Below are positions 1-64,000 of a stretch of 64,000 nucleotides of DNA, piece after piece. The notes beneath the pieces are model-generated. The model made no database searches, was not told the DNA's origin, and was given only the letters and a program-made list of their open reading frames with translations. The translations under genes were made by a program, and so were the position numbers. Each line of letters starts with the position of its first letter. Within the stretch, counting starts at the first letter, position 1. The DNA lies in the IMG/VR virus record IMGVR_UViG_3300031994_000061, positions 1-64,000 of that record; one strand, written 5' to 3'. Source of the stretch: a virus (lineage: Duplodnaviria > Caudoviricetes).

Positions 1-80
1 ATAGGACAGCGGAGCAGTGCGTACAACGCCATAAGCGGCAGATTGTCCTGCCACCCAGCCTACTTTAAAAGAATAGAGAT

Positions 81-299
81 ATGGTACATACAACTGAAAG
101 CGGCTACGAAGCTAAGGAGCGTTTAGGTGGTATTGACATCTACGACGAACACGGAGACTACGTTTGTGGGCTTGAAGGTCTTACACTCGACCACTTCCGA
201 GACGAGAACGACGAGATAGACGATGACCAGCTCGACGATGAAATTAAGACAACTCTGGAGACGCAGGAATTTCTGGACTATCAAGGTGCATATTGTTAA
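81..299 (+). CDS. hypothetical acidic early protein
   Basis: ORF track, 72 aa, AT-rich leader; no recognised motif. Confidence 0.7.
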   Translation: MVHTTESGYEAKERLGGIDIYDEHGDYVCGLEGLTLDHFRDENDEIDDDQLDDEIKTTLETQEFLDYQGAYC

Positions 300-435
300 A
301 TAAGATAAAAAAGTAAACCAGAATTTGGTTTTTACGAAAAAAATCTGTATCTTTGCACCGCAATAACAATAAGTAGAACAATTTAAAACTTATGAGGGCT
401 TATGAGAAAATTACTTTACTAAAACTTTAGCACTT

Positions 436-561
436 ATGAGTGGACAAAAGAGACTGGATAAGCTCACTCGCAACATTCGGGTGGTAGCTATGCCAAGCAA
501 GGTCAGAGAGAACGAGGACGGAACTAAGACCCAGCTGTATAAAGTTCGTCCAATGCGTTGA
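436..561 (+). CDS. small hypothetical protein (41 aa, MSGQKRLDK...)
   Basis: manual translation; downstream of promoter at 348; below ORF-track cutoff. Confidence 0.45.
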   Translation: MSGQKRLDKLTRNIRVVAMPSKVRENEDGTKTQLYKVRPMR

Positions 562-1044
562 CCAAAAAAGGGAACAGGGGCAAGGCGCAGAGCCGCATGG
601 CGCAATAAGCAGCCAGAGCCGCCTCCGAAGCCTCCCCCATCTTCCCAGATTCATTAACAATTAAAATGTAGAGAAATGAATAATAGTGAAAGACCCCCGC
701 CCAATTAAGGGATATAAGAATTATTATTTATTATGTATTTTAATGCCGAAATATAAAACTTAGAGAATAATGAGACAGAGAGACCGACCCTATTAAGGGA
801 TAATATTTTACACTGATTTTATTATAGTTTATAAGAAATTTATTCGTATACGTGCCACCAGAGAGCCGCATAACTAAGACGTTTACAGGCTTTTCACGGG
901 ACAACTCAACATAGGCTGATGGGGCATGGTACGTATCTGACTTTACCGCTCACTATACATATAACCTTTCTTTTTGAGTGGTTTGGTTGCCCGAAGTCAC
1001 TACGTCGATAATTATAGTAGCTATAAGGTGACCATTTCTAACGT

Positions 1045-1181
1045 GGGGTCTCCGCTTAGAGTTGGTAAGAGACGCTTAGGATTATATTGCATGGTAATAT
1101 AGGTTTATGGGTTAAATAGACTGTTCCCATCCAGTACCTAAGTTGACGCTCCGATGGCTGGTTTGAATCCAGCAGACCCCC
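1045..1181 (+). ncRNA. tRNA-like RNA with expanded anticodon arm
   Basis: acceptor GGGGTCT(1045-1051)/AGACCCC(1174-1180); T arm GCTGG-TTTGAAT-CCAGC (1157-1173); D-loop-like AGAGTTGGTA; CTTAGG/CCTAAG helix enclosing two hairpins. Confidence 0.5.
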
Positions 1182-1202
1182 CTCTTTGCGTTGTGAAACG
1201 CT

Positions 1203-1270
1203 GTTGTTTTCCATAATGAATTGTTAGGTTGAGGTGGGGATGCTCCAGATGGGGTGTCCCCACATTGTTT
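1203..1270 (+). terminator. U-rich anti-start-codon tract plus terminator hairpin
   Basis: GTGGGGATGCTCC-AGAT-GGGGTGTCCCCAC stem followed by T-rich tail; upstream TTTTCCATAATGAATTGTT. Confidence 0.7.
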
Positions 1271-1349
1271 TCTTAAAAAACGTTAAGGAATTTGGTTATA
1301 TTCTGGAATATGTGTAACTTTGCACCATCAACAATTAAACAATAGGATT

Positions 1350-1775
1350 ATGGTAATAGGATTTTTAAAGGTAGAGACCACCAGAAAGGTCTATGACAAC
1401 AGCTTCTACGGACACTATGAGGTGAAAGATGTGTACACCCAGACGATTACAAACGAGGAATACAATAACCTCGTAAACCCCAAGAATGGATTAATCGTCG
1501 CCATTAAAGACAAGGATGCGAAAGAGGAAACAACGTTTACCTTTAGTAAGTATTTCTACACAGGAGAACTTCAAAACAAGGCTGACGAGGACACAGAGTT
1601 TTCAGCAACGTTTGCCTACAAGGGTCATGTGTACGAGATTACGGTAGATGCTTGTGGACAACTTATCTCTCTGGATATGTGGATTAACACTGGTGACTAT
1701 GAGGATGGTACAGAGCCAGACGAGCACTACACCAAGAAAAGTAAAGGGATTAAATGGACACTAATGGAACTATAA
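1350..1775 (+). CDS. hypothetical early protein
   Basis: ORF track 1320-1775; start moved to ATG after promoter and AT-rich leader. Confidence 0.75.
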   Translation: MVIGFLKVETTRKVYDNSFYGHYEVKDVYTQTITNEEYNNLVNPKNGLIVAIKDKDAKEETTFTFSKYFYTGELQNKADEDTEFSATFAYKGHVYEITVDACGQLISLDMWINTGDYEDGTEPDEHYTKKSKGIKWTLMEL

Positions 1776-1779
1776 GATT

Positions 1780-2001
1780 ATGAAAAGGATTGCTATTATT
1801 GACCACCACGACCACGAACTGCTTATTGAGGACGTTAACGAACAGGAGCTGGAAGAAAAGTATGGTGGTGACGAACATGCGTACATCAATGACAACTACG
1901 CCTTCGAAGGTGACTACTCATGGGATTGGATTACTGACACCCAGTATTACCCAGAGGGTGACCCAGACCCAATCGAAGTAGAGTTCAAGGATTTGATTTA
2001 A
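1780..2001 (+). CDS. hypothetical acidic early protein
   Basis: ORF track, 73 aa, follows previous gene closely. Confidence 0.7.
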   Translation: MKRIAIIDHHDHELLIEDVNEQELEEKYGGDEHAYINDNYAFEGDYSWDWITDTQYYPEGDPDPIEVEFKDLI

Positions 2002-2086
2002 AAAACGTTAAAAGGTTGGGGTATCTCTTGGATATTCCAATCTTTTTTGGTAACTTTGCCACGTCAAACAATTAAACAATAGAATT

Positions 2087-2386
2087 ATGGAAAAAGAGAT
2101 TATCGCTCTATTAGAGAGCAAAGGAATGACCAGAATGGGATTCGGTCACAATGTCGAAATCACATCAGAGTTCGATGAAGATGGTGATGAATACCCAAGA
2201 ATTGTAAATGCAGTTGAGATTACTAATTCTGGGTTGATTGCCTACGATTCAAATGACGAGGATGAGAACGGAGAGTATGACCCTTGTTGGGAGGTATCTG
2301 AACTACCAGAGGATATACAAAAGGAAATCCTGTGGGCATTAAACACATTCCCTTGGGATGTCTGGAATTGGGAAACTTATAAATAG
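2087..2386 (+). CDS. hypothetical early protein
   Basis: ORF track, 99 aa, promoter at 2051. Confidence 0.75.
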   Translation: MEKEIIALLESKGMTRMGFGHNVEITSEFDEDGDEYPRIVNAVEITNSGLIAYDSNDEDENGEYDPCWEVSELPEDIQKEILWALNTFPWDVWNWETYK

Positions 2387-2390
2387 AATT

Positions 2391-2675
2391 ATGGAAACAA
2401 TAGTAATCAAAGGTGTCAAATGTTTGCTTCCTTGCAAGGTGTTATCACTTGGTCTGGATATGCAGTGTCATCATGTAGTTACACAGAGCGTTATTCTCTC
2501 TGTAAATGAAGCAGAAGATAAGGTTATCATTGAAAGTGAGGGGATTAAGATTCGTTTACGCATGAATGACTTAAATGACTTTTATCCAGATACTACGGAG
2601 AACTATAATATTCTGAAATCGCAATGTGATGAAGAATATAGTCAGTGGTATAATAGAATTGTGAATAATAATTAA
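2391..2675 (+). CDS. hypothetical early protein
   Basis: ORF track 2358-2675; start moved to METIV after upstream stop. Confidence 0.7.
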   Translation: METIVIKGVKCLLPCKVLSLGLDMQCHHVVTQSVILSVNEAEDKVIIESEGIKIRLRMNDLNDFYPDTTENYNILKSQCDEEYSQWYNRIVNNN

Positions 2676-2754
2676 AAAACAAGGCAATTTCTTTGTTATT
2701 CCAGATTTTTTGTGTAACTTTGCACCATATTTTACAACTTAATATTAATCAGTT

Positions 2755-3222
2755 ATGGATAAGACAACAACAAACATGAAAATGAGTGACGCTCTGGAGT
2801 TTATCACAGAGTTCATCAAGAAACAAGTGAAAGATGACTTCCGCAAAGGTAATGGTCTCCAGATTGTTCTGGATGCTTACAACAGAATGCGAGAGGACGA
2901 ACGTGGTGGCACTGACTACATCTTTAACATCAACAAGACAGAAGATTTGGCGTACCTTGTACAAAAAGGCATGATGTCAGCAAAGGCTATCGCTTTCGTG
3001 GTTAACACTCCCTTCCGTTACCCAGATGGATTGTTTATGTTCAACGGCAAGGCTGACGAGGGCATGATGCCAGTGGATAACATAGGGAATTTCCTGCTTA
3101 ACAGCCTCGATACGCTCATTCCATACGTCCTGCTGTATGTTGACAGGGTAAAGGAATATCAAGACTTCTACAGCCGTTATTTCACGGATAAGGTCTGGCA
3201 GATGGATTTCTTTGAAAATTGA
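2755..3222 (+). CDS. hypothetical early protein
   Basis: ORF track, 155 aa, promoter at 2715. Confidence 0.8.
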   Translation: MDKTTTNMKMSDALEFITEFIKKQVKDDFRKGNGLQIVLDAYNRMREDERGGTDYIFNINKTEDLAYLVQKGMMSAKAIAFVVNTPFRYPDGLFMFNGKADEGMMPVDNIGNFLLNSLDTLIPYVLLYVDRVKEYQDFYSRYFTDKVWQMDFFEN

Positions 3223-3334
3223 ATGCTATGGGATTTGGATTATTTCTACTATTATCTCTGGGGGTCATGGTTGCCGATGTGGTGACTTCCCCAGAATTTA
3301 AAAAGAAACTTAAGAACGTTAAAGAATAAGAGTT

Positions 3335-3475
3335 ATGAGAATATTTAGTTTATCATTCAGCTACAGCTACAGGGACGTTTTTCTCCCTTGCATTATCACA
3401 ACTACAGATGCGGAGTTTCACCCCAGAAAGCGACATAAGCTAAAGGGATGGCAGAAAGCGAAAAAAAATCGTTAA
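3335..3475 (+). CDS. small basic hypothetical protein (46 aa)
   Basis: manual translation MRIFSLSF...KAKKNR; fills gap before next promoter. Confidence 0.4.
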   Translation: MRIFSLSFSYSYRDVFLPCIITTTDAEFHPRKRHKLKGWQKAKKNR

Positions 3476-3547
3476 AAACTTGTTTTTCTGGAAAAAAATT
3501 TATATCTTTGCACAAAAATAGCAATAAGCAATATTTATATTACAACT

Positions 3548-3814
3548 ATGGCACAGAGAGTTAACGCAATAAACAAGGCTTTTGAAAACTGCACCTTTAT
3601 CAACAAGGATAAAGCCTGCGACATTATAACAGAGAGGATTGCAGACTACGAGGTTTTCACAGAGAAGCCAGAAGCAATAAAGATGGAGCATATCGACGAG
3701 ACACATGACCGATTATGCTTAGCATTCAGTAACGGAGAACTGGATGGTATTGTGACGTGGGGTAAAACCCAGAACGGATTGCATCACGTCTTTAAGAAAT
3801 TTGAGGCGAAATAA
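3548..3814 (+). CDS. hypothetical early protein
   Basis: ORF track, 88 aa, promoter at 3503. Confidence 0.75.
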   Translation: MAQRVNAINKAFENCTFINKDKACDIITERIADYEVFTEKPEAIKMEHIDETHDRLCLAFSNGELDGIVTWGKTQNGLHHVFKKFEAK

Positions 3815-3879
3815 GTAATATTTATTTGTCATAAAAAGTAACCATCCAGAATCTGTGAAGACAATGGATGGTTTTTTAT

Positions 3880-3895
3880 TGTTTCACGTGAAACA
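3880..3895. promoter_or_regulatory. parS: parS site (perfect palindrome TGTTTCACGTGAAACA)
   Basis: exact match to the widely conserved chromosomal parS consensus bound by ParB/Spo0J. Confidence 0.8.
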
Positions 3896-3896
3896 T

Positions 3897-3986
3897 GCGT
3901 CGGTGGTGGAATGGTGTACACATCAGACTTAAAATCTGACAGATGCCGTCAAAAGCGTCTTGCGGGTTCGACCCCCGCCCGACGTA
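3897..3986 (+). tRNA. tRNA-Leu (UAA), CCA not encoded
   Basis: acceptor GCGTCGG/CCGACGT; anticodon arm TCAGA-CTTAAAA-TCTGA; long variable arm; T arm GCGGG-TTCGACC-CCCGC; discriminator A. Confidence 0.92.
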
Positions 3987-4079
3987 CTAAAAAATGTTAA
4001 AAGATTGAGAGAACTTATGGTTTTCTCAATTTTTTTGTGTAACTTTGCACCATGTTAAACAACTTAATTTTTTTCAATT

Positions 4080-4715
4080 ATGGGACAATATTATAAACCA
4101 ACCTTTTTAAAGGAGAACTGGAAGAGAGTAAAGAAGCCAGTTGCTTATTCGATTCGCTCTTATGATTATGGAGCATTTTGCGGTCAGAAACTCACTGAAC
4201 ATTCATGGTGCGGTAATAAATTTGTTGCTGCTGCCTGCTGGCTGTTGGCAAACGAATACTACGGAAAACCCTTTGTGTGGCTTGGTGACTATGCAGACCC
4301 AAAGGTAACAAAGGCTTATCCAGCCGATGAAAATGATGAGGGAACTTGCAATCTCTATCCTATGGCACGAGAGATTGCGGAGAGTAAGAAGGCTAAAGAC
4401 TTCGCTCTGGCATTCGCTCGTGAATATGGCGACGATGCACCCTACTATGCCTACGCTATCAACTTCACCAAGAAGGAATACGTAAAGATTAAAAAGTATA
4501 ACAAAAAAGAATGGCGAACGCATCCCCTTCCAATCCTGTGCTGCGATGGTAATGGTGAAGGTGGTGGTGACTACGTTGTAAAAAGAGACAACTACGACTG
4601 GCAGAAGGATAAGCGTATCGGTTCATGGGCTTACGACCGCATCGGAGTTACCAACTCCAAGAATGCCATCAAGGGCATGAAAGAAATTGATGGGTATTTC
4701 ATTCCTGCTATTTAA
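4080..4715 (+). CDS. conserved phage/MGE hypothetical protein (MGQYY family)
   Basis: MGQYYKP start, KLTEHSWCGN, HPLPIL and GSWA motifs recalled from mobile-element proteins. Confidence 0.75.
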   Translation: MGQYYKPTFLKENWKRVKKPVAYSIRSYDYGAFCGQKLTEHSWCGNKFVAAACWLLANEYYGKPFVWLGDYADPKVTKAYPADENDEGTCNLYPMAREIAESKKAKDFALAFAREYGDDAPYYAYAINFTKKEYVKIKKYNKKEWRTHPLPILCCDGNGEGGGDYVVKRDNYDWQKDKRIGSWAYDRIGVTNSKNAIKGMKEIDGYFIPAI

Positions 4716-4800
4716 TAAATAATGTTAAGAAATCGGGTGAACATTTGGTTTTCCCGATTTTTTTGTGTAACTTTGCCATGTCAATTTAAACAATAAAGAT

Positions 4801-5094
4801 ATGAAAAGGTATAAAGTAAGAATTACGGACAGGAACGGCTTCTACAAGGAGTTCGATGATGGAAGTTGCATTGGTGGACACTATGGCGAGCCTATTGTGG
4901 TTACTATGTGTCTCAATGAAGCGGAGTTTAAGGCTCTTACAATGTTTATGGGGCAGGTGAGTGATTTACGTCACGATGTTGCCGTATTTAATCTATCTCA
5001 ATGCTGCGTGCTGACCCCTTGGCATAAGAGAGTGATGTGTAAGTATTTCAAGGCTTTCACAGAGCAAGTGACAATAGAGTTTTTATTTAAGTAA
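4801..5094 (+). CDS. hypothetical early protein
   Basis: ORF track, 97 aa, promoter at 4768. Confidence 0.75.
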   Translation: MKRYKVRITDRNGFYKEFDDGSCIGGHYGEPIVVTMCLNEAEFKALTMFMGQVSDLRHDVAVFNLSQCCVLTPWHKRVMCKYFKAFTEQVTIEFLFK

Positions 5095-5106
5095 AACAAT
5101 ATCATT

Positions 5107-5553
5107 ATGGAAAGAGAAGAGATTTTAAAGGAGATTCGCAACATCGTAGGAGGTAAGACCTTCACGTTCTCCGAAGATTATTTGAACAAGGCAGGTCACG
5201 CTTGCCATTGTGTAGGGCAGGAAAGACCTTATAGTTCTATCACTAAGAAATATTTATTTGTATCATGCTTTGCGGTCTATAAGTATGACGAAAATGCTGA
5301 GGAATATGGCACATCTATCCAGAAGTTCCCTATCGTTTATAACAGGATGACAGGTAGCTTTGTTAAGAAGGTTGCGCTTGACGATATGTTTACAAAGGAC
5401 TTGCAGAAGGTTCTGGATGACGTTAAGTATTACCTTTGGTGGGAGGCAGAAGTGAGACTGCCCAAACTCCAGATACAACTCGACGAGGCTAAGAAATATG
5501 CCAATATGTTCTATAAGATGAAGGAGCGTATTGAAAACGATTCTAAGGAGTAA
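5107..5553 (+). CDS. hypothetical early protein
   Basis: ORF track, 148 aa; followed by terminator. Confidence 0.8.
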   Translation: MEREEILKEIRNIVGGKTFTFSEDYLNKAGHACHCVGQERPYSSITKKYLFVSCFAVYKYDENAEEYGTSIQKFPIVYNRMTGSFVKKVALDDMFTKDLQKVLDDVKYYLWWEAEVRLPKLQIQLDEAKKYANMFYKMKERIENDSKE

Positions 5554-5566
5554 ACCTTTTAAAATC

Positions 5567-5606
5567 AGTGCGTTGGACATTGGGGAGTGTTCAATGCACT
5601 TTTTTT
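5567..5606 (+). terminator. intrinsic terminator
   Basis: AGTGCGTTGGACA...TGTTCAATGCACT stem plus T tract. Confidence 0.75.
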
Positions 5607-5690
5607 ATTAGGAAAAAATTTGGTTATTTCGAAAATTTTCTGTAACTTTGCCAACGATAAACAATAAGTATAATTAAATAATAAAGTAAT

Positions 5691-5816
5691 ATGAGTAGTC
5701 AATTTGGAAACCATGCTTATGAAAGCCCACAAGAAAAGTGGTTAGATGAGCAGTATGCATGTGAGAGAGCACAGGGTATCTATCGTAGTGGATATAATTC
5801 GCAGATAGACCATTAG
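5691..5816 (+). CDS. small hypothetical protein (41 aa)
   Basis: manual translation MSSQFGNHAY...; directly after promoter 5643; leader TAAGTATAATTAAATAATA is repeated before the next gene. Confidence 0.55.
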   Translation: MSSQFGNHAYESPQEKWLDEQYACERAQGIYRSGYNSQIDH

Positions 5817-5840
5817 TAAGTATAATTAAATAATAGTATT

Positions 5841-6062
5841 ATGGATATTAAAGAAGTAAGGAGACAATTAATTGATGGTTTGGAGAGTTGCTACACTCCA
5901 GAGAAAATTGAAATCATTGATAAAAGGTTGGGTGAGATTGCTAAGGAAAATGGTCTTACCAATGATGAACTAAACGAATATTGCTGGGCTAATTCAAGTG
6001 AAATGTTTGCTTGCATATTCGACTATAAGGAGTTTGATAAAAACAACTTTGAAGTAGATTAA
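5841..6062 (+). CDS. hypothetical early protein
   Basis: ORF track, 73 aa. Confidence 0.7.
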   Translation: MDIKEVRRQLIDGLESCYTPEKIEIIDKRLGEIAKENGLTNDELNEYCWANSSEMFACIFDYKEFDKNNFEVD

Positions 6063-6080
6063 TTAAATAACATTAGATAT

Positions 6081-6455
6081 ATGAAGAATACTAAGATTTA
6101 CGAAGGCTACAAGCGGAGTGCAGACTTCCTGCTGAACTTCCAGATGTGCCGTGCCTATCTTGGCGAGAATTGTGGTGTAGCACGCATTGTTGAAATTATC
6201 CTTCTGGGCAAGTTCGGTAGTGAATTTGACTTGAACGACCCTAAGAGTTACAAGCGTTTTTCCGAGGCTATCAGAGACTCACAAGGCAAGCGTAATGCCA
6301 TTATCGAATTTAAGCATTTCGACTTCAAGGAGAGTGTTGAGGACATTTTATCCAAGTTCGTGGAAAGCAAGTTCGATAAGATGGTAGCTGCCATAAAGGT
6401 AAATCTGGGGAACTATCCGCTTAAGTTCCGTGACATTGTGGAGCGATATTCTTAA
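6081..6455 (+). CDS. hypothetical early protein
   Basis: ORF track, 124 aa. Confidence 0.75.
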   Translation: MKNTKIYEGYKRSADFLLNFQMCRAYLGENCGVARIVEIILLGKFGSEFDLNDPKSYKRFSEAIRDSQGKRNAIIEFKHFDFKESVEDILSKFVESKFDKMVAAIKVNLGNYPLKFRDIVERYS

Positions 6456-6515
6456 AAAACGTTAAGGAATTTGGTTATTTCCTGGGTTTTGTGTAACTTT
6501 GCACCACCAAACAAC

Positions 6516-6550
6516 AAGGGAGAAAGAAGGTTCGAGTCCTCGCTCCCTTT
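6516..6550 (+). other. tRNA T-arm/acceptor minihelix in 5' leader
   Basis: AAGGGAG...AGG-TTCGAGT-CCT-CG-CTCCCTT just downstream of promoter 6494. Confidence 0.5.
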
Positions 6551-6583
6551 CAAATATTAACAAACAATTTAATTTAAAAGATT

Positions 6584-7051
6584 ATGGAAAAGAAAGTTTA
6601 CGAAATTAAGACTAACAAGGGTAAGAAGACCCAGTATGTTAGATGTGAGCCGACCAGTAACGAGAATATCGTTAAGATGGCTAAAGAGACAAACATGCTC
6701 GTTTCAAAGAAGGAAGTAGCATCGGCAGTGGTTACGGAAGTTAAAGACCCTTCTAAACTCAATCCAGACCATATCTGGGATATTTACCCAAAGATGGCAG
6801 TCCTGTGCTTCGAGGACGAAGAGGGCGATAAACAGACAGTCTGCATCGTTCGTGACCAGCAGTTTGGAACTGATGACCTTCGCAAAGAGCTATACGAGAT
6901 TCTGGCAGAGCGGTTAGCACTGGCAGAAGAAGACGATGAAGATGCTGAGGTTCTGGCTGACTTCAACACTATGATTGATAGCTTGACTATGGGTGTTTGT
7001 GGGAACTGGCTCGACTACGAGGTCTACTATGAGCATCTGGATTTGATATAA
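6584..7051 (+). CDS. hypothetical acidic early protein
   Basis: ORF track, 155 aa. Confidence 0.8.
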   Translation: MEKKVYEIKTNKGKKTQYVRCEPTSNENIVKMAKETNMLVSKKEVASAVVTEVKDPSKLNPDHIWDIYPKMAVLCFEDEEGDKQTVCIVRDQQFGTDDLRKELYEILAERLALAEEDDEDAEVLADFNTMIDSLTMGVCGNWLDYEVYYEHLDLI

Positions 7052-7128
7052 CGCTTCTTTCCATATCTAATATTTAGTTGTTGACGCTGGGCTGTGGCTT
7101 GCTAGGCAGGTTGCAGCCCTTTTATTTT
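7052..7128 (+). terminator. anti-start-codon tract plus terminator hairpin
   Basis: CTTCTTTCCATATCTAATATTTAGTTGTT then GGGCTG...CAGCCC plus T tract. Confidence 0.7.
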
Positions 7129-7203
7129 CTTAAAAAATATTAAAGGATTTGGTTATTACATGGAAAATGTGTAACTTTGCAGCGTCAATAAAACAATAAA
7201 GTT

Positions 7204-7434
7204 ATGGAATATAGTTTAATCATTGAAAAGAAAAATGCTGACCCAGAGTATAAGAATGGGTTGAAGCAATGGAGAGACGTTACGGCTATTCTTAGGAATG
7301 GGCTTGACCAGTGGACTATTAGCGTGCATATATATAAGTATAGCAGTGATAACCGCTTACTTGGAGAGAAGCACGTCACTATGGGTAATCTCTGGGATAT
7401 GACAAATTCACTGACCGATAAGGTCTTATTATAA
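7204..7434 (+). CDS. hypothetical early protein
   Basis: ORF track, 76 aa, promoter at 7172. Confidence 0.7.
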   Translation: MEYSLIIEKKNADPEYKNGLKQWRDVTAILRNGLDQWTISVHIYKYSSDNRLLGEKHVTMGNLWDMTNSLTDKVLL

Positions 7435-7455
7435 ACAACTAACAATTATAAGATT

Positions 7456-8205
7456 ATGGGAAATAAGTTAATTGCAAGGTATCGTCTGGCTAACAAACTA
7501 TTGAAGGTTTACCAGCACGAAGGTAAGGCAGGCATTTGGCTGCGTGGTGTTATGTATGAAGATAAGTGGGATGTCACAACTTCACCAAACAGGCACAGAC
7601 TCGTTAAGGTTGAGGCTGTTAACTTCGATAATGGTACAGAGAATGATGTACGTCGGCATTTTAAAATGATGTGCGCTCGCCCTGTTACGTCTGATGGTTA
7701 TATCGACGTCAATCACAGGGTTATCTGGACTAACGACAACTACGACGAGTGGGAAGCATGTATGCTTATCGACTATCCAGACGAGGAAACAAGGGAAGAA
7801 GAAGGTATCACTATTGACTACGAACGTTATCACGAAGATTGTGACCTGTGTCTTGATGACGAAAGGGCTAATCTGGATATTGAAGTAGATGGCTGTATCG
7901 TGGCTTTCGTTGACCTTGGACTCTGGGATGGCAGACATAATGGTGGTGGTATTATCGGCACTAACGTTAAACAAATTCTGCGTTCTGATTGTGAATATCT
8001 GGATTGGTATTGTGACCAGCATAACGTCCGCTGTAGGGCTTCGCATCACGACGGCACTAACTACTACCTTTACAGGGTTGCAAAGAGCCGTGAGCAGGCT
8101 GAAAACCTTATTAATGCCATTGCCTACAAGGGTATGACAGAAGAGCAGTTTAGAAAGGCAACCAGAAGCCTACGCCCCTACGTGGCAAAGGTGTATGGAT
8201 GGTAA
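7456..8205 (+). CDS. conserved MGE hypothetical protein (DLGLWDGR...HHDGTN family)
   Basis: C-terminal IVAFVDLGLWDGR and SHHDGTNYYLYR motifs recalled from phage/ICE proteins. Confidence 0.75.
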   Translation: MGNKLIARYRLANKLLKVYQHEGKAGIWLRGVMYEDKWDVTTSPNRHRLVKVEAVNFDNGTENDVRRHFKMMCARPVTSDGYIDVNHRVIWTNDNYDEWEACMLIDYPDEETREEEGITIDYERYHEDCDLCLDDERANLDIEVDGCIVAFVDLGLWDGRHNGGGIIGTNVKQILRSDCEYLDWYCDQHNVRCRASHHDGTNYYLYRVAKSREQAENLINAIAYKGMTEEQFRKATRSLRPYVAKVYGW

Positions 8206-8315
8206 GGCTGTAAGTATCCATAATTATAAAAATTGTTAAAAAGTCGAGGAGACCTTTGGTTTTCTCGATTTTTTTGTGTAACTTTGCCGTGTCAAACAAT
8301 TAAATATTAAGTATT

Positions 8316-8624
8316 ATGGAATTACAAAATTTTGAAAACGTGCTTACTGATGGCACAAAGGTGGTTACTCTGGGGATTACAAAAGACCAGAATGACATTG
8401 TATTAAAGATGTTGGAAACTGATTCTGATTCGTTCGGCAATTATTCTCTGGAAGAACCAGACCCAGAAATGGTGGACGTCTGGATTTCGGATGCTTTTAG
8501 TGAAGGTAACGAAGATTACGCACAAGCATTGCAGGATGGGTTAGCAAAAGGTGCTGACATCTATACTCTGGAAGATAGTATAGGTGCTTTTCACCAGACA
8601 TTAGGAGAGGTAATAGTATATTAA
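8316..8624 (+). CDS. hypothetical acidic early protein
   Basis: ORF track, 102 aa, promoter at 8279. Confidence 0.75.
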   Translation: MELQNFENVLTDGTKVVTLGITKDQNDIVLKMLETDSDSFGNYSLEEPDPEMVDVWISDAFSEGNEDYAQALQDGLAKGADIYTLEDSIGAFHQTLGEVIVY

Positions 8625-8646
8625 ACAACTTAACAATTTTACAACT

Positions 8647-9312
8647 ATGAGTAAATTAGATGGAATAACAAAGAGCAGAAGCAAGTCCGAGAGCTACAAG
8701 GGCTTTGCAATCATTAGAGTGTTGGCAGTTCACCATTGGTGGAATAACTTCAATAAGCGTTACGAAATGAGCAGGCAGTACGAGACTAAGAGAGAGGTCT
8801 ATTACGAGTTCTGCAAGGAGGGTGAGGAAACCAGACCTTCACAGGCTTATGGCGTGACGAAAAAGACAAAGGACGAGCTAAAGGAGTGCATCGACAACAT
8901 GATTTCTGGCAAGGAGATTTATTTCACCGAAGCCGAGCGAGAAAAGTATGTGTACAAACCTAACCACAAATGCAAGTGGGCGTATGGTTACAAGTCACTT
9001 ATGCAGATTCTAAAGGAGCATAAGAAGGCTGACAAACGTATGAAAATCCTGTTGGAAGATAGGCTTGATGATGCAAACTTCCACTACGAGGCAGGGGAAC
9101 TTGCAGATGAACACTATGAGGCACTGGAAGATTACATAGCCAGAACCTATCAATTCCGAGAGAAGTTTGAAGTCTATACATCTACGATGCACAAACGTAT
9201 TGATAACCCAGAAGGTCTTGTAGATGGACTTAAAAAAGTACTGGAGGACTATTTGCGCAAGGTAGGCGTTAAGGACACGTCAGTAAATGTGAAATTTGTT
9301 AAAGAATGGTAA
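8647..9312 (+). CDS. hypothetical early protein
   Basis: ORF track, 221 aa. Confidence 0.8.
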   Translation: MSKLDGITKSRSKSESYKGFAIIRVLAVHHWWNNFNKRYEMSRQYETKREVYYEFCKEGEETRPSQAYGVTKKTKDELKECIDNMISGKEIYFTEAEREKYVYKPNHKCKWAYGYKSLMQILKEHKKADKRMKILLEDRLDDANFHYEAGELADEHYEALEDYIARTYQFREKFEVYTSTMHKRIDNPEGLVDGLKKVLEDYLRKVGVKDTSVNVKFVKEW

Positions 9313-9390
9313 AAGATTGGGGCAAGGTTTGGTTAATTCAGATATTTTCCGTAACTTTGCCCCATCAAACAATTAATAAAACATTTAGAT

Positions 9391-9663
9391 ATGAGTAAGA
9401 CAGCAAGAGTCCTTTATTATGTGGACATGGATGATAGCCACAAGTCAGCATTTCTGGTGGTGGATAGCTCACAGGATTTGCGAGACAGCAAGGTGGTTGA
9501 AAAGATTAGAGACGAGTTAGAGGTATGCGGCTTTGGCAGAAAGGGTGTGTGTGGCTCTGTTGCATGGGAGCTGGCTCACAATGAGGTTGCCGAGCTGGAG
9601 TGTCAGATGGGTAGATACCAGTTTGGCATTGAAGACGTGCCTGTAATGCCCTTGATTGGTTAG
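9391..9663 (+). CDS. hypothetical early protein
   Basis: ORF track, 90 aa, promoter at 9352. Confidence 0.75.
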   Translation: MSKTARVLYYVDMDDSHKSAFLVVDSSQDLRDSKVVEKIRDELEVCGFGRKGVCGSVAWELAHNEVAELECQMGRYQFGIEDVPVMPLIG

Positions 9664-9704
9664 GACTTGAATAAGTACAAGAGAGCTATAAAAAGAACAC
9701 AGGT

Positions 9705-9950
9705 ATGAAGATACGTATATTACACGCCTCCGTTAATCCAGAGAAATACGACGTGAAGAAACTGGCTTCAATGGGCTTTGGAGAGGCACAGGAGTTTTTC
9801 GAGGATGACCCCATAGGTTGCTGTAACTGGGGTGTTGATGATGTTGACCCGACGGTATTCAACTGCAAGCATTATTCTCCAGACGGAGCTACAGGAGGCG
9901 ACGGAAGTGATGCCCTGTTTGTCTGGTTTAAACTTGTTCCTTGGCAGTAA
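9705..9950 (+). CDS. hypothetical early protein
   Basis: ORF track, 81 aa. Confidence 0.7.
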   Translation: MKIRILHASVNPEKYDVKKLASMGFGEAQEFFEDDPIGCCNWGVDDVDPTVFNCKHYSPDGATGGDGSDALFVWFKLVPWQ

Positions 9951-9982
9951 ATATTATATATAAACTATAAAAGCATAACATT

Positions 9983-10264
9983 ATGAACAAGACATTAGCA
10001 AGAATGCGTGGCATAGCTCACGCCCAGAACTCCATCCGAAAGAGTCTTAAGGAACAGGAGGAAAAGAACAAGTCACTTAGAGAACAGATTACGCCCATCT
10101 GGGATGACAAGTCAAAGGATTCTGTAGTAGCTGAGCTATCAGTCTCCCTGTCTCTGGGACGTGCTCGTGTTCGTGCGGCACAGGTAGCCCTGCACGAGCT
10201 AAAGAAGTCATTCCGCAACTACAACAAGCGGTACGACAGAGCACAGCGACATGCAGCTCATTAA
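9983..10264 (+). CDS. basic coiled-coil hypothetical protein
   Basis: ORF track, 93 aa. Confidence 0.7.
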   Translation: MNKTLARMRGIAHAQNSIRKSLKEQEEKNKSLREQITPIWDDKSKDSVVAELSVSLSLGRARVRAAQVALHELKKSFRNYNKRYDRAQRHAAH

Positions 10265-10347
10265 AAAATGTTAAAAAGTTGGGGTAACTCATGGTTATTC
10301 CAACTTTTTTGTGTAACTTTGCAGCGTCAATTTAAATTATATGTATT

Positions 10348-11004
10348 ATGGAAAGAACATTTGAAATTATCCCCAACTACATCGACACCATTATAGTGTA
10401 CGATACGCCTGCTAACCGCAAGGCATTGAGAAAACTGGAGCACCCATTTAACAAACTCCACGAGTTCGACGAAAACGGAGAGTGTGAAATTGAAATGGAG
10501 TTCTACGATGGACTGGCTATAGCTACAGATGGTAGCGGTCTGTTTATGACTTACTCTAAGATGGAGTGTATCAAGGAATGCACGAGGAAACAGAATGCCA
10601 TCTGTGACTACACTGGCATTGATGACGGGATTAACCAGTATGACGTTTGTCTCAAATATGGTAAACTGGATTGCGACCCAAAGAATAATGCGTATGTAAA
10701 ATCAACTGGAGACAACGCCTTCAAACTGGCTGAAACCTTTATCCTGCTTGCTGCCGATATATACAAACAGATATACAATATGTCGGGAGTCTATGGCTAC
10801 GACACCGCTGTAGAACTTGTACGCAGCGCAGCACTACGCTTCGAGGCTGAACTGGACTGGCAAGGTGCTTCGGAAGAGCGTGACTACATACTGGAAATGG
10901 AAAAGTTCGAAGAAAAAGAACTGGAGAGTCTTCGTGCTATCTACGATACGGATAGTGATAAGAACTTGCAACGTCATAGTATCAGCAAGACAAGACCACA
11001 TTAA
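10348..11004 (+). CDS. hypothetical early protein
   Basis: ORF track, 218 aa, promoter at 10314; last ~15 codons lie in a direct repeat. Confidence 0.8.
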   Translation: MERTFEIIPNYIDTIIVYDTPANRKALRKLEHPFNKLHEFDENGECEIEMEFYDGLAIATDGSGLFMTYSKMECIKECTRKQNAICDYTGIDDGINQYDVCLKYGKLDCDPKNNAYVKSTGDNAFKLAETFILLAADIYKQIYNMSGVYGYDTAVELVRSAALRFEAELDWQGASEERDYILEMEKFEEKELESLRAIYDTDSDKNLQRHSISKTRPH

Positions 11005-11090
11005 TTGTTAATAAACTATAAAAGATTGGAGTAATACGTGGTTATTCCAATCTTTTTCCGTAACTTTGCCCCATCAAACAATTAAATAAC
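10958..11090 (+). repeat. ~130-bp direct repeat, copy 1
   Basis: ATAAGAACTTGCAACG...TAACTTTGC...AATTAAATAAC, near-identical to 12418-12551. Confidence 0.92.
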
Positions 11091-11097
11091 GAATTAT

Positions 11098-11349
11098 ATG
11101 GAAAAGATTGCAAAATTACGCAAGCAGGTTAAGACCTATGCAACGAAGTACCACAACATGACCGCAATGACAGGTTATGGCAAGAAGATTGAAATGCTCT
11201 ATGATGGCGAGGTGATTGGCACTTACGAGTTATGGAGTATGTACGAGCCAGATTGCAAGACCCCAGAGGAATGGCTTAATAGCAACATCTGTTTCGAGAT
11301 TAGTTTGAAACATCGTGATATTGAAAAGGTTACTCTACGGATGATATAA
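11098..11349 (+). CDS. hypothetical early protein
   Basis: ORF track, 83 aa. Confidence 0.75.
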   Translation: MEKIAKLRKQVKTYATKYHNMTAMTGYGKKIEMLYDGEVIGTYELWSMYEPDCKTPEEWLNSNICFEISLKHRDIEKVTLRMI

Positions 11350-11428
11350 GACGATTTCTTTTCTTTGCTCATATCTTATAAGTTGATGCAGGGTGTTGAC
11401 AATTCGGTCAGCACCCTTAATTTTTTTT
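11350..11428 (+). terminator. anti-start-codon tract plus terminator hairpin
   Basis: CTTTTCTTTGCTCATATCTTATAAGTTG then AGGGTGTTGAC-AATTCG-GTCAGCACCCT and T tract. Confidence 0.7.
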
Positions 11429-11494
11429 AACACTAATTATTTGGCTATTTCATGGTTTTTGTGTAACTTTGCAGCGTCTAAACAATTATTAGTT

Positions 11495-11743
11495 ATGGAG
11501 AAACAAGTCATTAAAAAAGGTACGAAGGTTGAATATCGCTTACCCAACGATAAAGAAACCAATGTAGCAGTGGTTGTAGCCATTGAGGAATGCGAGTGTG
11601 GCGAAAAGTATGGTGAACCCATCGACGAAGTAAACTTCGATGATAGGGCTGGAGATTTCGGGCATGGTGTTGAATACACTTTCAGCCTTGATAATCATAA
11701 GTGGTGTTACGGCTATCAGATTGTAAACATTATTAACAACTAA
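11495..11743 (+). CDS. hypothetical early protein
   Basis: ORF track 11393-11743; start moved to MEKQV downstream of promoter 11464. Confidence 0.75.
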   Translation: MEKQVIKKGTKVEYRLPNDKETNVAVVVAIEECECGEKYGEPIDEVNFDDRAGDFGHGVEYTFSLDNHKWCYGYQIVNIINN

Positions 11744-11796
11744 ACAAATAAATGTACTTAAATCAGTACAAGTAGGTTATTTAATACGCAATCATT

Positions 11797-12297
11797 ATGG
11801 GAGTATCAGAGATTTACCAAGAGATTATGACCAAGTACCCAAACTTGGTTGAAAAACTTCTTGACAAGAGCAGTCTGGAGAGTGATAGTGAACGCCAGAC
11901 CATTTACGGAGATTTGATGGATTGGTTACGTGATTACTACACGATTATACCATTAGCTGACAGGGAACAGGTTGCAAGGTTGTTGCTGGGCAGCTATGTT
12001 ATAAGTCATCCATATTGCCTTCAGAAAACGTACATCGTCTTACAAGAGAGTAACGTGGACGGAGAGATTATTATCAACGCTGTACCATGCGCTACTCTGG
12101 AGGCTGCAAGAAAGGTATTACAGAACGAAAAGAACACTATCCTGCAAGATTCCCCTCACTACGACCACTACACTCCAGAAGAGTTGGAAGAAGAGTTCGA
12201 GATTGAAGAGGACGATGACCGCTGGTATATCAACGACCCCAGCGATGACTACTATGAGGACATTAAGATTATCGAGAAGGTGATTGTCGTGCGCTAA
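11797..12297 (+). CDS. hypothetical acidic early protein
   Basis: ORF track, 166 aa. Confidence 0.8.
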   Translation: MGVSEIYQEIMTKYPNLVEKLLDKSSLESDSERQTIYGDLMDWLRDYYTIIPLADREQVARLLLGSYVISHPYCLQKTYIVLQESNVDGEIIINAVPCATLEAARKVLQNEKNTILQDSPHYDHYTPEELEEEFEIEEDDDRWYINDPSDDYYEDIKIIEKVIVVR

Positions 12298-12314
12298 TAA
12301 TATATACACTATAT

Positions 12315-12464
12315 ATGAACGATAACAGGTTTTACGACAGGCTTACAGGGAGAAGGATTGCACCCTACCCCAGCATGATGCCACGCAGGAGCATGAGAGA
12401 GGTAAAGGCTGACTTTAATAAGAACTTGCAACGCCATAGTATCAGCAAGATAAGACCTCACTGA
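12315..12464 (+). CDS. small hypothetical protein (49 aa) sharing its C-terminus with 10348-11004
   Basis: manual translation MNDNRFYDR...KNLQRHSISKIRPH. Confidence 0.55.
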   Translation: MNDNRFYDRLTGRRIAPYPSMMPRRSMREVKADFNKNLQRHSISKIRPH

Positions 12465-12551
12465 TTGTTAATAAACTATAAAAGATTGGAGTAATACGTG
12501 GTTATTCCAATCTTTTTTTGTAACTTTGCAGCATCAAACCAATTAAATAAC
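12418..12551 (+). repeat. ~130-bp direct repeat, copy 2
   Basis: near-identical to 10958-11090 (offset 1460 bp). Confidence 0.92.
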
Positions 12552-12557
12552 AACATT

Positions 12558-13247
12558 ATGGAAAAGTTTATCGACATTAACAAAATGGTTTTCAGCAACA
12601 CACCTGCCGAGAACATCTTACACTACATCAAGACTGCATCACCGCAGGAGATTCGTAAAACCACACCTGCAACTATCCTTCGCATCATTAGTGAGTGCAA
12701 GAATGATGATGGTGATTTTTGGATTGATTCTGACCGCAGGGCAGGAAACAATTGGGATAGCACCATCGAGCACTTGTATATCTATGGTAATAGACCAATG
12801 CTGATGTTCTATGTGCAGGGTGACAAAACTGATACATCTACAAGTGTCAGCTATACTGAATTTAATTCCTGCAATGGGTATCGTGGTTCTTGCAGGTTGG
12901 GTAGCTTTAGATATGATGCTGACGAGGTGGCAGACGTTATTCGCTGCATCCTTGCAGAGTATGTGTATTACACCTACATTGAGAAAGCAGATAGGGAGCA
13001 GGCACAACGTATAGCAAAGTTACTGAACTACAAGGTAGTAAACCCAGTGTGTGACTATTTCTATAAGGAGTTAAGGCTTAGTAACCTGCCTTTCTCTTAT
13101 GCCACTACGACACCGAGATACAAACAATACTGCAATGGCAAGGAAGCTATTGAAAACTATGCTAAGGAGCACGTCAATGACTTGGAAGGCAAGACCGAAG
13201 AGGAACTTATTACCATATACAAGAAGGTGTTTAGGGAAGGAATGTGA
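12558..13247 (+). CDS. hypothetical early protein
   Basis: ORF track 12498-13247; start moved to MEKFID after promoter 12521. Confidence 0.8.
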   Translation: MEKFIDINKMVFSNTPAENILHYIKTASPQEIRKTTPATILRIISECKNDDGDFWIDSDRRAGNNWDSTIEHLYIYGNRPMLMFYVQGDKTDTSTSVSYTEFNSCNGYRGSCRLGSFRYDADEVADVIRCILAEYVYYTYIEKADREQAQRIAKLLNYKVVNPVCDYFYKELRLSNLPFSYATTTPRYKQYCNGKEAIENYAKEHVNDLEGKTEEELITIYKKVFREGM

Positions 13248-13302
13248 TTTTCGTTTTTCATATTTGGTGGCTGGCTCTATGCGAATAGGGTCAGTCATTT
13301 TT
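13248..13302 (+). terminator. anti-start-codon tract plus GCGA-loop terminator
   Basis: TTTTCGTTTTTCATATTTGG then TGGCTGGCTCTAT-GCGA-ATAGGGTCAGTCA and T tract. Confidence 0.7.
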
Positions 13303-13379
13303 ATTAAATAATATTAAATAATTTGGATATATGCTGGATAATGTGTAACTTTGCACTATCAATTTAACAAACATGAGTT

Positions 13380-13685
13380 ATGGATAAGAGCAAGGTTAGA
13401 TACATCGTAGTGGTGTTCATTGATGGTGTTGGATGCACCCTGCAAGAAGGTAACGTCTTAGCATGGTTCTTTAGACGTTATCCGAAGTGCTACCAATACT
13501 TCGAGAGCGCAAGAAAGAAAGCGAATAGGTTACTCTACCAATACGTGTGCGAAAAGGTATGCGTGTTCAAGGTGGAACTTGAAGAAAGATTATCCTGCGA
13601 CCAATACGACAAGTGGTGCGAGGACGAGAACAGAAATATGTGGGATTCATCTAAATTGTTTAACAATATTGATATAAGGTCATGA
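13380..13685 (+). CDS. hypothetical early protein
   Basis: ORF track, 101 aa, promoter at 13346. Confidence 0.75.
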   Translation: MDKSKVRYIVVVFIDGVGCTLQEGNVLAWFFRRYPKCYQYFESARKKANRLLYQYVCEKVCVFKVELEERLSCDQYDKWCEDENRNMWDSSKLFNNIDIRS

Positions 13686-13797
13686 AGAAGTATAAGTATA
13701 TTAACGGAATCAAGCACAAGGCAATAGGCTACGCCTACGATGGTAAACCGATTGGCTGGATTGCTTGTGGTAAGAACGATTAAAAACATATAAGGTT

Positions 13798-14148
13798 ATG
13801 AGAGCAAGGCAATCATTTACAACAGAGGGCAAGCGAATTTCTTTCAGTGTTGATAACAACTATTACGTTATCGGAGAGGACAAGAAAAAGGTCTTTAGTG
13901 GCTCTTTTAATGCTTGCAAGTATGCAGTAGCCTACACAGAGGTTAAAGTGGATTGTGGGGAAAAATATGAGAATAGATTTGGTGTCCCTGCATCCATCCG
14001 CTATAACAATGGCTTGGTAGGTTATCAGAACATTACCTATTTCAACGATAGGACAGAAGCAATGGAGGACTTTAAGGGCAGACAGAAGTTAACCCCGAAG
14101 TTTATGGGAGGTAATTACACGGATGTATTTTTTATTGAAAATAATTAA
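13798..14148 (+). CDS. hypothetical early protein
   Basis: ORF track, 116 aa. Confidence 0.75.
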   Translation: MRARQSFTTEGKRISFSVDNNYYVIGEDKKKVFSGSFNACKYAVAYTEVKVDCGEKYENRFGVPASIRYNNGLVGYQNITYFNDRTEAMEDFKGRQKLTPKFMGGNYTDVFFIENN

Positions 14149-14152
14149 AATT

Positions 14153-14368
14153 ATGGCAAACGTTATTAGAGTAGGATTAGGGCAAACAAAAAGCGGTAAG
14201 ATTCTGGATAGAGAAACGCAGTGGTTTAATGCTGATTCCCAGAAGTCATTACTTATGGCTCTGGAGAGATTCCACGAAACCCATAAGCCATTGTTTATCT
14301 CCAGAGGTAACAAGGCTTACGAAGAGTTAAGTTTACAAGAGTTATTAGACATGATAGCAGAGAGTTAA
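14153..14368 (+). CDS. hypothetical early protein
   Basis: ORF track 14123-14368; start moved to MANVIR. Confidence 0.7.
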   Translation: MANVIRVGLGQTKSGKILDRETQWFNADSQKSLLMALERFHETHKPLFISRGNKAYEELSLQELLDMIAES

Positions 14369-14372
14369 GACT

Positions 14373-14600
14373 ATGGCAAGAAAGATTGTAAAGAAGACCA
14401 ACATATATTCGGTAGATTGGTGGCGAGGTGATTGGAATTATCGCACGACTACTGGCTGCGATTGGGAAGCGGTAAAAGAATGCAAGAGGGCAGCCAAACT
14501 AATGGGTGAGAAAGTTACCTACGAAAAGACTGATGTAAAGGAAGATGTTTACTACATCGACACTCATCGTGGTGGTTCACCGAGATTTATGGCACGTTAA
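14373..14600 (+). CDS. hypothetical early protein
   Basis: ORF track, 75 aa. Confidence 0.7.
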   Translation: MARKIVKKTNIYSVDWWRGDWNYRTTTGCDWEAVKECKRAAKLMGEKVTYEKTDVKEDVYYIDTHRGGSPRFMAR

Positions 14601-14710
14601 GTTACTTTCTACAACTCCAAATGTGAGAAGAAATACGATAAGGTGTACCCTGCATAATATATAATAAATGTTAAGGGATTTGGTTATTACATGGAAAATG
14701 TGTAACTTTG

Positions 14711-14968
14711 CACCGACTTAAAAAAGTACATAAAGGTACATAGGCATAACACATTATATTTTGTTTTGGATTAGTTAATCAATAACTTATCAGTCTGCGA
14801 AGATAGATAAGTTTTTATAAAGGACTTAAAAAAGTACATTACAACATATATAGGAAGATACAACTCGATTTGCTCATAATAATATTCAAAAGGTTTTTAG
14901 TTATTCATGTTTTTCATGGTTTTAGGTTTTATCCTGCTGGTCTGAGAAGATAAGCAGGATTTTTCTTT
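14711..14968 (+). ncRNA. candidate tandem small RNAs from a dedicated promoter
   Basis: promoter at 14703 with no ORF downstream; two units each starting GACTTAAAAAAGTACAT (14715, 14823) and ending in a hairpin plus T tract. Confidence 0.55.
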
Positions 14969-14997
14969 ATGTGTGTACGTGTCTCAATTGTCTCACG

Positions 14998-15013
14998 TGT
15001 TTCACGTGAAACA
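14998..15013. promoter_or_regulatory. parS: parS site (perfect palindrome TGTTTCACGTGAAACA)
   Basis: second exact copy; overlapped upstream by degenerate TGTCTCACGTG. Confidence 0.8.
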
Positions 15014-15039
15014 TAATACGTAATGTGTATGCGGGTGGT

Positions 15040-15400
15040 GCACCCTCCAGGAGCAGCCCAGGCGTGCCTCCCTACACAACACGAGCACGAAGGCAGGTAA
15101 GTGTGCTGGCAACACGAGCACACGAGAGTCAGCACAAGGTATCGTGACGTGCTGGATAATGTGTCGCCAGCATAACCTCAGCTACGCACCCACACGCTAT
15201 AATATATATTAATCTATATATAGGCGAACCAGTGTACCAGCTGGGTAGTACACCAGCACACCCAGCCTGCATCCTGCCAGCCTGCGGTTTGTAAAAACTT
15301 TTCATGCCCTATATAGTATATGCTGGCAGTTGTAAAGAAATCGGAAAACCCAGCCAGCATCCATCCAGCAAGCCAAATGTAAACGATTTGAAACAAATCT
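15040..15400 (+). repeat. CCAGC/CCTGC-rich intergenic tract
   Basis: dense CC(A/T)GC pentamers, mostly on the + strand; similar tracts at 16993-17290 and 18060-18665. Confidence 0.7.
15306..15322. promoter_or_regulatory. repeated motif CCTATATAGTATAT (copy 1 of 4)
   Basis: other copies at 17175-17190, and inverted at 18546-18562 and 19673-19688. Confidence 0.65.
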
Positions 15401-15483
15401 TAATTTTTCATAAATTCTTTGGCTGGTTGCCAAAAAATGCCTAACTTTGCAGCCGAAATCGTTTAATATTAATTTAATTTATT

Positions 15484-16992
15484 ATGAGCAAAATGAATTT
15501 TTCAAAGTTTCAGATGGCTATCTTCAATGAAGTAGCAAACGGACAAGGCAATTTAGCTATTAATGCGGTTGCTGGTAGCGGTAAGACCACTACGATTGTG
15601 GAATGCTGCAAGTTGTTACGTCTTAACAAGTTTGACGTAAAGTTTTTGGCTTTTAATAAAGCTATCGTACAAGAACTTGAAATGAAAATCGGTAACTATG
15701 CCGACGTTTCCACCCTGCATTCTTTTGGCTTTGCAGTGCTCCGCAAGGTTAACTCTAAGGTTAAGATTAATAATCGTAAATATATTAATTTTATACGTGA
15801 AAAGGTTGATAGGAATGACAAGAACTTTGTCGCCATCGTGAATAACACTAACAAGCTATTTAACCTTTGCAGGGTTAATTTGGTTCAGTCTGGTGACATG
15901 AGTTCAATTAATGCTATATGCGACGAACATCAGATAGTAACTATGGGTAACGAAATGACCATCGTTAATGCCCTGCTGAAAGATTGCTATCAGCTGGATA
16001 ATGTGCCAGCACCCGAAATTGATTTTACCGATATGCTGGTTTTACCCTTGACCTATAAGTGTTATATCCCTTCCTACAAGTTCGTGTTTATTGACGAATG
16101 CCAAGACCTTAACTGCGCCCAGCGTGAACTGATGCTATATGCTGCAAGAAGAGGACGTTTTGTTGCCGTTGGCGACCGCAACCAAGCTATTAACGGCTTT
16201 GCTGGTGCTGACTGCAATAGTTTCGATAAGATTGCAACCCTGCCTAATACCAAAGAATTGCCACTTAGCGTTAACTATCGTTGTGGTCGTGCTATGATTG
16301 AACTTGCCCAGCAAATCGTTCCTGCAATACAAGCACATAATGGTGCTATCGAAGGTGACGTTAATCGTGTGACTGAAATCACTTTAGGACTATTCCAGCC
16401 TAATGATATGGTGCTTTGCCGCACCACTGCTCCGTTGGTCTCTATGTGTTTCAAACTGATACAAGCTGGTGTAACCGCTATCGTTAAAGGTCGTGATATT
16501 GCAGAAGGTTTGATTAACCTTATCGACAAGTCGGAGGCTAAGACTATGAAGGGTTTCGAAAGTTACGTAGAGATTGAGAAACAAAAGCTGGTTAAGGACA
16601 TCTGCAAGAAGGAAAATTGCACTGCCGAAGAAGCGGAGGAAACAGGTCGCTATATAGCCTATATGGATAGAGTTAATTGTATCTTCGCCATCGGTGAAAA
16701 TGTTTCCAAGTTGGAAAGTGTTAAAGACTATATTAATAAGATTTTCAGTGACGAAAATATCGTGAATGCCGTTACGCTTTCAACCGCCCACAAGTCTAAG
16801 GGTTTGGAAAGTAATCGTGTCGTTATCCTGCTGCCTAACAAGTTGCCGTTGACATGGAAAAATCAGCTTGATTGGCAATACCAACAAGAGCGCAACCTGC
16901 AATATGTAGCCTATACAAGAGCCAAGAAAGAACTGGTTTTTGTTGACGTTGAACAAAAAGACCTATTCAAACTTAAATTCGACAACAAGTAA
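15484..16992 (+). CDS. UvrD/Rep-like superfamily 1 helicase
   Basis: AVAGSGKTT Walker A, DECQD Walker B, GDRNQAI, STAHKSKGLE, YVAYTRAK. Confidence 0.92.
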   Translation: MSKMNFSKFQMAIFNEVANGQGNLAINAVAGSGKTTTIVECCKLLRLNKFDVKFLAFNKAIVQELEMKIGNYADVSTLHSFGFAVLRKVNSKVKINNRKYINFIREKVDRNDKNFVAIVNNTNKLFNLCRVNLVQSGDMSSINAICDEHQIVTMGNEMTIVNALLKDCYQLDNVPAPEIDFTDMLVLPLTYKCYIPSYKFVFIDECQDLNCAQRELMLYAARRGRFVAVGDRNQAINGFAGADCNSFDKIATLPNTKELPLSVNYRCGRAMIELAQQIVPAIQAHNGAIEGDVNRVTEITLGLFQPNDMVLCRTTAPLVSMCFKLIQAGVTAIVKGRDIAEGLINLIDKSEAKTMKGFESYVEIEKQKLVKDICKKENCTAEEAEETGRYIAYMDRVNCIFAIGENVSKLESVKDYINKIFSDENIVNAVTLSTAHKSKGLESNRVVILLPNKLPLTWKNQLDWQYQQERNLQYVAYTRAKKELVFVDVEQKDLFKLKFDNK

Positions 16993-17007
16993 CACCCAGC
17001 ATCCCAG

Positions 17008-17042
17008 CACGAAAGACCTACCCTAATAAGGTGGGTCTTTTT
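17008..17042 (+). terminator. intrinsic terminator (CACGAAAGACCTA family)
   Basis: AAAGACCTACC-CTAATAA-GGTGGGTCTTT plus T tract. Confidence 0.85.
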
Positions 17043-17336
17043 ACGTTTAAGCCTATTTCCTGCCCTTCTAAGGACGTTTTACCCAGCATACCCTATAACT
17101 ATACCCCCAGCACTAAAACAAGCCAGCACAAGCCACTTTTAACCTGCACATGATTTTTTATTTACAATCTATCTGCCTATATAGTATATCCCAGCCGTAG
17201 CTTTCCGATTTTTTTACAAACACACTTTTTTCATAAAAAACGTTAAAATCTTTGGTAGTATGAAATATTATTATTACCTTTGCCAGCGAAAACCGATGCA
17301 CTCCGCAAAGGTAGTAACTTTTAATACAACATTATT

Positions 17337-18059
17337 ATGAGACAAATTAGAATTGAAAAAACGTCGGTAGAGCGCACCCCCGAATTAGCCGCCTACCTTG
17401 CAACAATCGCTAACTTTCCTATTCTGACTATTGAGCAGGAAATTGACCTTGCACTTGCAGCGCAGGATGGAAACAAGCAGGCTAAGGATATGCTGGTTAA
17501 TTGCAACCTTCGCTTTGTTGTATCAATCGCCAAGCAGTACAATTATTGTCGTGGCTCACTCACTATCTTAGACCTTGTTAATGAGGGCAATCTCGGACTG
17601 ATTGCAGCCGTTGACACCTTCGACACCACTAAGGGTTTTAAGTTCATTAGTCATGCGGTATTCAGCATCCGCAAGTATATCATGTTGGCTATCACTCACA
17701 CATCACGCATCGTCGCTGACTATCACCCTACATCTGCCAACACCCACACATCACTTGATGCTCCAGCCTACGACGATTCAGACACAACCCTTGCAGACGT
17801 TTATTGTCAGCATTTCGATAAGGAGTCAGATGCAAGCCTATTGACTGACATCCTGCGTGCCATGCGTGCAATACTCAATCAAAGGGAAATAATCATCGTG
17901 CGCAACCTATTCGGCATTGAGACCATGCCAGTATCTAAGTTCATTATTGCGGAACGTCTCGGACTTACTGAGGAACGTGTACGCCAAATCTCGGAAAAAG
18001 CTATCAACAAGCTAAAGGAAAGCCCAAAGGTTATGGCTTTGCTGGTTAAATATATCTAA
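17337..18059 (+). CDS. RNA polymerase sigma-70 family factor (RpoD-like, variant)
   Basis: region 2.1 NLRFVVSIAKQY; 2.2-2.3 DLVNEGNLGLIAAVDTFDTTKGFKF; region 4 HTH LGLTEERVRQI. Confidence 0.92.
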   Translation: MRQIRIEKTSVERTPELAAYLATIANFPILTIEQEIDLALAAQDGNKQAKDMLVNCNLRFVVSIAKQYNYCRGSLTILDLVNEGNLGLIAAVDTFDTTKGFKFISHAVFSIRKYIMLAITHTSRIVADYHPTSANTHTSLDAPAYDDSDTTLADVYCQHFDKESDASLLTDILRAMRAILNQREIIIVRNLFGIETMPVSKFIIAERLGLTEERVRQISEKAINKLKESPKVMALLVKYI

Positions 18060-18074
18060 GCCAGCAATACCCAG

Positions 18075-18109
18075 CACGAAAGACCTACCCTAACAAGGTA
18101 GGTTTTTTT
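18075..18109 (+). terminator. intrinsic terminator (CACGAAAGACCTA family)
   Basis: near-identical to 17008-17042. Confidence 0.85.
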
Positions 18110-18794
18110 ATTGTACTGAAACAAGTACAAGCAAGCTATCCTGCCAGCACATCTTGAACCATATACACATGATGCTCACAAATGCCCCTAAAATCGCTCC
18201 TAAGCGCATAACACCACCTTTGTGGATATGTTACCCACCCACACCCAAAACAAGCCAGCAGGGACGATTTATGCAGGCTCCCACACGCAGGCAATAATTG
18301 TACATATATGCTGGTAGTCATGCCCAGCACCCCACAACCAAGCACCTTAATATACGTTATGTCTATGTTATATATGCGAAGCATACATAACGTAGCCATA
18401 ACACTATATTACACCTACAACCCAGCAAATAAGCCAGCCTGCCAGCATTCCCAGCCTGCAACCTACAACCCAGCACCCCTTAATATGTTATTAAGACCCT
18501 GCAAGAAAATATAGCCATGTAAAATCTTTTTACCATCACTAAGCTGATATACTATATAGGGCATTAGTTTGTAAAGATTTATTACTTTTGAATTATACGT
18601 ATAAAAACCTGCATCCACCTGCATCAGTTTCCGTATCTTTGTACCTGCAAACCCAATTGCAGGGTGTAAGAAAACTTTTTTCATAAAAAACGTTAAATTC
18701 TTTGGTTATTATTTGGAAATGTCGTAACTTTGCAGCGTGAAATTGAATTTCACACCACAATTAACACTATTAATAAACAAAATTTTTTAGCTCT

Positions 18795-19382
18795 ATGGCA
18801 AACCAAGTTGTAAGAGTAACCACACTCAAAGAGATGGTAGAGATTTTGAAAGCCGCTAAGTTGGGCGGTCAGTTTGTAACCCTGTATGCGGAGGTAGGCA
18901 TTAAGCTTAACAAGTACCCTACCGACGGCAGCGAGAAAATTCACATTGATACTCTGGATTTTCATCCCACCAACCGCTATCATGTTAACTATCAATTCGG
19001 CATCGACTACGAACGTGCCATGTCTAAGGCTTTGGGCGAAGATTACACCAAAGGCGGCAACGATAACATTGAGACCCTTATCCCTAATCTGCTGATGCGC
19101 TACAAGTCCACTAACAACCCCTGCATCATCTACATGAACGGCACTAACTACGCTGATGGTAAGTTCAACAACGGACTGCCCTACACCGAGGAGGACGAAC
19201 AGACCGAGAAACGTTACACGTCTAAGGCATCTAAGACCTACGCACCCGTAGAGTATCGCACCGTCAGTGTTCGCAACGTGACACGTCTCACTGCCAACCA
19301 CACCACCTACGAAATTGCTATCACCGATTTCGACTACGAACCCGAACCTGCCTATGCAGTAGCCGTAGCCGCAGCCTACTAA
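18795..19382 (+). CDS. conserved phage hypothetical protein
   Basis: ORF track, 195 aa, promoter at 18725, C-ending codon bias. Confidence 0.8.
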   Translation: MANQVVRVTTLKEMVEILKAAKLGGQFVTLYAEVGIKLNKYPTDGSEKIHIDTLDFHPTNRYHVNYQFGIDYERAMSKALGEDYTKGGNDNIETLIPNLLMRYKSTNNPCIIYMNGTNYADGKFNNGLPYTEEDEQTEKRYTSKASKTYAPVEYRTVSVRNVTRLTANHTTYEIAITDFDYEPEPAYAVAVAAAY

Positions 19383-19403
19383 ACAATAGCACGCTGCAAG
19401 TTA

Positions 19404-19439
19404 CACGAAAGACCTATCCCGAAACGGATAGGTTTTTTT
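19404..19439 (+). terminator. intrinsic terminator (CACGAAAGACCTA family)
   Basis: GACCTATCC-CGAAAC-GGATAGGTT plus T tract. Confidence 0.85.
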
Positions 19440-19659
19440 GTGCCTATTCGCCAGGAATCCTGGCAATACACACACGCACGTATGCACAACCAACCACAAC
19501 CATACACGAAAAATCAAATTTAAGGGCATTTCCTTGCCCGTCAGGCGCATTTCACCCTTCGAAGGTATAACTATAAGGGTACACCCTAAACAAACGCTCT
19601 GACAAGCCTAATTTTAGCTTGTATTAAATTGATATACAATAGGTTATGCGAAAATTCTT

Positions 19660-19900
19660 TACAACGAAATATATATACTATATAGGGGATAAAAAATCTT
19701 TACATCGGCAGGGTGTGGCAGGGGATACCCCCCACCTATGTCCCCCCGCCCCCTGCCCCCACATTTTGACACATATATGGCTGGGACAGTTTGCTAAATA
19801 AAATTTCGGAAAAATTTTTGTGTAATCCAGGAATGGGTGGCCATTTCTTTTTTTCTCATTGGAGTCCCAGAAAAAAAATTCTGGAAAAAAAATTTGGTTA
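19660..19900. other. candidate replication origin or genome terminus/packaging region
   Basis: G/C homopolymer block (GGGGATACCCCCC, TCCCCCCGCCCCCTGCCCCC) followed by phased A/T tracts; + strand switches from C-rich to G/T-rich. Confidence 0.45.
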
Positions 19901-19945
19901 TTTTATTAAGTGGGTTGTTATTTATATACATAATATATTAATGGT

Positions 19946-20824
19946 ATGATTCTAAATGTTAGAGAAAATAATAGGAAAGTATACATTACTGAGGGTCAAT
20001 GCAGGTTAATCATGGAATATTATGGTCTGCCCAATAATATTGATGATGTTGTTGACTTTATAATTGGTAAGGTAAATCAAATGTGGGGTAATGGGGATTA
20101 TGATTCGTTTACCATTCCATTCAATGGTCTTCCTTTTGGCTACTTAGAGGTGCGTCCAACCACCATGAATCTTCGTGCTTCTTATGCCATACCTCCGATT
20201 TATCTTAATAAGCCATGTGTTATTTTCATCAATCCAGATAGAGTATTAAATGGTGAAAATGAAGAAGGTTATACTTTTCATGCTACGTTGGTTCATGAGT
20301 TGACTCATATGATTGAGGACATTGGCAGGAGGGGTAGTAGTGAGAATGGTCTTGGTGATGAAATGACTAGGATTGGTCACATGAAGGCTTTTGACAATGT
20401 TATTAAGAATGGTGTGTTGAGGGATGATAACAAGTCATACAGTTCTATTGAGAAGGCTGTAAACAGGGTTATATATCATGGTGTTGGTTTTGAGAGGAAT
20501 GCCAGGAATGCTGCCATGTTCACCAAGTTAAAGGATTTGCCTGCTGGTAGTATAAGGTCTTACGATGATGCCATTAGGTTCTTGCGTAGCACTGGTGAGT
20601 ATTCTCGTTATGAGAGGTCTGTTGCTTGTGCTTTGTTTCTTGTTAATTTAACTGATGAGGCTGACCAGATGCGTGCCTTATATGCAGTTAGGCAGTGTTC
20701 TGATTACAGGTTTAAGAACTGGAACAGTTTTAGAAAGTGGTTGAAGCAGTTTATAAGGAGGTATGAGAACAAGATGAATGCCATTATTCCTAAGATGATA
20801 AATCATGTAATTAATGGTAATTAA
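19946..20824 (+). CDS. putative virion zincin-like metallopeptidase
   Basis: TLVHELTHMIED (HExxH); leader with ITE/IME motifs; TATTTATA upstream. Confidence 0.6.
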   Translation: MILNVRENNRKVYITEGQCRLIMEYYGLPNNIDDVVDFIIGKVNQMWGNGDYDSFTIPFNGLPFGYLEVRPTTMNLRASYAIPPIYLNKPCVIFINPDRVLNGENEEGYTFHATLVHELTHMIEDIGRRGSSENGLGDEMTRIGHMKAFDNVIKNGVLRDDNKSYSSIEKAVNRVIYHGVGFERNARNAAMFTKLKDLPAGSIRSYDDAIRFLRSTGEYSRYERSVACALFLVNLTDEADQMRALYAVRQCSDYRFKNWNSFRKWLKQFIRRYENKMNAIIPKMINHVINGN

Positions 20825-20855
20825 CCCCCGAATGAGAGGAAAGAAAAAAAAAGAA

Positions 20856-20884
20856 AGGAGACTCGTTATTGGGTCTCCTTTTAT
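20856..20884. terminator. bidirectional terminator between convergent genes
   Basis: AAAGGAGACTC-GTTATT-GGGTCTCCTTTT. Confidence 0.8.
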
Positions 20885-20888
20885 TGTA

Positions 20889-22211
20889 TTAAGCTGTTAC
20901 CTTACTCAATACTGGGATTGATTTCTTGAGTATTTTCTTTGCATCCTGTTCAATCCACTCTGGGATATAATCGTCTGACTTAATGAATGGAACGATTGAG
21001 TTGGCTGTCTTGAGTGCTTTCTCCACCCAATTGAGTTCTCCAAGGCATTCATCAATATGTTCCTTGATTTTATTGAACTTCTCTGAAGCCTCGTACTTCT
21101 CCAGGTTCTCTGGTGTGATGACTCGTTCCCACTTGCCGAGTGCATATCCGTTATCGAAGTATGCGACACCGTTTTCCAGTTTCGTCAGCTTATGTGGTCC
21201 GTAGTACTTATCGCTCCAGTAGATGTAGTACATCTGTCCAGGCTTTGCATTCTCATATTTGATGTGGACATCATTGAACTCAAGGAGTTCCACTCCGTTT
21301 GTTGAGTCCTTGGCTTCTGCTATCCTGTTCTCAAGTCTTTCCTTGAGGTTGGTGAGTGACTTGATTTTCTTAGTCTTAACTTTGTTGAAGTGCTCAACAG
21401 CCTCTTCCTTGGTTGTGAATCCTGTCCAGTCTCCTGGGGTTCTGTAGTCACCTTCCCTTTCGGTCTTTGATGTGGAGAGGTCTTTGTCGTTTACAAGGTA
21501 GTATTCCTTGATTTCGTTTGCTTCGTTGATGAGTTTAATCAGTGTCTTCTTATCTGGTGCGAAGACATACTTATCGTCTGATGTTTCTCTTCCACCAGAA
21601 ATCATGAAGATGCCCTTGTTCTTCTGGAACTTTCCTGTTGCGCAGAATGTATACGTCTCATTGTCGTAGAGTGGTTGTTCATACACGCCATTATTATTTT
21701 TATCAACGACGAATATCTTCTTGCCAGAAGGTGACTTACCAGCGAACTTGAGAATGGAGATATTGTTATTTCTATCAACGACGTATGCATCATCTGGGTT
21801 CTCCAGTTCTGGAATATCATCCACTGAGAGCTTCTTGACTTTCTTGGGTTTGGGGTTATAGATACCAAGGTGTTTGATGATTTCCAGGTTCTTGTCCTCA
21901 GTCTCAGTCCAACCGACGTATTGGAGAATATCCTTGTCATCAGTGTTAAGGTTGTCGTAGACCTCTTTCAGTTCATTTTCCTTGAGGTCAACCAGTTTAT
22001 ACGTGCATGTGTCGATATGTTCTCCTCTATCATTCTGGTAATAGGAGTAGACAATGAGCACCATGTTGATGTCAAGTGACACTGCGAAATAGGTATCGTA
22101 GCCACTTTTATAGTTGTATGTGCCTACGAATTTGGTGGTGGTGAGTTTACCCTTCTTGGAGTTTTTCATTACCACGTCACCGATTTTGTTGATAAGTTCT
22201 TCTTTTTTCAT
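20889..22211 (-). CDS. hypothetical protein (440 aa)
   Basis: ORF track; long ORF with no recognised motif. Confidence 0.85.
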   Translation of the reverse strand: MKKEELINKIGDVVMKNSKKGKLTTTKFVGTYNYKSGYDTYFAVSLDINMVLIVYSYYQNDRGEHIDTCTYKLVDLKENELKEVYDNLNTDDKDILQYVGWTETEDKNLEIIKHLGIYNPKPKKVKKLSVDDIPELENPDDAYVVDRNNNISILKFAGKSPSGKKIFVVDKNNNGVYEQPLYDNETYTFCATGKFQKNKGIFMISGGRETSDDKYVFAPDKKTLIKLINEANEIKEYYLVNDKDLSTSKTEREGDYRTPGDWTGFTTKEEAVEHFNKVKTKKIKSLTNLKERLENRIAEAKDSTNGVELLEFNDVHIKYENAKPGQMYYIYWSDKYYGPHKLTKLENGVAYFDNGYALGKWERVITPENLEKYEASEKFNKIKEHIDECLGELNWVEKALKTANSIVPFIKSDDYIPEWIEQDAKKILKKSIPVLSKVTA

Positions 22212-22215
22212 TGTC

Positions 22216-22566
22216 TTATTCGTTATTATTTGTTTGGCTTAGATGTACTGGATTTTGGCATGATGCTGTATGAGTGACAGTTGTTGTCACGCCTCCACGA
22301 GAGTCACCAGTGTATGATGTTGTCATAATGTACTCGCATCCGTCATACTTGATGATGTAGACCTTGGTGGTTGCTGTTGACCACTTGTCGATGACTCCAA
22401 TCTCTGTGAAGAAAGTGGAATCATTGAACTGTACCTTTTCCTTTGCCTTATATGGGCTTAGGGTTTCCTTGTTTGCGTCTTCGCATGATGCTGCTGTAAA
22501 GAGTGTAAATGCGAATACTATTACCAACAGTGGCAGGAGGAATGGATTTCTAAAAATCTTTTTCAT
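22216..22566 (-). CDS. putative lipoprotein
   Basis: hydrophobic N-terminus ending TAASC; YDGCEYI motif. Confidence 0.65.
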   Translation of the reverse strand: MKKIFRNPFLLPLLVIVFAFTLFTAASCEDANKETLSPYKAKEKVQFNDSTFFTEIGVIDKWSTATTKVYIIKYDGCEYIMTTSYTGDSRGGVTTTVTHTASCQNPVHLSQTNNNE

Positions 22567-22568
22567 TG

Positions 22569-23597
22569 TTATAGCTTTTTTAGTTCATTTATCTTAACCT
22601 GTTCAGCCTTTATTTTATTCTTGATGGCAGCTATTGCCAGTTTCTTTGCCTCATCTTTTTCTAGGCACAGTACGAAGTCGCTGTAGGACTTATGTTCATT
22701 ATCGCTTCTAAGTGCCACACCAGGGAAGAGTAATTGTCTAACCTTCGTAGCCTTTGCTTCCTGTTTTGTCACATAAAACGAGAAGGAATATCCACAGAAG
22801 ACAGCACAGATACATTTCTCAAGGTCATATCCAAGGCTTTCCTTGGATACATATTCAGCATTAGTTATAGCCTTTAATGTACCAGACTTGGTGTTAACTA
22901 GATATACTGGTACTGTAAGTTTCTTGAACGTCTCACCCTTTATAGCGAACTTATACAGGTCTCCGAAGGTAAGCTTGCTCCTTTCTTTAAACACTGGAGG
23001 TTCTCCGCTTAGTTCAACAACATATTTCTTGATGTACTTTTCAAGCTCCTGTCTAGTTAGTTCCCCCAACTCATCTGGCATATCGATACCATATTCATCA
23101 GAAAACACACTTCCACGTTCCACACGTCTTTGTCTCTTCCAGTTTGGTTTTTTAACGAGTTCGCCAACACTAACTTCAAGCTTATTGGGTCTGTAATCCT
23201 GTGGTGTTGTCTGGTTGGACACATACAAGGACACGTTATTACGTTTCAAGTAAGCATGAATAAGGTTTCCTGGCTTGCCTTCCTTCTTGTAGAGTGTGAA
23301 ACCGCATGACTCAAGGAATTTGATAACGTTATTGAATGCGGTATCAAGGTAAACTGGCATGTACTGTATGGTGGTTCTAAGTTCTGTCAGTTCCTCGTCT
23401 GTGAGGTTATAGTAGTGTTCCTGCTTGAACAGCCTACTGTAGACGTATTCTGGCTTCGCTCCCCATCTTGACTTGAATGGGCTGTGATATACATAACCGC
23501 CACAGTCTTTACCCTTGTACATATGGAGTGGCTGCTCATATGGCAGACTATTCACCCAGTCATATACGTTATTGAAGTATGGTACAATATTGCTCAT
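22569..23597 (-). CDS. hypothetical protein (342 aa)
   Basis: ORF track. Confidence 0.8.
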   Translation of the reverse strand: MSNIVPYFNNVYDWVNSLPYEQPLHMYKGKDCGGYVYHSPFKSRWGAKPEYVYSRLFKQEHYYNLTDEELTELRTTIQYMPVYLDTAFNNVIKFLESCGFTLYKKEGKPGNLIHAYLKRNNVSLYVSNQTTPQDYRPNKLEVSVGELVKKPNWKRQRRVERGSVFSDEYGIDMPDELGELTRQELEKYIKKYVVELSGEPPVFKERSKLTFGDLYKFAIKGETFKKLTVPVYLVNTKSGTLKAITNAEYVSKESLGYDLEKCICAVFCGYSFSFYVTKQEAKATKVRQLLFPGVALRSDNEHKSYSDFVLCLEKDEAKKLAIAAIKNKIKAEQVKINELKKL

Positions 23598-23678
23598 TTT
23601 TGGAAATACAATTTTAAACTATAAGTTGTGTAGTTTGTTAATAACCATCAACAAATTGTCTTAAAATATCAGCTTCTG

Positions 23679-23978
23679 TCATTTTTTTACGTAATCTGGT
23701 TTACCTAATTGGATTCTGAATTTCTGTGCGCACTCCTGGCAGAGGAATTGATTACCCTTGTCAGTGATAATCAGATACATATAGTCTTCGTCCTTGAAGG
23801 GTTTCTCACAGTTGAAACACTTGGTCTGTTTCAAATGCCAAGAGAGGCAATGCTTAACTGCCATGTGATGAAAGTCTCCGTAGTTGAATCTAACACCATT
23901 CTCTGGTGCTACGTCTTCGACTGTGTATGTAGTGGTAGTGACCTTTACAATCTTTGGGAGTTCGTTACAATCTTTCAT
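23679..23978 (-). CDS. small zinc-finger-like protein
   Basis: CFNC...CQEC cysteine pairs. Confidence 0.65.
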   Translation of the reverse strand: MKDCNELPKIVKVTTTTYTVEDVAPENGVRFNYGDFHHMAVKHCLSWHLKQTKCFNCEKPFKDEDYMYLIITDKGNQFLCQECAQKFRIQLGKPDYVKK

Positions 23979-24304
23979 ATGATTTTCTTTTTATTGATTA
24001 CTTTACCGTCAAATGACTTGTCATAGGGGATTGCTTCTTTCTCATGAATAAAGACAATTCCAGCTGATACTGGTATTTCCTCGTCTCCGCTTTCCCACAG
24101 TTTCTCGCATAGGTAGTAAGGTGGGTATAGTTTTGTCACCCTAAATTTGGCATTGGGGTGTGTTACTAGTATTCTGGTAATGCGGGTGTTATTAGGAAAT
24201 CTCTCATTAATTTCCTTTTTTGTCCTAATTCCAGAGTAGTACACATCCTTTGTATTTTCCATTGAGCCATCAAAGGAAATCAAGTCACATACTTTATACT
24301 TCAT
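23975..24304 (-). CDS. hypothetical protein
   Basis: ORF track, 109 aa, overlaps neighbour by 4 nt. Confidence 0.7.
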   Translation of the reverse strand: MKYKVCDLISFDGSMENTKDVYYSGIRTKKEINERFPNNTRITRILVTHPNAKFRVTKLYPPYYLCEKLWESGDEEIPVSAGIVFIHEKEAIPYDKSFDGKVINKKKII

Positions 24305-24305
24305 G

Positions 24306-24713
24306 TTATTGTATATTTACTTTTTTCATTATAGCCCTATCCTTAAACATCGTAGACACCTCAAACCCAACGCTTTGATAGAGTTTTATCAGTGCTCCAA
24401 GTTCTATACCTCTTCCTGGCTTCGCCACTAGCACCATATTCTTGTTTGAATAGAGTTGTAGGACATATTCCAGTATTCTCTTACCGTAGCCCCGTCTTCT
24501 GTAGCAGAGTCCAGTGTTAAAGTCCCAGAGTGCCACACATGGTCTCCCATTTGCTGTAAGTTCTGCCAGCACACCATCGTGTGGGAAGTCGTTTTTAACT
24601 TCTTCTACGATGATTGCTGACATAACTTCATTTGTGGACACATTCCTTAGATTAATATTCTTATACCCAAAGGAACTATTCGTTGTTATTGTGAAATAGA
24701 ATTCCTCGTTCAT
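24306..24713 (-). CDS. GNAT family acetyltransferase
   Basis: YRRRGYGKRIL motif A; LIKLYQSVGFE motif B. Confidence 0.8.
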   Translation of the reverse strand: MNEEFYFTITTNSSFGYKNINLRNVSTNEVMSAIIVEEVKNDFPHDGVLAELTANGRPCVALWDFNTGLCYRRRGYGKRILEYVLQLYSNKNMVLVAKPGRGIELGALIKLYQSVGFEVSTMFKDRAIMKKVNIQ

Positions 24714-25138
24714 TTGAGAAGATTTATCTGTCTGATGGATTCAGAGCAAGCACCGACAAGTTCGTCGTTGAAGAGTTTCTTTCTGATTAACGCCTTACCC
24801 TTTAGACTTGCGCTGTTATAGCCCCTTACAAGCCCCAACATCTTATTGAGTGGCTGTAGGTCAAGGGAAATCATTTCACGTCTTGTTGGTAATCTGTCAA
24901 CGCTTATAATGAACTTGTTAGCCCATGCTGGTTGATTTTCAGCTATGTTGGCGTAGATATGCTGTTCAGCAAACTCCTGGTCACCGAACTTTTCTGCCTT
25001 GTTGATGTCATCAGTAAGTTCGAAATCCCAGTACCACATTTTAATACCATCAACCATCTTGGCCTTCTGCACCATCTTCCTATAGTAGTTGACGGAATTA
25101 TTTTCTTTTGATACTAATTTAATTACGAAAATTGCCAT
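24710..25138 (-). CDS. hypothetical protein
   Basis: ORF track, 142 aa, promoter at 25159. Confidence 0.75.
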   Translation of the reverse strand: MAIFVIKLVSKENNSVNYYRKMVQKAKMVDGIKMWYWDFELTDDINKAEKFGDQEFAEQHIYANIAENQPAWANKFIISVDRLPTRREMISLDLQPLNKMLGLVRGYNSASLKGKALIRKKLFNDELVGACSESIRQINLLK

Positions 25139-25171
25139 AGTCTTATTAATTTTTGGTGCAAAGTTACAGAT

Positions 25172-25516
25172 TTATCTTGAAATAACCAAGGAAATTAACA
25201 TTAATACACATTTATTAAAGGTATTTGTTAACTGCCTGGTATCTTTCAAGGTCTCTTTGATATACATTATTTTCTCGATGATGTGCCTTTTTGCAAGCAT
25301 ATGACAGTTTTCTTTTGTGTCTGCGCAGAAAACGAATGAGTCTCCAACTATGTTGCAGAAGAAATTAGGGTTACTATACTCATACAGGATAACTTCATCC
25401 TTATTATCCAGTGTGATGAATGTATCGCCATCCATAGTTACCTTGTGAGTAACATTGAAAAGACCTTCATATTCCTTTACACCTCTCTTGAAGCTTATTA
25501 CGTATAATTTCTCCAT
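25172..25516 (-). CDS. hypothetical protein
   Basis: ORF track 25172-25564; start moved to MEKLY overlapping the upstream stop. Confidence 0.65.
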   Translation of the reverse strand: MEKLYVISFKRGVKEYEGLFNVTHKVTMDGDTFITLDNKDEVILYEYSNPNFFCNIVGDSFVFCADTKENCHMLAKRHIIEKIMYIKETLKDTRQLTNTFNKCVLMLISLVISR

Positions 25517-25785
25517 TACCGTAGATATTCGTCCAAACTGTTGTATGATGTATAAATCTTGCACAGACCATCAAGTCCGACAACAACATAGAAGAAGCTA
25601 TAGTTAGCTATATAGTTCATGAAGTTGTTACACTCATTATAACTCCCAACATCAAACGTAGTAACGCTATCATAAGTTGAGTTCATGGTTAGTTCGATAC
25701 GATAGCCACCGTTTTCGTATGGTGCTATTTCATACTTGTTGATGGTATCTGTCCTAAACCTTATTACTTTCTCACACTTTTTCAT
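25516..25785 (-). CDS. hypothetical protein
   Basis: ORF track, 89 aa. Confidence 0.65.
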   Translation of the reverse strand: MKKCEKVIRFRTDTINKYEIAPYENGGYRIELTMNSTYDSVTTFDVGSYNECNNFMNYIANYSFFYVVVGLDGLCKIYTSYNSLDEYLR

Positions 25786-26072
25786 CTTTCAGCTGCTATA
25801 ATTTTAATAACCTTTTCATCTATGATAGAATCCATGATTTGTATGAATCTCTCCTCACATTTCTTGCACTCATGGTCTTCCATTGGACCTGTGTTGTCGA
25901 AAAAGTACGTATGACCATTTATTGTGTCAACCGTATATGAATACCCAATATCAGATTTGATATGAGTAGTAGTAGACTTACTACCTTCGTGTAAAATAAT
26001 AAGCACTACCACCGTCATAATCATGACAACACAGAATATGAATAGTATTGTTGGTGCGTTTGATTTACTCAT
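25782..26072 (-). CDS. membrane-anchored hypothetical protein
   Basis: N-terminal hydrophobic helix; INGHTY...HECKKC. Confidence 0.65.
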   Translation of the reverse strand: MSKSNAPTILFIFCVVMIMTVVVLIILHEGSKSTTTHIKSDIGYSYTVDTINGHTYFFDNTGPMEDHECKKCEERFIQIMDSIIDEKVIKIIAAER

Positions 26073-26521
26073 AATTGTTTTTCTTTAACTTCAATATACA
26101 AATGTTTAGGATACCTTCCAAGTACAAACAGTGTTACTGGGCATATCCAGAATTTCTCGTTTGGATACAGTTCGTTGTAGTAGTTTCTACCCCAGATGAA
26201 TCTATCTTTGATATTCCACTCCTCTGGAAAGTCTTCACCTACAAAGTGGTCATACTTACCATTACCGCATCTAATTGGTTTTCTACTGGCTATGACGTTC
26301 ACAACAGCAGTCTTGCCACCATCTGTAGAGTAGTGGTCGCAGAGTGTATCAGCACCAGATACCATTTCAAGGTTTCCGTGCTCAAATCCCCAGCCCCTAA
26401 AGGCATAGTACCATCTTCTTACACCAGAATCTTCCTCACAGACGAACTTGAGTCTGTAGTGTTTCCTGCGAACAAGGAAGTTACACAGGAGAACCAGGAT
26501 TGTATAAATTTTCTTAATCAT
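26069..26521 (-). CDS. DUF6717-like protein
   Basis: LEMVSGADTLCD and WICPVTLFVLGRYPKHLY motifs (family recalled from memory). Confidence 0.55.
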   Translation of the reverse strand: MIKKIYTILVLLCNFLVRRKHYRLKFVCEEDSGVRRWYYAFRGWGFEHGNLEMVSGADTLCDHYSTDGGKTAVVNVIASRKPIRCGNGKYDHFVGEDFPEEWNIKDRFIWGRNYYNELYPNEKFWICPVTLFVLGRYPKHLYIEVKEKQL

Positions 26522-26936
26522 TTTTTTGTTTCTCGAAATTATATTTTCTATTTACTGAACTAGTAACCAGTCCAAGTGAGAATTGCATCATAGTAAGTTT
26601 CTTCATGGCATCCTTAATGGTTGTTCCATGACCAGTAAGAGTTCCGTGCTTGAGAATTATTTCAAGTTTCTCATGCATATCTTTCATATCCCTTATAATA
26701 TCCTTGAGATAATAGTAGTCATCACGTTTACCGAAGTGCATTATATAGTGTCTATCAAACTGATACTGTATTTTCTCAGAGAATTCTTTAGCTTCATTAC
26801 TGTCTGGTTCAACCTTATAGGTATATTCAAACCAGTCCAGAGCATCAAAATACCATGAATCTGAAGTACTGTCAAGAAACTCTTTCGTGAAGACTCTCTC
26901 AGCGTATTCTCTTGCTATGTTAACAATTGGTTTCAT
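26514..26936 (-). CDS. hypothetical protein
   Basis: ORF track, 140 aa. Confidence 0.7.
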   Translation of the reverse strand: MKPIVNIAREYAERVFTKEFLDSTSDSWYFDALDWFEYTYKVEPDSNEAKEFSEKIQYQFDRHYIMHFGKRDDYYYLKDIIRDMKDMHEKLEIILKHGTLTGHGTTIKDAMKKLTMMQFSLGLVTSSVNRKYNFEKQKND

Positions 26937-27367
26937 AGTTCTTTCTGTAATCTCTTAAGAATTTCTACATGCAAATCCATAAGGCTGTTGAATGTCTCAA
27001 GCTTCTTCTTGGTATATTTTGCCTCTTCCCTAGTATACAACTTAAATCTCCCATCAATCTCCTTCTGTGCTTCAGTAGCAGCCTCAATAAAGGTTGTATA
27101 TATACCGTGAGAGTGGGTCATACATTCGTCACCACGATAGTACTGGTCAATGACATACTCGCCAGCAGGTTCTAGAGAATTTGGTACTTTCTCCTTGATA
27201 ATAATAGCCTCCCTGGAGTAGATATGACGTTTAATGTCTGGACCATTCGTAATGACTTCCTTTACAGTAATATCTACGATTGAGATTTCTTTTCCATTGT
27301 GGCTATAGGCGATGCAATAGAGGGTATCACCAGGTTTTACCTCATTTAATTTCTTAATATTTTCCAT
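26933..27367 (-). CDS. hypothetical protein
   Basis: ORF track, 144 aa, promoter at 27388. Confidence 0.75.
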   Translation of the reverse strand: MENIKKLNEVKPGDTLYCIAYSHNGKEISIVDITVKEVITNGPDIKRHIYSREAIIIKEKVPNSLEPAGEYVIDQYYRGDECMTHSHGIYTTFIEAATEAQKEIDGRFKLYTREEAKYTKKKLETFNSLMDLHVEILKRLQKEL

Positions 27368-27443
27368 ACTTCACTAAATTTTTGCGGCAAAGTTACAGAA
27401 AAAAATCGGAATATACAAATAATACTCCGATTTTTAACATTCT

Positions 27444-27896
27444 TTAAACTAAAGCTGCATTAGCGAATTCTTCTTCTGACATTACATCTTCTTCCTCGCT
27501 AACATCCACCGAAAGTAGTTCTATCATCGAGTTGTTGAGATAAGCATCACATTCCCTGCACCGTTTCTCAATTGCTCTGAGACTGGTTCTACGCTCATTA
27601 ATAGCTGCATTAGCAGCTCTAACACACTCAGCCTTTGTCAGTGCATACACATCAATTGAGAGTGAGATTTCATCTTCGTCTCTTTCGTTAATGTGGTAAC
27701 TCATTGATTTCCTTGGGTTGATTGCCGTAATATTGTCTGATAGGTTTACGGTAACACTAGTTGGGTATCGTATGATGCTTTCAGCCTTTAACTCTCTGAT
27801 TACCATCCCTTTCGGAAATTCATAGGGTTGTGAGTCTCTTATTGAGATTAAGTAGACTTTATCATTCACCCTAACATCGTCAAATATCTTTATCAT
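27444..27896 (-). CDS. hypothetical protein
   Basis: ORF track, 150 aa. Confidence 0.75.
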   Translation of the reverse strand: MIKIFDDVRVNDKVYLISIRDSQPYEFPKGMVIRELKAESIIRYPTSVTVNLSDNITAINPRKSMSYHINERDEDEISLSIDVYALTKAECVRAANAAINERRTSLRAIEKRCRECDAYLNNSMIELLSVDVSEEEDVMSEEEFANAALV

Positions 27897-28294
27897 TGTT
27901 CTAAAGGAATTAATTTTTTCTCTTTAAAGTCCCAAGTCTTCCCTATTTCCTTAAGTTTATTTAAAAGCAGGGCTATTTCTGAGTTATTTGCAAAATATGT
28001 ATCATATCCGTCTCCCATCATTATTGAATCATTGATATTTCTTTCTAGGTTTCCACGACTATCAATGAAATTCCACCATGAATCAACACATATGTATTTT
28101 CCTCTGGTGAAAAAGTCATTATCACCATCATAAAAACTACTGAAAATTTCCACAATCATTAATCCACGACCATCATATCTTGCAAGGAAATCTCCTTGTT
28201 TTGGGAAGTTAGCCAAATCGCCAGATTCTATAATTGACTTAATTTTTTTTCTACTTCCCTTCTCATATTTGTAACTGTCAAACACACTACTCAT
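27893..28294 (-). CDS. hypothetical protein
   Basis: ORF track, 133 aa. Confidence 0.7.
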   Translation of the reverse strand: MSSVFDSYKYEKGSRKKIKSIIESGDLANFPKQGDFLARYDGRGLMIVEIFSSFYDGDNDFFTRGKYICVDSWWNFIDSRGNLERNINDSIMMGDGYDTYFANNSEIALLLNKLKEIGKTWDFKEKKLIPLEQ

Positions 28295-28947
28295 ATCTTC
28301 AATAACTTAGCTTGTTTCCAATTTCTTGTCCAATGTTCATCAGTTTGTACATGATTAGCCCTAACATATTTACAGACGTAGTGTGGGAAGTAATCTAAGG
28401 CAAAGGAGTCAGTAATCCTCATAACTATGCCCTCCTTTTCCTTTCCATAGGTTGATGGTTGGGTCATGAGGTCTTTGATAATTTCCTCAATCTGTCTCTC
28501 AGATTCTGCCTTACACACACATAATTCTGGTACATGTGGTACTTCAAGGATAAATGATAGTTCAACGATTTCATCCCATGAATACCATCTTTCCTCATTG
28601 TGTGCTGCAAATAGGTGGAAATAGTTAAGGAGTTTATCGTATATAATCGAGTGCTCCCCAAACAGGTTTTCCCCGAAAAATTCCTCATTAAGCCCTATGA
28701 GTCCTCTAACTTTCCAGTATAACCCATCATTATCCCACAAGTTTCTTGACCAGGGACTTCTTGTTTCTGCTGAATGTGAACGGGCATAGACACCCTGTCG
28801 GCAGAGGCATGTATTTTCTCCGTCGAGTTTTTCGGTGAATACTATTGTCTTCCCACGATAGAAATCGAACCACCCATCTTTCAGTTTCTTATCATCCTTC
28901 GTTGCCCCTGGTGAGAACGGTAGATGATATGTCCTTGGATATTTCAT
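28291..28947 (-). CDS. ATP-dependent RNA ligase (Rnl2-like)
   Basis: KYPRTYHLP, TEKLDGEN (motif I KxDG), FFGEN, KEGIVMR, KYVRANH. Confidence 0.88.
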   Translation of the reverse strand: MKYPRTYHLPFSPGATKDDKKLKDGWFDFYRGKTIVFTEKLDGENTCLCRQGVYARSHSAETRSPWSRNLWDNDGLYWKVRGLIGLNEEFFGENLFGEHSIIYDKLLNYFHLFAAHNEERWYSWDEIVELSFILEVPHVPELCVCKAESERQIEEIIKDLMTQPSTYGKEKEGIVMRITDSFALDYFPHYVCKYVRANHVQTDEHWTRNWKQAKLLKI

Positions 28948-28948
28948 A

Positions 28949-29410
28949 TTATAAAAGTTCTTTACATTTCTTCATCAGATATTCATACAATTTAGGAACT
29001 CTTGACTCTGATATATCTGCAATCTTTGAGTTGAAAATGCCACCGAACGGAAACACTATTCTTTCATATTTGTTCATATCAGTTTTTATATGCTGAAAGT
29101 CAGCATCAATTACTTTCTTGAACTCTTCCAGGTCTTCATCATTCCAGCGTCCATAAATACCCTTATGCTGACTGTTATACCATCGTTGGGTAGTTATAGG
29201 GTAGGCATTATCAAGTCCTCTTATACAGGCTGATGTGACCTTTGGAAAGTGTTTTCCGACACCATACCACCTACAATACCAGTTGCTGTATGGTATTACA
29301 CCTTTACCACTATCTCTATCCGTATTGTCTGTAAAGATGTACATGGATTTGTAGTCCTTCGCAACCTCTTCACGGTTATAGAACTGCTCCGCTCTCACTA
29401 TCTTCATTGG
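28949..29410 (-). CDS. macro-domain-like phage protein
   Basis: YIFTDN...IRGLDNAYPITT motif recalled from phage macro-like families; start moved to MKIVR. Confidence 0.5.
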   Translation of the reverse strand, partial: PMKIVRAEQFYNREEVAKDYKSMYIFTDNTDRDSGKGVIPYSNWYCRWYGVGKHFPKVTSACIRGLDNAYPITTQRWYNSQHKGIYGRWNDEDLEEFKKVIDADFQHIKTDMNKYERIVFPFGGIFNSKIADISESRVPKLYEYLMKKCKELL

Positions 29411-29633
29411 TAGTTGCTTTTTCAGTTTTACCCTTCTCAATACAGAAGTTTATAAGTCCCCTCGTATTTTCAAGTATTGTCATCACAATAAACCACAATC
29501 CTATAATGGTATTGAAGGCTGGTATGAAAACCATAATAGCCTCAGCAGTGCTGACCTTGTTCTTTTCTCTTATGAACTCAGCAATGGAAAGTGCTGCACT
29601 TACAATGTATACTATTACAAAAATCCAAACCAT
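29376..29633 (-). CDS. small membrane protein
   Basis: two hydrophobic segments. Confidence 0.6.
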   Translation of the reverse strand: MVWIFVIVYIVSAALSIAEFIREKNKVSTAEAIMVFIPAFNTIIGLWFIVMTILENTRGLINFCIEKGKTEKATTNEDSESGAVL

Positions 29634-29634
29634 A

Positions 29635-29973
29635 TTATTTTCCCCATTTATTAATTATTTCACTATCAACACATATCTTGAATTCATCATCCGTCAACCA
29701 GTCAACTTTATCTGGTCTTGGGTATTCTGTAACCCCCATGAGTTCATAACACCTCTTTGGGGTTATTATGCCTTTTTCAGCTTGTAGGTGATGTATTTCA
29801 CAGAGTGAAGCACCATTATCGAGATAATACCCACCATCAGTCCATAGCTTCCTGTCCATGATGTGATGAGCATCTACAGCAGGTAAGCCACAGCCAGGAA
29901 CACAGCATTTACCACTAGTTTTGGCAAACACTTGTTTCTTGAACTCTTCCCTCGTTAATAGCGTCCTCGACAT
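29635..29973 (-). CDS. HNH endonuclease-like protein
   Basis: CCVPGC...DAHHI...DNGASLCEIHH. Confidence 0.8.
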   Translation of the reverse strand: MSRTLLTREEFKKQVFAKTSGKCCVPGCGLPAVDAHHIMDRKLWTDGGYYLDNGASLCEIHHLQAEKGIITPKRCYELMGVTEYPRPDKVDWLTDDEFKICVDSEIINKWGK

Positions 29974-30133
29974 TTTTATTAAATCTCTCTAGTGCCTTAG
30001 CTTCATCACTATTCAGACATTCTTTAATCTGATATACAAGATGAACACATTTAATCTCCTCGTTTAAGGTAGCTATATGGATACCCATTATTAGGATTAT
30101 AGCAAATTGTAAAAGTATTATTCTATTCTTCAT
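29915..30133 (-). CDS. small hypothetical protein with N-terminal hydrophobic helix
   Basis: ORF track, 72 aa. Confidence 0.5.
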   Translation of the reverse strand: MKNRIILLQFAIILIMGIHIATLNEEIKCVHLVYQIKECLNSDEAKALERFNKNVEDAINEGRVQETSVCQN

Positions 30134-31236
30134 TCTTGGTTTGTGATTACCACCCTACCATTATTGATTATATTGTCAACCATTCTATCAAGCTGACCAG
30201 CATTGTTAGCTCCTAGTAGGAATCCATGACCCATCAGATTGATATAGAATGAGTTAACCTCCAAGTCAACTATAGACGTTATTTCATCAACCTCGTTGAC
30301 ATCACCACAAAGTTTATATTCCTTGGTTGTAAGAGCACCAGGAACATCAATAAGAGCATGTCCATGAATCATGAAATTAATGTTAGGCATCCTCTCATAT
30401 ATTCTGAACTGTGCTGGAGAATCAACGGATGGTTTACCAGCACCACCACAGTACATATCACCCTTTGTATAAAGAACCATATCCTCTGAGGCGATGGACT
30501 CCTTATTGGAATTTCTTGGAGACACGAACATGCCTTCCATGTAAGTTCCATAGAGTCTTGCTGAAGGGAATAGGCTCTGGCATCTTGTGCTGACATTTCC
30601 AAAAAACCTATTCCCACAGCTTGTCATGATATGTTTCTGTAGTTTCCTATTAGTTTCAAGGAGTTTATCAATGTTATCCTTGTTACTGAGGAAGTACTCA
30701 CTTACACGATGGAGCATGAAGCCATCCTCCTTATGGGTTGTACGGATTCTCTTAGCACTCTTCGTGAATGCAACAAATGACATAATACCAGCAACCAGGA
30801 GTGGTATCTCCGTGGTATTACACCACACGTTGCCAAGGGCATCAATGAGTTCGAAATGGTAGTGAGGTTTTTCTTCGACCAATTCACTTGTTATTGCGAT
30901 AACGGCATTCCCATGCATCTTGAAGATTCGTGAAATTGCATCCATTTTGGTATAACCATCACGCATTACTTTTGAACAAATGAGGATAGTACCAGTTGCC
31001 TTCTTAGGATACTGTTTTTCCTCTTCGTTTGCAATATTTGGTATCCAGATTGCAACATCTTCGCTAATCTCCTTCGGTAACTCTGCCATAAGTCCACCAT
31101 TGACAGTCGTTGTCTGAATACACCTTGGGAATGCCCTCATTTCATGAAAGCAATTGGAAATCTTCGTTATAACGCCAGATGGCTTAACCAACGATTGCTC
31201 ATTGGCGAAATTACCGCCTACAATTAATACTTTCAT
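30130..31236 (-). CDS. class II aldolase/adducin-domain protein
   Basis: C-terminal KPSVD...IYERMP.INFMIHGH...GHGFLL metal-binding motifs. Confidence 0.75.
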   Translation of the reverse strand: MKVLIVGGNFANEQSLVKPSGVITKISNCFHEMRAFPRCIQTTTVNGGLMAELPKEISEDVAIWIPNIANEEEKQYPKKATGTILICSKVMRDGYTKMDAISRIFKMHGNAVIAITSELVEEKPHYHFELIDALGNVWCNTTEIPLLVAGIMSFVAFTKSAKRIRTTHKEDGFMLHRVSEYFLSNKDNIDKLLETNRKLQKHIMTSCGNRFFGNVSTRCQSLFPSARLYGTYMEGMFVSPRNSNKESIASEDMVLYTKGDMYCGGAGKPSVDSPAQFRIYERMPNINFMIHGHALIDVPGALTTKEYKLCGDVNEVDEITSIVDLEVNSFYINLMGHGFLLGANNAGQLDRMVDNIINNGRVVITNQE

Positions 31237-31237
31237 A

Positions 31238-32386
31238 TCAGAATCCTATTTTCTTCACTTCCTGTTTGTTAATGACATTCTCCTTATCCTTATGATAGAT
31301 GTCGGCAAGTGTCATACCTTTCTTTGCGTCTGAGACGAGTGTCTGTGTCTTTTCAAGTGACAGATTGTTGAATGTATATTTAAGTGACAACCTTCCCTTT
31401 CTGAGAAGTGCCTCGTCAATTTTGCTTTCCGCACAGTTGAATGAGCAGATGAACTTACAGTTTACAGTCTCACCAATAATGCCATCAGTAAGATTAAGGA
31501 GTGTACCCATAAATGGGTTTCCCTCTTCTCTCTTAGACAGAATTTTCTCACAGTCCTCAAGCACTACGATAGAGTTACGATATTCCAGCAAGAATGAGAT
31601 AAATGCTGAAGATGTGATATTCTTAAGAAGGCTTGAATCAATGTACAAGAACTTCTTGTCACTGATTTCACCCATCAAGTGTTTAATTAAGGATGTTTTA
31701 CCAGTTCCAGGCTTACCATTAAACAAAATGAGTTCCTTAGTTGGTGATGTAAGAAGTTCTATTATTTCCTTGTATGGAAGGTCATCGTTATAATTTTTCT
31801 CAAGGTCTATCTTCATCTTCTTAAACTCAAGTGTCTGAGTCATAAGACCGTTGGAATATCCCTGTCTAACCCACAGATAAGAAGACATTTCCTTATTGTC
31901 CAGTTCAACTTCAACAAGGCTTTCATAGATAAATTCAGCCATCCTGCCGATATTATCCTTGTTATCGGTGTATATATTTACGTTATCAAGCCTCTTAAGC
32001 TCGCTATCACCAATGGTAGAACTGTAATTCTCCATCACAATCATACCTATTTCACTGATGAACAATGCAACATTTAGTACTGGGTATGCAACGCATCCCA
32101 TTTTCTCTGCTGTGTCGATGAATGAGTAGTTTTTAGAGAATTTAGTAAACTTCTCACCTATTTTTGTATTATCAAGTGAGCGATTAATAAATTTGAGAGC
32201 ACCACCATCCTTAAGTTCCATCATTGAGAAGTGGTAAATTGGGTTGTGTTTATACACGAACGTGTAGAGCATCCTATAGTTTACCTCTGGTGCTATTCCA
32301 TGAGTATATATGATGACATCTTGACAATGTTCCATCAATACCTCATGATAGCGTCCTAGCATTGATTCTGATTGTTTTATATCCAT
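31238..32386 (-). CDS. AAA+ ATPase
   Basis: GKPGTGKT, VVLEDCE, DEALLRKGRL (SRH). Confidence 0.88.
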   Translation of the reverse strand: MDIKQSESMLGRYHEVLMEHCQDVIIYTHGIAPEVNYRMLYTFVYKHNPIYHFSMMELKDGGALKFINRSLDNTKIGEKFTKFSKNYSFIDTAEKMGCVAYPVLNVALFISEIGMIVMENYSSTIGDSELKRLDNVNIYTDNKDNIGRMAEFIYESLVEVELDNKEMSSYLWVRQGYSNGLMTQTLEFKKMKIDLEKNYNDDLPYKEIIELLTSPTKELILFNGKPGTGKTSLIKHLMGEISDKKFLYIDSSLLKNITSSAFISFLLEYRNSIVVLEDCEKILSKREEGNPFMGTLLNLTDGIIGETVNCKFICSFNCAESKIDEALLRKGRLSLKYTFNNLSLEKTQTLVSDAKKGMTLADIYHKDKENVINKQEVKKIGF

Positions 32387-32535
32387 TATTACTCTAATAA
32401 TTTATTGGGGTATACAATACACCCAGTGAATTTTCGGCAAAGATATATAAAAATTTTGGGATAAACAAGTAATCTTTATTTTTAAACGAATATTTAACAA
32501 TATTTATTAGTTGGAAAAACTATTTATAGTATAAT

Positions 32536-32931
32536 ATGGGAGTAATTAAAAACATAAAAGCTTCAATAGACGATAAGTCTTCAATGAGTGTGAACAGCAT
32601 AACCATGTTGGTATCTGCCATTATGGGTGTAATCATTGGACTTGTCATATGTTTTGTGCTTGTATATGATGTGGTTTACGATGGTAAGGTTGACACCAAC
32701 CTAACAGATATGGGTATATTTCTCCTTTGTAGTGGTGGATATATTCTAGGTAGTGGCGTTCCTAAAGCTTATGTTGATAGCAAATTAAAAACACGTTCCT
32801 GGGTTGAGAATGAAAAACTACAGATTGAAGCTGAAGAAGACCTTAATGACCTTAGAGCTGAAAGAAGACGTAAAAGGAGAGCAGCCTTAGATGATGATAA
32901 ACCAGATGAAGATTACACACCAGATGAATAA
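32536..32931 (+). CDS. putative holin / membrane protein
   Basis: two transmembrane segments and a charged C-tail; TATTTATA upstream. Confidence 0.5.
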   Translation: MGVIKNIKASIDDKSSMSVNSITMLVSAIMGVIIGLVICFVLVYDVVYDGKVDTNLTDMGIFLLCSGGYILGSGVPKAYVDSKLKTRSWVENEKLQIEAEEDLNDLRAERRRKRRAALDDDKPDEDYTPDE

Positions 32932-32953
32932 AAGAAAAAATATAAGATAAATT

Positions 32954-34342
32954 ATGAATAAGAAAGTTCTTGATTTTGTAAATAAACTAGAAGGATACAA
33001 AACAGCGATTAAGTCCCTCCATTGGGATTCTGACAGCCTGTCACAGCATGAGCTTTGTGACAAAATAGCTGATACTATAGCTGAGTTCCAGGATACAGTT
33101 TCAGAGGTTGAACAGTCAATTACTGGTAACTTGGATAAGGGTGAACTTAAGCCAGAGGAGTATAAGGTTACGACGCTGAAAAAATTCGTCGAGGATGTAT
33201 TAGATTCCGCAAACTCATTCTATAAGAGTATTGAGGATGAAGGAGACACATACACTGGTATGAGAAGTGACTGTGAGTCATTCCTATCAGATATGCAGAG
33301 GAATCTTTACCTTGTCAACTTCACCATGAAGGAAGATTTTAAGAGAAGGTTTTCAAACAGAATTAATGAGGGCTTCAGAAAGGAAGAGAATATCAAGACA
33401 ACCTTCAATGGAACTAAACCAATGACTGAAAAAGGTGTATTCAAGAGAATCAACGACCTCACCAAGAACGGTCAGCTTAATACCAGGACGTTCGGTAGTC
33501 TTAACGATGTTATGGAGTTCTATGGAAAGATTCTTGGAAACATCGGTTCTCTCAGTACAATAGAGCCTAACGAATCAACTCATATCGTACAGCTTGATGC
33601 AAACAACGGTATGACATATTTTGGTCTACTTAGAGTTAAGGATGAAGGTGGAAAGTGTAAAGCTAGTATCACATTCTCTCCTCACAGTGACGAAACACAG
33701 CAGCCAGAGCCAGAAATGAATGAACCTACGATTGAGGATGGAAACAACTATGAAATCTATGGCGAGGGTACTGCATACAGGATGACTGGTGATGAGTTTC
33801 GTAGTTTGGTGAAGGAATCTGTAATGAAAATTCTTGAGAGTGACTACCAATATAACCCAATGGATTTGAACGGCGACAGTGTGAGGGCGCAATATGCTGG
33901 TCAGATAGAGCGTGATGAGAACAAGAAGAAAAACTATCAGCTTTTCATGGATGCATTCAAGAAACTTCGTTACGAGTATGGTGTTAGAATTGGTATGAGT
34001 GGCTTCATGAAATATGTGGAAAAAGTGGAAGGCAACTCACTATATGAAAAGATTTGGGAGCATTACGGTGGTGAATACGAGGAACTTGCAGACCAATATC
34101 TACAGAATGTGGTTATGTCGGGTAAGAAGATGGAGAGTAGAGAGCCAACTAGCAACATAGTAGAGAAGTCAGACATACACATAAAGAAATCCAAGGAAGG
34201 TACATTTACAGCAGCAGCCAACAAGCATGGTGAGTCTGTACAGGGGTTTGCTTCCAAGGTATTGAATAATAAGGAAAATTACTCCCCTGCAATGGTCAAG
34301 AAGGCTAACTTTGCAAGGAATGCTAAAAACTGGAATAAATAA
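32954..34342 (+). CDS. multidomain putative virion protein with N-terminal Dps/ferritin-like domain
   Basis: LHW...HELCD...D...E Dps-like pattern; C-terminal IHIKKSKEGTFT...KKANFARNAKNW motif; internal RINE/ILES linkers. Confidence 0.65.
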   Translation: MNKKVLDFVNKLEGYKTAIKSLHWDSDSLSQHELCDKIADTIAEFQDTVSEVEQSITGNLDKGELKPEEYKVTTLKKFVEDVLDSANSFYKSIEDEGDTYTGMRSDCESFLSDMQRNLYLVNFTMKEDFKRRFSNRINEGFRKEENIKTTFNGTKPMTEKGVFKRINDLTKNGQLNTRTFGSLNDVMEFYGKILGNIGSLSTIEPNESTHIVQLDANNGMTYFGLLRVKDEGGKCKASITFSPHSDETQQPEPEMNEPTIEDGNNYEIYGEGTAYRMTGDEFRSLVKESVMKILESDYQYNPMDLNGDSVRAQYAGQIERDENKKKNYQLFMDAFKKLRYEYGVRIGMSGFMKYVEKVEGNSLYEKIWEHYGGEYEELADQYLQNVVMSGKKMESREPTSNIVEKSDIHIKKSKEGTFTAAANKHGESVQGFASKVLNNKENYSPAMVKKANFARNAKNWNK

Positions 34343-34794
34343 TGAAACAGATTATAAGGTTAACAGAGAGTGACCTTCACCAGCTTGTGAAGGAATCTGT
34401 ACAGAAGATATTGAGAGAAAGGTGGTATCCAAGTGAGGAAGATGACATATCAGACTACTCATATGGCTCTATCATGAAAATGGAAGTCGGTGGTTATCTT
34501 GATGAACTTGCTCCAGAGATTATACAAACTCTCCAGTCAGTAAAAGACGAGAATATTGAGTCAGAGCAGAGCTATGTATCGGTATTGGTTAGAAACGTAC
34601 AGCTCACACGTGATGAGCATGGGTTTGTAAACATCATAATAGAAGTTGCAGTATCAGCACCTAATATGCCTACTAACGACATTGAGGAAGAGGCTAAGGA
34701 ACAGGTATGGCTTTGGTTTGAAAACAAGACTGGTGAGAGGATAACCAATCTTTCAATAGTTGATGAAGAAGATGTTTTTGACAGAAGAGGATAA
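34342..34794 (+). CDS. putative internal head protein (MKQIIRLTESDLH leader)
   Basis: leader nearly identical to that of 45885-46166. Confidence 0.65.
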   Translation: MKQIIRLTESDLHQLVKESVQKILRERWYPSEEDDISDYSYGSIMKMEVGGYLDELAPEIIQTLQSVKDENIESEQSYVSVLVRNVQLTRDEHGFVNIIIEVAVSAPNMPTNDIEEEAKEQVWLWFENKTGERITNLSIVDEEDVFDRRG

Positions 34795-34987
34795 AAAGAA
34801 AAGAGTTAAGGTCACTCCTTAACTCTTTTTTCTTATCATTACGATTGTATTTACTTTTGTCTTTATAAGCACGGTTCATAGAAACAAATTGACCGCCACC
34901 ATAACGTTCAAGCTGTTCGTTACGGCTTATCATTCTCAGTATCTTATACTGTTCAGTGCTCTTAGTTGGTTTACTTTTTTTACACAT
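34694..34987 (-). CDS. ArfA/BrfA-like small basic protein; reading frame runs through a terminator
   Basis: SRNEQLERYG...NRAYKDKSKYNR basic motif; terminator at 34795-34834 precedes the stop at 34694; ATG 34987 overlaps the upstream stop. Confidence 0.55.
   Translation of the reverse strand: MCKKSKPTKSTEQYKILRMISRNEQLERYGGGQFVSMNRAYKDKSKYNRNDKKKELRSDLNSFLFILFCQKHLLHQLLKDWLSSHQSCFQTKAIPVP
34795..34834. terminator. bidirectional intrinsic terminator
   Basis: AAAAGAGTTAAGG-TCACT-CCTTAACTCTTTT flanked by A and T tracts. Confidence 0.88.
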
Positions 34988-35684
34988 CTTGAAATCCTCC
35001 ATCTTCTGTTAATATAAATGCTTTTCTGCAATCAAGGCAAGCCCACGTCTTTGTTATGACTGGGTGTTCTTCTTGCTGGGAATGACCGAAAACCTGGTAA
35101 ATACCATCAATATCTTCAGTATTCCCCTTTTCATTGATGTCTGACCACACCATGCTTCCAATTCTTCCCATACCACCTCTCTCACTAGAAACCTGTGTTA
35201 ATACCTCGATTCCCCTTTTAATGTCCTTGAGGTGATTTAGGTTTTCAACTGTGAGTTCTCCAATTAAGTCCTTATGTGCCTTATACCACGAGTTCAACAC
35301 ACCAGCATGTGTGAACAAGTATCTCTGCCCATTTATCATTTCCTCGTATGCCATATCAAACAGGCTCTTGTGTGAACGAAAATCCTCCTTAATGTGATAT
35401 GCATTACTTGAATCATATCTTGACCTTGTTCTGAAGTGGTCATCGTAGTAATGGAGGTCGTGGTTTCCAAGTAGGAGTATCACTTTATCTTTGTTATCCT
35501 GCTTGTATTTTATAATATCCTCGAAATTTCTTATTGCATCTTTCCTGGTTATAAATTCCCAAGGGTATGGGTCAAGGTAATCACCAAGGAATATTATTTT
35601 AGAGCACTCATCAGCGTGTTTTTCTATGGCATCTTTCCAGAATGTACGACCATGTACATCTGGGATTATTAATATTTTACTCAT
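34980..35684 (-). CDS. calcineurin-like metallophosphoesterase
   Basis: DVHG, GDYLD, GNHD, THAG, GHS. Confidence 0.9.
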   Translation of the reverse strand: MSKILIIPDVHGRTFWKDAIEKHADECSKIIFLGDYLDPYPWEFITRKDAIRNFEDIIKYKQDNKDKVILLLGNHDLHYYDDHFRTRSRYDSSNAYHIKEDFRSHKSLFDMAYEEMINGQRYLFTHAGVLNSWYKAHKDLIGELTVENLNHLKDIKRGIEVLTQVSSERGGMGRIGSMVWSDINEKGNTEDIDGIYQVFGHSQQEEHPVITKTWACLDCRKAFILTEDGGFQDV

Positions 35685-36048
35685 TTACTAATATGTTTGC
35701 TCCAAGTAAGGCGTGCTCCTTGAAATGTAACTCTACCATATCGTAGAAGAAACATATGTCATCATAGCTTGGCGGTTCTCTAAGTAATATGTGAACCTCA
35801 TTTATTTTGAAGAGAACGTACCTTATGAAATAACTATCAAGTTCTCTATCGTCTTGCACAGATAGATACCATCCATCATTCTCTATTCTGTCACGCAGAA
35901 ATTTTAGATACCCATTTTTCTGATAAAAATATGGTTTTATATATCTGTTGGTTCTGAACTCATTATAGTATGCCTCATATAAGCCATTATGTTTCAGAAA
36001 CTGTAACGTTAGTTTAGCAATTCTTGATAACTTTACATTTCGTGTCAT
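35677..36048 (-). CDS. hypothetical protein
   Basis: ORF track, 123 aa. Confidence 0.7.
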   Translation of the reverse strand: MTRNVKLSRIAKLTLQFLKHNGLYEAYYNEFRTNRYIKPYFYQKNGYLKFLRDRIENDGWYLSVQDDRELDSYFIRYVLFKINEVHILLREPPSYDDICFFYDMVELHFKEHALLGANILVNE

Positions 36049-36061
36049 ACACCACTACTTT

Positions 36062-36682
36062 TTATTTTTCCTTCTTAAATTTTGATTTCAACAACTGTTT
36101 ACCTATTTTTTCTACAACCTCTCCCCATGACACTGGTGAATAGTCGTTGTTATCTACACCAACGTCGTATTGTGTTGGGAATAACATGTTTAACCTATTT
36201 ATATCCAACCCTTTTTGATTAGGACCAGAATGCACATGACCAAATAGCTGATATACTAATCCTTTTGGGTCACGATACGTACCTCCATAGCACAGGAATG
36301 GTACGTGGTTAAGGTATACCTTCCTACCTTCAATTTCCACCTTCATCTGGAAGGTTACATAGTCGAACAGTTCCTGCTCGGCAGTTGGTGTCATATTTTT
36401 CTCATCGTGGTTTCCCTTGATTAAAATAATTCTACCATTGAGCTGTTCTCTAATCTTCTTCCAGAATGGGTATCCACCCCATGCAAAATCTCCAAGATGA
36501 AATACCAACCCATCTGGTGGGACTTTCTCATTCCAGTTCTGTATAAGTTTATAGTTCATTTCCTCAACATCCTTAAAGGGTCTGTTGCAGAATTCTATGA
36601 TGTTTGCGTGTCCAAAATGTGTGTCTGATGTAAAAAATATTTTCGAACCGTCTGGATATTTTGTACTAATATTCTCTTTCAT
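36062..36682 (-). CDS. calcineurin-like phosphoesterase
   Basis: SDTHFGH, HLGDF, GNHD, NHVP, GHVH. Confidence 0.9.
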   Translation of the reverse strand: MKENISTKYPDGSKIFFTSDTHFGHANIIEFCNRPFKDVEEMNYKLIQNWNEKVPPDGLVFHLGDFAWGGYPFWKKIREQLNGRIILIKGNHDEKNMTPTAEQELFDYVTFQMKVEIEGRKVYLNHVPFLCYGGTYRDPKGLVYQLFGHVHSGPNQKGLDINRLNMLFPTQYDVGVDNNDYSPVSWGEVVEKIGKQLLKSKFKKEK

Positions 36683-36737
36683 TTTGCAAAGTTATATATT
36701 TTTTTTCGAAAAAACAAATATGTCTAGTTAAATCATG

Positions 36738-37598
36738 TTAAACTAGCATTTTTATATCCTCTATGTTTAAAGAATTATACACGAATTCATATGTATCATC
36801 CTTATAGGTTATCTTTACTCCATACCCCCATGCAGATTCTATAGACTTTATATTTTCTTCGTTAAATTCTATTGGCGAATATGTGAAAATATCCTTCGAT
36901 AACATGAGCATGTCAAGGGTTGACATCTTGGTTATCTCATTCTCAGAACCATTTTCCAGTATTCTGTTAAACTCTTTATCCCTAAGGGCGCAAGAGCTTT
37001 GGTAGTTACCCATGAAAGTTTCCCACTTAAATTGTAAATAATGGAGTGTGTCATTGTTTATTATAATTCTGTTCCAGCAATCATGCCACTTCAATGAGGT
37101 CTCCGACTCATGGTTTGACACATTCTCCAATGTAGGTCTTACAACAAACCAGCACTCCCCACCAAGTTCATCTATGAGTGCCTTTTCGTTTTTAAACCTT
37201 ACATCGTCTATGACGTAATCATAGTTTGTGTCAATCATGGAGCGTATTCTCTCTACGTGCCAGTTTGTATTATATTCCCTAATTAAGTCTGTCCCTATGA
37301 ACTGTAACATTTCCCTTACAGTGTTCAAGACCTTTCCGTTACATTTCTCTTTAACAATATCCAACGGAATCTCTGTTTCTTCAGACAGTATTTCGCACAT
37401 ATCGTTATCCATTGTTATACCTATATCAACACCCTTGTTTTTAGCATCGTTAAGGGCATCAACTGATATATCCAATAAGTCTGCACACAACTGCTTAAGC
37501 GGCAGTGCGAAGTATAGCTTTCTATAGCCCATAGCTTCACAAACCTTCGCAAGTTCTGTCTTTCCAGAACGCATACGACCCGCAAAACCGATAATCAT
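36738..37598 (-). CDS. deoxynucleoside monophosphate kinase-like protein
   Basis: GFAGRMRSGKT P-loop, REMLQFIGT, DDVRFKNE. Confidence 0.85.
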   Translation of the reverse strand: MIIGFAGRMRSGKTELAKVCEAMGYRKLYFALPLKQLCADLLDISVDALNDAKNKGVDIGITMDNDMCEILSEETEIPLDIVKEKCNGKVLNTVREMLQFIGTDLIREYNTNWHVERIRSMIDTNYDYVIDDVRFKNEKALIDELGGECWFVVRPTLENVSNHESETSLKWHDCWNRIIINNDTLHYLQFKWETFMGNYQSSCALRDKEFNRILENGSENEITKMSTLDMLMLSKDIFTYSPIEFNEENIKSIESAWGYGVKITYKDDTYEFVYNSLNIEDIKMLV

Positions 37599-37600
37599 GA

Positions 37601-37912
37601 TTATTCCTCCTCTTCACCCTTTAAAGTACTGTTTATAAGGTCTACCAAATCTTTAAGAGGTACGTTACCAAGAACCTTGTATATTGGTTTATCGTTTTCA
37701 TCGAACAGTATTGTCGTTGGAATCGACTTAATGCCAAGTTTCTCAACTAATGGTTGCATATCTACATCCTTTTCAATATCGATTGCCTCAAATGTAATAT
37801 CCTTGAAGTCTTCCATTTCACTCACCTTCTTGAATGTTGAGGCATATGTGCGGCATGGAGCACACCATGTAGCACTAAATTTTAATACTTTCTTTGTTCT
37901 GTTTGTATTCAT
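37601..37912 (-). CDS. trxA: thioredoxin
   Basis: FSATWCAPC active site; IKSIPT cis-Pro loop. Confidence 0.9.
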   Translation of the reverse strand: MNTNRTKKVLKFSATWCAPCRTYASTFKKVSEMEDFKDITFEAIDIEKDVDMQPLVEKLGIKSIPTTILFDENDKPIYKVLGNVPLKDLVDLINSTLKGEEEE

Positions 37913-39702
37913 CTTCTTCCTATCTTAATTTTTTTCTTATTTTTAAATATATCATTGAACGAATTAATTGTCCTGGTTGAGTTAATGTTTATGGTTGAAC
38001 TTGATGAAATCTTCTTCTCAACTGGCTTTGCGTTGGCTATGATAGCTCTTGCTGAACTCTCGTTGATGATTGTCTTCGTTGTTTTACCAAGAATCCTGTT
38101 TACCTGGTATTCTATTCTTGCAAGTGCTGATGTGCTATTTGCACTATTTGTATCAAAACTATCGAAATCCTTCTCATCAATGAAACCAAGCACGTCTTTT
38201 GCCCTAGTGTAGGCAACATACATGAGGTTGGTTTCTTGTTGAATTTCCCAGTCCTTCTGAGCAGCCTTACTAGGCATTAGTGATGGACACACGATAAACA
38301 CCCTGTTAGCTTCAAGTCCCTTAGCTTTATGTACCGTTGAAAGTGCTATACCCTCTCCCTTGTCACCCTTTGGAAATATCTCATCTATTTTCTTAATAAG
38401 TTCCTCTGTCTTATTAATGCCTTCAGAGAGAATCTCCAGTGCCTTGATGATATCCAGTTTATTCTCGATTAGAGGGTTTTTTAAGGCTGTCTGAGCGTCT
38501 ATTCCAGACCTTACCATAATGTTATTCCTAGTGATAAATAAATCGTCGTAGAGCCTTACAAATAAGCCATCCTTTCTACAATCAACATTTATCTCATCCT
38601 GTTTCATACTCATCACGAGCGTCTTAAGATTTTTACCAATTTCCTTACCCCTAATAAATGCTTTTTTACCAAGCTTTAGAAATTCGTTATAGACTTGTAC
38701 AAGAGGTGCATTATTTCTACACAGTATCATATCTCCATCCTCTACCATATCCAGAGGAACGTCATATAGTATTTTACCTTCTCTGCCACCAGCTTCATTC
38801 CATTCGATTGATGGGACAATGGTTCTGGCGTGTTCTACTATGCTCTTTCCACACCTGTATGAAATACTAAGCGGTAAACATACGGTATTAGGAATTGACT
38901 TAAGAGTATTGAATGATTCTGGGTCGCCACCTGCAAACGAATATAACATCTGGTTTGTATCACCTACGGATATAAGTCTAGTACCCATCTTAAAGCACTT
39001 CAATACAAGCTCTCTCTCAGCTCTATTCATATCCTGGCACTCATCTACCATAATGTAGTCAAACAGAAGTCCAAATGGCTTTAAGTAAAGCACATTAGGC
39101 AACCATATCATATCGACATAATCTATATGGTCAAGTACATGCTTTCCCCATTCCATAATCTTGATTGCAACTGCCTTCTCATCCGCAAACGTTTCGATAC
39201 CATATCTCGCCTCAATGAAATCTAAGTCCTTCTCAGTCTGACACAGGTAATATCTACCAAAGTCAACATACTTAGCTACGTTGTTTATGTATCTAAAGTA
39301 ATCCTTAGATGATATTCTTCTCAGATTGATTGTAGTATAGTCCTTTATATTGTTTCTTATGTGAGAGATATACTTATATTCATCTGGATTTCCTCCAATC
39401 TGTCCTGGGAAATTCTTATTAAGCATTGCAAGACCAACACCATGAAGCGTCTTCACTAGCACATTGCTGAATTTTTTCGTTTTCTTCTGTAATTCAGTTA
39501 CAATATCCCTATTGAATGCTGTCATGAGAACCTGTTTGTCTTCTGGTATTAGTTCTAAACACTTCACTAGTGTTGTTGTTTTTCCAGCACCAGCAGCGGC
39601 TTCTACTACAATGTGACCGTTTCCATGAAGAATCTGGTCAAATATGGCTGATTGATATTTGCTAGGTGTAAAATCATCTGTTACTTTTTTCTTTCTTCCC
39701 AT
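37909..39702 (-). CDS. UvrD/Rep-like superfamily 1 helicase (second paralog)
   Basis: AAAGAGKTT, DECQD, GDTNQ, STVHKAKGLE, YVAYTRAK; start moved to MGRKKK after promoter 39719. Confidence 0.92.
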   Translation of the reverse strand: MGRKKKVTDDFTPSKYQSAIFDQILHGNGHIVVEAAAGAGKTTTLVKCLELIPEDKQVLMTAFNRDIVTELQKKTKKFSNVLVKTLHGVGLAMLNKNFPGQIGGNPDEYKYISHIRNNIKDYTTINLRRISSKDYFRYINNVAKYVDFGRYYLCQTEKDLDFIEARYGIETFADEKAVAIKIMEWGKHVLDHIDYVDMIWLPNVLYLKPFGLLFDYIMVDECQDMNRAERELVLKCFKMGTRLISVGDTNQMLYSFAGGDPESFNTLKSIPNTVCLPLSISYRCGKSIVEHARTIVPSIEWNEAGGREGKILYDVPLDMVEDGDMILCRNNAPLVQVYNEFLKLGKKAFIRGKEIGKNLKTLVMSMKQDEINVDCRKDGLFVRLYDDLFITRNNIMVRSGIDAQTALKNPLIENKLDIIKALEILSEGINKTEELIKKIDEIFPKGDKGEGIALSTVHKAKGLEANRVFIVCPSLMPSKAAQKDWEIQQETNLMYVAYTRAKDVLGFIDEKDFDSFDTNSANSTSALARIEYQVNRILGKTTKTIINESSARAIIANAKPVEKKISSSSTININSTRTINSFNDIFKNKKKIKIGRR

Positions 39703-39749
39703 TATCTTTGTTTTTATGCAAAGATATATAAAAAATATTAAAAAACAAA

Positions 39750-39787
39750 ATAAACGGGCTAGAAACTTATCTAACCCGTTCATTTTT
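39750..39787 (-). terminator. intrinsic terminator
   Basis: AACGGG...CCCGTT stem with A tract on the + strand. Confidence 0.6.
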
Positions 39788-39802
39788 CTGTCTACTTCTC
39801 CT

Positions 39803-40597
39803 TTAACCCTCCTGGAAGATGTCCTTCAAGTAGTTGCGCAGGTGAGGATTCTTCTCAAGCGTCTGCTTGATTTTGTCCTTCAGCTGTACTACTGAGGGGT
39901 CGATGGCTACGCCTCTGCCCTCACGAGCTGCACGAACCTCGTTCATACGTCTGTCCTTGTCCTCAAGGAAACGAACGAGCTGCTCACGGCTTGCACCCTC
40001 TACGTCAATCTCGGTGTCCCAAAGCTTGGTCTGGATGATGTCTACCAGCTGCTCACGCTCCATGCTTGCGAATGGAAGCTGCTGGCTCTGACCCTGTGGA
40101 GCTGGCTGCGGATTGCGTGGCCAAGGTCTGAAACGACCATCTGCACCACGAGGCTGGATACCAACTGGTGGTACAGGCTCTGCTCCCTGGCGATGGAAAT
40201 CATCGTACAATCCACCTGGATGAGGCATTCCACCTGGGCGAGGAGCACCGCATGGACGAGGAGGGAATGGGCGACCCTGTGGTGTACGACCCTGTGGCTG
40301 ACCGCCTACTGGAGGTACTGGAGCACCGTTCTCCATTGCAAGGGGTGACTCTTCGATTGGCTTAATCTCCAGAACATTACCAGTTGCAATGAGCAACTTT
40401 GCGAAAGTGGTAAGGGTAATCTCACCATTACCGTCGAGAATCTGCGCCAACTCGCCCTCAGAAATGGCAAGTGCGTATGCCAACTCGCTACGAGAAGTGT
40501 TAACCTCCTGCATGAACTGAGACATCTTACTGCGGATGTCATTCTTCGCCTGGCGAACCCACTCGCTGGCCGATGCTTGTAAAATTTGTCTATTCAT
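39803..40597 (-). CDS. XRE-type HTH protein with Pro/Gly/Gln-rich low-complexity linker
   Basis: SRSELAYALAISEGELAQILDG...ITLTTFAKL HTH; PPVGGQPQGR-type repeats. Confidence 0.7.
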   Translation of the reverse strand: MNRQILQASASEWVRQAKNDIRSKMSQFMQEVNTSRSELAYALAISEGELAQILDGNGEITLTTFAKLLIATGNVLEIKPIEESPLAMENGAPVPPVGGQPQGRTPQGRPFPPRPCGAPRPGGMPHPGGLYDDFHRQGAEPVPPVGIQPRGADGRFRPWPRNPQPAPQGQSQQLPFASMEREQLVDIIQTKLWDTEIDVEGASREQLVRFLEDKDRRMNEVRAAREGRGVAIDPSVVQLKDKIKQTLEKNPHLRNYLKDIFQEG

Positions 40598-40693
40598 TTT
40601 CTAAACTGTTTATAAGTTATAATTCCGTTTAATTTCGAATTTCGGTGCAAAGATATATGTTTTTTTTGTAAAAACCAAATCCTTTAACACTTT

Positions 40694-41944
40694 TTAATAT
40701 AAATGATAAGCTTTCTTTCTAATACTGATTAGTAAATCATCTACGAACCTCTCGTCGATTTTGGCTGGAATTGTTGACTCAGCAATAGCCTTGTCAAGCT
40801 CTTCCTTATCCTCATCAACGATTGCCATTAGTTCATCATATTCGAACTTATGATTTCTGACATCCATCAAGAACTCCCTGTCACCAGCTTCACGTCTGTC
40901 AAGAATAAGTCCCTTACCCTCTGCAATCTCTCTACCCATTCTCATAAGTCTGATACAGTGCATCATGTTCTTTGAGTCATAGTTCTTATCGAGATTTGAT
41001 TCATAACGCTTCGGGTTGCGGTTCTGTTCCCACTCCTTGTACTCCTTATACTTCTTGCAGTGGTCTTGGAAACCACTCTCGTTGTATACCATATGAACAA
41101 GAGGTTTTTCTCCTTTTGATACAGAAGAACCACGCATATCAGTAGCTTGGTCAAGGCACATACCACGATAATGCTTTACAACCTTATTCTCTTCGAACCA
41201 CTTGTTGAAAGTATTCCAGTTGGTTAATTCATACTTGAAGACGATAAAGTGAGACAAACGTCCAAGCTCATCACCACTAACAGTATCACTTGAATAACCG
41301 TTAAACAGCATTTCAGCAGTAATACCTTTAGCCTTGAAATGAGCACCGAAGTCATAGTATACACCATAGGTATCGTGCATGTTAGGAATATGTACAAGTC
41401 CGCAGAAGTCCTTCTCAAGTCCACGATTCCACAGCCAATCCTTTATCTTGGTGCTACCCTGGTTGTAGAAGGTATATGCAAAGTCATAAGGAGTAAGACG
41501 CTCTGTTACTGGATTCACAATCTTCTTGTTCAATCCACGAGCCTTCTTAATCTGCATGACAGCATAACCCACGAACGGGTTGAAACACTGTTTGGTGATG
41601 AACTTATCCTTGTTCTCAAAGAGTTCAGCAAGGATTGGAGAAGGCTTAGTGAGAATCTTGTCTTCTGGAACAAACAGTGATTCGATAATGCTAGGGTTAG
41701 ACTTCATAAGCATATGCATATACTTGCGAAGCTCATACCATGTATTATCATTCTTTGCATCCGCAACAAGCTCCTGGTATCCAAGACCGATACCAAGTAG
41801 GGTATTGTGAGGTGCAATGAAGAGTCCACTGCTATCAACGTCTGAATCCTGGTTATTCAGACCATAGAGGTGAGAACCCCTCACATACTCGTAGAGGAGT
41901 CTACCGTCTTCTCTGATTTTATCGAAATTAGTCTTCATCTTCAA
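40694..41944 (-). CDS. predicted nucleotidyltransferase (Pol-beta superfamily)
   Basis: RGSHLYGL...SDVD (GS...DxD), KSNPSIIE, KNMMHCIRL. Confidence 0.88.
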   Translation of the reverse strand: MKMKTNFDKIREDGRLLYEYVRGSHLYGLNNQDSDVDSSGLFIAPHNTLLGIGLGYQELVADAKNDNTWYELRKYMHMLMKSNPSIIESLFVPEDKILTKPSPILAELFENKDKFITKQCFNPFVGYAVMQIKKARGLNKKIVNPVTERLTPYDFAYTFYNQGSTKIKDWLWNRGLEKDFCGLVHIPNMHDTYGVYYDFGAHFKAKGITAEMLFNGYSSDTVSGDELGRLSHFIVFKYELTNWNTFNKWFEENKVVKHYRGMCLDQATDMRGSSVSKGEKPLVHMVYNESGFQDHCKKYKEYKEWEQNRNPKRYESNLDKNYDSKNMMHCIRLMRMGREIAEGKGLILDRREAGDREFLMDVRNHKFEYDELMAIVDEDKEELDKAIAESTIPAKIDERFVDDLLISIRKKAYHLY

Positions 41945-42731
41945 ATTTAATTAACTTATCAATGTAATTTCTATCCTCACCCTTAAGGATTGGCATTTCG
42001 TAGTCAATAACCCACTTTTCACCTTTCTTGACAACTGCTGTGCCACGTTTCTCTGGAACGGTAAGGTTATTCCAGTTGATGCCGAAATTATCCATTAGCA
42101 TATCCTGCATCTGGCTTGAGTTCTTTCCATGTAGTTGCCTATATGAGAACTTGGACTGTGCCAGTGAAGAAATAGAGTTACGTGTAGCATCCTGTTGTCT
42201 CCAGAGAACACAGTTAGTTACTTCCTCAACAGGAGTGTTGAACACACGTGCATCGAACATTGCTCCTTTGTTAATAGCTTTTTCATAAACAGAGTTTAGC
42301 TTATGTGCATTTTCATCAACTTCAACATTGGCGAATGTCCCTAAGAACCATTCAGAATACGCCTTCTCGAATTCCTGGTTGAAATACAGTGTACACATAG
42401 AAGCAGCCACAGAACATATCTTCTGAGTACTGTAATCAAACCAAGCATTTGTGTCAAGCGTCTCATAGTCAATCAGAATAAGTGTAATCTCATCCGACTG
42501 AGTATAACCAAACACACAACCCTGGATATTCTCGCACAACCTCAGAGTTGTCTGCTGCATTGCTTTCATCATCACCTTATCAAATGGTTTATCGAAACCA
42601 CGTGTAAAGGTGTGGAATGCCTTACCATCCAGTCTAATGATGACTGGCATACGTCTTACGAGATAAGTCTTAGCTCTGTTCTCGTAGTTATTTTTCATCC
42701 TGTCTCCCAGACTATCTCTCTTATTTGCCAT
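41928..42731 (-). CDS. thg1: tRNA-His guanylyltransferase Thg1-like protein
   Basis: IRLDGKAFH, YTQSDEI, FDAR, WRQQDATRNSI. Confidence 0.92.
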   Translation of the reverse strand: MANKRDSLGDRMKNNYENRAKTYLVRRMPVIIRLDGKAFHTFTRGFDKPFDKVMMKAMQQTTLRLCENIQGCVFGYTQSDEITLILIDYETLDTNAWFDYSTQKICSVAASMCTLYFNQEFEKAYSEWFLGTFANVEVDENAHKLNSVYEKAINKGAMFDARVFNTPVEEVTNCVLWRQQDATRNSISSLAQSKFSYRQLHGKNSSQMQDMLMDNFGINWNNLTVPEKRGTAVVKKGEKWVIDYEMPILKGEDRNYIDKLIKFEDED

Positions 42732-43404
42732 TTTTCTTCTTGATTATTAATGTTGAATCACTATAGTTTATCATTATATCTCCAAACCGACTGAGCATTT
42801 TTTGTCCAAATAATGGAGAATCATCAGCACTACCACCTTCTGGGTCTGATGTACATTTGACAGAATCTATCCTAATACCAGTCAGTTCCACTGATTTAAG
42901 CAGATATTCTACGCACTCATGTTCTTTTCCATCAGCATAGATACATGTTGCTGTCCCTACAGGTTTCTTAGAATCAAGTAACCCCTGGTGTTCTAGGAAT
43001 AAAACCTCTACTGGTGTTAGGTGTATATCAGCACATCCAGTATCAAGTAAAAAACGCATTTCAACTCCATTAATCTTTGGTCTGATATACATCATATTAT
43101 TGCTGATTTCAAGTTTTATCTTGATTGTATTCTCAACCTCTGGAGTTGGAATCTCTTGCTCTGGCAATGTGTCATTGACGATACCTATGTTGGTAAGTCC
43201 TTCATTAGCTTCCTGTTTAATTCTTTGTAAGCTGAAAGCTTCTGCAACCCTGTTATAAGCAGTATCCTTATATTCGGTAAGTTTCTCTCCAACCCTGTCG
43301 ATTGCTGCTGGTCCACCAACAACAAACACGAAAGAGATACACACGACTAGTATAAGAACCAGAAGTATCTTAATACTCTTGAATAAACAACCCTTATTTT
43401 TCAT
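42721..43404 (-). CDS. membrane-anchored retropepsin-like aspartic protease
   Basis: N-terminal transmembrane helix; FLLDTGC; PLFGQKML flap-like motif. Confidence 0.8.
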   Translation of the reverse strand: MKNKGCLFKSIKILLVLILVVCISFVFVVGGPAAIDRVGEKLTEYKDTAYNRVAEAFSLQRIKQEANEGLTNIGIVNDTLPEQEIPTPEVENTIKIKLEISNNMMYIRPKINGVEMRFLLDTGCADIHLTPVEVLFLEHQGLLDSKKPVGTATCIYADGKEHECVEYLLKSVELTGIRIDSVKCTSDPEGGSADDSPLFGQKMLSRFGDIMINYSDSTLIIKKKNGK

Positions 43405-43636
43405 TGCTAATTATTTTTTTTAATGCATTAACACAGTCGGAATATCTCATGTGACCCTTGGTTACAACCTTTCTATCCTTCAGTGCTCTAAACTCATGAT
43501 GCCGATATACAGAGCAATGGTTATGGCAAGTCTGCTCTATATATTCTATAACATAACCCTTATATTTATATCTCCTTAACACTCCAGGCTTACTCCAGGG
43601 TGTACATTCAAACCAAGGTGCTGTTTTACTTTCCAT
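43394..43636 (-). CDS. hypothetical protein
   Basis: ORF track, 80 aa. Confidence 0.65.
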   Translation of the reverse strand: MESKTAPWFECTPWSKPGVLRRYKYKGYVIEYIEQTCHNHCSVYRHHEFRALKDRKVVTKGHMRYSDCVNALKKIISNEK

Positions 43637-43988
43637 TGTTAATCATCGCTTTTAGTGATGGTGTTATGTTCTTTATTCCAAACAATACGTTCTCGTATAC
43701 GGTTGGGTCAATCTCAGTAATTTCACCAGCCAACACACTATTAACAAAGTCTAATGACGGAATTGGTAATCCTTTTGGTTCATATGAGATATTACAATGT
43801 CCACCATTAACATTGTCGAGAATACATATATAGTCAATGATAGGTGTGTAGTCTTCATAACCAATACACCTTTGGAAATACCCATCGTTAATTTTGTAGA
43901 CATGGCCTTCCTTGTAGGTATACTTCTTAAACTCGCTCAAGCTTATATACTTATTTATGCTGCGGATGTAAATATCATTATTCTTCAT
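43626..43988 (-). CDS. hypothetical protein
   Basis: ORF track, 120 aa. Confidence 0.7.
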   Translation of the reverse strand: MKNNDIYIRSINKYISLSEFKKYTYKEGHVYKINDGYFQRCIGYEDYTPIIDYICILDNVNGGHCNISYEPKGLPIPSLDFVNSVLAGEITEIDPTVYENVLFGIKNITPSLKAMINNGK

Positions 43989-43989
43989 A

Positions 43990-44229
43990 TCATTTATGAT
44001 TGTTATGTTTACGAACTTCCTCTATAGTCCACCTTGGGATAAAATATGTTTTATCTGGGCATCTTGAATTCTTCTTGAGGTGGGTGAACCTTTTATCAAC
44101 CTCATCTGTTTTGCCAGAATTCTCTGCTGCAATGTAAGCTGCCCCACAAGTGTACGTCTCGTAGTCACAGTTTATGGCCAGTTTCCTGTCACAATTCTTG
44201 CAGAATGGTTTACGTCCTATCTGAGCCAT
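43990..44229 (-). CDS. small Cys-containing hypothetical protein
   Basis: ORF track, 79 aa, CKNC motif. Confidence 0.6.
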   Translation of the reverse strand: MAQIGRKPFCKNCDRKLAINCDYETYTCGAAYIAAENSGKTDEVDKRFTHLKKNSRCPDKTYFIPRWTIEEVRKHNNHK

Positions 44230-44231
44230 TG

Positions 44232-44612
44232 TTATTTAGAATTAATATATATCATTTCGTACCAATCACCGTCTTCAACAATCTCAAAGCCTTCGGATTT
44301 ATACAGGTGTAATGCCCTGTAGTTACCATGAGCGCAGGACAGGTATATGTTTATCTCACCACACATTTCTTTTATATGCCTCAGCATTTGTCTACCAATA
44401 CCTTTATTTCGGTTATTTTCATTCCAAATACCAAAACTATGGAGGTATATACCACCTCTAATTTTAGAATAATAAATCGATAATGACCCGATTTTTTTTT
44501 TGGTTGACTCCATAATAGCGTATAACGTACCACTTGGCGCAAGTGGTACATCGTATCCACCCTCACATAGCGGAATATAATTACCTTCGAATTTCAAACT
44601 TATATCTTCCAT
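44232..44612 (-). CDS. GNAT family acetyltransferase
   Basis: NRNKGIGRQML; NYRALHLYKSEGF. Confidence 0.85.
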   Translation of the reverse strand: MEDISLKFEGNYIPLCEGGYDVPLAPSGTLYAIMESTKKKIGSLSIYYSKIRGGIYLHSFGIWNENNRNKGIGRQMLRHIKEMCGEINIYLSCAHGNYRALHLYKSEGFEIVEDGDWYEMIYINSK

Positions 44613-44708
44613 TTTTTGTTTATCTTTTTATTTTCTGTTGCAAAGATACACAAAAAAAACGAGATAACCAAATGTTACCCCGTTTTTTAATGTTTTTTAA
44701 TGGTTGAA

Positions 44709-45206
44709 TTACCAACCAAAATCTTCACAATCCCACCAGTGAGTCTCACCGATAAGCTCCTTGTTCATTGGAGGAGGACAGTTCAGTGGCTGACGAACAG
44801 CCTGGCACTTTGTGATAGGTGCGTTACCCTTCTTGCCCATTCCACGAGCGATACAGTCCTCACCAGCTTCTACGAACTTGTCGTATGCAGCGTGGTCGCT
44901 CTCGAACTGCCAACGCTTGTCGTAATCCTCGCAACGAGGCTCATCAATCTCAAATGCTGCGCCAAAACGCTTGTTCTCACATGCTGGTGTTCCAGCGATA
45001 CCCCACTCTGGGGCTGGTGCGCCACAACCACATGGGTTTGGACGTGGTGTCCACTGTGGCTTGCAAGGTTCAGCAGGACGTGGTGTCCATGCTGGCTTGT
45101 TGCAACGAGGTGCTGGCTTCTCAAAAACCTGTGAGATAGCCTCACCAATCTTCTCTGCTACGTCACTGAACGTAGGAATACCGATAACAAAAATTTTTGC
45201 TTCCAT
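44709..45206 (-). CDS. Pro/Cys-rich hypothetical protein
   Basis: WTPRP repeats; own promoter at 45257. Confidence 0.7.
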   Translation of the reverse strand: MEAKIFVIGIPTFSDVAEKIGEAISQVFEKPAPRCNKPAWTPRPAEPCKPQWTPRPNPCGCGAPAPEWGIAGTPACENKRFGAAFEIDEPRCEDYDKRWQFESDHAAYDKFVEAGEDCIARGMGKKGNAPITKCQAVRQPLNCPPPMNKELIGETHWWDCEDFGW

Positions 45207-45314
45207 AACTATTAAAGTTTATATTAAGTTTTTTCGTAAACTTGTGATTTACGGTGCAAAGATATATATTTTTTTCCTTAATTCCAAATTTTCTGAGAAT
45301 TTTTTTTCATTTTT

Positions 45315-45758
45315 CTATCTTTTTCCACCAAAATGCCTTCCAGAAGGTCTGTTTCCACCTCTATTTATATTATTAGGTACGTGTCTGTGCGTGTGACCTC
45401 CTCTGTTAATATCTGGTCTGTGTGTACCTCCTGGGTGTGGTTCGTGATGATAACTTGGCTGGTGAGGTCTATGGCGATAAAAGTCTCTAGGAACTGGTCT
45501 ATGATGCCTTGGAGGTAATGGTCTTGCATAATGTCTGAAATGCCATCCGTTGTTGTAATAGTAAGGATAGTAGTATAGGTCACGATAGATGTAGTACATG
45601 AGTAGACCATCAGTATTATAATATGGAGTTCCGTTTGATACGATAACGGAAATGTCAGCCTCATCGTCAAGCTGAGCGTAGGCTGCTGTCACGCATGATG
45701 TCAGACTGAATGACATCACTAATCCAACAATAAATAAAAAAATCTTTTTCATAAGCAT
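45315..45758 (-). CDS. putative lipoprotein with His/Arg/Gly-rich tail
   Basis: lipobox LTSC; own promoter at 45781. Confidence 0.7.
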   Translation of the reverse strand: MLMKKIFLFIVGLVMSFSLTSCVTAAYAQLDDEADISVIVSNGTPYYNTDGLLMYYIYRDLYYYPYYYNNGWHFRHYARPLPPRHHRPVPRDFYRHRPHQPSYHHEPHPGGTHRPDINRGGHTHRHVPNNINRGGNRPSGRHFGGKR

Positions 45759-45884
45759 ACGTGTTTTACAATAACTAGTGCAAAGATATGGAGTTTTTTT
45801 TAAAAATACAAGTATTTATAGTATAATTAGGGATTTCCAGATACATTTTAGGGAAAACCATATTTATAATAGGGATTTTACAAT

Positions 45885-46166
45885 ATGAAACAGATAATCA
45901 GATTAACAGAAAGTGACCTTCACAAGATTGTGAAAGAGGCAGTGAATAAGATACTTAAGGAAGGTGCTTTTGACAAGTATCCTGGCGAAGACCAGATGAA
46001 TATAGCACTTGATAGTAATATGAACACCCAGGACGATACTGGGTTTGCGCACGCATATGTCATGGGAGACCCTATGGCTGAGAAGATGAAGGGTTCTACT
46101 ATGCGCCACATGCTACATAACCAAATGGGAAACAGAATAGATAGTCCAGATTTTGATATAAAATAA
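45885..46166 (+). CDS. putative internal head protein (MKQIIRLTESDLH leader)
   Basis: leader shared with 34342; two TATTTATA motifs upstream. Confidence 0.7.
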   Translation: MKQIIRLTESDLHKIVKEAVNKILKEGAFDKYPGEDQMNIALDSNMNTQDDTGFAHAYVMGDPMAEKMKGSTMRHMLHNQMGNRIDSPDFDIK

Positions 46167-46197
46167 AAAGGGAGCTTAACTAGCCCCCTTTTTTTTA
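46166..46197. terminator. bidirectional terminator
   Basis: AAAAGGGAGC-TTAACTA-GCCCCCTTTTTTTT between convergent genes. Confidence 0.7.
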
Positions 46198-46613
46198 TAG
46201 TGTGTCATAACTTTCTTGTAATAATTTCCACTCCTGTTTTTCCAAGCTCCGTAGAAGCCACTGTTCCAGCACTTTATGGCTTTCTCAACATTGTGTTCTG
46301 GGTTGAAATGTTCCTGTAGCAGGATAAACATTTCCTTGGATTTCTTAGCATTATATCTATCTCCCTTGGTATAACGCCTGTTAGAATTCCTCTTTTCGAG
46401 GATTTGATTGCACTCCTTCACCAAAATTGGTGTAATTTGTAGGATTCCAGCACAGTCTCCGTTAGGATTATGCGCCTTTTGGTTTCCTTCACTTTCTACT
46501 GCTATGATGGCATCCATAACAGGATTCCAATCATACGTTGTCTTTTCTTGTGCCATGACACTAATAGGAAGTGCCAACATGCACGATAAAATAATTTTTT
46601 TTAGTCTCATCAT
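46176..46613 (-). CDS. lytic transglycosylase / lysozyme-fold protein with signal peptide
   Basis: AIIAVESEG catalytic Glu; AGILQIT; WNSG; N-terminal signal sequence. Confidence 0.8.
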   Translation of the reverse strand: MMRLKKIILSCMLALPISVMAQEKTTYDWNPVMDAIIAVESEGNQKAHNPNGDCAGILQITPILVKECNQILEKRNSNRRYTKGDRYNAKKSKEMFILLQEHFNPEHNVEKAIKCWNSGFYGAWKNRSGNYYKKVMTHYKKKGAS

Positions 46614-46710
46614 TTATAAATTTATGTGAGGCTCGTATGCAGTATGCTGCACCGATATGGTGACGATATGTGAGAGCGAGTTACGTCACCGTCTCCTCTT
46701 ATTAATATTC

Positions 46711-47085
46711 CTAGAAATCATACTTTGACAGAGTTCCATACTTACTGATTTTGTTATCATACCAGTCTCTTGTAACCTGGCGAAGGAATCCGTCTCTTTC
46801 TTTTTCGTTACTTATTATGTTCATAAAATTATTCTCAGAGTTGAGCATGTCTATTACATCGTCGAACCACATGGATGATTCAGTAGGGAGGTGTTTATCG
46901 TTCAGTTGAACAAATATACCAACACTCTTCCTAGTACCGTCTGGTGCGGCTTTCTCGATGGATGCTCTCATGAAGTTATCATCCAGAAACTTTTTAACCA
47001 ATGTTATCTTGTCCCCGTATGACTCATTCACAATTCTTTTCTTTATGCCGTTGAAGGCTTTCTCTGATAGTATAAACGTTTTCAT
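46711..47085 (-). CDS. putative late/virion protein (ILSE, IVNE leader)
   Basis: TATTTATA upstream on the - strand. Confidence 0.65.
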   Translation of the reverse strand: MKTFILSEKAFNGIKKRIVNESYGDKITLVKKFLDDNFMRASIEKAAPDGTRKSVGIFVQLNDKHLPTESSMWFDDVIDMLNSENNFMNIISNEKERDGFLRQVTRDWYDNKISKYGTLSKYDF

Positions 47086-47112
47086 ATCAATTCTAACATT
47101 ATACTATAAATA

Positions 47113-47676
47113 TCAGCTCACTAGCTTTTTATTCAACGGCATCATGTAGAATACAGCTTCTGGTATCCTAAATACCTCAATGAACCCAAGTCTTTCCCAA
47201 TACCTGTGGCTCTTTAAGTCTATCTCAACACCAGCCCATATGAAGTCGTAGTTCTTGATGAGGAAGTTGATATTGTGAAACAACATCTTCCTATCTAAAC
47301 CCGTACCTCTAAGTCTCTCATCAATGATGAATGAGTGACCGTTTACTTGTACGAACTGACTGAGATATTCAGCCATATCCTGGTTCAGCAGTCTTATAGG
47401 GCTTCCGATTGTTATCGGATATTCACAGAACATCAACAGTCCATATATCTCTCCTGTTTCCTTATCAACCAGCTTTATTGATTCATCCAGTCTAGCTCTT
47501 GACTGTAGCAATTGCTGGTAAGCTTCCTCTGCTGAATACATATCGAATGCCTTGGACAATGTATTGCATATTGCCTCTATGTCCTCTGGGCAAGTCTTCC
47601 TAATTTCAATTCTTTCTAACAAGTCGTTTTTAGTTAAGTTGTTGTCAACGAGCTTGTTACATAAATCTATCATCAT
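47113..47676 (-). CDS. GNAT family acetyltransferase
   Basis: ERLRGTGLDRKML; YWERLGF. Confidence 0.75.
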   Translation of the reverse strand: MMIDLCNKLVDNNLTKNDLLERIEIRKTCPEDIEAICNTLSKAFDMYSAEEAYQQLLQSRARLDESIKLVDKETGEIYGLLMFCEYPITIGSPIRLLNQDMAEYLSQFVQVNGHSFIIDERLRGTGLDRKMLFHNINFLIKNYDFIWAGVEIDLKSHRYWERLGFIEVFRIPEAVFYMMPLNKKLVS

Positions 47677-47761
47677 GGCTTGATAAAGATTTACAAGTGC
47701 AAAGATACAGAAAAAAAATTAAATAACCAAATTTTTCTGTATAAAAATGCTTATTTTTAAC

Positions 47762-47798
47762 AAAAAGGAGGAGAAAAGCGAATAATCTCCTCCTTAAA
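47762..47798 (-). terminator. intrinsic terminator
   Basis: AAGGAGGAGA...TCTCCTCCTT stem. Confidence 0.7.
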
Positions 47799-47839
47799 AA
47801 GTAATAGTACGATAAACAAAATATTTAAAAATTATGAGA

Positions 47840-50326
47840 TTACTTGATTTCAATCTGGTCGTTTAAGCATGACGCACTGAATACGTAGTTTATTGGATAT
47901 TCATTTGTCAACATGAGGTCTGTAATCTTATCCTCAAGGCTCGTCTGGATAAGTCTGATGATTGGTCTAGCACCGAATTCCTTAGACTTAAGAGCTTCAG
48001 CATGAATGCATGTAACTACATCATCAGTATAAGTTATACTATATTCTAAGCTATTTAATCTCTTATTAAACTTATTAATTTCCAATTTAACTATATCCTT
48101 AAGATTATCATCTGATAAACTATTGAAGTATACTATTTGGTCCAATCTATTTATAAATTCTGGTGTAAATTTCTTCTTGAGTTCCTTATCAATAATAGAC
48201 TTCTTATTAGCTTCTTCACTGTTTACAAATCCTACTCCATTTCCAAGCTCTGCTGCCTTTCTAGCACCAATGTTGGATGTCATGAGTACGATGACGTTCT
48301 TGAAGTTTACAATCTGTCCAGAGCTGTCTGTAAGTCTACCTTCATCGAACAACTGGAGGAATATGTTATATACTTCCTGGTCAGCCTTCTCAATCTCATC
48401 AAGTAGCAATACACAGTGTTGTTTGTGCTTAACCTGTTCTGTCAGTTGTCCACCATTCTCATATCCCACATATCCAGGAGCAGCACCAGTTAGTTTCGCT
48501 ACTGAGTTTTTCTCTGAATACTCAGACATATCGATTCTGATAAGTGCTTTTTCATCACCGAATATCTCTTCAGCAAGTTTCTTTGCAATGAGTGTTTTAC
48601 CAGAACCAGTAGGTCCTACCATCAAAATATTGGCAAGTGTCTTGGACTTATCACCAAGTCCTACCTTATTTCTCTTGATAACCCTACAAACACTATCAAC
48701 AGCCTCATCCTGTCCAATAACGCTCTCCTTAAGAATCTTGTCGATGTTGGCTATCTTGGCTTTCTCACTCACTGACAGTTTGCTTACAGGTATCTTAGTC
48801 ATTTCAGAAACCACATCAGCAATATTGTCTTCAGTGATTTCTATTGTATCTATCTTTAGTTTCTTAATATCCCTCTTGTAGTCTGCCATATCAGATGCTA
48901 GGACGTTTTCCTCGATTGTAAGGGAGTCTATGAGTTCAAAGTCACCGTTGTTAAGAGCATTGTACTTTTCTGCCTCTATTTCCCTCATTCTCTTTTTCGT
49001 GTTCTGTATCTCTACTGGTTCTCTCTCCAGAAGTGATGTGCTAGCACCAGCGAGGTCGATAATATCAAACGCTGAGTCTGGAAGGCATCTATCTGTAACG
49101 TACCTATCAGCAAGTTCTACAGCTTTCTTAATAGTTTTCTCATCGTATGAAACCCTGTGGAACTGCTCGTAATATCTTTTATTATTCTCAAGTATTTCTA
49201 TTGATTCTTCAACAGTATTAGGCTCAATAATAATCTTCTGTAATTTTCTTGATATTGATGTATTATTCTCGATAGAGTTCCTGTAGTCCTTGAATGTTGT
49301 TGTACCTATAATCTTAAGTTTACCCTCTGACAATGCATTACTAATCATTCCAGAAATATCAGTGTCTTTATCCTTACTTCCATTTTTGAGTACATTGTGC
49401 ATGTCATCAATGAAAAGGATATATTTATCAGAAGCTTGCAATTCAGTGAATAAACCATTTATTCTCTCTTCAAACATACCTCTGAAGTGTGTTCCACTTA
49501 CCAATGCCATTATGTTGAGGAGTACGATTTCCTTACCTTCGAGTATGGATGGTACTTTTCCAGCTTCTATGAGACTTGCAAGTCCATATACGATTGCTGT
49601 CTTACCACAACCTCCACGACCAACCAATACGGCATTATTTTTCTTTCTCCTAGATAATGTTTTTATGATTTCCTTGATTTCACTCTCTCTTCCAACAATA
49701 TCATCAATTTCACCGTTTCTAGCCATCTTGTTGATACTGATGGTGTACTTGGATATGAAATCATCTGTTAGACTTGAAACAGGCTTTGCATTAACCTGGC
49801 TCTTGAGAGGTATTGCAGCCGATTTTGTTTTCAGACTCTTAGGAGATTTACTTTCTGTTTTATCTTTCTTCGGTACATCACACTTATTCTGTATGAACTC
49901 ATACTCAAGTCTGAACTTTTCAAACACTTCTGAGTTCTTGAAACCATATTCCTTATTTAATACAGCTAACAGGACATGTTCTGTACCTATTTCTACATTC
50001 TTCAACTTATCTCTTTCTTTCTTGGCACATTCAAGAAGCCTAACAAGCTCATCACTGAATTTTATCTCTCCAACCAAACTTACTTGAGGGTTAACATGAG
50101 TTTCAATTGCAGACTCATATACTTTCTTAAGTTCCTCAAGATTGTTTGACATGAGACAATTGTCAAGAATAAGATTTGCATGACAGTTCCTTATGTCCAG
50201 TATTGACAGAATAAGATACTCTGGAGTCAGTATGTCCGTAGGGAACATGCCAGGAAGTGTGTTAGACATATACTCCAACACATCATTCAATTCTAAAGTG
50301 TAAGTGTTATCTTTCTTTCTACTCAT
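47840..50326 (-). CDS. clpC: ClpC-like Hsp100 ATP-dependent chaperone
   Basis: N-domain repeats; NBD1 GRGGCGKT; UVR-like coil; NBD2 GPTGSGKT, DMSEYSEK, LLDEIEKA; VGF loop. Confidence 0.9.
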   Translation of the reverse strand: MSRKKDNTYTLELNDVLEYMSNTLPGMFPTDILTPEYLILSILDIRNCHANLILDNCLMSNNLEELKKVYESAIETHVNPQVSLVGEIKFSDELVRLLECAKKERDKLKNVEIGTEHVLLAVLNKEYGFKNSEVFEKFRLEYEFIQNKCDVPKKDKTESKSPKSLKTKSAAIPLKSQVNAKPVSSLTDDFISKYTISINKMARNGEIDDIVGRESEIKEIIKTLSRRKKNNAVLVGRGGCGKTAIVYGLASLIEAGKVPSILEGKEIVLLNIMALVSGTHFRGMFEERINGLFTELQASDKYILFIDDMHNVLKNGSKDKDTDISGMISNALSEGKLKIIGTTTFKDYRNSIENNTSISRKLQKIIIEPNTVEESIEILENNKRYYEQFHRVSYDEKTIKKAVELADRYVTDRCLPDSAFDIIDLAGASTSLLEREPVEIQNTKKRMREIEAEKYNALNNGDFELIDSLTIEENVLASDMADYKRDIKKLKIDTIEITEDNIADVVSEMTKIPVSKLSVSEKAKIANIDKILKESVIGQDEAVDSVCRVIKRNKVGLGDKSKTLANILMVGPTGSGKTLIAKKLAEEIFGDEKALIRIDMSEYSEKNSVAKLTGAAPGYVGYENGGQLTEQVKHKQHCVLLLDEIEKADQEVYNIFLQLFDEGRLTDSSGQIVNFKNVIVLMTSNIGARKAAELGNGVGFVNSEEANKKSIIDKELKKKFTPEFINRLDQIVYFNSLSDDNLKDIVKLEINKFNKRLNSLEYSITYTDDVVTCIHAEALKSKEFGARPIIRLIQTSLEDKITDLMLTNEYPINYVFSASCLNDQIEIK

Positions 50327-50478
50327 AATTTTTCGTATTACATTTAAAATATAATCAACACAGTCTCCAAGACAAGAGATTTTTAATTTTTTTTATCTAA
50401 ATGCTTGTTTTTTTAAAACTTTTTTTATATCTTTGCATCACCAAAGAATTTTTTATTAACTTAAAATAACACTTTAGT

Positions 50479-51204
50479 ATGAATAATAAGAGAGAATACA
50501 ATTTCTTCAGAACTGAAGATGGTAAGAAACTAATTGGTTTCGTACCAGAAGGAATTAGGGAACAGTTCAACACTGAGAGCAAGGAGGCACTAAGGATGCT
50601 TCTTGTTTTGGGGCATTTAATTGTACTAGACAGTTTGGGTCGTTTGAAAGAACCTATTACAATTAATGGTAATGGTGATAACAGTATCAAAGGTAATATG
50701 ACTTTTGGTGCTGCTCCAATGAGGAGAGCATTAAACAACCTTATCAAATATGGTCTGGTAGAAATTCTTAGGAGAACTAACAGTGGTAAAGTTTATAGAT
50801 TGAATCTCAATCCAGAAGATTTAAGGAAGAAACTTGAAGTTGAAATTGGTATACAAGGTAATGAGAGTAAGGAGCAGGAGCTTGATTTCCACGAGTTCGA
50901 AACTCCAGTTACTGATACTGAAGAAATTTCAACAATCTCTGATGATGAACCTATAAACAGTGAGGAAATAAACGATTTCCTAGATATGTTTGAAAAGGAA
51001 AATGAATCCCTAAAAGAACAACTAGAGGTTGCAAGAAACACTAATGCTAGATTACTCAGTACAATTGAGGAGGAAAGGAAGAAGCTGCATGATTTGGAGA
51101 CTAGATACGAATCTGTAATTAGCGAGAATAAAGACCTCAAAAATACACTCAGTTCTATAAAGAAGAGAAAGAAATCTTGGGCTGAAAGATTTGGTTTGAG
51201 ATAA
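50479..51204 (+). CDS. hypothetical protein, possible winged helix plus coiled coil
   Basis: RRALNNLIKYGLVEI...YRLN; C-terminal coiled coil; promoter at 50428. Confidence 0.7.
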   Translation: MNNKREYNFFRTEDGKKLIGFVPEGIREQFNTESKEALRMLLVLGHLIVLDSLGRLKEPITINGNGDNSIKGNMTFGAAPMRRALNNLIKYGLVEILRRTNSGKVYRLNLNPEDLRKKLEVEIGIQGNESKEQELDFHEFETPVTDTEEISTISDDEPINSEEINDFLDMFEKENESLKEQLEVARNTNARLLSTIEEERKKLHDLETRYESVISENKDLKNTLSSIKKRKKSWAERFGLR

Positions 51205-51213
51205 TGTATTGGT

Positions 51214-51250
51214 AATATCTCACTCTAACGCTAGAGTGAGATATTTTTTT
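51214..51250 (+). terminator. intrinsic terminator
   Basis: AATATCTCACTCTA-ACGC-TAGAGTGAGATATT plus T tract. Confidence 0.88.
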
Positions 51251-51309
51251 GTCAAAAAACTTGTTTTTTTAACATTTTTTTTATATCTTTGCAAAAAATC
51301 GTTAACAAT

Positions 51310-51804
51310 ATGAAGATTTTTAGTTTTTATTCAAATGATGTTGACAGGGTGTGGTATCAATCTAGCAACATCAAGTACAGTGAATGTATTGACCATGATA
51401 ATGAGTTGAAAACCCTTACTGTGGTATTCAATAATGGAACTCAATACAGGTATGACAAAGTCGATGTGAGAGATTATCTTCTCTTCAAGAACGACGAATC
51501 TCAAGGAAAAGCACTTAACCAGTTTATTAAGACGAAGGGTTATTCTTACGAGAAACTGGATAATGCTGACCTTGCTACTCTGGACGGTGAACTCAGCTTC
51601 AGAATGGAAGGTGGGATATTCATTGACTACGATGGGGAAACCCTAAAGATGAGAGATAACATGGATAAAGTTATCTTCGAGAAAAAGACAAAGGTTAACA
51701 AGGAGGTATTAAACGATATGTGTGGCTTGCTTGTTGCTGTTGGAAAGGACATTAAACTAACAACTACTAAGGAATTTGACAATGGAGAAACAGGAGATGA
51801 TTAG
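51310..51804 (+). CDS. KTSC-domain protein
   Basis: SSNIKY...LTVVFNNGTQYRY..V...SQGKALN; start moved to MKIFS. Confidence 0.8.
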   Translation: MKIFSFYSNDVDRVWYQSSNIKYSECIDHDNELKTLTVVFNNGTQYRYDKVDVRDYLLFKNDESQGKALNQFIKTKGYSYEKLDNADLATLDGELSFRMEGGIFIDYDGETLKMRDNMDKVIFEKKTKVNKEVLNDMCGLLVAVGKDIKLTTTKEFDNGETGDD

Positions 51805-52093
51805 ACAGTATGAGAGAGCACTTGAAATGTATGGTGTAACAGCTCAGTTTAAGATGCTTGTTGAAGAGATTGGTGAACTCTTCGCTGCACTTGGAAAATT
51901 TGACAGAAGACGTGTTGGAGAAAAAGATGTCATAACTGAAATCGCTGATGCCTCCATAATGGTTGAGCAGATGGCTACACTCTTCGGGTATGAAGAGTTC
52001 GAAGCAGAAAAGGAATATAAATTACAAAGGTTAAAAGAAAGATTGGATAAGCATGAAAGAGAACAGCATATCTCAGAGACTCAAGGAGATTAA
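51782..52093 (+). CDS. MazG-like nucleotide pyrophosphohydrolase
   Basis: LVEEIGEL...EIADA acidic motif. Confidence 0.82.
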   Translation: MEKQEMIRQYERALEMYGVTAQFKMLVEEIGELFAALGKFDRRRVGEKDVITEIADASIMVEQMATLFGYEEFEAEKEYKLQRLKERLDKHEREQHISETQGD

Positions 52094-52277
52094 TGAGGAA
52101 ATAAATGCTCTCTACCAGGAGAAGAGAGCACTGGAAATGGAACAGCAAAGATACTGGGAAGAAATGGGTTGGATAGGACCGATAATTGCTAGAGCTGAAG
52201 ATGTACCTATAGCGTGGATGGCTGACTCGGAAGATAATTTGGATAATAGATTTGGTGCTTATGGGAATATTGATTAG
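52053..52277 (+). CDS. small coiled-coil hypothetical protein
   Basis: ORF track, 74 aa. Confidence 0.6.
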   Translation: MKENSISQRLKEINEEINALYQEKRALEMEQQRYWEEMGWIGPIIARAEDVPIAWMADSEDNLDNRFGAYGNID

Positions 52278-52752
52278 TTCGTTTCCTGGGTGTGGTAAAA
52301 GTTACCTAATGAACACTCATGGAAAAAAGGCAAAGATGCTTGACGCATTTACTCCAGAATTGGTTGGCAACAGAGGAGAAGGTGAATACGACTATAATAT
52401 ATGGGTTGATAATATAATGGGTATTGTTGATGACTATGATATAGTGTTTATACCAGTTGCGGAGAGGCTGCTTGAGGTATTAAACAACAGGAAGATTGAT
52501 TATGATATTTTCTATCCATCCAAAGATAGAAGAAAAGAGTTCCTGGAGAATATGGTTAGGAAGAGAGCCTTAAGAAATGATATTATGATGCTTGACAGAG
52601 ATTTTGATAAAATTGTTGATAGAATCGATGAGATAGAGGCAGAGAACTGTTACAAGCATAAGATGGAGGAACAGGGTCATTTTATAGGCAATGATGCTGC
52701 AATTATGCAGTATATAAATAACATAGACCAAACACAAGGTAACAATGAGTAG
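52261..52752 (+). CDS. P-loop kinase-like protein
   Basis: SSFPGCGKS P-loop near the N-terminus. Confidence 0.7.
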   Translation: MGILISSFPGCGKSYLMNTHGKKAKMLDAFTPELVGNRGEGEYDYNIWVDNIMGIVDDYDIVFIPVAERLLEVLNNRKIDYDIFYPSKDRRKEFLENMVRKRALRNDIMMLDRDFDKIVDRIDEIEAENCYKHKMEEQGHFIGNDAAIMQYINNIDQTQGNNE

Positions 52753-52904
52753 AAACCTATCACTGGAGTGGAAGAATCTACACGAAGCGAGGAAAATAAT
52801 GAAGCAAATGAAGCGTGAAATGCGTGAGTTAGATTCAATGATGGCTATAGCATGGAAAGAAGTGTGTCAGCCAGCAAATAATTAAGTAAAAAAAGTTAAT
52901 ATAC

Positions 52905-54041
52905 ATGAATGATGTAGATAAACAGTACCTCCATTTATTGGAAGAAATAATAAGGTTTGGTGACGAGAGGAATACTAGAGCTGGAGAAGTATTATCATTA
53001 TTCGGTAAGCAACTTAGATTTGACCTACAAGAAGGATTTCCACTTCTTACCACCAAAAAGGTGTTTACAAAAGGTATTATACATGAGTTGTTATGGTTTT
53101 TGCAGAGACCATATAATTCTCACGGAAGTATGAATATCGAATATCTTGTTAGAAACGGAGTTCACATCTGGGATGATGATGCCTATAGATGGTTTAAGAG
53201 CGAAATTTCGAATAAGCAAGAAGACATAAGGGATATTGTTGTATGTGTTTCGGATGATGAAAAATTCCCATATAAGAAGCCAAGTTATGAATATTGGATT
53301 GAAAGGGATTCAAAGATAAAAGACCAAGATTGGCTTAAGAACATAACAAAAGAGGAATTTTTGGAATTGACACTCCAAAAAGTTGAAATAAAATTTGGTT
53401 GGGCTTACTCATACAGATTTGGTGATTTAGGACCAGTTTATGGAAAACAATGGAGGTCATTTGGAAATCTAGAAATTGACCAGATACAGAATATAATAGA
53501 AACTCTTAAGACCAATCCTTTTGATAGAAGAATATTATGTATAGCTTTTAATCCAGAACAATTGGATGAAATGGCATTACCACCTTGTCACGTAATGTTC
53601 CAGTTTTACGCAAGAAAACTGGATATACACGAGAGACTTAAATTGCTTACAGAAATTAATCCAGGGCATACACTTACTCATGATGAACTTGATGAACTTG
53701 GTATACCAAAATATGGTTTGAGTTGTATGTGGACCCAGCGTTCGGTGGATTGTTGTGCAGGACTGCCATTTAATATTGCATCTTATGCACTTTTGACTCA
53801 TATTATTGCCAAACAGGTAAATATGATTCCAGATGAACTTATTGGAAGTCTTGGAGATTGTCATATTTACAAGAACCATATTGATGGGGCTAAAGAACAA
53901 CTTAGTAGGGTTGGGTATAACAACCTTCCAACGTTGAAAATAAGAGAGGTTGGGTCTTTAGAGGACTTGACAATTGATGATATACAGATATTGAACTACG
54001 AGTGTGACCCGCCAATCAAATTCCAATTGAATGTGGGCTAG
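52905..54041 (+). CDS. thyA: thymidylate synthase (with insertions)
   Basis: FPLLTTKK, GDLGPVYGKQWR, ALPPCH, QRSVD...GLPFNIASY, GDCHIY. Confidence 0.96.
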   Translation: MNDVDKQYLHLLEEIIRFGDERNTRAGEVLSLFGKQLRFDLQEGFPLLTTKKVFTKGIIHELLWFLQRPYNSHGSMNIEYLVRNGVHIWDDDAYRWFKSEISNKQEDIRDIVVCVSDDEKFPYKKPSYEYWIERDSKIKDQDWLKNITKEEFLELTLQKVEIKFGWAYSYRFGDLGPVYGKQWRSFGNLEIDQIQNIIETLKTNPFDRRILCIAFNPEQLDEMALPPCHVMFQFYARKLDIHERLKLLTEINPGHTLTHDELDELGIPKYGLSCMWTQRSVDCCAGLPFNIASYALLTHIIAKQVNMIPDELIGSLGDCHIYKNHIDGAKEQLSRVGYNNLPTLKIREVGSLEDLTIDDIQILNYECDPPIKFQLNVG

Positions 54042-54568
54042 TGGTTATAAGGAATCTAGGCAATGTTATCAAGGAATCTTACAAGAAGGGACTGGTTGAT
54101 GAGAAATTGGTAATGGAGGCTGTTGAATCAGCATTCGGTGGTTCTTGTGAGAAGGCATCCAGACGTGAGGATATATATGACCATGTAGACTTTTGGTGGG
54201 ACAGCCCACGAAAGGGAAGAATTGGTGTAGATGTCAAGGGTGTCAAGAAGAATAACAGGAGGGATAATAGATATGATGACAAGATTCATTGGTTGGAATT
54301 ACAGAACGTAAACGGTAATCCTGGCTGGTTGTATGGTAAGGCTGAATACATTGCATTCATGACGTTCAGTAAGATACTGTTCGTAAAGCGTCAGAAACTG
54401 CTTTCTTTTGCCCTAGAATGCATTAAAGGGAAGGACGTGGTATACGACACACCAGACAATTGTTACGTCCCCTACAAGCGAAAGAAATGGGGAAGGGATG
54501 ACCTTTCGTTCAAGGTCAATACCAGTGACTTGGAGAATATTGCAGAATTCTGTATTGATTGTGCTTAA
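54041..54568 (+). CDS. PD-(D/E)xK nuclease-like phage protein
   Basis: HVDF...VDVKG...WLELQN..G.PGWLYG pattern. Confidence 0.65.
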   Translation: MVIRNLGNVIKESYKKGLVDEKLVMEAVESAFGGSCEKASRREDIYDHVDFWWDSPRKGRIGVDVKGVKKNNRRDNRYDDKIHWLELQNVNGNPGWLYGKAEYIAFMTFSKILFVKRQKLLSFALECIKGKDVVYDTPDNCYVPYKRKKWGRDDLSFKVNTSDLENIAEFCIDCA

Positions 54569-54597
54569 GATACTTGGACGCAAGTATGACTGTAATT

Positions 54598-54625
54598 AAG
54601 GTGCTGATTTTTTCAGCACCTTTTT
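54598..54625 (+). terminator. intrinsic terminator
   Basis: AAGGTGCTGA-TTTT-TTCAGCACCTT plus T tract. Confidence 0.85.
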
Positions 54626-54651
54626 ATATTTATAGGAAATATTGTTTTATA

Positions 54652-56688
54652 ATGATAATACACTTAAACGAAGATATATTCCATAAGCTATTCATTGCAG
54701 AAGGTAAACTTACGACACAAGCAAAGAATAGAACATACCAGGTATTGAAAAATGGTAATTCTTGGGTTGCATCTGTAATAGATAATCCATGTACTGAGGA
54801 TGGTATGGATGGTAGTATAACATATTTTGATTGGGTTTATAAAGAAATTACTAGCCACTGGTGTAGGCAAAACATAAAGCTTACTCCAGTTATCGCCAAT
54901 ATTCTTTTTAATGAACTTGGTTTTATGGGAATTAATCCACAAGCTGATAAAATAGCAATGTTTGGTAAAATTGTTCCTTTATTCGAATCAGACCCTAAAC
55001 TCGGCTCTTTACCTTGGAATGAAGCTATTAAGTATACATATAATGACCTATACAATTATTTTATGCCACAGATAGAGCAAAAAGAACAGGAAACTACTGA
55101 TAAAATAAATAATGAAACGTATGGTCAAAGCGATTATGATATAATGCATTTAAAAAATTATGAATTGGCAACAAGGTTTTCTGATTATACAGGTGGATAT
55201 ATGGCAGAGGGTCATAAAATATGCTATACAACATCACGAAATACATGGAATAATTTTACAAATAATGGGGAATATAATGTGTATGTGTGCCTTAAGCATG
55301 GTTTTGAAAGTGTTAAACCAAAACCAGGAGAAGATGCCCCATTTGATGAATATGGTTTATCTATGATTTTTGTTATTGTTGACACTAAAGGGAAATTAAC
55401 AACATCTAATGTAAGATGGAATCATGCGTATGTTGAACAATGGAATAGAAATCATAGAAATGAGCCAGCTAGAAAGGTTGATAGTATATTGGATGAATAT
55501 GAAATTTCTAAAATAATAAATCGTAATTTTAAAGAAACATTTACTGGAAAATATAATTTAGGATTAAAAGAGCTGGAAGAAAAAATAAAAACAGCAGATG
55601 ATTTTTGGAGTATTAGCGCATATTTTGATTTGGATTTTAATATTGGTAAAGGATTTTATCTTGTTAAATATGATGATAATTTTAATGTAGTTGATTTTAA
55701 TAACAGAAAATTTGTATTTAAAGATTGGTATGATGAGATTACTTCAATACGTAATGGTATTGTAAACATTACTGATATGGGAGTTAGTATGTTGTTTGAT
55801 GTGTTCGATTCAAGGGAAATTACTAGACGAGTTACTGGAATAAAATTTGTTAATGTTATGGAATCTGGTGCAGTCGTTATGTATATTAATGATGAATCTA
55901 AATTGAAATATCTTTATAATCTTGAAAATGAAATGATTATAAGAAATGAACCATACAAGTCTGTTGAAGCTATATTTAATGGTCTAGCATATGTTAAATG
56001 TACAAATGATTTCTATTCTATAATCAATATGGAAACTGGAGAGGCTTTGTGGCACGAATACTATCAGAAGCTGTACTTTGTTGGTAATGATTGGGTGATA
56101 CTTCAAAACCTTGATAGGCAATACTACATCTTTAACAATAGGACAAGAACACTCTTGAATGAAAACGGATATGACGAAATATGTTATGATAAGAAAAAAT
56201 TGGCAAACGAACTGTTGTTCGATAAACTAGGCTCAAGATATTCGCCTGGTAGGTATGTACTGGTAAAAATAGGTGGATTATATTATGCCCAGTTTGAGCA
56301 TGGCGAATTGCGTAGTATATCAAGTCCAGATGTCTGTGGGTATGATGAACATGAAAAGTACGAGGAAATGGCTAAAGAGCTGGATGACTTTATGCATAAT
56401 GCCCCTTATCCTTTCGGTCATAAGAACTACATGGAGGGACTATATGATTTCTATGTCAACAGAAAAGAAACGGACGGACTTCTTGAGATAGCTGAAGACT
56501 ACGTAAAAGTCAATGGAAAATCAATCCTGGAGAGAGATAGAATGAACTTCGATGCTTTTGAACCAGAAGAGGAGTTAGATAAACTAACATACAAATATAT
56601 GGAAGCTGCTAGGATGTTAGCTATTGACTATCATTATGTGTTTGACGAAATGAGGAGTGAAGATGAATATGAGGGCGAACAGCAATAA
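54652..56688 (+). CDS. large putative virion protein (PcfJ/GNAT-like domain plus WG-like beta repeats)
   Basis: IHLNE leader; GHKICYT...W..F; DEYGLSMIFVIV; repeats such as WYDEITSIRNG and YKSVEAIFNG; start moved to MIIHL. Confidence 0.6.
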   Translation: MIIHLNEDIFHKLFIAEGKLTTQAKNRTYQVLKNGNSWVASVIDNPCTEDGMDGSITYFDWVYKEITSHWCRQNIKLTPVIANILFNELGFMGINPQADKIAMFGKIVPLFESDPKLGSLPWNEAIKYTYNDLYNYFMPQIEQKEQETTDKINNETYGQSDYDIMHLKNYELATRFSDYTGGYMAEGHKICYTTSRNTWNNFTNNGEYNVYVCLKHGFESVKPKPGEDAPFDEYGLSMIFVIVDTKGKLTTSNVRWNHAYVEQWNRNHRNEPARKVDSILDEYEISKIINRNFKETFTGKYNLGLKELEEKIKTADDFWSISAYFDLDFNIGKGFYLVKYDDNFNVVDFNNRKFVFKDWYDEITSIRNGIVNITDMGVSMLFDVFDSREITRRVTGIKFVNVMESGAVVMYINDESKLKYLYNLENEMIIRNEPYKSVEAIFNGLAYVKCTNDFYSIINMETGEALWHEYYQKLYFVGNDWVILQNLDRQYYIFNNRTRTLLNENGYDEICYDKKKLANELLFDKLGSRYSPGRYVLVKIGGLYYAQFEHGELRSISSPDVCGYDEHEKYEEMAKELDDFMHNAPYPFGHKNYMEGLYDFYVNRKETDGLLEIAEDYVKVNGKSILERDRMNFDAFEPEEELDKLTYKYMEAARMLAIDYHYVFDEMRSEDEYEGEQQ

Positions 56689-56716
56689 AGGTATCATAAA
56701 CTTGATACCTTTTTTT
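56687..56716 (+). terminator. intrinsic terminator
   Basis: AAAGGTATCA-TAAACT-TGATACCTTT plus T tract. Confidence 0.85.
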
Positions 56717-56763
56717 ATTGACTGATATTTATAGAGAAATAACTTAATTAATTATATTTTGAT

Positions 56764-57063
56764 ATGAAAACTAATATGTTAGACTACATGTACGAGGGTT
56801 ATGGATATGATATGGACAACCAGCTCCTTTATGTTGATGTTGAGAATTACGAAGAGGCTCTTACAGAGGAATCAAAGATGTCAACTGCTGGTATGGAGAC
56901 CCTTACCCACCAGGGAATTGTAGGACACGAGCCACAGCTTGAGGTTGAGAAGGCTAGAAAGTATTCAGAAGTTGGACAGTTCATTTCTGAGAATGGTGCT
57001 AACTATACAGACCTTAGACAGGGTGTTTGCGCTTGCAATCCTAACGGTTCTACAAATCCATAA
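56764..57063 (+). CDS. hypothetical late protein
   Basis: ORF track, 99 aa; TATTTATA at 56726. Confidence 0.7.
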   Translation: MKTNMLDYMYEGYGYDMDNQLLYVDVENYEEALTEESKMSTAGMETLTHQGIVGHEPQLEVEKARKYSEVGQFISENGANYTDLRQGVCACNPNGSTNP

Positions 57064-57084
57064 TTATTTTTTATATTGTTTTGA

Positions 57085-60000
57085 ATGGGAAAGACTATTA
57101 GATTTAACGAGAACAGTTTAATAGCATTGAAAAATGAATTAAACGAAATTATGGCTGGCAGTAACGATATTGTCAGCCATAACGACGTTACTGTTAAGTT
57201 ATATCATGGGACTGACATACTGGCTCTTGTTAACATATTAAAAACAAACAGGGTATGTGCAGGCGAGGGCAGACAGCATGGTGAAACTCATGGTATAAAT
57301 TGGTTTTCGTTAGAAAATGATGGTAGCTTTAATAGAGGTGCTTGTTTCTCAATAGAAGTACCTAAATCTGACTTGGGTAAAGAATTCCAAGTAATGAATA
57401 GTGTTCACGTAACATCAAGAAATTCATGCCTTGATATATCTGGGTATAGTCCTAAGGTGGAATATTTCTGTGGACATACTAGAGAAGGTCTTAATAACTG
57501 TTATAGAATACTCACTGAAAAGGGTGAGAGATACCCTATCGAATGGATGAGGGATGAGATTTTCTATAACTGGTGTGAAAGGTCTGGTAACGAAGATACA
57601 TATATGAGTGTTAGAGACCAGGATTTTGGGGTTATAATGGCTAACGTTCTTGGTGAGGATGCTGTTCGTAGGGAAGGCTTTATTAATGAAGCAGCACCAG
57701 AGGTTGACAAATTCTCAATTGGTGCTGAGAGCAGTGACCCTCCTGTTGGTGGAAACTATTATCACGAGGGTACTGTGGAAGAATCATACGGCAACAGGAT
57801 TGCAAACATCGATATGTCTGAAGTAGGTGAAGTGAAGTGTGATGAATGGACATACGATGAAGAGGAATACCAGGAATGGCTTGCTGACAATGAGATACCA
57901 GATACGCCAGAGAATAAGATGGCTTATATAGAAGATTTCAACGTAGAGTTTGAGATAACTTACCTTGATAATCAGACCTACCATACTATGGGTGGAGATT
58001 GGGCTTACTATGATGACCTTGAAGAAGTATTCGGAGAGAAAATTGCAAAGAGGATTGAGGCTGATATGCTTAAGTACGGACAGTCTAAGTTCGATACAAC
58101 TGAATTGTATTCAGACTCGTCCTATGATATAAACAACCCACAGGAGCTTAACGATATTGCCATGAAACTTCTACCTCATGGCGAGTATTTTAAGGACTGT
58201 AGAGGGTTCGTATTAAGTAATGGTGTCGTTCTGTATACTGAAGGTGAACACAACGATGTGCAGAGAATACCTGGTATACATGATAAATTTCAGTTTGTTG
58301 AACTTGGTAATATAAGAGTGTTAGAGAGGTCAATAGATATTGGTGCAGAACCTACATGGGAACAGGAAAGGGTATTGAGACAAATAGTGTCATCTTATGA
58401 AGGTGAGAAGTTCTACGTTGACATATTCCATGATGGAGGAGAAATAAGTGCTTTCTATCCATCAGCAGATTATCGTTATGTACTTGGAGAAATAGATAGA
58501 TTCTACTCTGAGGGTATAAAGCCACAGGGAGGTTTCGCATATGAGTCAAAAAAGTCTATGAAGACGATTAATGAAATATCAAAGGCAAGTAACAAAGAGA
58601 TATATTCTGAAGCATTCAAGAGTTGGTTCGGAGACTGGGAAAATGTAGATGCTGATGACTTTTGGTACAATGAGGATGTTAGTAAAGTTGTTGACGAAAA
58701 TAGGATGCCTGGAATTGTCAAACATGGAACACCAAACAAGTTTGATACATTTGACAGTAAGATGATAGGCACAAGTACTGACCCAGGATGGTTAGGAACT
58801 GGCTTTTATTTCTATGGTGATAATGATATATATGCTGGGCAGTATGCTGGAAGAAATGGTGTTGTGATGGAGTGCTATTTAAATATAAGAAATCCATATA
58901 TAGCAACGGGAGAAGACATGGATAAATTGTCTGAGGCTAATTCAAAGGAAGCATCAGATGAATTTAGGGAATATCTTGAATCAGAGGGATATGATGGAGT
59001 GTATTATAATGGAGACTTAAATGAGGAATGGGTTGCTTTCTATCCAGAACAAATTAAGAAAGTTGGTTCTTTTGTAGTTAATGAGAATCTTGAACCAGAA
59101 GTTTCCTCATCAGAGGTTGACCTGTCTTCATTCAAGAAACGTGACACCCTCCCTCCTAAGATATGGAAGGATGAGGAAACACTAAATTCTAGAGTTAGGT
59201 TAAAATTACTTGACATTGCTGATGATTTCTGGGAGTTTGTAAATCTCACCTGGGTTGAACCTAAGGGTATAATAATTACTGGCTCTATATGTAATTTCAA
59301 TTGGTCTAAGTTCTCTGACATTGACCTTCATCTTATAGTAGATTTTAATGAAATTGACAGTAAGACTGAATTTGTTAGACAATATCTAGACTCGAAGAAG
59401 AATGAGTGGAACAATGAACATGAGGGGCTTAAGATAATGGGTTTCCCTGTTGAGTTGTATGTGCAGAATATTGGAGAGAATCCAGAGGCTGGGGGAATAT
59501 ATGACCTTGAGGAAAATGTGTGGATTAGAAAGCCTAACCCACATAGTATAAAGAATATTGGCCTTAATAAGTTCAATATAAAGGATAAGGCGGCTGAGAT
59601 AATGACAATTATTGATGATATGTGTGATGCATTATCATCAACTAATGATGAATATGAAGTAAGTAAGATTGGTGAGGATGCTCATTACCTATGGGATAAG
59701 GTAAAGGATTTAAGAAAGAAGAGCCTCACAAAGCGTGGAGAAAACGGTGCGGGAAATATAGTGTATAAGGTACTTAGAAGAACTGGTTACCTTGATAAAC
59801 TATTTAAGTTATTCTCAGCGTCATATGATAAGTCAAACTCTATAACAGAATCTAAAGAACCACTAAATGAGTTTCTTGATAATAACTATGGTATGCCATT
59901 GTACAAATATTTCCAATGGGCTGAGAAAGCTTCAGACAGAGATAAAGTAGAAGATTTAATTCGTCATTGCCCATATATACTTGAGAAATTTTCTGAAGAT

Positions 60001-61092
60001 GTGTCTGGATACTATGATGATATTGATGAACTTTGTGATGAACTTAGTAGTGATTATAATTTGGCATATGATGATGATTTTCTGAATAAACTTATAAATG
60101 CTTTAGAAAGGAATAAATTATTTAACAAATTGCTTGATAATGCACATAACTATGTTCATTATTCAGACCTTCCATCATGGATGATAATGGATTTCATCAG
60201 ATTGGTTAAAAATGAATGGTGTATACATTTCACAAGTAATGCATATAGTGTTGCACAGAAAGGTTTCACTGGTGGGACACCAGATGTTGAAGATTTAGCA
60301 TATACTAGTTTTGGTAAACAGAAGCTTTATCCTGGATATGATTTTGCCTTCCTAATTGGTGACAGAAGTGTGGATTTTAATGGTTATGGTAACGAAGCTG
60401 TAATATTTAGAGCAAGCGGTGTATTATTAAGGCATCATGGTGATGAACAAGACCAAGTTGTATTCTGGGGTCCAAGCATAAAAGAAATGATATCCATAGA
60501 GAAAGAACAATATTCTCATTATTGGAATATAATAGGGGCAAATGGAGAAGTTTTAAAAACTGGAAAACCTAGTGAACTTGCATATTGGGCAACAGAGAAT
60601 CTTCCACAATATAGAAATCAGATAGTGGCTGGAAAAAGTGGGTTTAAACCTTGGGGATTCAGCAGACCGAAGTTTGATAATGAATTCATTAAACACCCAT
60701 TTAAAAACGAATCCATTAAAAAATATTTAACACTCATCAAGGAGGAATTCGCAATGGATGGTTCATCTGAAGGTAATCCTTATGAGAAGAGGTGGAAAGC
60801 TGAAAGAGAAGCTTTGAAAAACTTTGTTGCCAACTATGGTAAACTGATGCAGTCGAAAGAAGACAATAAGCAGGGTAGATTGTATAAGGTTTATTATGAT
60901 GAAACAATGTCTAATCTTATAGGATACAATTATTGCATCTGTGTGCAGTGGGATGAATTAACAATGAAACCTAAGAGTACGGTCTATATTAGAGCACTTG
61001 ATAAGTTTACTCCATTTATAAGGAGAAATTTGCAATATGATGATAGAGGCTTCGATAATCAAAGGGGTACTTATGACGATATAAGACCATAA
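57085..61092 (+). CDS. polyvalent protein: ART-like domains plus Pol-beta nucleotidyltransferase plus unknown domains
   Basis: LYHGT ART-like N-domain; FKSWFGDW...HGT...GFYF...YLNIRNP...GYDGV ART-PolyVal-like domain; TGS...SDIDLH...VELY nucleotidyltransferase. Confidence 0.8.
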   Translation: MGKTIRFNENSLIALKNELNEIMAGSNDIVSHNDVTVKLYHGTDILALVNILKTNRVCAGEGRQHGETHGINWFSLENDGSFNRGACFSIEVPKSDLGKEFQVMNSVHVTSRNSCLDISGYSPKVEYFCGHTREGLNNCYRILTEKGERYPIEWMRDEIFYNWCERSGNEDTYMSVRDQDFGVIMANVLGEDAVRREGFINEAAPEVDKFSIGAESSDPPVGGNYYHEGTVEESYGNRIANIDMSEVGEVKCDEWTYDEEEYQEWLADNEIPDTPENKMAYIEDFNVEFEITYLDNQTYHTMGGDWAYYDDLEEVFGEKIAKRIEADMLKYGQSKFDTTELYSDSSYDINNPQELNDIAMKLLPHGEYFKDCRGFVLSNGVVLYTEGEHNDVQRIPGIHDKFQFVELGNIRVLERSIDIGAEPTWEQERVLRQIVSSYEGEKFYVDIFHDGGEISAFYPSADYRYVLGEIDRFYSEGIKPQGGFAYESKKSMKTINEISKASNKEIYSEAFKSWFGDWENVDADDFWYNEDVSKVVDENRMPGIVKHGTPNKFDTFDSKMIGTSTDPGWLGTGFYFYGDNDIYAGQYAGRNGVVMECYLNIRNPYIATGEDMDKLSEANSKEASDEFREYLESEGYDGVYYNGDLNEEWVAFYPEQIKKVGSFVVNENLEPEVSSSEVDLSSFKKRDTLPPKIWKDEETLNSRVRLKLLDIADDFWEFVNLTWVEPKGIIITGSICNFNWSKFSDIDLHLIVDFNEIDSKTEFVRQYLDSKKNEWNNEHEGLKIMGFPVELYVQNIGENPEAGGIYDLEENVWIRKPNPHSIKNIGLNKFNIKDKAAEIMTIIDDMCDALSSTNDEYEVSKIGEDAHYLWDKVKDLRKKSLTKRGENGAGNIVYKVLRRTGYLDKLFKLFSASYDKSNSITESKEPLNEFLDNNYGMPLYKYFQWAEKASDRDKVEDLIRHCPYILEKFSEDVSGYYDDIDELCDELSSDYNLAYDDDFLNKLINALERNKLFNKLLDNAHNYVHYSDLPSWMIMDFIRLVKNEWCIHFTSNAYSVAQKGFTGGTPDVEDLAYTSFGKQKLYPGYDFAFLIGDRSVDFNGYGNEAVIFRASGVLLRHHGDEQDQVVFWGPSIKEMISIEKEQYSHYWNIIGANGEVLKTGKPSELAYWATENLPQYRNQIVAGKSGFKPWGFSRPKFDNEFIKHPFKNESIKKYLTLIKEEFAMDGSSEGNPYEKRWKAEREALKNFVANYGKLMQSKEDNKQGRLYKVYYDETMSNLIGYNYCICVQWDELTMKPKSTVYIRALDKFTPFIRRNLQYDDRGFDNQRGTYDDIRP

Positions 61093-61159
61093 ATTACTGA
61101 TTTTTTACTAATACGAAATATTTATATTTAAAATAAGTTGAAAAATTAATATATTAATT

Positions 61160-62917
61160 ATGAATAAAGTAAACACTAACGACACTCTTAACAGAATGAA
61201 GTCATTAATGAATTACGGACTTCAGACTGAGAGTAAAAAAGCACCATACAGTGCGGTTGAGTACCAGAGGGTTGGTGCTGATGGAAAGGTTTATGGTATT
61301 GTACGTGAGGGTACTAAGTATTACATAAAGTCTGCTCCTAACAAGCAAAACCTTATCAAAGAAGACTTTAGCTACATTGGTGGTTTTAGAAACAGAAAGG
61401 ACAATGAGTACACCAGCTATGCTAATGCTCAGAAAAACTTTGACATGAAGATGATGTCTCTTAAGGAGGCTTACAACAATCCTACCTTCAATGTTGAGTC
61501 TTGGGACTTGAACAAAAAGGAAATGGTTGTTACTGAGGCTTCTGATAAGATGAAGGGTGAGATTCTTCGTGAGCGTCAGATTATGAAGAATGCCATGAAT
61601 ATCATGGAGAAGAAAGGCGCAATCTGCTGCGACGGACAGGAAGGTTTTAAGGATAATATCAAGAAAGAAACCCCAAAGACTGGAGATGCAAAGGATGCAC
61701 CAGACGGATTCACTGAAGAACCAGCAGAGGAGTTCAAGGCTAAGGAGAATATCAAGGAAGAAGAGGTTCTTGGTTGGAACAGAAAGAGTCCAGACTATAT
61801 GGACAAGTCTCATGGAACTGAAATCGGTGATAGCGCACCATTCGATGATGCTGAGGCACGTAACATCGATGACCAGGATAAGAAGGTAACTAAGACTGGC
61901 GAAATGAAGAACGGTGTTGTTGAGAATCATGGTACTTCAATGCACGATACAGATGACCAGAACAAGCCAGCTGTAGGTGTTGGTGAAGGTCCTTCAGATG
62001 ATAACAACAAGCCTTTCGATGATGAGAAGGGTAAACAGATTGACGAGGCTATTGACGGTATCGAAGGAGACGTTGATGATGTTGAAGGCGAGGGAGAACC
62101 TGTAGGTGATGAGCCAATGGGTGATGACCTTGGTGGGGACGAGCCAATTGGTGATGACCTTGGTGCAGAAGGTGACGAGCTTGGTGACGATATGGGTGAT
62201 GACCTTGGAGACGAGGGTGACGAATTTGGTGATGACGAATTCGGTGGTGAGGATGACCTTGAACAGCGTATCAGTGCAATGGAGGACATTCTTTCACAGA
62301 TTGCTTCAAAGCTTGGAATCGAGACTCCAGCAGTGGACGCTGATGCATATGGTGATGATGAACTTTTCGATGGAGAGGGTGATGACCTTGGTGGTGATGA
62401 ACTTGGTGCAGAAGGTGACGAATTTGGTGATGATAAATTCGGTGGTGATGACCTTGGCGGTGAGGGAGAAGTAGAACCAGAAGATGACATCGAGGACGGA
62501 CTTGACAGAGAGTGCGGAATGAATCCTGGTGCAGGTATGACTTACGAGTCAAGAAACAACGAGGGAATCCAGATTTTCGAGACAGCAGCTTATAGGAGAG
62601 CTATGGGCAAGCAGAGAATGAATGAAGAGGGTATGACCCCTTTTAAGGACGCTGGTCGTGTTCCACAGGGAAACATGAACAAGCTTGATGACTTCGGAAA
62701 GCACCCAGCATATCAGAAGGTTGTTATGGACCTTCCTCCAAAGGATATGAAGGAGTTCCCAGGCAACTACGATATGAATGATGATTCTGTTAAGAATGAT
62801 ACACCTTATGGTGAGAAGATTGGTGATGGCGCACCATTTGAGATTGACCCAGAGGCAATCGACAATGCAATCGCTGAAGCTTTCGACCGTTTAAAAAAAA
62901 AATCTAACGGAAAGTAA
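61160..62917 (+). CDS. highly acidic putative prohead core/scaffold protein
   Basis: LNRMKSLMNYG start; long D/E/G repeats at 62040-62510; TATTTATA at 61119. Confidence 0.6.
   Translation: MNKVNTNDTLNRMKSLMNYGLQTESKKAPYSAVEYQRVGADGKVYGIVREGTKYYIKSAPNKQNLIKEDFSYIGGFRNRKDNEYTSYANAQKNFDMKMMSLKEAYNNPTFNVESWDLNKKEMVVTEASDKMKGEILRERQIMKNAMNIMEKKGAICCDGQEGFKDNIKKETPKTGDAKDAPDGFTEEPAEEFKAKENIKEEEVLGWNRKSPDYMDKSHGTEIGDSAPFDDAEARNIDDQDKKVTKTGEMKNGVVENHGTSMHDTDDQNKPAVGVGEGPSDDNNKPFDDEKGKQIDEAIDGIEGDVDDVEGEGEPVGDEPMGDDLGGDEPIGDDLGAEGDELGDDMGDDLGDEGDEFGDDEFGGEDDLEQRISAMEDILSQIASKLGIETPAVDADAYGDDELFDGEGDDLGGDELGAEGDEFGDDKFGGDDLGGEGEVEPEDDIEDGLDRECGMNPGAGMTYESRNNEGIQIFETAAYRRAMGKQRMNEEGMTPFKDAGRVPQGNMNKLDDFGKHPAYQKVVMDLPPKDMKEFPGNYDMNDDSVKNDTPYGEKIGDGAPFEIDPEAIDNAIAEAFDRLKKKSNGK
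62040..62510 (+). repeat. coding acidic repeats (GDDLG/GDEFG)
   Basis: GGTGATGACCTTGG and GGTGACGAATTTGG units repeated in frame. Confidence 0.85.
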
Positions 62918-63392
62918 TAGACCAACAAAATTAAGAATACCTAACAGTGCACCACTTGGAGGTGACATGGATGGCATGGGTGGTTTAGATAATGCTCCAA
63001 TGCCTCCAGTGGACGCTGACCCAGGTATGCCTATGGATGGAGAAACACCTCCACCCCCACCTCCAGCTCCAGAAACAGACCCAATTGCAGGAGGACCTGA
63101 TGATGACCCGCTTGCAGGAGACCCAAACGCATTGAGTGCAGGAGACCCAAATGCAGCAGGTGGAGATATTTCACAGAAGTATCAACAATTGTCACCAGAC
63201 CAGCAGAAAGCAGCTGACAAGTATGTTGACAGTATGCTTAACACTGAGTCAATTGATAGGATAAGGAGAGCCATAGACGAGACTTTTTCAACCATACTGG
63301 ATGATACCCAGGAAGGTACTGAAAGACCTCAGAAAGAGCTTGGGAGTGATGTTAAAGGTAATTTAAATAATCCATATACACCTGGAATATAA
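62895..63392 (+). CDS. +1-frame extension of the 61160 gene (or separate ORF from ATG 62967)
   Basis: frame opens right after TAA 62892-62894 inside the A10 run and reads KKNLTESNRPTKLRIP... Confidence 0.65.
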   Translation, partial: KKNLTESNRPTKLRIPNSAPLGGDMDGMGGLDNAPMPPVDADPGMPMDGETPPPPPPAPETDPIAGGPDDDPLAGDPNALSAGDPNAAGGDISQKYQQLSPDQQKAADKYVDSMLNTESIDRIRRAIDETFSTILDDTQEGTERPQKELGSDVKGNLNNPYTPGI

Positions 63393-63394
63393 AA

Positions 63395-63428
63395 TAAAAA
63401 GGGGATACTGCTTGCAGTGTCCCTTTTT
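63395..63428 (+). terminator. intrinsic terminator
   Basis: AAAAAGGGGATACTG-CTTG-CAGTGTCCCTTTTT. Confidence 0.85.
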
Positions 63429-63462
63429 CATTGTCTTATATATTTATATTAAAATTAATCTT

Positions 63463-63951
63463 ATGAAAGTATACGTTAAAAAAGATAAGATGTTGAAGCT
63501 TCTTGGCGAAGGTAAGGTATTTTCCAAGAAGGATTTGGTATTAAAGGAATCTGGGGTCAGTGGTTTTGAGAGGAGTGCTGCAAATGTAAGTGCTGCTGCA
63601 CGTGATGCTGCAACAAAACTGGCTGCAAACGGAAACCTAACTGATGTTACTGGTAGTGCAGATGATATTACATTAGGAAATGGTAATTCAGCAAATGGTG
63701 TGTCACAAGACCCTGTTATAACAACAGACGTTAAGAGTCCACAGTCAATACAGCAAACGCAGAACATACTGAACAGAATGAATCCTACAGAAAAGTCTAA
63801 CCTTGATGTTAAGTTCGTTGACGGAACAAAACAGAGAAACGGTGCAATGGAGAACTCATCGGTTGCTTCAAAGAAAACTATGGATGAAATGAGGGAGAAC
63901 TCAATACCATTTACAAAGTCAGAGCTTACAGAATTTTTGAAAAGTATTTAA
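63463..63951 (+). CDS. putative late/virion protein
   Basis: start moved to MKVYV; TATTTATA at 63441; LKES motif. Confidence 0.7.
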   Translation: MKVYVKKDKMLKLLGEGKVFSKKDLVLKESGVSGFERSAANVSAAARDAATKLAANGNLTDVTGSADDITLGNGNSANGVSQDPVITTDVKSPQSIQQTQNILNRMNPTEKSNLDVKFVDGTKQRNGAMENSSVASKKTMDEMRENSIPFTKSELTEFLKSI

Positions 63952-64000
63952 TGAAGAAGATATACATAAGAGAGGGACAATTGAGTAAACAACTTCTTTT
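63951..64000 (+). CDS. partial ORF (MKKIYIREGQL...) truncated by the window end
   Basis: ATG overlaps the previous TAA; IxE-type leader. Confidence 0.55.
   Translation, partial: MKKIYIREGQLSKQLL

Follow-up and report, generated by a model that had tools for sequence, protein, structure and literature searches.

In a 64,000-nt stretch of DNA from a Bacteroidota phage (the window), three tracts, designated E1, E3 and E6, were found to be complementary to the next downstream gene over its leader and start codon. This complementarity exceeds chance, is conserved in related phages and co-varies with its target. Judging from the sequence, translation of the next gene is probably blocked by these elements, and we tentatively favor, as the most likely mode, a 'translational insulation' that would operate primarily in cis, with E1, E3, E6 and, marginally, a segment at 8217-8234 serving as anti-leader elements. 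Each element is on the sense strand, with a terminator and a Bacteroidota-type promoter downstream of it, and its predicted pairing partner is the leader, start codon and first codons of the gene that this promoter drives. Initiation would be blocked because the start region, which is A-rich and lacks a Shine-Dalgarno site, would be buried by base pairing. A read-through transcript arriving from upstream would carry both arms and fold shut; the promoter lies between the arms, and thus a transcript initiated from it would lack the inhibitory arm and be translated. Where transcripts do terminate, the same elements would be left at the 3' end and could pair in trans as well.

A sequence-only reading of this DNA had described six tracts as one family of 3'-UTR elements antisense to translation starts, and all six were found where it had placed them. 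In each, a U-rich stretch with a CAT in it precedes a GC-rich hairpin and a run of T. The terminator hairpins lie on the plus strand at 1234-1263 (E1), 3840-3873 (E2), 7089-7119 (E3), 11390-11417 (E4), 13266-13299 (E5) and 14931-14960 (E6), with GNRA-type loops (GTGA, GCGA and GAGA) seen among them. This order of an unpaired stretch and a terminator hairpin is compatible with an sRNA, as had been proposed. When complementarity to the leader of the next gene was scored against 1000 dinucleotide shuffles, p-values of 0.000 (E3), 0.006 (E6), 0.021 (E1), 0.11 (E5), 0.24 (E4) and 0.69 (E2) were obtained; the match is therefore better than random for E1, E3 and E6 and fails this comparison for E2, E4 and E5. 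Across 110 start regions, the longest perfect match was likewise in excess of shuffles for E6 (p = 0.017) and E1 (p = 0.013). By inverted search with an HMM built from 13 early leaders, E3 was the only full-length match (E = 0.0018) and E1 was matched in part (E = 1.1); E2, E4, E5 and E6 were not found by this model. E1, E3 and E6, which are conserved in relatives, are thus antisense to early-gene start regions of this phage, and the notion of one six-member family does not extend to E2, E4 and E5, which resemble shuffled sequence and are not conserved. A 3'-UTR location applies to E3, with E1 instead positioned behind a tRNA-shaped element and E6 within an ORF-free transcript that has its own promoter. 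Silencing of host or early-phage mRNAs had also been suggested: the complementary partners were early-gene starts of the phage, and nothing pointed to host targets. An Rfam 15 cmscan of the whole window at gathering score and of positions 1-17000 at E ≤ 5 returned only tRNA-Leu and unrelated chance matches.

E2, E4 and E5 are ordinary U-rich stretches ahead of terminators, and each is unsupported as an anti-start element. E2 (3815-3839, plus strand), a U/A-rich 3' UTR before the terminator at 3840-3873, was also indistinguishable from shuffles in context (p = 0.42), and its tract is not conserved in L020, L021 and L026, where the hairpin is kept. For E4 (11350-11389, plus strand), a 3' UTR before the terminator at 11390-11417, in-context pairing reached p = 0.04 but the MFE was no better than that of shuffles; the relative L001 has neither the CAT part nor the hairpin, owing to a 41-nt indel. 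The short U-rich 3' UTR of E5 (13248-13265, plus strand) precedes the terminator at 13266-13299, and its CAT tract is missing in G002 with the hairpin retained.

E6 (14862-14882, plus strand) is directed against the translation initiation region of a helicase gene, to which it is complementary over 21 nt (86%). Its target arm (15479-15499) lies within a plus-strand segment (15418-15499) that includes the helicase promoter (15418-15450), the leader and the ATG at 15484; the gene starting there was assigned to phrog_1967, DNA helicase (E = 7e-96). The perfect match previously noted between these sites is present, with its length corrected from 13 to 14 nt (TTTGCTCATAATAA, 14869-14882, complement at 15479-15492), and covers the helicase start. 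The plus-strand transcript predicted to carry E6 (14716-14968; ~100 or 250 nt) has similar hairpin terminators at 14783-14812 and 14931-14960, and its promoter (14679-14711, plus strand), identical at 33 of 33 positions to the promoter at 7148-7180, is conserved in L001 (L001:9203). No conserved ORF was detected on either strand of 14716-14968 when the window was compared to L001. Because of this dedicated promoter and the lack of an ORF in both phages, E6 looks like a stand-alone sRNA gene; it does not lie in a 3' UTR. In a predicted read-through RNA of 650 nt, 16.5 pairs were formed between E6 and the helicase start across 600 nt compared to 3.2 for shuffles (0/25).

Co-variation across phage lineages gives the match of E6 to the helicase start its biological meaning. 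In six lineages (the window phage with L001, L007, L008, L010/L017, L018 and L003), which are few and in some cases closely related, the 70 nt preceding the homologous terminator were scored by 1000 dinucleotide shuffles against each phage's own helicase start. Complementarity was detected in the window phage with L001 (p = 0.001 for E6), L007, L008, L010/L017 and L018, with p ≤ 0.002 in five of the six lineages (four of the five clean lineages) and a weaker value for L003 (p = 0.14). The helicase starts differ between lineages (tttattATGagcaaa; aaaagtATGgcaaac; taataatATGgc; cttaatcgttATGgc), and the pairing of cognate element and helicase was the best of its column in five of six. By sequence comparison, the helicase-directed element is found to co-evolve with its target in related phages. 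The earlier reading had named starts of antisense ORFs as another source of such tracts. In L010 and L017, TAT replaces CAT and a duplex of 26-27 nt is kept, and for this reason the helicase-directed element is not an antisense ORF start; the site in L018, however, may itself be the start of a 52-aa minus-strand ORF.

E3 (7052-7088, plus strand) reproduces the conserved early-gene leader over its full length in inverted orientation, from the base after the -7 box through the ATG plus two codons; the leader HMM, applied by nhmmer, matched 7089-7056 on the minus strand at model positions 1-38. It is followed on the plus strand by an intrinsic terminator (7089-7129; 14-bp stem with 8 GC pairs, T tract) and by its downstream arm (7148-7212), which comprises the promoter at 7148-7180, the leader and the start of gene 7204. 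The duplex of E3 with the 7204 leader was calculated at -29.8 kcal/mol (p = 0.000), and the predicted read-through fold holds a long-range helix (p = 0.01). In three phages the conservation of E3 exceeds that of the flanking sequence, and E3 is kept in G002 and G001/L026 (3-4 contigs) though the upstream gene and hairpin differ. The 5' end of the leader co-varies with E3, as CAGCGTCAA is found with TTGACGCTG in the window phage and G002, and TGTCAA with TTGACA in G001. In these 3-4 contigs E3 has the layout of a 3'-UTR-derived sRNA, sharing the terminator of the mRNA with a conserved unpaired seed upstream.

E1 (1202-1233, plus strand; TGTTGTTTTCCATAATGAATTGTTAGGTTGAG) is unpaired in the consensus fold; it complements the consensus of the early leaders as well as the start of gene 1350. 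Its module begins directly 3' of the tRNA-shaped element with a small GTGA-loop hairpin (1188-1201, plus strand; GCGTTGTGAAACGC), the 5-bp stem of which shows compensatory changes at 2 pairs among 7 phage contigs, and ends with an intrinsic terminator (1234-1272, plus strand; hairpin 1234-1263 and T tract) with compensatory changes at five stem pairs among relatives. The 3'-UTR-derived sRNA layout of shared terminator and conserved unpaired seed is present in the form of a tRNA trailer. The unpaired 30-nt stretch is invariant in six contigs (the window phage and five viral contigs), and this core is identical despite differing upstream tRNAs and differing downstream genes. The downstream arm (1291-1360, plus strand) includes a Bacteroidota-type promoter (1291-1323), the leader and the start of gene 1350; in the predicted read-through fold 22.3 pairs were formed compared to 12.9 for shuffles (p = 0.04). 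In G002, pairing of E1 to the next leader did not reach significance (p = 0.14, rank 29 of 53). The 12-nt perfect match reported between TTTCCATAATGA (1208-1219) and the 5107 gene start was confirmed, with its complement at 5102-5113. For both E1 and E3 the leader of the next gene ranked 3-4 of 38, not first; the early leaders form a sequence family, and E1 and E3 therefore pair equally or better with others of its members.

Complementarity was also scored across junctions. Among 37 junctions between a terminator and the next gene in four phages, 11 had p ≤ 0.05 (~2 expected) and 8 had p ≤ 0.013. The junction duplexes fit the gene-specific codons 2-3 of their targets (ATGAGCAAA with TTTGCTCAT, ATGCCAAAC with TTTGGCAT, ATGAAGAAA with TTTTTCAT), and transition mismatches between the arms were compatible with G.U on the sense-strand RNA in 15 cases versus 3 of A.C. 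Where examined, the target's promoter lies between both arms (1291-1323, 7148-7180 and 15418-15450; likewise in relatives). A seventh candidate, absent from the original six (TCCATAATTATAAAAATT; 8217-8234, plus strand), is complementary over 18 nt (78%) to 8303-8320, around the start of gene 8316, and conserved in L001. With p = 0.034 by duplex energy and in-context pairing that was not significant, it is a marginal candidate for a further anti-leader element.

Chance resemblance, by which CAT in U-rich, terminator-proximal sequence mimics the antisense of A-rich, ATG-containing Bacteroidota starts, is the right reading for the non-conserved E2, E4 and E5, and a perfect match of at least 12 nt arises somewhere among six such elements in 32% of shuffles. 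As an account of the whole it is highly improbable, since it is refuted for E1 by invariance, for E3 by shuffle p-value and HMM match, and for E6 and its relatives by the lineage p-values and co-variation, and it fails on the excess among junctions. An unlikely explanation is that the arms are DNA-level inverted repeats with no role as RNA, whether relics of promoter-leader modules duplicated locally in inverted form, DNA-looping operator pairs or inverton-like repeats. The arms do align as diverged inverted copies (20-35 bp, ~80-90% identity) that flank a promoter, as in invertons, and the early region is a mosaic with modules swapped between relatives and with identical promoters at 7148 and 14679. 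By contrast, E1 and E3 show higher conservation than the sequence around them, mismatches are skewed 15:3 to G.U on the sense-strand RNA, and the helicase arms differ by lineage yet remain complementary, which is hard to explain at such short length without selection for pairing. The arms also differ from junction to junction, and therefore no single DNA-binding protein could read them all. An invertible promoter was rejected as a candidate: the arms are imperfect and carry indels, unlike inverton repeats, and the segment between them has the same orientation in all relatives examined.

The main rival reading, possible but less likely, is that the elements act in trans as 3'-end RNAs, either terminated transcripts or processed 3' fragments, that pair with early-mRNA leaders and start codons of the phage. 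The carriers would be a tRNA-trailer fragment (E1), a 3' UTR fragment (E3) and a promoter-driven RNA of ~100 or 250 nt (E6); E1 and E3 would then act on the whole leader family, and E6 would be specific for the helicase mRNA, with dosage or timing control of replication as the outcome, like plasmid copy-control RNAs or P1 c4. Such action is consistent with a conserved unpaired stretch that immediately precedes a strong terminator hairpin with a co-varying stem, with the consensus promoter and lack of an ORF at E6 (both conserved in L001), and with the best partners of E1 and E3 being leaders other than the adjacent one. The invariance of E1 amid varying tRNA and downstream gene suggests constraint by many targets or one shared target, and the complementarity of E3 ends about where the leader transcript begins. 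The strong terminator between the arms suits trans pairing better, as most element-carrying transcripts should therefore end short of the target, and Bacteroides offers a precedent in FopS, chaperone-independent sRNAs that occlude start regions (PMC11697453). By contrast, the position of the element upstream of the target promoter on the same strand in the cases examined, kept across lineages despite 550-1050 nt of variable intervening sequence, is needless for a trans-acting RNA; the complementarity extends over 25-35 nt and is broken by bulges, unlike a short seed; and if transcription units of equal strength paired stoichiometrically, the genes' own productive mRNAs would be repressed. Because each real element fits the gene behind the next downstream promoter, cis action on read-through transcripts is at least as likely as trans action, and the predicted read-through RNA folds of E1, E3 and E6 all contain a long-range helix.

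Cis insulation by these elements may be compared to several known systems. Plasmid copy-control RNAs and the c4 RNA of P1/P7 represent antisense control of replication genes, and c4 belongs to one unit with its target, which lies downstream. Similarly, E6 is beside an origin-like region, upstream and on the same strand as the replication gene whose start it complements; the plasmid control RNAs are genuinely antisense, transcribed from the locus they control, whereas E6 is a separate inverted copy 600 nt away and a candidate RNA. In the icaR mRNA of Staphylococcus aureus the 3' UTR pairs with the 5' UTR, and phage MS2 has the long-range Min Jou interaction. In these a distant segment pairs with the ribosome-binding region and represses initiation, as predicted for the phage elements, but the pairing is within one mRNA or genome, whereas here the target is in the next transcription unit, across a terminator and promoter. 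In E. coli, 3'ETS-leuZ is a tRNA 3' external transcribed spacer RNA that acts as a sponge for sRNAs. Small RNAs C and D of the T4 tRNA region are likewise mentioned (PMC3014915), and E1, located in a tRNA(-like) trailer, could similarly give rise to a stable fragment with its 3' end at the terminator; unlike 3'ETS-leuZ, which sponges sRNAs, this candidate fragment would be anti-leader.

FopS and GibS of Bacteroides thetaiotaomicron also have an unpaired region followed by a terminator hairpin, and their pairing next to the start codon blocks initiation in Bacteroidota (PMC11697453), for which start pairing by the phage elements is the predicted counterpart. FopS RNAs are ~65-70 nt, mostly have their own promoters and carry a conserved 5' seed against susC mRNAs; the paralogs share this one seed, target host susC mRNAs and bind RbpB (PMC11697453). 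By contrast, the phage elements are heterogeneous, each matched to a neighboring phage gene with complementarity of 20-35 nt. The FopS/GibS layout (own sigma-ABfr promoter, ~65-70 nt, 5' seed) was rejected for them, as E6 alone has a promoter and its seed is ~150 nt from the predicted 5' end of the transcript. Kinship to FopS, which the earlier reading had brought up, found no support: the FopS structure was deposited in Rfam according to its paper (PMC11697453), and the Rfam 15 cmscan, a release in which the presence of the FopS model is unconfirmed, gave no Bacteroides sRNA match even at E ≤ 5.

The closest likeness is to T4 genes e, soc, 49 and I-TevI, in which the start region is sequestered in long transcripts and the promoter is inside the structure, with read-through transcripts of gene e translationally silent (PMC3014915). 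As in the e-type genes, for E1, E3, E6 and relatives an upstream, same-strand segment complements the start region, start codon included, and is conserved among related phages, and for E1, E3 and E6 the target's own promoter lies between the arms such that its transcripts are without the 5' arm. In T4, short local hairpins form around an 8-bp late promoter and Shine-Dalgarno site (PMC3014915). By contrast, the loop in the phage described here is 90-1000 nt and encloses a full intrinsic terminator and a ~45-bp Bacteroidota promoter, the target is an A-rich leader without a Shine-Dalgarno site, and the architecture recurs at many junctions of the early region.

The parent record of the window (IMGVR_UViG_3300031994_000061) is an 85.9-kb viral contig of 38% GC, of which the window covers the first 64 kb; IMG completeness estimates of sister contigs (10-52%) suggest that this contig is a piece of a larger phage. 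By helicase sequence, its closest cultured relatives were the Bacteroides thetaiotaomicron phages DAC16-23 and SJC03 (167-179 kb, 41% amino acid identity), and no near-identical phage records were found. Some 14 strong promoters of Bacteroidota type (TTTGGTTAT..N..TGTGTAACTTTGC) lie in the early region (1-19 kb, plus strand), and downstream of each is a leader from a conserved family (approximately GCAcCaTCAAACAATTAAAtAA..attATGGAAAag). Junctions here are frequently built of a stop codon, a short 3' tract, a GC-rich hairpin followed by a T run, a promoter, a leader and an ATG, in that order. At compact modules (2016-2046, 10279-10310, 11020-11056 and 12475-12521), terminator and promoter share sequence, since the terminator stem encloses the TTTG element (-33) of the promoter that follows. 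Compared to the related contigs G001, G002 and G003, positions 1-19000 were strongly mosaic, with the same promoter-leader and terminator modules beside different genes. A PHROGs family was absent for 8 of 10 early proteins, and the product of gene 6584 (genes are named by start position) had no relatives among viral contigs. This gene and its promoter are missing from G002, the closest relative, and its long 5' leader includes a T-arm-like minihelix (GGGAGAAAGAAGGTTCGAGTCCTCGCTCCC, 6510-6545).

The sequence-only reading had described six U-rich tracts, each with CAT 5' of a terminator hairpin (E1-E6, at 1203, 3815, 7052, 11350, 13248 and 14865), as a single family of 3'-UTR elements antisense to translation starts. 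All six were confirmed at these places. A leader HMM was built from 13 early leaders and used to scan both contig strands. By this approach, a single full-length inverted copy was detected at 7089-7056, which is E3 (E=0.0018, with a score comparable to real leaders), and E1 was a partial match (E=1.1); E2, E4, E5 and E6 were undetected on both strands. When the energy of the duplex formed with the leader of the following gene was compared to 1000 dinucleotide shuffles, low p values were found for E3 (p=0.000), E6 (p=0.006), E1 (p=0.021) and, marginally, an unlisted tract at 8217-8234 (p=0.034), as against E5 (p=0.11), E4 (p=0.24) and E2 (p=0.69), and the latter three were no better than shuffles against all 110 start regions. 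Thus, the six elements are heterogeneous and do not form one family. The 3'-UTR location likewise had to be narrowed, as E1 follows a tRNA-shaped element and E6 lies in an ORF-free transcript, neither being the 3' UTR of a protein gene. Both perfect matches reported to start regions are real: E1 is complementary to the start of gene 5107 over 12 nt (1208-1219 with 5102-5113), and E6 to that of the helicase gene over 14 nt rather than 13 (14869-14882 with 15479-15492). Because a perfect match of at least 12 nt arose somewhere among six such tracts in 32% of shuffles, the E1-5107 match alone means little; the 14-nt match of E6 had p=0.017 for the longest perfect match in shuffles.

E6 (14862-14882) is positioned about 150 nt into its ORF-free transcript, which is driven by its own promoter (14679-14711, identical to 7148-7180 at 33 of 33 positions) and has two similar terminators. 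Helicase-based searches provided eight related contigs, and a helicase alignment scan of genome contigs gave no relatives. Every lineage with at least 49% helicase identity has a terminator hairpin ahead of the helicase gene, at a distance of 550-1050 nt from the ATG (15484 in the window); in L003, L007, L008, L010 and L017 this hairpin is homologous, its loop being CAGTTGTGAAACTCG and its stems co-varying. The 70-nt stretch that precedes the hairpin was complementary to the helicase start region of the same phage, although these starts differ among lineages. The complement is TTTGCTCATAATAA in the window (14 nt perfect), GCCATATTAT in L008 and GCCATATA in L003, while L001 has the element of the window and an A>G change in its helicase start that gives a G.U pair. 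Duplexes of 26-27 nt with one bulge were predicted for L010 and L017 (-19.5 and -24.6 kcal/mol), and L007 and L018 reached -21.1 and -19.3 kcal/mol. This complementarity had shuffle p<=0.002 in all lineages but L003 (0.14), and for 5 of the 6 independent lineages the cognate was the top partner in a matrix of cognate versus non-cognate pairs. The distant helicase relatives L011-L016 and L019 (34% identity) are uninformative because their helicase is packed into an operon that leaves no non-coding spacer; Bacteroides phage DAC16, with hairpin and spacer absent and a mere 8-nt complement, was not counted.

A reading of the tracts as starts of antisense ORFs was rejected. On the minus strand, the ORFs that begin at the CATs are only 12-52 aa long, are not conserved and overlap a tRNA-like element or sense genes, and the L010 and L017 element cannot be such a start because TAT replaces CAT. 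L018 is the exception and is ambiguous, as a 52-aa minus-strand ORF begins at its site.

Other features were noted around the helicase gene. The motif GACTTAAAAAAGTACAT occurs at 14723-14739 and 14824-14840, ahead of both hairpin units in the E6 transcript, and relatives have AAGTAC/GTACTT palindromes at the equivalent place (GTACTTTTAAAAGTAC at about 2192-2207 of L010); judged by sequence, these look like an operator or processing site. A perfect 16-bp parS-type palindrome, TGTTTCACGTGAAACA, is present twice (3880-3895 and 14998-15013), each time just 3' of a terminator, and is kept in relatives upstream of the helicase gene and after the gene 3548 homologue (L003:4129-4144; L020, about 14412). 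GC-rich ORF-free blocks (15020-15400, 16993-17250, 18060-18700 and 19383-19800) surround the helicase and sigma-like genes, carry repeated CCAGCA-type motifs and AT-rich TATATAGTATAT boxes, and have a homologous counterpart in relatives (L001:9470-9900, L003:4150-4500); the blocks are candidates for an origin or iterons.

The core of E1 (1202-1233), TTCCATAATGAA[A]TTGTTAGGTTGAG, was identical in the window and five viral contigs. In all six, a small GTGA hairpin lies between the core and an upstream tRNA or tRNA-like gene, and a terminator comes after the core; both stems of this module show compensatory changes, the 30-nt core is unpaired, and the downstream genes differ between contigs. At the E1 position, G003 carries another sequence, which pairs with the leader that follows it there (p=0.007). 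In the window, a promoter at 324-356 precedes about 900 nt with no credible ORF that end in the tRNA-shaped element (about 1045-1181) and the E1 module, and relatives have ordinary tRNAs in place of the tRNA-shaped element. The 324-1263 stretch, which had no Rfam match, may correspond to a long non-coding RNA or to the precursor of a tRNA.

E3 (7052-7088) is conserved in G002, G001 and L026, after another upstream gene in G002 (the gene 6081 homologue, gene 6584 being absent) and with another hairpin in G001. The leader 5' end co-varies with E3, CAGCGTCAA occurring with TTGACGCTG versus TGTCAA with TTGACA. A pattern search for further E3 homologues gave one true copy (L026) and seven chance matches in unrelated contigs. 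A 5'-3' panhandle of E3 with the leader of its own mRNA was rejected, as this leader ranked 21 of 110 and that of the next gene ranked 4. As for the unsupported tracts, the E5 CAT tract is missing in G002, L001 lacks both the CAT-bearing half of E4 and its hairpin, and the E2 tract is not conserved in relatives. The E4 difference is a 41-nt indel (11372-11412 versus L001:3847) that includes the entire terminator hairpin, with TTTGCTCA joined directly to ACACCCTTAG in L001; this hairpin seems to have been gained or lost as a unit.

Recurrence was examined at 37 terminator-to-next-gene junctions of the window, G002, G001 and G003. At 11 of these (about 2 expected), the tract before the hairpin showed complementarity to the leader that follows with p<=0.05, and at 8 with p<=0.013. 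The duplexes start just past the -7 box and extend through the ATG to gene-specific codons 2-3. Strict next-gene specificity was upheld in part only, the next gene being within about the top 11% of partners at 8 of 29 junctions; other leaders are at times better partners, since early leaders all belong to one sequence family.

Transition mismatches between the aligned arms (element and leader) were G.U-compatible on the sense RNA in 15 cases versus 3 A.C. Predicted folds of hypothetical read-through RNAs included the long-range helix: expected pairs were 16.5 for E6-helicase in a 650-nt RNA versus 3.2 +/- 3.2 with a shuffled element (0 of 25 shuffles), 22.9 versus 11.7 for E3-7204 (p=0.01) and 22.3 versus 12.9 for E1-1350 (p=0.04). 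The promoter of the target gene sits between both arms. For E1, E3 and E6, we tentatively favor a cis-acting 'translational insulation', in which a read-through transcript from upstream would carry both arms and have its start region sequestered, and a transcript from the internal promoter of the target gene would be translated. The main rival, doubtful yet a serious possibility, is action in trans by terminated 3'-end RNAs; in its favor are the strong terminator immediately 3' of every element, a promoter dedicated to E6, an E1 sequence that does not vary and the fact that E1 and E3 each pair with several leaders. DNA-level repeats or relics are improbable for these three elements, and invertons are opposed by an inter-arm segment that has the same orientation in all relatives and by arms with indels. 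Chance is the correct explanation for E2, E4 and E5 and very improbable for E1, E3 and E6.

A broader and unlikely reading is that a clade of large Bacteroidota phages uses a genome-wide 'anti-leader grammar', in which an RNA relay acting in trans would set the timing of the early programme. Early units, tRNA genes included, would end in an RNA silencing the start of the next unit or the whole early-leader family. E1, as a conserved tRNA-trailer RNA, would be a general shut-off of early translation, and E6, as a dedicated co-evolving sRNA, would set helicase dosage beside the replication origin, the relay operating in a system that has neither Shine-Dalgarno sites nor Hfq.

Little is known about post-transcriptional control in Bacteroidota and the phages that infect them. 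Bacteroidota initiate on unstructured A-rich leaders without Shine-Dalgarno pairing, and thus a leader-pairing RNA should be a strong switch. A recurrent, co-varying anti-leader at unit boundaries would reveal how such phages keep neighboring early genes translationally independent, or time them. A concrete testable case is offered by the helicase gene, whose start region and anti-start element lie next to an origin-like region, and reporter tests are feasible with the cultured DAC and SJC relatives on B. thetaiotaomicron and the genetic tools of that host.

The initial observation was partly confirmed and its interpretation, phage mimics silencing host or early-phage mRNAs, partly supported; membership in the FopS family was not borne out. 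FopS RNAs are paralogs of about 65-70 nt, mostly with their own promoters, that share a 5' seed against susC mRNAs and bind RbpB (PMC11697453). The elements are not FopS and match no Rfam model; at gathering score, Rfam searches returned nothing except tRNA-Leu, and at E<=5 just unrelated sub-threshold matches. Like FopS, the elements may occlude a start region devoid of a Shine-Dalgarno site, though outside the FopS family. The closest known system in structure and logic is the T4 gene e class. For T4 genes e, soc, 49 and I-TevI, the start region is hidden by pairing in long transcripts, and the RNAs that begin at internal promoters are the ones translated (PMC3014915). Common to both systems are arms that bracket the target promoter. 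By contrast to the T4 class, the elements described here have loops of 90-1000 nt containing a terminator and full promoter, recur at many junctions and have targets without Shine-Dalgarno sites, and would extend the principle of gene e to phages and hosts far removed from T4 and its own.

Follow-up and report, generated by a model that had tools for sequence, protein, structure and literature searches.

What would a large, uncultured tailed phage do with the centromere of a bacterial chromosome? The window considered here (the whole stretch of DNA that was analyzed, 64,000 nt) is part of an 85.9-kb (85,867-bp) viral record, a fragment (CheckV completeness, 29%) of a phage genome estimated at ~300 kb, and it carries two copies of the chromosomal site parS. 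We describe their sequence, setting, and conservation and weigh what may read them. Judged from sequence, the phage most likely borrows the ParB protein of its host through these sites.

The two sites and their surroundings

A 16-mer search of the window found TGTTTCACGTGAAACA exactly at 3880 to 3895 (site 1) and 14998 to 15013 (site 2), 11.1 kb apart, bearing out an earlier note that had reported two exact, intergenic copies of chromosomal parS. Both are perfect 16-bp palindromes matching the canonical chromosomal consensus (TGTTNCACGTGAAACA, a 16-bp palindrome) at 16/16 positions, and site 2 is preceded by an overlapping half-site-like sequence, TGTCTCACGTG. No third site with ≤2 mismatches occurred elsewhere in the 64,000-nt window, and no further match was found in the remaining 22 kb, giving a count of two for the whole record. 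Shuffling the window gave an expectation of 0.03 matches with ≤2 mismatches (0/100 shuffles reached at least two), and base composition predicts 3.3e-5 perfect sites in 85,867 bp, versus 2 observed. Half-sites were not enriched (13 counted versus 9.9 expected).

Each site lies downstream of an intrinsic-terminator-like hairpin and T-run. At site 1, this element (3840 to 3877, plus strand; read from sequence) belongs to an 88-aa gene (3548 to 3814), lies directly 5′ of the site, and is kept in all four phages compared (the window record, G000, and its relatives G001, G207, and G208). Site 1 ends 1 nt before a plus-strand tRNA-Leu(taa) gene (3897 to 3987; the sole match in an Rfam search), in agreement with its earlier description as immediately 5′ of tRNA-Leu. 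The terminator-like element at site 2 (14931 to 14964, plus strand; inverted repeat I13) lies 34 bp 5′ of the site and is conserved in G001. On its other side, site 2 adjoins an intergenic region rich in CCAGC/CACGAGCA repeats (15030 to 15480), a region that may be an iteron-like origin or a regulatory array and in which CCAGC density reaches the maximum of the record (14 per 500 bp versus a mean of 1.0); the orthologous arrays likewise mark the peak of their records, with 19 per 500 bp in G207 (mean, 1.26) and 12 in G001 (mean, 1.22). This region separates site 2 from the first gene downstream, a plus-strand UvrD/Dda-like DNA helicase (15484 to 16992; phrog_1967, E = 7e-96) whose best cultured relatives are from Bacteroides phages (41% identity).

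Both sites fall within the early region (1315 to 18734, plus strand; from the ORF map), which holds 12 plus-strand copies of TAACTTTGCA, the Bacteroidota −7 box TAnnTTTG. They stand at operon boundaries, just past terminators and ahead of host-type promoters. A sigma-70 promoter scan was also run on the window, the sigma-70 model being uninformative for a Bacteroidota host. parS sites are normally found near the origin of the replicon that carries them, and the earlier note had placed a candidate origin/terminus at 19.7 kb. That origin is unsupported, because the skew change near 16 to 20 kb tracks the coding strand and coincides with its switch; the CCAGC-repeat array abutting site 2, upstream of the helicase gene, is the better candidate, as a candidate origin region only.

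This setting bears on one alternative, in which clamps of host ParB would modulate transcription or replication of the early region locally, by silencing or insulating the operons that the sites enclose or by organizing the helicase-side repeat array, rather than partition the genome. ParB spreading silences neighboring genes in P1 and Pseudomonas aeruginosa, and the exact placement of the sites at operon boundaries, with site 2 against the densest CCAGC cluster of the record, would suit such a role. G001, however, retains its array without site 2, and we regard this account as decidedly unlikely.

Probable host and search for a ParB reader

The likely host phylum is Bacteroidota, because TAnnTTTG boxes are in excess (15 copies in the window versus 0.24 expected) and the nearest cultured relatives of the phage infect B. 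thetaiotaomicron. No near-identical DNA was found among cultured phages for the first 20 kb, and a marker-protein scan of metagenomes was also negative. Chromosomal parS (≤1 mismatch) was present in 164/201 sampled Bacteroidota genomes, mostly as 1 to 3 clustered copies per genome (reversed-pattern control, ~0), and all 3 Bacteroidota genomes tested, as well as the B. thetaiotaomicron control, had ParB_N genes; the match between host ParB and parS is thereby assessed at the level of the phylum rather than of the host species.

A search for ParB, ParA, and integrase domains (ParB_N [PF02195], PF13614, and PF00589) gave no match over cut-off in G000 (86 kb), G001, G207 (134 kb), or G208, a set covering 134 kb (~45%) of the ~300-kb genome of this clade. 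The earlier statement that the window has no parB gene accordingly extends to the whole record and, for parA and parB alike, to its three relatives: no parA-parB operon adjoins either site, and no ParB_N or ParA-type ATPase occurs anywhere in these records.

A partition system of the phage's own, in which a ParB (with or without ParA) encoded in the remaining ~55% of the genome would read the sites in the manner of plasmid prophages such as P1 and N15, is unlikely. Room for such genes is left by the completeness of the records (29% for G000 and 45% for G207), and no longer contig was obtained by coverage extension, by walking outward off the G207 and G001 ends, or by exact-protein look-up. Against it stand the 134 kb of G207 and the additional flanking DNA of G001 and G208, all free of ParB_N and ParA; the layout of known par loci, which have the centromere beside parAB, whereas the window sites lie among early genes; and a gene content in which neither an integrase nor plasmid-type genes were seen.

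Other viral records carrying parS bear on the same point. In a set of 50 IMG/VR records, each bearing a perfect parS, 48 were without a ParB_N match, as were 13 of the 14 that were ≥90% complete. The two exceptions favor a self-encoded reader: G230, one of the 14, has a ParB_N match that falls short of the cut-off and is broken by a TGA stop, and G234 (80% complete) has the sole match over cut-off. Orphan phage parS is common, given that 48/50 proportion, and this small survey suggests that the strategy known from phage phi29 is widespread and under-described.

Retention and loss among related phages

G207 carries parS at both orthologous intergenic places (15/16 each), and the only change falls at the degenerate 5th/12th (N) position of the consensus, giving TGTTCCACGTGAAACA; of the chromosomal matches listed, this is also the most frequent variant. 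Around site 2, the flanking sequence is unalignable between the window and G207, though the site itself is retained; sites like those of G207 are expected at 1.7e-5 per 900-bp intergenic region. Because they are kept in the same two intergenic places of this relative, where tRNA-Leu is also arranged beside site 1 as in the window, the 16-mers look like genuine, selected copies of the host-type chromosomal centromere.

Retention is incomplete across the clade. In G001, site 1 is perfect, site 2 is absent, and the tRNA is reduced to a remnant; in G208, both sites are absent, with a clean ~17-bp indel at site 1 and the tRNA present without parS. Conservation in relatives, on which the earlier note had made its reading depend, thus held for both sites in G207 and for site 1 in G001 but failed for site 2 in G001 and for both in G208. 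Since no parS was found in the more distant cultured Bacteroides phages SJC03 and DAC16 either, the sites are dispensable. The presence/absence variants in this one clade would make a ready comparison set.

Two genes, at 8647 to 9312 and 14373 to 14600, co-occur with the parS sites across the four phages. They were considered as a source of an alternative, phage-encoded reader, a candidate that was set aside because they had no Pfam or PHROG match; an Atlas match to a co-occurring-gene protein scored 0.76 with no family, and its AlphaFold model (pLDDT, 38) was unusable.

These comparisons also weigh on the idea that the 16-mers have nothing to do with ParB, being instead neutral leftovers of captured host DNA, operators for some unrelated DNA-binding protein of the phage, or an RNA hairpin in a tRNA leader/terminator region. 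The contact of site 1 with a tRNA gene and a terminator, the loss of sites in some relatives, and the two co-occurring genes could each be read in this way. A 16/16 match found twice, and retention in G207 despite turnover of the flanks with change only at a tolerated position, are unexpected for neutral DNA or an unrelated operator, however. Site 2 has no adjoining tRNA, a hairpin formed there would have an AT-rich stem of just 6 bp, and the co-occurring proteins offer neither a family match nor a usable fold, making this explanation very unlikely. The idea that parS was captured together with a host tRNA was rejected, as chromosomal parS had no tRNA beside it in any of 5 genomes examined.

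The pattern of loss likewise informs a different use of host ParB, in which replicating phage DNA would titrate the protein (and SMC loading) off the host origin region and disturb segregation or division. With only 1 to 3 host copies of parS, few phage genomes would be needed to outnumber the chromosomal sites, and the phage sites lie inside the early region, both in keeping with a decoy. Two sites are nevertheless few, their loss in G001 and G208 argues against strong dependence, and the sequence reads the same under titration as under positioning of the phage genome; we consider titration improbable.

Probable role of host ParB and comparison with known systems

The best explanation, to which we assign a probability of about 55%, is that host ParB loads on both sites and that the phage genome is held or partitioned with the host nucleoids. 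ParB binding, its spreading, and a partition or positioning benefit are all inferred here from sequence. The earlier note had proposed that the phage recruits host ParB to condense, position, or segregate its DNA or else titrates it off the host chromosome, a reading that the sequence supports in part. In a Bacteroidota cell, a host ParB dimer would recognize each parS site, close as a CTP-dependent clamp, and slide over the surrounding ~10 to 15 kb, a stretch that would comprise the early region driven by host promoters and the repeat array before the helicase gene. Through the resulting ParB coat, the phage could draw on the SMC loading and ParA-driven positioning that ParB ordinarily brings. 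Most probably, the gain would be that an infecting or slowly developing genome is kept with the nucleoids and is not diluted when lysis is delayed. Recognition of replicated phage DNA by ParB could fail if that DNA is base-modified, a possibility raised by two phage proteins, a member of the thymidylate-synthase family that carries an insertion and a dNMP kinase.

Bacteroidota do not sporulate, so the outcome must differ from the prespore segregation of phi29; a carrier-type state would be the nonsporulating counterpart of the Spo0J-dependent entrapment of that phage. The carrier state is a conjecture, because no lysogeny or episome-maintenance genes were seen. More broadly, and only tentatively, orphan host-type parS might be a general phage strategy across phyla, with the site pair here loading ParB-CTP clamps over the early region and the iteron-like array and thereby tying the positioning of the genome, the shut-off of early genes, or the use of the origin to host ParABS/SMC, with effects on nonlysogenic persistence or timing in a nonsporulating host. 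If host ParB does load there, a Bacteroidota phage of gut or rumen type that looks virulent could be carried, partitioned, or organized by the segregation machinery of its host without lysogeny, which would matter for understanding the persistence of Bacteroidota phages alongside their hosts.

The idea is not new in principle, and the window phage joins a known precedent. The virulent Bacillus phages phi29 and Nf carry host-type parS (Meijer et al. 2005, as summarized in PMC2731898), and by the same account phi29 has five such sites, with host Spo0J taking part in the segregation of its genome. Our literature searches found use of phage parS via host ParB reported only for phi29 and Nf. The likeness is that of a phage without its own ParB (for the window phage, in the DNA covered) bearing several host-type parS copies. 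phi29, a podophage with a 19-kb protein-primed genome, has a spore-forming host, five sites, and entrapment in the prespore as the outcome, whereas the window phage has a genome of ~300 kb, a probable nonsporulating Bacteroidota host, and two sites, one at a tRNA gene and one at a repeat array. The chromosomal parS found in most bacteria, Bacteroidota included, has the same sequence and likewise occurs at low copy, in pairs or small clusters, but the window sites are viral, lie away from a chromosomal origin, and have no cognate parAB in their replicon as covered. The plasmid prophages (phage-plasmids) P1, P7, and N15 also carry centromere sites on phage DNA, serving partition of the episome; theirs are element specific and lie beside their own ParA and ParB, whereas the window has the sequence of the host, and the search of the four records gave no parA, parB, or integrase. 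From the other ParB-less phages with parS in IMG/VR, the window phage differs in lineage, and for it we show the orthology of two sites among relatives and a clean presence/absence indel.

parS sites in the early region

Exact copies of TGTTTCACGTGAAACA were found by motif search at 3880-3895 (site 1) and 14998-15013 (site 2), where the earlier note had placed them; each matches, by sequence definition, the chromosomal parS bound by ParB, and each lies between genes, as that note had also claimed. No other match was present in the window with up to 2 mismatches allowed (0.03 further matches expected from dinucleotide shuffles), and the entire 85,867-bp IMG/VR record (G000), of which the window covers bases 1-64000, holds 2 parS, none outside the window, against a chance expectation of 3.3e-5 perfect sites from base composition. 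Site 1 sits between the terminator-like hairpin and T-run of an 88-aa gene (3840-3877) and a tRNA-Leu(taa) (3897-3987) that begins 1 nt past its end. A hairpin and T-run (14931-14964) lies 34 bp before site 2, and a UvrD/Dda-like helicase gene (15484-16992, plus strand) lies 470 bp downstream. This early-region helicase has a UvrD/Dda-like paralogue (37909-39783; ~33% mutual identity) in the minus-strand block.

G000 is a phage fragment (listed as "linear"; CheckV completeness, 29%) encoding two helicases, a sigma factor, a Lon-like protease, a thymidylate-synthase-family protein, a dNMP kinase, a CCA-type nucleotidyltransferase, and a Thg1-like protein. Completeness estimates for this and three related records (29% for 86 kb, 45% for 134 kb, 10% for 31 kb, and 11% for 36 kb) roughly agree on a complete genome of about 300 kb. 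The sequence TAACTTTGCA, which fits the Bacteroidota -7 promoter box TAnnTTTG, is present in 15 copies versus 0.24 expected (1315-18734 on the plus strand, 25157, 34306, and 36685), with 12 of the 15 copies on the plus strand at 1.3-18.7 kb, and probably marks host-polymerase promoters. Because of this enrichment, and because the helicase's best cultured matches are Bacteroides thetaiotaomicron phages (41% identity), a bacterium of the phylum Bacteroidota is the most likely host. As the plus-strand boxes span 1.3-18.7 kb, both parS sites would lie in an early region that the host RNA polymerase transcribes.

A further repeat, GACTTAAAAAAGTACA, occurs 4 times versus 0.11 expected (9227-9242, 9664-9679, 14715-14730, and 14823-14838), in places directly downstream of a TAACTTTGCA box; it is also found in the relatives G207 (around 18780) and G208 and may serve early genes as a common leader or transcription-start element. 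The nucleotidyltransferase (416 aa) adjoins the Thg1-like tRNA-His guanylyltransferase family protein (267 aa) at 40694-42731 (minus strand), and together with the phage tRNA they could form a tRNA repair or maturation module. The thymidylate-synthase-family protein (378 aa; 52905-54041, plus strand) is longer than the 266-position Pfam model by an insertion of ~110 aa, and the dNMP kinase (36738-37598, minus strand) is T4-gp1-like; the phage may make a nonstandard pyrimidine. A DNA modification, for which these nucleotide-metabolism genes leave room, might hinder ParB recognition.

Conservation and the adjoining repeat array

Three syntenic IMG/VR relatives were found with a marker protein (7456-8205), and conservation, a check proposed in the earlier note, held in part. 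G207 (134 kb; marker identity, 71%) has sites at both places, TGTTTCACGTGGAACA 1 nt before tRNA-Leu(taa) and TGTTCCACGTGAAACA some 500 bp before the helicase gene. G001 (31 kb; 87%) has a perfect parS after the same terminator at the site 1 place and none in the intergenic region orthologous to site 2, and G208 (36 kb; 64%) has none at either, the terminator T-run abutting the tRNA at the site 1 place through a clean ~17-bp indel. The tRNA-Leu beside the perfect G001 site is a 5'-half remnant (locus L004, 1525-1600) not called by ARAGORN. Each G207 site has a single base changed relative to the window site; the change falls at the degenerate 5th/12th position of the consensus and gives the variant commonest among the chromosomal matches listed for our Bacteroidota sample. 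The site 2 flanks of the window and G207 are not alignable; by chance, a 900-bp region would contain a parS with ≤1 mismatch with a probability of 1.7e-5. Two cultured Bacteroides phages that are more distantly related, SJC03 and DAC16, carry no parS. Relatives can thus dispense with the sites, and the evidence as a whole indicates that they were gained within the clade, are held under ParB-type sequence constraint, and can be lost.

Site 2 directly abuts the densest CCAGC/GCTGG cluster of its record (15030-15480; 14 per 500 bp versus a mean of 1.0). Arrays at the orthologous place in G207 (locus L258, 18900-19400; 19 per 500 bp) and G001 (26400-26900; 12 per 500 bp) are likewise the densest of their records (means across the three, 1.0-1.3 per 500 bp). 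The G208 region upstream of the helicase gene has ATCCTGG repeats in place of CCAGC. A ~75-nt block inside the array, centred on an AT-rich palindrome and located around 15190-15265, is nearly identical throughout between the window and G001 (one 1-nt gap). The array resembles a lineage-specific set of iterons and may act as an origin or regulatory region. As a candidate origin it is preferable to the skew change near 16-20 kb, which follows the coding strand and leaves the earlier proposal of an origin/terminus at 19.7 kb unsupported.

ParB in phage and host

The absence of parB from the window, previously remarked, extends to all four related records: neither ParB_N (PF02195) nor a ParA-type ATPase was found in G000, G001, G207, and G208, which cover less than half of the ~300-kb genome, apart from a subthreshold P-loop match at the gene for the dNMP kinase. 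These records also yielded no tyrosine integrase, and examination of two proteins co-occurring with the sites yielded nothing usable. The sites do not fit the definition of a self-encoded ParABS cassette, no parAB being adjacent to them. Among 50 IMG/VR records with at least one perfect parS, chosen among at least 119 matching stretches, 2 had a ParB_N match (1 over the cut-off), and 13 of the 14 with ≥90% completeness had none. Orphan parS is the rule in these 50 records among the matches listed, which lowers the odds of a hidden parB in the present phage. More than 119 IMG/VR stretches contain a perfect parS (L006-L085; records G209-G258). Several are complete, phi29-like genomes of 15-18 kb that have inverted terminal repeats, others measure 54-122 kb, and some contigs have 4-5 sites within about 1 kb.

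Bacteroidales genomes were reached via a 16S signature scan, and the first five all carried 1-3 clustered parS (≤1 mismatch). An even sample of Bacteroidota had such sites in 164 of 201 genomes, mostly 1-3 per genome (reversed-pattern control, nearly always 0), so in perfect sites the phage matches a typical host chromosome; its sites also agree with host sequence usage in this phylum-level sample. Several sampled genomes have a parS pair ~1.9 kb apart, and the small (~2-2.8 Mb) genomes G011, G051, G059, G075, G095, G163, G167, and G175 have exactly two perfect sites at that spacing. ParB_N genes were present in all three Bacteroidota genomes tested, none adjoining parS; parB lay hundreds of kilobases or more from the parS cluster in 3/3 checked (G002, G003, and G075).

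Proposed use and known systems

In the best-supported reading, host ParB would load at both phage sites, spread across the early region, and connect phage DNA to the host ParA and SMC machinery. Since Bacteroidota are not known to sporulate, whereas the host of phi29 does, the benefit must differ from that in phi29; we favor genome retention and partition in delayed or slow infections. ParB titration is a weaker alternative outcome, as is local silencing or origin organization; the sequence by itself is compatible with each of these outcomes. In the literature searched, phi29 and Nf were the only phages described as exploiting host ParB by way of their own parS sites. The present pair matters chiefly as one case of what seems to be a widespread, little-studied phenomenon. 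Self-encoded ParABS cassettes have adjacent parAB, whereas the sites of this phage do not. It groups instead with phi29 and Nf, which carry host-type parS; for phi29, the experimental precedent is that of five parS sites, with host Spo0J involved in segregating the phage genome (PMC2731898). The parS pair is a real, conserved further case of this type.

Follow-up and report, generated by a model that had tools for sequence, protein, structure and literature searches.

How is a gene expressed when its reading frame runs straight through a transcription terminator, and what might such a gene encode? The locus that raises this question lies in a window of 64,000 nucleotides, the whole stretch of DNA analyzed here, which is part of an 85.9-kb IMG/VR record (~29% complete) from a phage related to the Prevotella Lak megaphages, with a phosphoesterase ~40% identical to theirs. 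A sequence-only reading of the window had singled out one small ORF as a candidate ribosome-rescue factor, made, like ArfA of Escherichia coli and BrfA of Bacillus subtilis, from an mRNA without a stop codon. Having compared the gene with its relatives in phages and bacteria, we estimate a probability of roughly 0.55 that the small protein is the tmRNA-gated product of a non-stop mRNA and a rescue factor of the ArfA/BrfA type with an independent origin. This reading draws on analogy with those two factors together with the size, charge, and distribution of the protein.

The small basic ORF described in the sequence-only reading, predicted to yield ~64 residues, is present where it was placed, as is its coupling to a phosphoesterase gene (Table 1). 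Within the string ATGTGTAA, its ATG and the TAA of the upstream metallophosphoesterase gene overlap. A second in-frame ATG at 35002 would lengthen the ORF by five codons; we assign the start to 34987 because the relatives begin at the Met that precedes K-S-K-P-T-K. The small gene is the last of a leftward transcription unit whose order is UvrD-like helicase, thioredoxin, dNMP kinase, two metallophosphoesterases, and small gene. This unit probably starts at an intergenic terminator located 17 nt beyond the stop codon of ORF 39803..40597. That terminator also overlaps the listed ATG of the UvrD-like helicase, the true start of which is probably a downstream Met before G-R-K-K-K.

Table 1. Positions in the window of the small ORF, its terminator, and neighboring features
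Feature	Position	Strand	Remarks
Small ORF	34987..34694	minus	97 codons; ATG 34987, TAG 34696-34694
Conserved coding part, codons 1-65	34793..34987	minus	reaches the end of the T-run
ORF remainder past terminator	34694..34792	minus	33 codons + TAG; unconserved
Bidirectional intrinsic terminator inside small ORF	34793..34835	both	hairpin + T-run + A-run
Upstream metallophosphoesterase	35684..34980	minus	PF00149, E 1.9e-9
Convergent ORF, 150 aa	34342..34794	plus	without family match; TAA 34792-34794 abuts hairpin
Convergent gene, 462 aa	32954-34342	plus	33-69% identity across phage clade
UvrD-like helicase ORF	37909..39783	minus	as listed
Intergenic terminator	39747..39786	minus	17-bp stem + T-run
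RlaP-type nucleotidyltransferase (PF10127) and adjoining Thg1-like tRNA-His guanylyltransferase (PF04446)	40694-42731	minus	
Retropepsin-like aspartyl protease domain protein	42721-43404	minus	same leftward block
ClpB-like double AAA+ ATPase	47840-50326	minus	828 aa; same leftward block
tRNA-Leu(TAA)	3897-3987	plus	only tRNA in window

Further upstream on the same strand, beyond the intergenic terminator, the RlaP-type and Thg1-like genes form a pair that suggests phage tRNA or RNA repair, which the sequence-only reading proposed the small protein might complement, and the same leftward block holds the ClpB-like ATPase and the retropepsin-like protein. On the convergent side, the 150-aa ORF is poorly conserved among relatives, and the 462-aa gene has weak matches at its N terminus to DUF5856 and to a PHROG annotated as a starvation-inducible regulator. 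An alternative genetic code was considered and set aside: the window fits code 11, and treating TAG as a sense codon adds little. Recoding is no answer to the non-stop layout in any case, since it would merely lengthen the small ORF.

That the frame passes through a strong terminator before its stop, the central observation of the earlier reading, is borne out. The stem pairs 34829-34817 with 34811-34799 (13-15 bp) around a loop at 34816-34812; a minus-strand T-run at 34802-34793 follows it, and an A-run at 34830-34835 precedes it, forming the T-run of the plus strand, so that a terminator scan calls the element on both strands. The hairpin has a folding energy of -21.8 kcal/mol (z -4.8), which is equalled in 0 of 200 shuffles. 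It is encoded by codons 53-65 of the small ORF (K-K-E-L-R-S-D-L-N-S-F-L-F), and the first in-frame stop comes 34 codons past it. From the sequence, a product of ~63-66 residues should result if transcription ends at the terminator. The remainder of the ORF, which is antisense to the 3' end of the convergent 150-aa ORF, is probably not translated.

As the plus-strand TAA lies directly against the hairpin, the element reads as a bidirectional terminator between two converging units. Its stem is maintained in the close phage clade by compensatory changes at 5 of 13 pairs, with both sides altered, one of which turns Asn into Ser and matches a silent change in the opposite arm. None of 500 shuffles equals the observed covariation, and the signal is gone when the partner is shifted by 1-3 columns. 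The convergent operon uses this hairpin as well, and that use could by itself account for conservation of the hairpin within the phage clade; it would not explain the missing stop codon. A ribosome close behind the polymerase could block folding of the hairpin and so allow transcriptional read-through.

Selection on the gene is evident from its relatives. Among 5.8 billion proteins searched, 204 are homologues of 61-106 residues at 76-97% identity, and a profile search of 1.84 billion representatives clustered at 50% added 83 more, of 32-116 residues. Over nine phage loci, dN/dS is ~0.06 (pN 0.058; pS 0.57, with synonymous sites near saturation). The small protein is 83-87% identical in phage relatives, against 39-91% for its neighbors, most of which it exceeds. 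Judged by these comparisons, the small ORF is a real gene on which strong purifying selection acts. Close homologues are carried by phage contigs that reach 412 kb, and the close phage clade keeps the succession of dNMP kinase, phosphoesterase 2, phosphoesterase 1, small gene, terminator, and convergent genes.

The purifying selection applies to the part ahead of the terminator. The 120 close homologues among the matches listed share a common core of ~63 residues and then diverge completely, with 31 different lengths of 19-61 residues from the invariant Tyr to the ORF end; these tails are entirely unlike in sequence and length although the cores are 85-97% identical. In the Bacteroides clade, 40 different tail lengths occur. 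A strong in-frame hairpin with a T-run precedes the stop in 24 of 25 phage or metagenome loci, the hairpin beginning 1-23 nt past the Tyr codon and the stop following 2 to ~270 nt after, and the same layout is found in all five MAG loci.

These observations bear on a plainer explanation, namely that a terminator simply coincides with the 3' end of an ordinary small gene, with no link to trans-translation. Translation or incomplete termination would then yield enough full-length mRNA, and a variable tail would be tolerated. Compact phage genomes can have terminators that overlap the ends of genes, and in some relatives (loci L029 and L043) the stop lies just 2-6 nt beyond the T-run, as this explanation would have it. 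Against it stand the unconserved tails with their wide range of lengths and the finding that, in 120 of 120 close homologues among the matches listed, the ORF outruns the residues encoded by the hairpin, none stopping before its 3' arm. Within the window, moreover, the only other similarly strong hairpin within 20 kb, the intergenic terminator, sits after a stop codon. We regard an ordinary protein of this kind as improbable, and the bacterial relatives weigh further against it.

The family is not confined to phages but is common in Bacteroidales chromosomes. Six-frame searches of genomes from Bacteroidales groups found a match in 33 of 401 genomes for the order, in 43 of 151 Tannerellaceae genomes with an improved profile, in 89 of 250 genomes of a Bacteroides-type genus, and in 8 of 108 Phocaeicola genomes. 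Carriers include Parabacteroides merdae, P. distasonis, P. faecis, P. chongii, and P. pacaensis; Bacteroides salyersiae, B. acidifaciens, B. oleiciplenus, and B. stercorirosoris; and Coprobacter fastidiosus, a Dysgonomonas species, and Xylanibacter oryzae. With few exceptions, carrier genomes have one copy, in many cases on a megabase contig, among ordinary metabolic genes that vary between genomes. By sequence, the phage copy is related to a gene family found in Bacteroidales chromosomes: the window protein is 52% identical to the copy of X. oryzae (Prevotellaceae) and 38% identical to that of P. merdae. These values fit capture from, or exchange with, a Prevotella-type host.

The chromosomal copies repeat the layout of the phage gene. 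The sequence-only reading had suggested looking for Bacteroidota homologs with in-frame terminators, and these were found at ~25 of 35 Bacteroidales chromosomal loci and at ~25 of 30 Tannerellaceae loci. They show a GC-rich in-frame hairpin, often on K-A and L-P codons, then a T-rich run and an unconserved tail. Stems of distant members have no sequence relation yet lie at the same position. Given unrelated stems and differing gene neighborhoods, neither genome compaction nor one shared terminator explains the layout, and its recurrence in chromosomes with ample intergenic space speaks against an ordinary protein that only happens to overlap a terminator. So do two bacterial ORFs that continue into the next gene: at two Tannerellaceae loci (L101:766-1659 and L103:1501-2397), the small ORF lacks its own stop and reads on in frame into what is by sequence a secreted cyclophilin-type isomerase, with the internal hairpin kept.

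The same reading had named a stop ahead of the hairpin in homologs as a point that would count against it; the close homologues listed have no such stop, although not every family member shares the layout. An early stop with no internal terminator is found at about 10 of the 35 Bacteroidales loci and at L031, a metagenome locus. There is thus a conventionally expressed subfamily, and non-stop expression is not obligatory for the family. Members of this subfamily (L063, L067, L070, L073, L074, L078, L079, L089, and L031) have a short acidic tail, and they may be a constitutively made form. Separately, the full-length ORFs of six Tannerellaceae, Coprobacter, and Bacteroides copies (L055, L056, L090, L104, L105, and L106) end in ...LAA, ...PAA, ...VAA, or ...KAA. 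A general ssrA-like AA degron at the ORF end was rejected, as such an end occurs in just 3 of 119 Bacteroides-clade ORFs.

What kind of protein is so encoded? The family core consists of an N-terminal helix ending in S-R-x-E-x-x-x-E, a variable Gly-containing turn, and a stretch near H-K-N-K-K-K-Y-D-R-K. Within it, K-K-x-Y-[DN]-R-K is almost invariant; in window numbering, Arg22, Tyr47, and Arg49 are invariant, and Gly32 is nearly so. AlphaFold2, given a 55-sequence alignment (pLDDT 86.6), predicts a helix at residues 13-29, an extended segment at 30-48 that carries the Lys-rich Tyr/Arg motif, and a basic helix at 49-63. This model has no fold match (Foldseek E about 10; best VIA Z 2.5). The small protein has no significant match in Pfam, PHROGs, NCBIfam, or PDB sequences, of which NCBIfam also missed E. 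coli ArfA. A match to DUF7230, seen in Pfam at E 0.043 for 2 of 35 members and also suggested by a protein atlas, was not reproduced and was discarded. We found no description of the small-protein family in the literature, and databases label its members hypothetical proteins.

The turn invites one specific alternative. The window protein and most of the close phage clade contain G-G-G-Q followed by a basic tail, so that the protein could be imagined as a miniature ArfB-like hydrolase with its own GGQ (residues 31-33), releasing peptides without a release factor. Other clades, however, carry GGRW, DGKW, QGKW, HGHP, or SAGW at this place; only Gly32 is nearly invariant; and neither the window protein nor the family members match the RF-1 domain (PF00472). 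As GGQ is replaced in most family clades, these letters are not a catalytic motif, and we rejected a GGQ hydrolase, which we consider highly improbable. What the window protein has in common with the GGQ-domain rescue factors ArfB (YaeJ) and ICT1 is the letters GGQ and a basic C-terminal helix, which might sense a vacant mRNA channel. The small protein has no RF-1 domain, however, and its size is far below theirs; nor does ArfB come from a non-stop mRNA.

To our knowledge, ArfA and BrfA are the only two protein families known from deliberately stop-less messages, which confine their appearance to conditions in which trans-translation fails. ArfA recruits RF2 and sets off peptide release that needs no stop codon; BrfA is down-regulated through tmRNA and shows a synthetic defect with smpB. 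The E. coli arfA hairpin is chiefly an RNase III site, whereas the hairpin of the small ORF is by its appearance a terminator. With this difference, the ArfA gene (YhdL, PF03889; gamma- and betaproteobacteria), whose message is truncated at a hairpin within the ORF, has the same layout as the small gene by sequence. The hydrophobic tail of ArfA is unconserved and lies outside the active protein, and the tail of the small ORF is likewise unconserved; E. coli arfA converges on and overlaps mscL, and the small ORF similarly converges on and overlaps its neighbor. The Lys-rich segment of the small protein, with Tyr and Arg spaced as in ArfA, may correspond to the Lys/Gly-rich ArfA segment that lies in the mRNA channel; the predicted N-terminal helix of the small protein has no counterpart in ArfA.

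The sequence-only reading had pointed to this Lys-rich segment as similar to the ArfA motif. An alignment does exist: hhalign pairs R-V-H-K-S-K-K-V-Y-N-R-K with R-V-E-K-N-K-K-G-K-G-S-Y-M-R-K of ArfA, placing K-K-x-Y-x-R-K against K-G-K-G-S-Y-M-R-K at 40% identity over 20 columns, but with a probability of 0.6% and an E value of 0.09. Across comparisons with E. coli ArfA and with a shallow ArfA alignment of Enterobacteriaceae only, hhalign probabilities were 0.3-0.6%, and BLASTP against ArfA found nothing. PF03889 was not matched at E values up to 10 by sets of 11 and 35 family members. We therefore treat the pairing with ArfA as a weak lead and not as evidence of homology.

The resemblance to BrfA (YqkK, B. 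subtilis; RF2-dependent) is also one of design. The brfA gene has a rho-independent terminator within the ORF, and its 62-residue product is tmRNA-tagged (PMC6881298), so that size and in-ORF terminator are both similar to what is seen here. Each protein combines a helical N-terminal part with a positively charged C-terminal part. BrfA belongs to the Bacillus group, whereas the small protein belongs to Bacteroidales and their huge phages, and the K-H motif common to ArfA and BrfA is not seen in the small protein. A relation to BrfA was assessed through profile searches of all PDB chains with two family profiles, and no rescue-factor chain was among the matches. The non-stop design is documented for arfA and brfA (PMC6881298), and reviews expect more such small factors, which are hard to find by sequence (PMC8012679). 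Although ArfA and BrfA already show this regulatory design, what is new is the protein family, together with its occurrence in this bacterial order and in phages.

If the gene depends on tmRNA for its regulation, the tmRNA content of its carriers is of interest. A tmRNA above the Rfam threshold is present in all five complete genomes of the close phage clade (295-412 kb), and ARAGORN reads tags ending in ...YAMAA or ...YAIAA in three of the five. The tmRNA genes lie inside a tRNA cluster (L033, L035, and L037 in genomes G004, G003, and G005, respectively; also L034 and L036). None of the five encodes SmpB or a release factor. No tmRNA was found in the window's own record, which is ~29% complete, or in incomplete records of distant phages. 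The tmRNA genes of huge phages (PMC7162821) are likewise a phage-borne part of ribosome rescue; they supply the RNA of the primary pathway, however, and not a protein back-up. Lak-A1, Lak-B1, and Lak-C1 also carry tmRNA, and the small gene was not found in them. Co-occurrence of small gene and tmRNA is therefore a lineage trait and not a specific link, which weakens it as specific evidence.

In a 2025 transposon study, tmRNA and SmpB were dispensable in P. merdae and essential in Bacteroides uniformis and Phocaeicola vulgatus (bioRxiv 10.1101/2025.10.10.681549). Its authors detected neither an arfA nor an arfB homologue to account for this and suggest a rescue pathway of unknown nature; P. merdae carries the small-gene family. 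Nearly all of the 151 Tannerellaceae genomes have just two genes with an RF-1 domain, which implies that ArfB is absent from nearly all of them. The small gene was not detected in 100 of 108 Phocaeicola genomes, and P. vulgatus is not among the named positives. In a survey of >15,000 genomes, ArfA was restricted to Proteobacteria and the B. subtilis group (PMC11633108). We give even odds that this is a third independently evolved family of release factor-dependent rescue proteins, native to Bacteroidales, which would account for the tmRNA tolerance of P. merdae and would have been captured by tmRNA-carrying, Lak-like huge phages.

By analogy with ArfA and BrfA, we infer the following course of events. 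RNA polymerase would stop at the intrinsic terminator inside the reading frame and leave a message without a stop codon, at the 3' end of which ribosomes would stall. With the message ending at the internal terminator, the small protein would be tagged for degradation, by the tmRNA of the host or by one that the phage might itself encode, as its complete relatives do, and destroyed while trans-translation has spare capacity, building up only when that pathway is saturated or disabled. Its most likely task would then be to engage ribosomes whose mRNA channel is empty, using the K-K-x-Y-x-R-K segment and the basic helix at its C terminus, and to bring in a host release factor that frees the peptide.

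The later steps of this scheme are where a different reading comes in. The small protein may be tmRNA-gated by its non-stop design and yet have a role other than rescue, as a sensor or effector of translation stress; it could be, for example, a ribosome-silencing factor, an RNA-binding protein, or a regulator of infection timing. All of the architectural evidence fits such a role equally well, the protein has no detectable homology to any rescue factor, and a subfamily with ordinary stops exists. On the other hand, this design is known only from rescue factors (PMC6881298, PMC8012679), a small protein with a Lys-rich Tyr/Arg segment suits binding in the mRNA channel, and P. merdae, where the family occurs and loss of tmRNA is tolerated with neither ArfA nor ArfB, shows what a rescue factor predicts. 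We therefore consider a role outside rescue unlikely, if less so than an ordinary protein, and favor a tmRNA-gated rescue factor.

The design of the gene itself, conserved with covariation over phages and bacteria, singles out a candidate in a phylum without a known one, and on comparative grounds this small gene of a giant gut or rumen phage is a strong candidate for a new rescue factor. If that is what it is, it would explain how P. merdae survives without tmRNA, and the presence of the gene in this species makes the question of tmRNA dispensability there directly testable. It would also be the first rescue protein encoded by a phage, and the non-stop-mRNA device that switches it on would be that of ArfA and BrfA. 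Giant phages would then bring with them, besides tmRNA, a protein back-up for ribosome rescue, useful when host defenses or phage takeover flood the cell with broken mRNAs.
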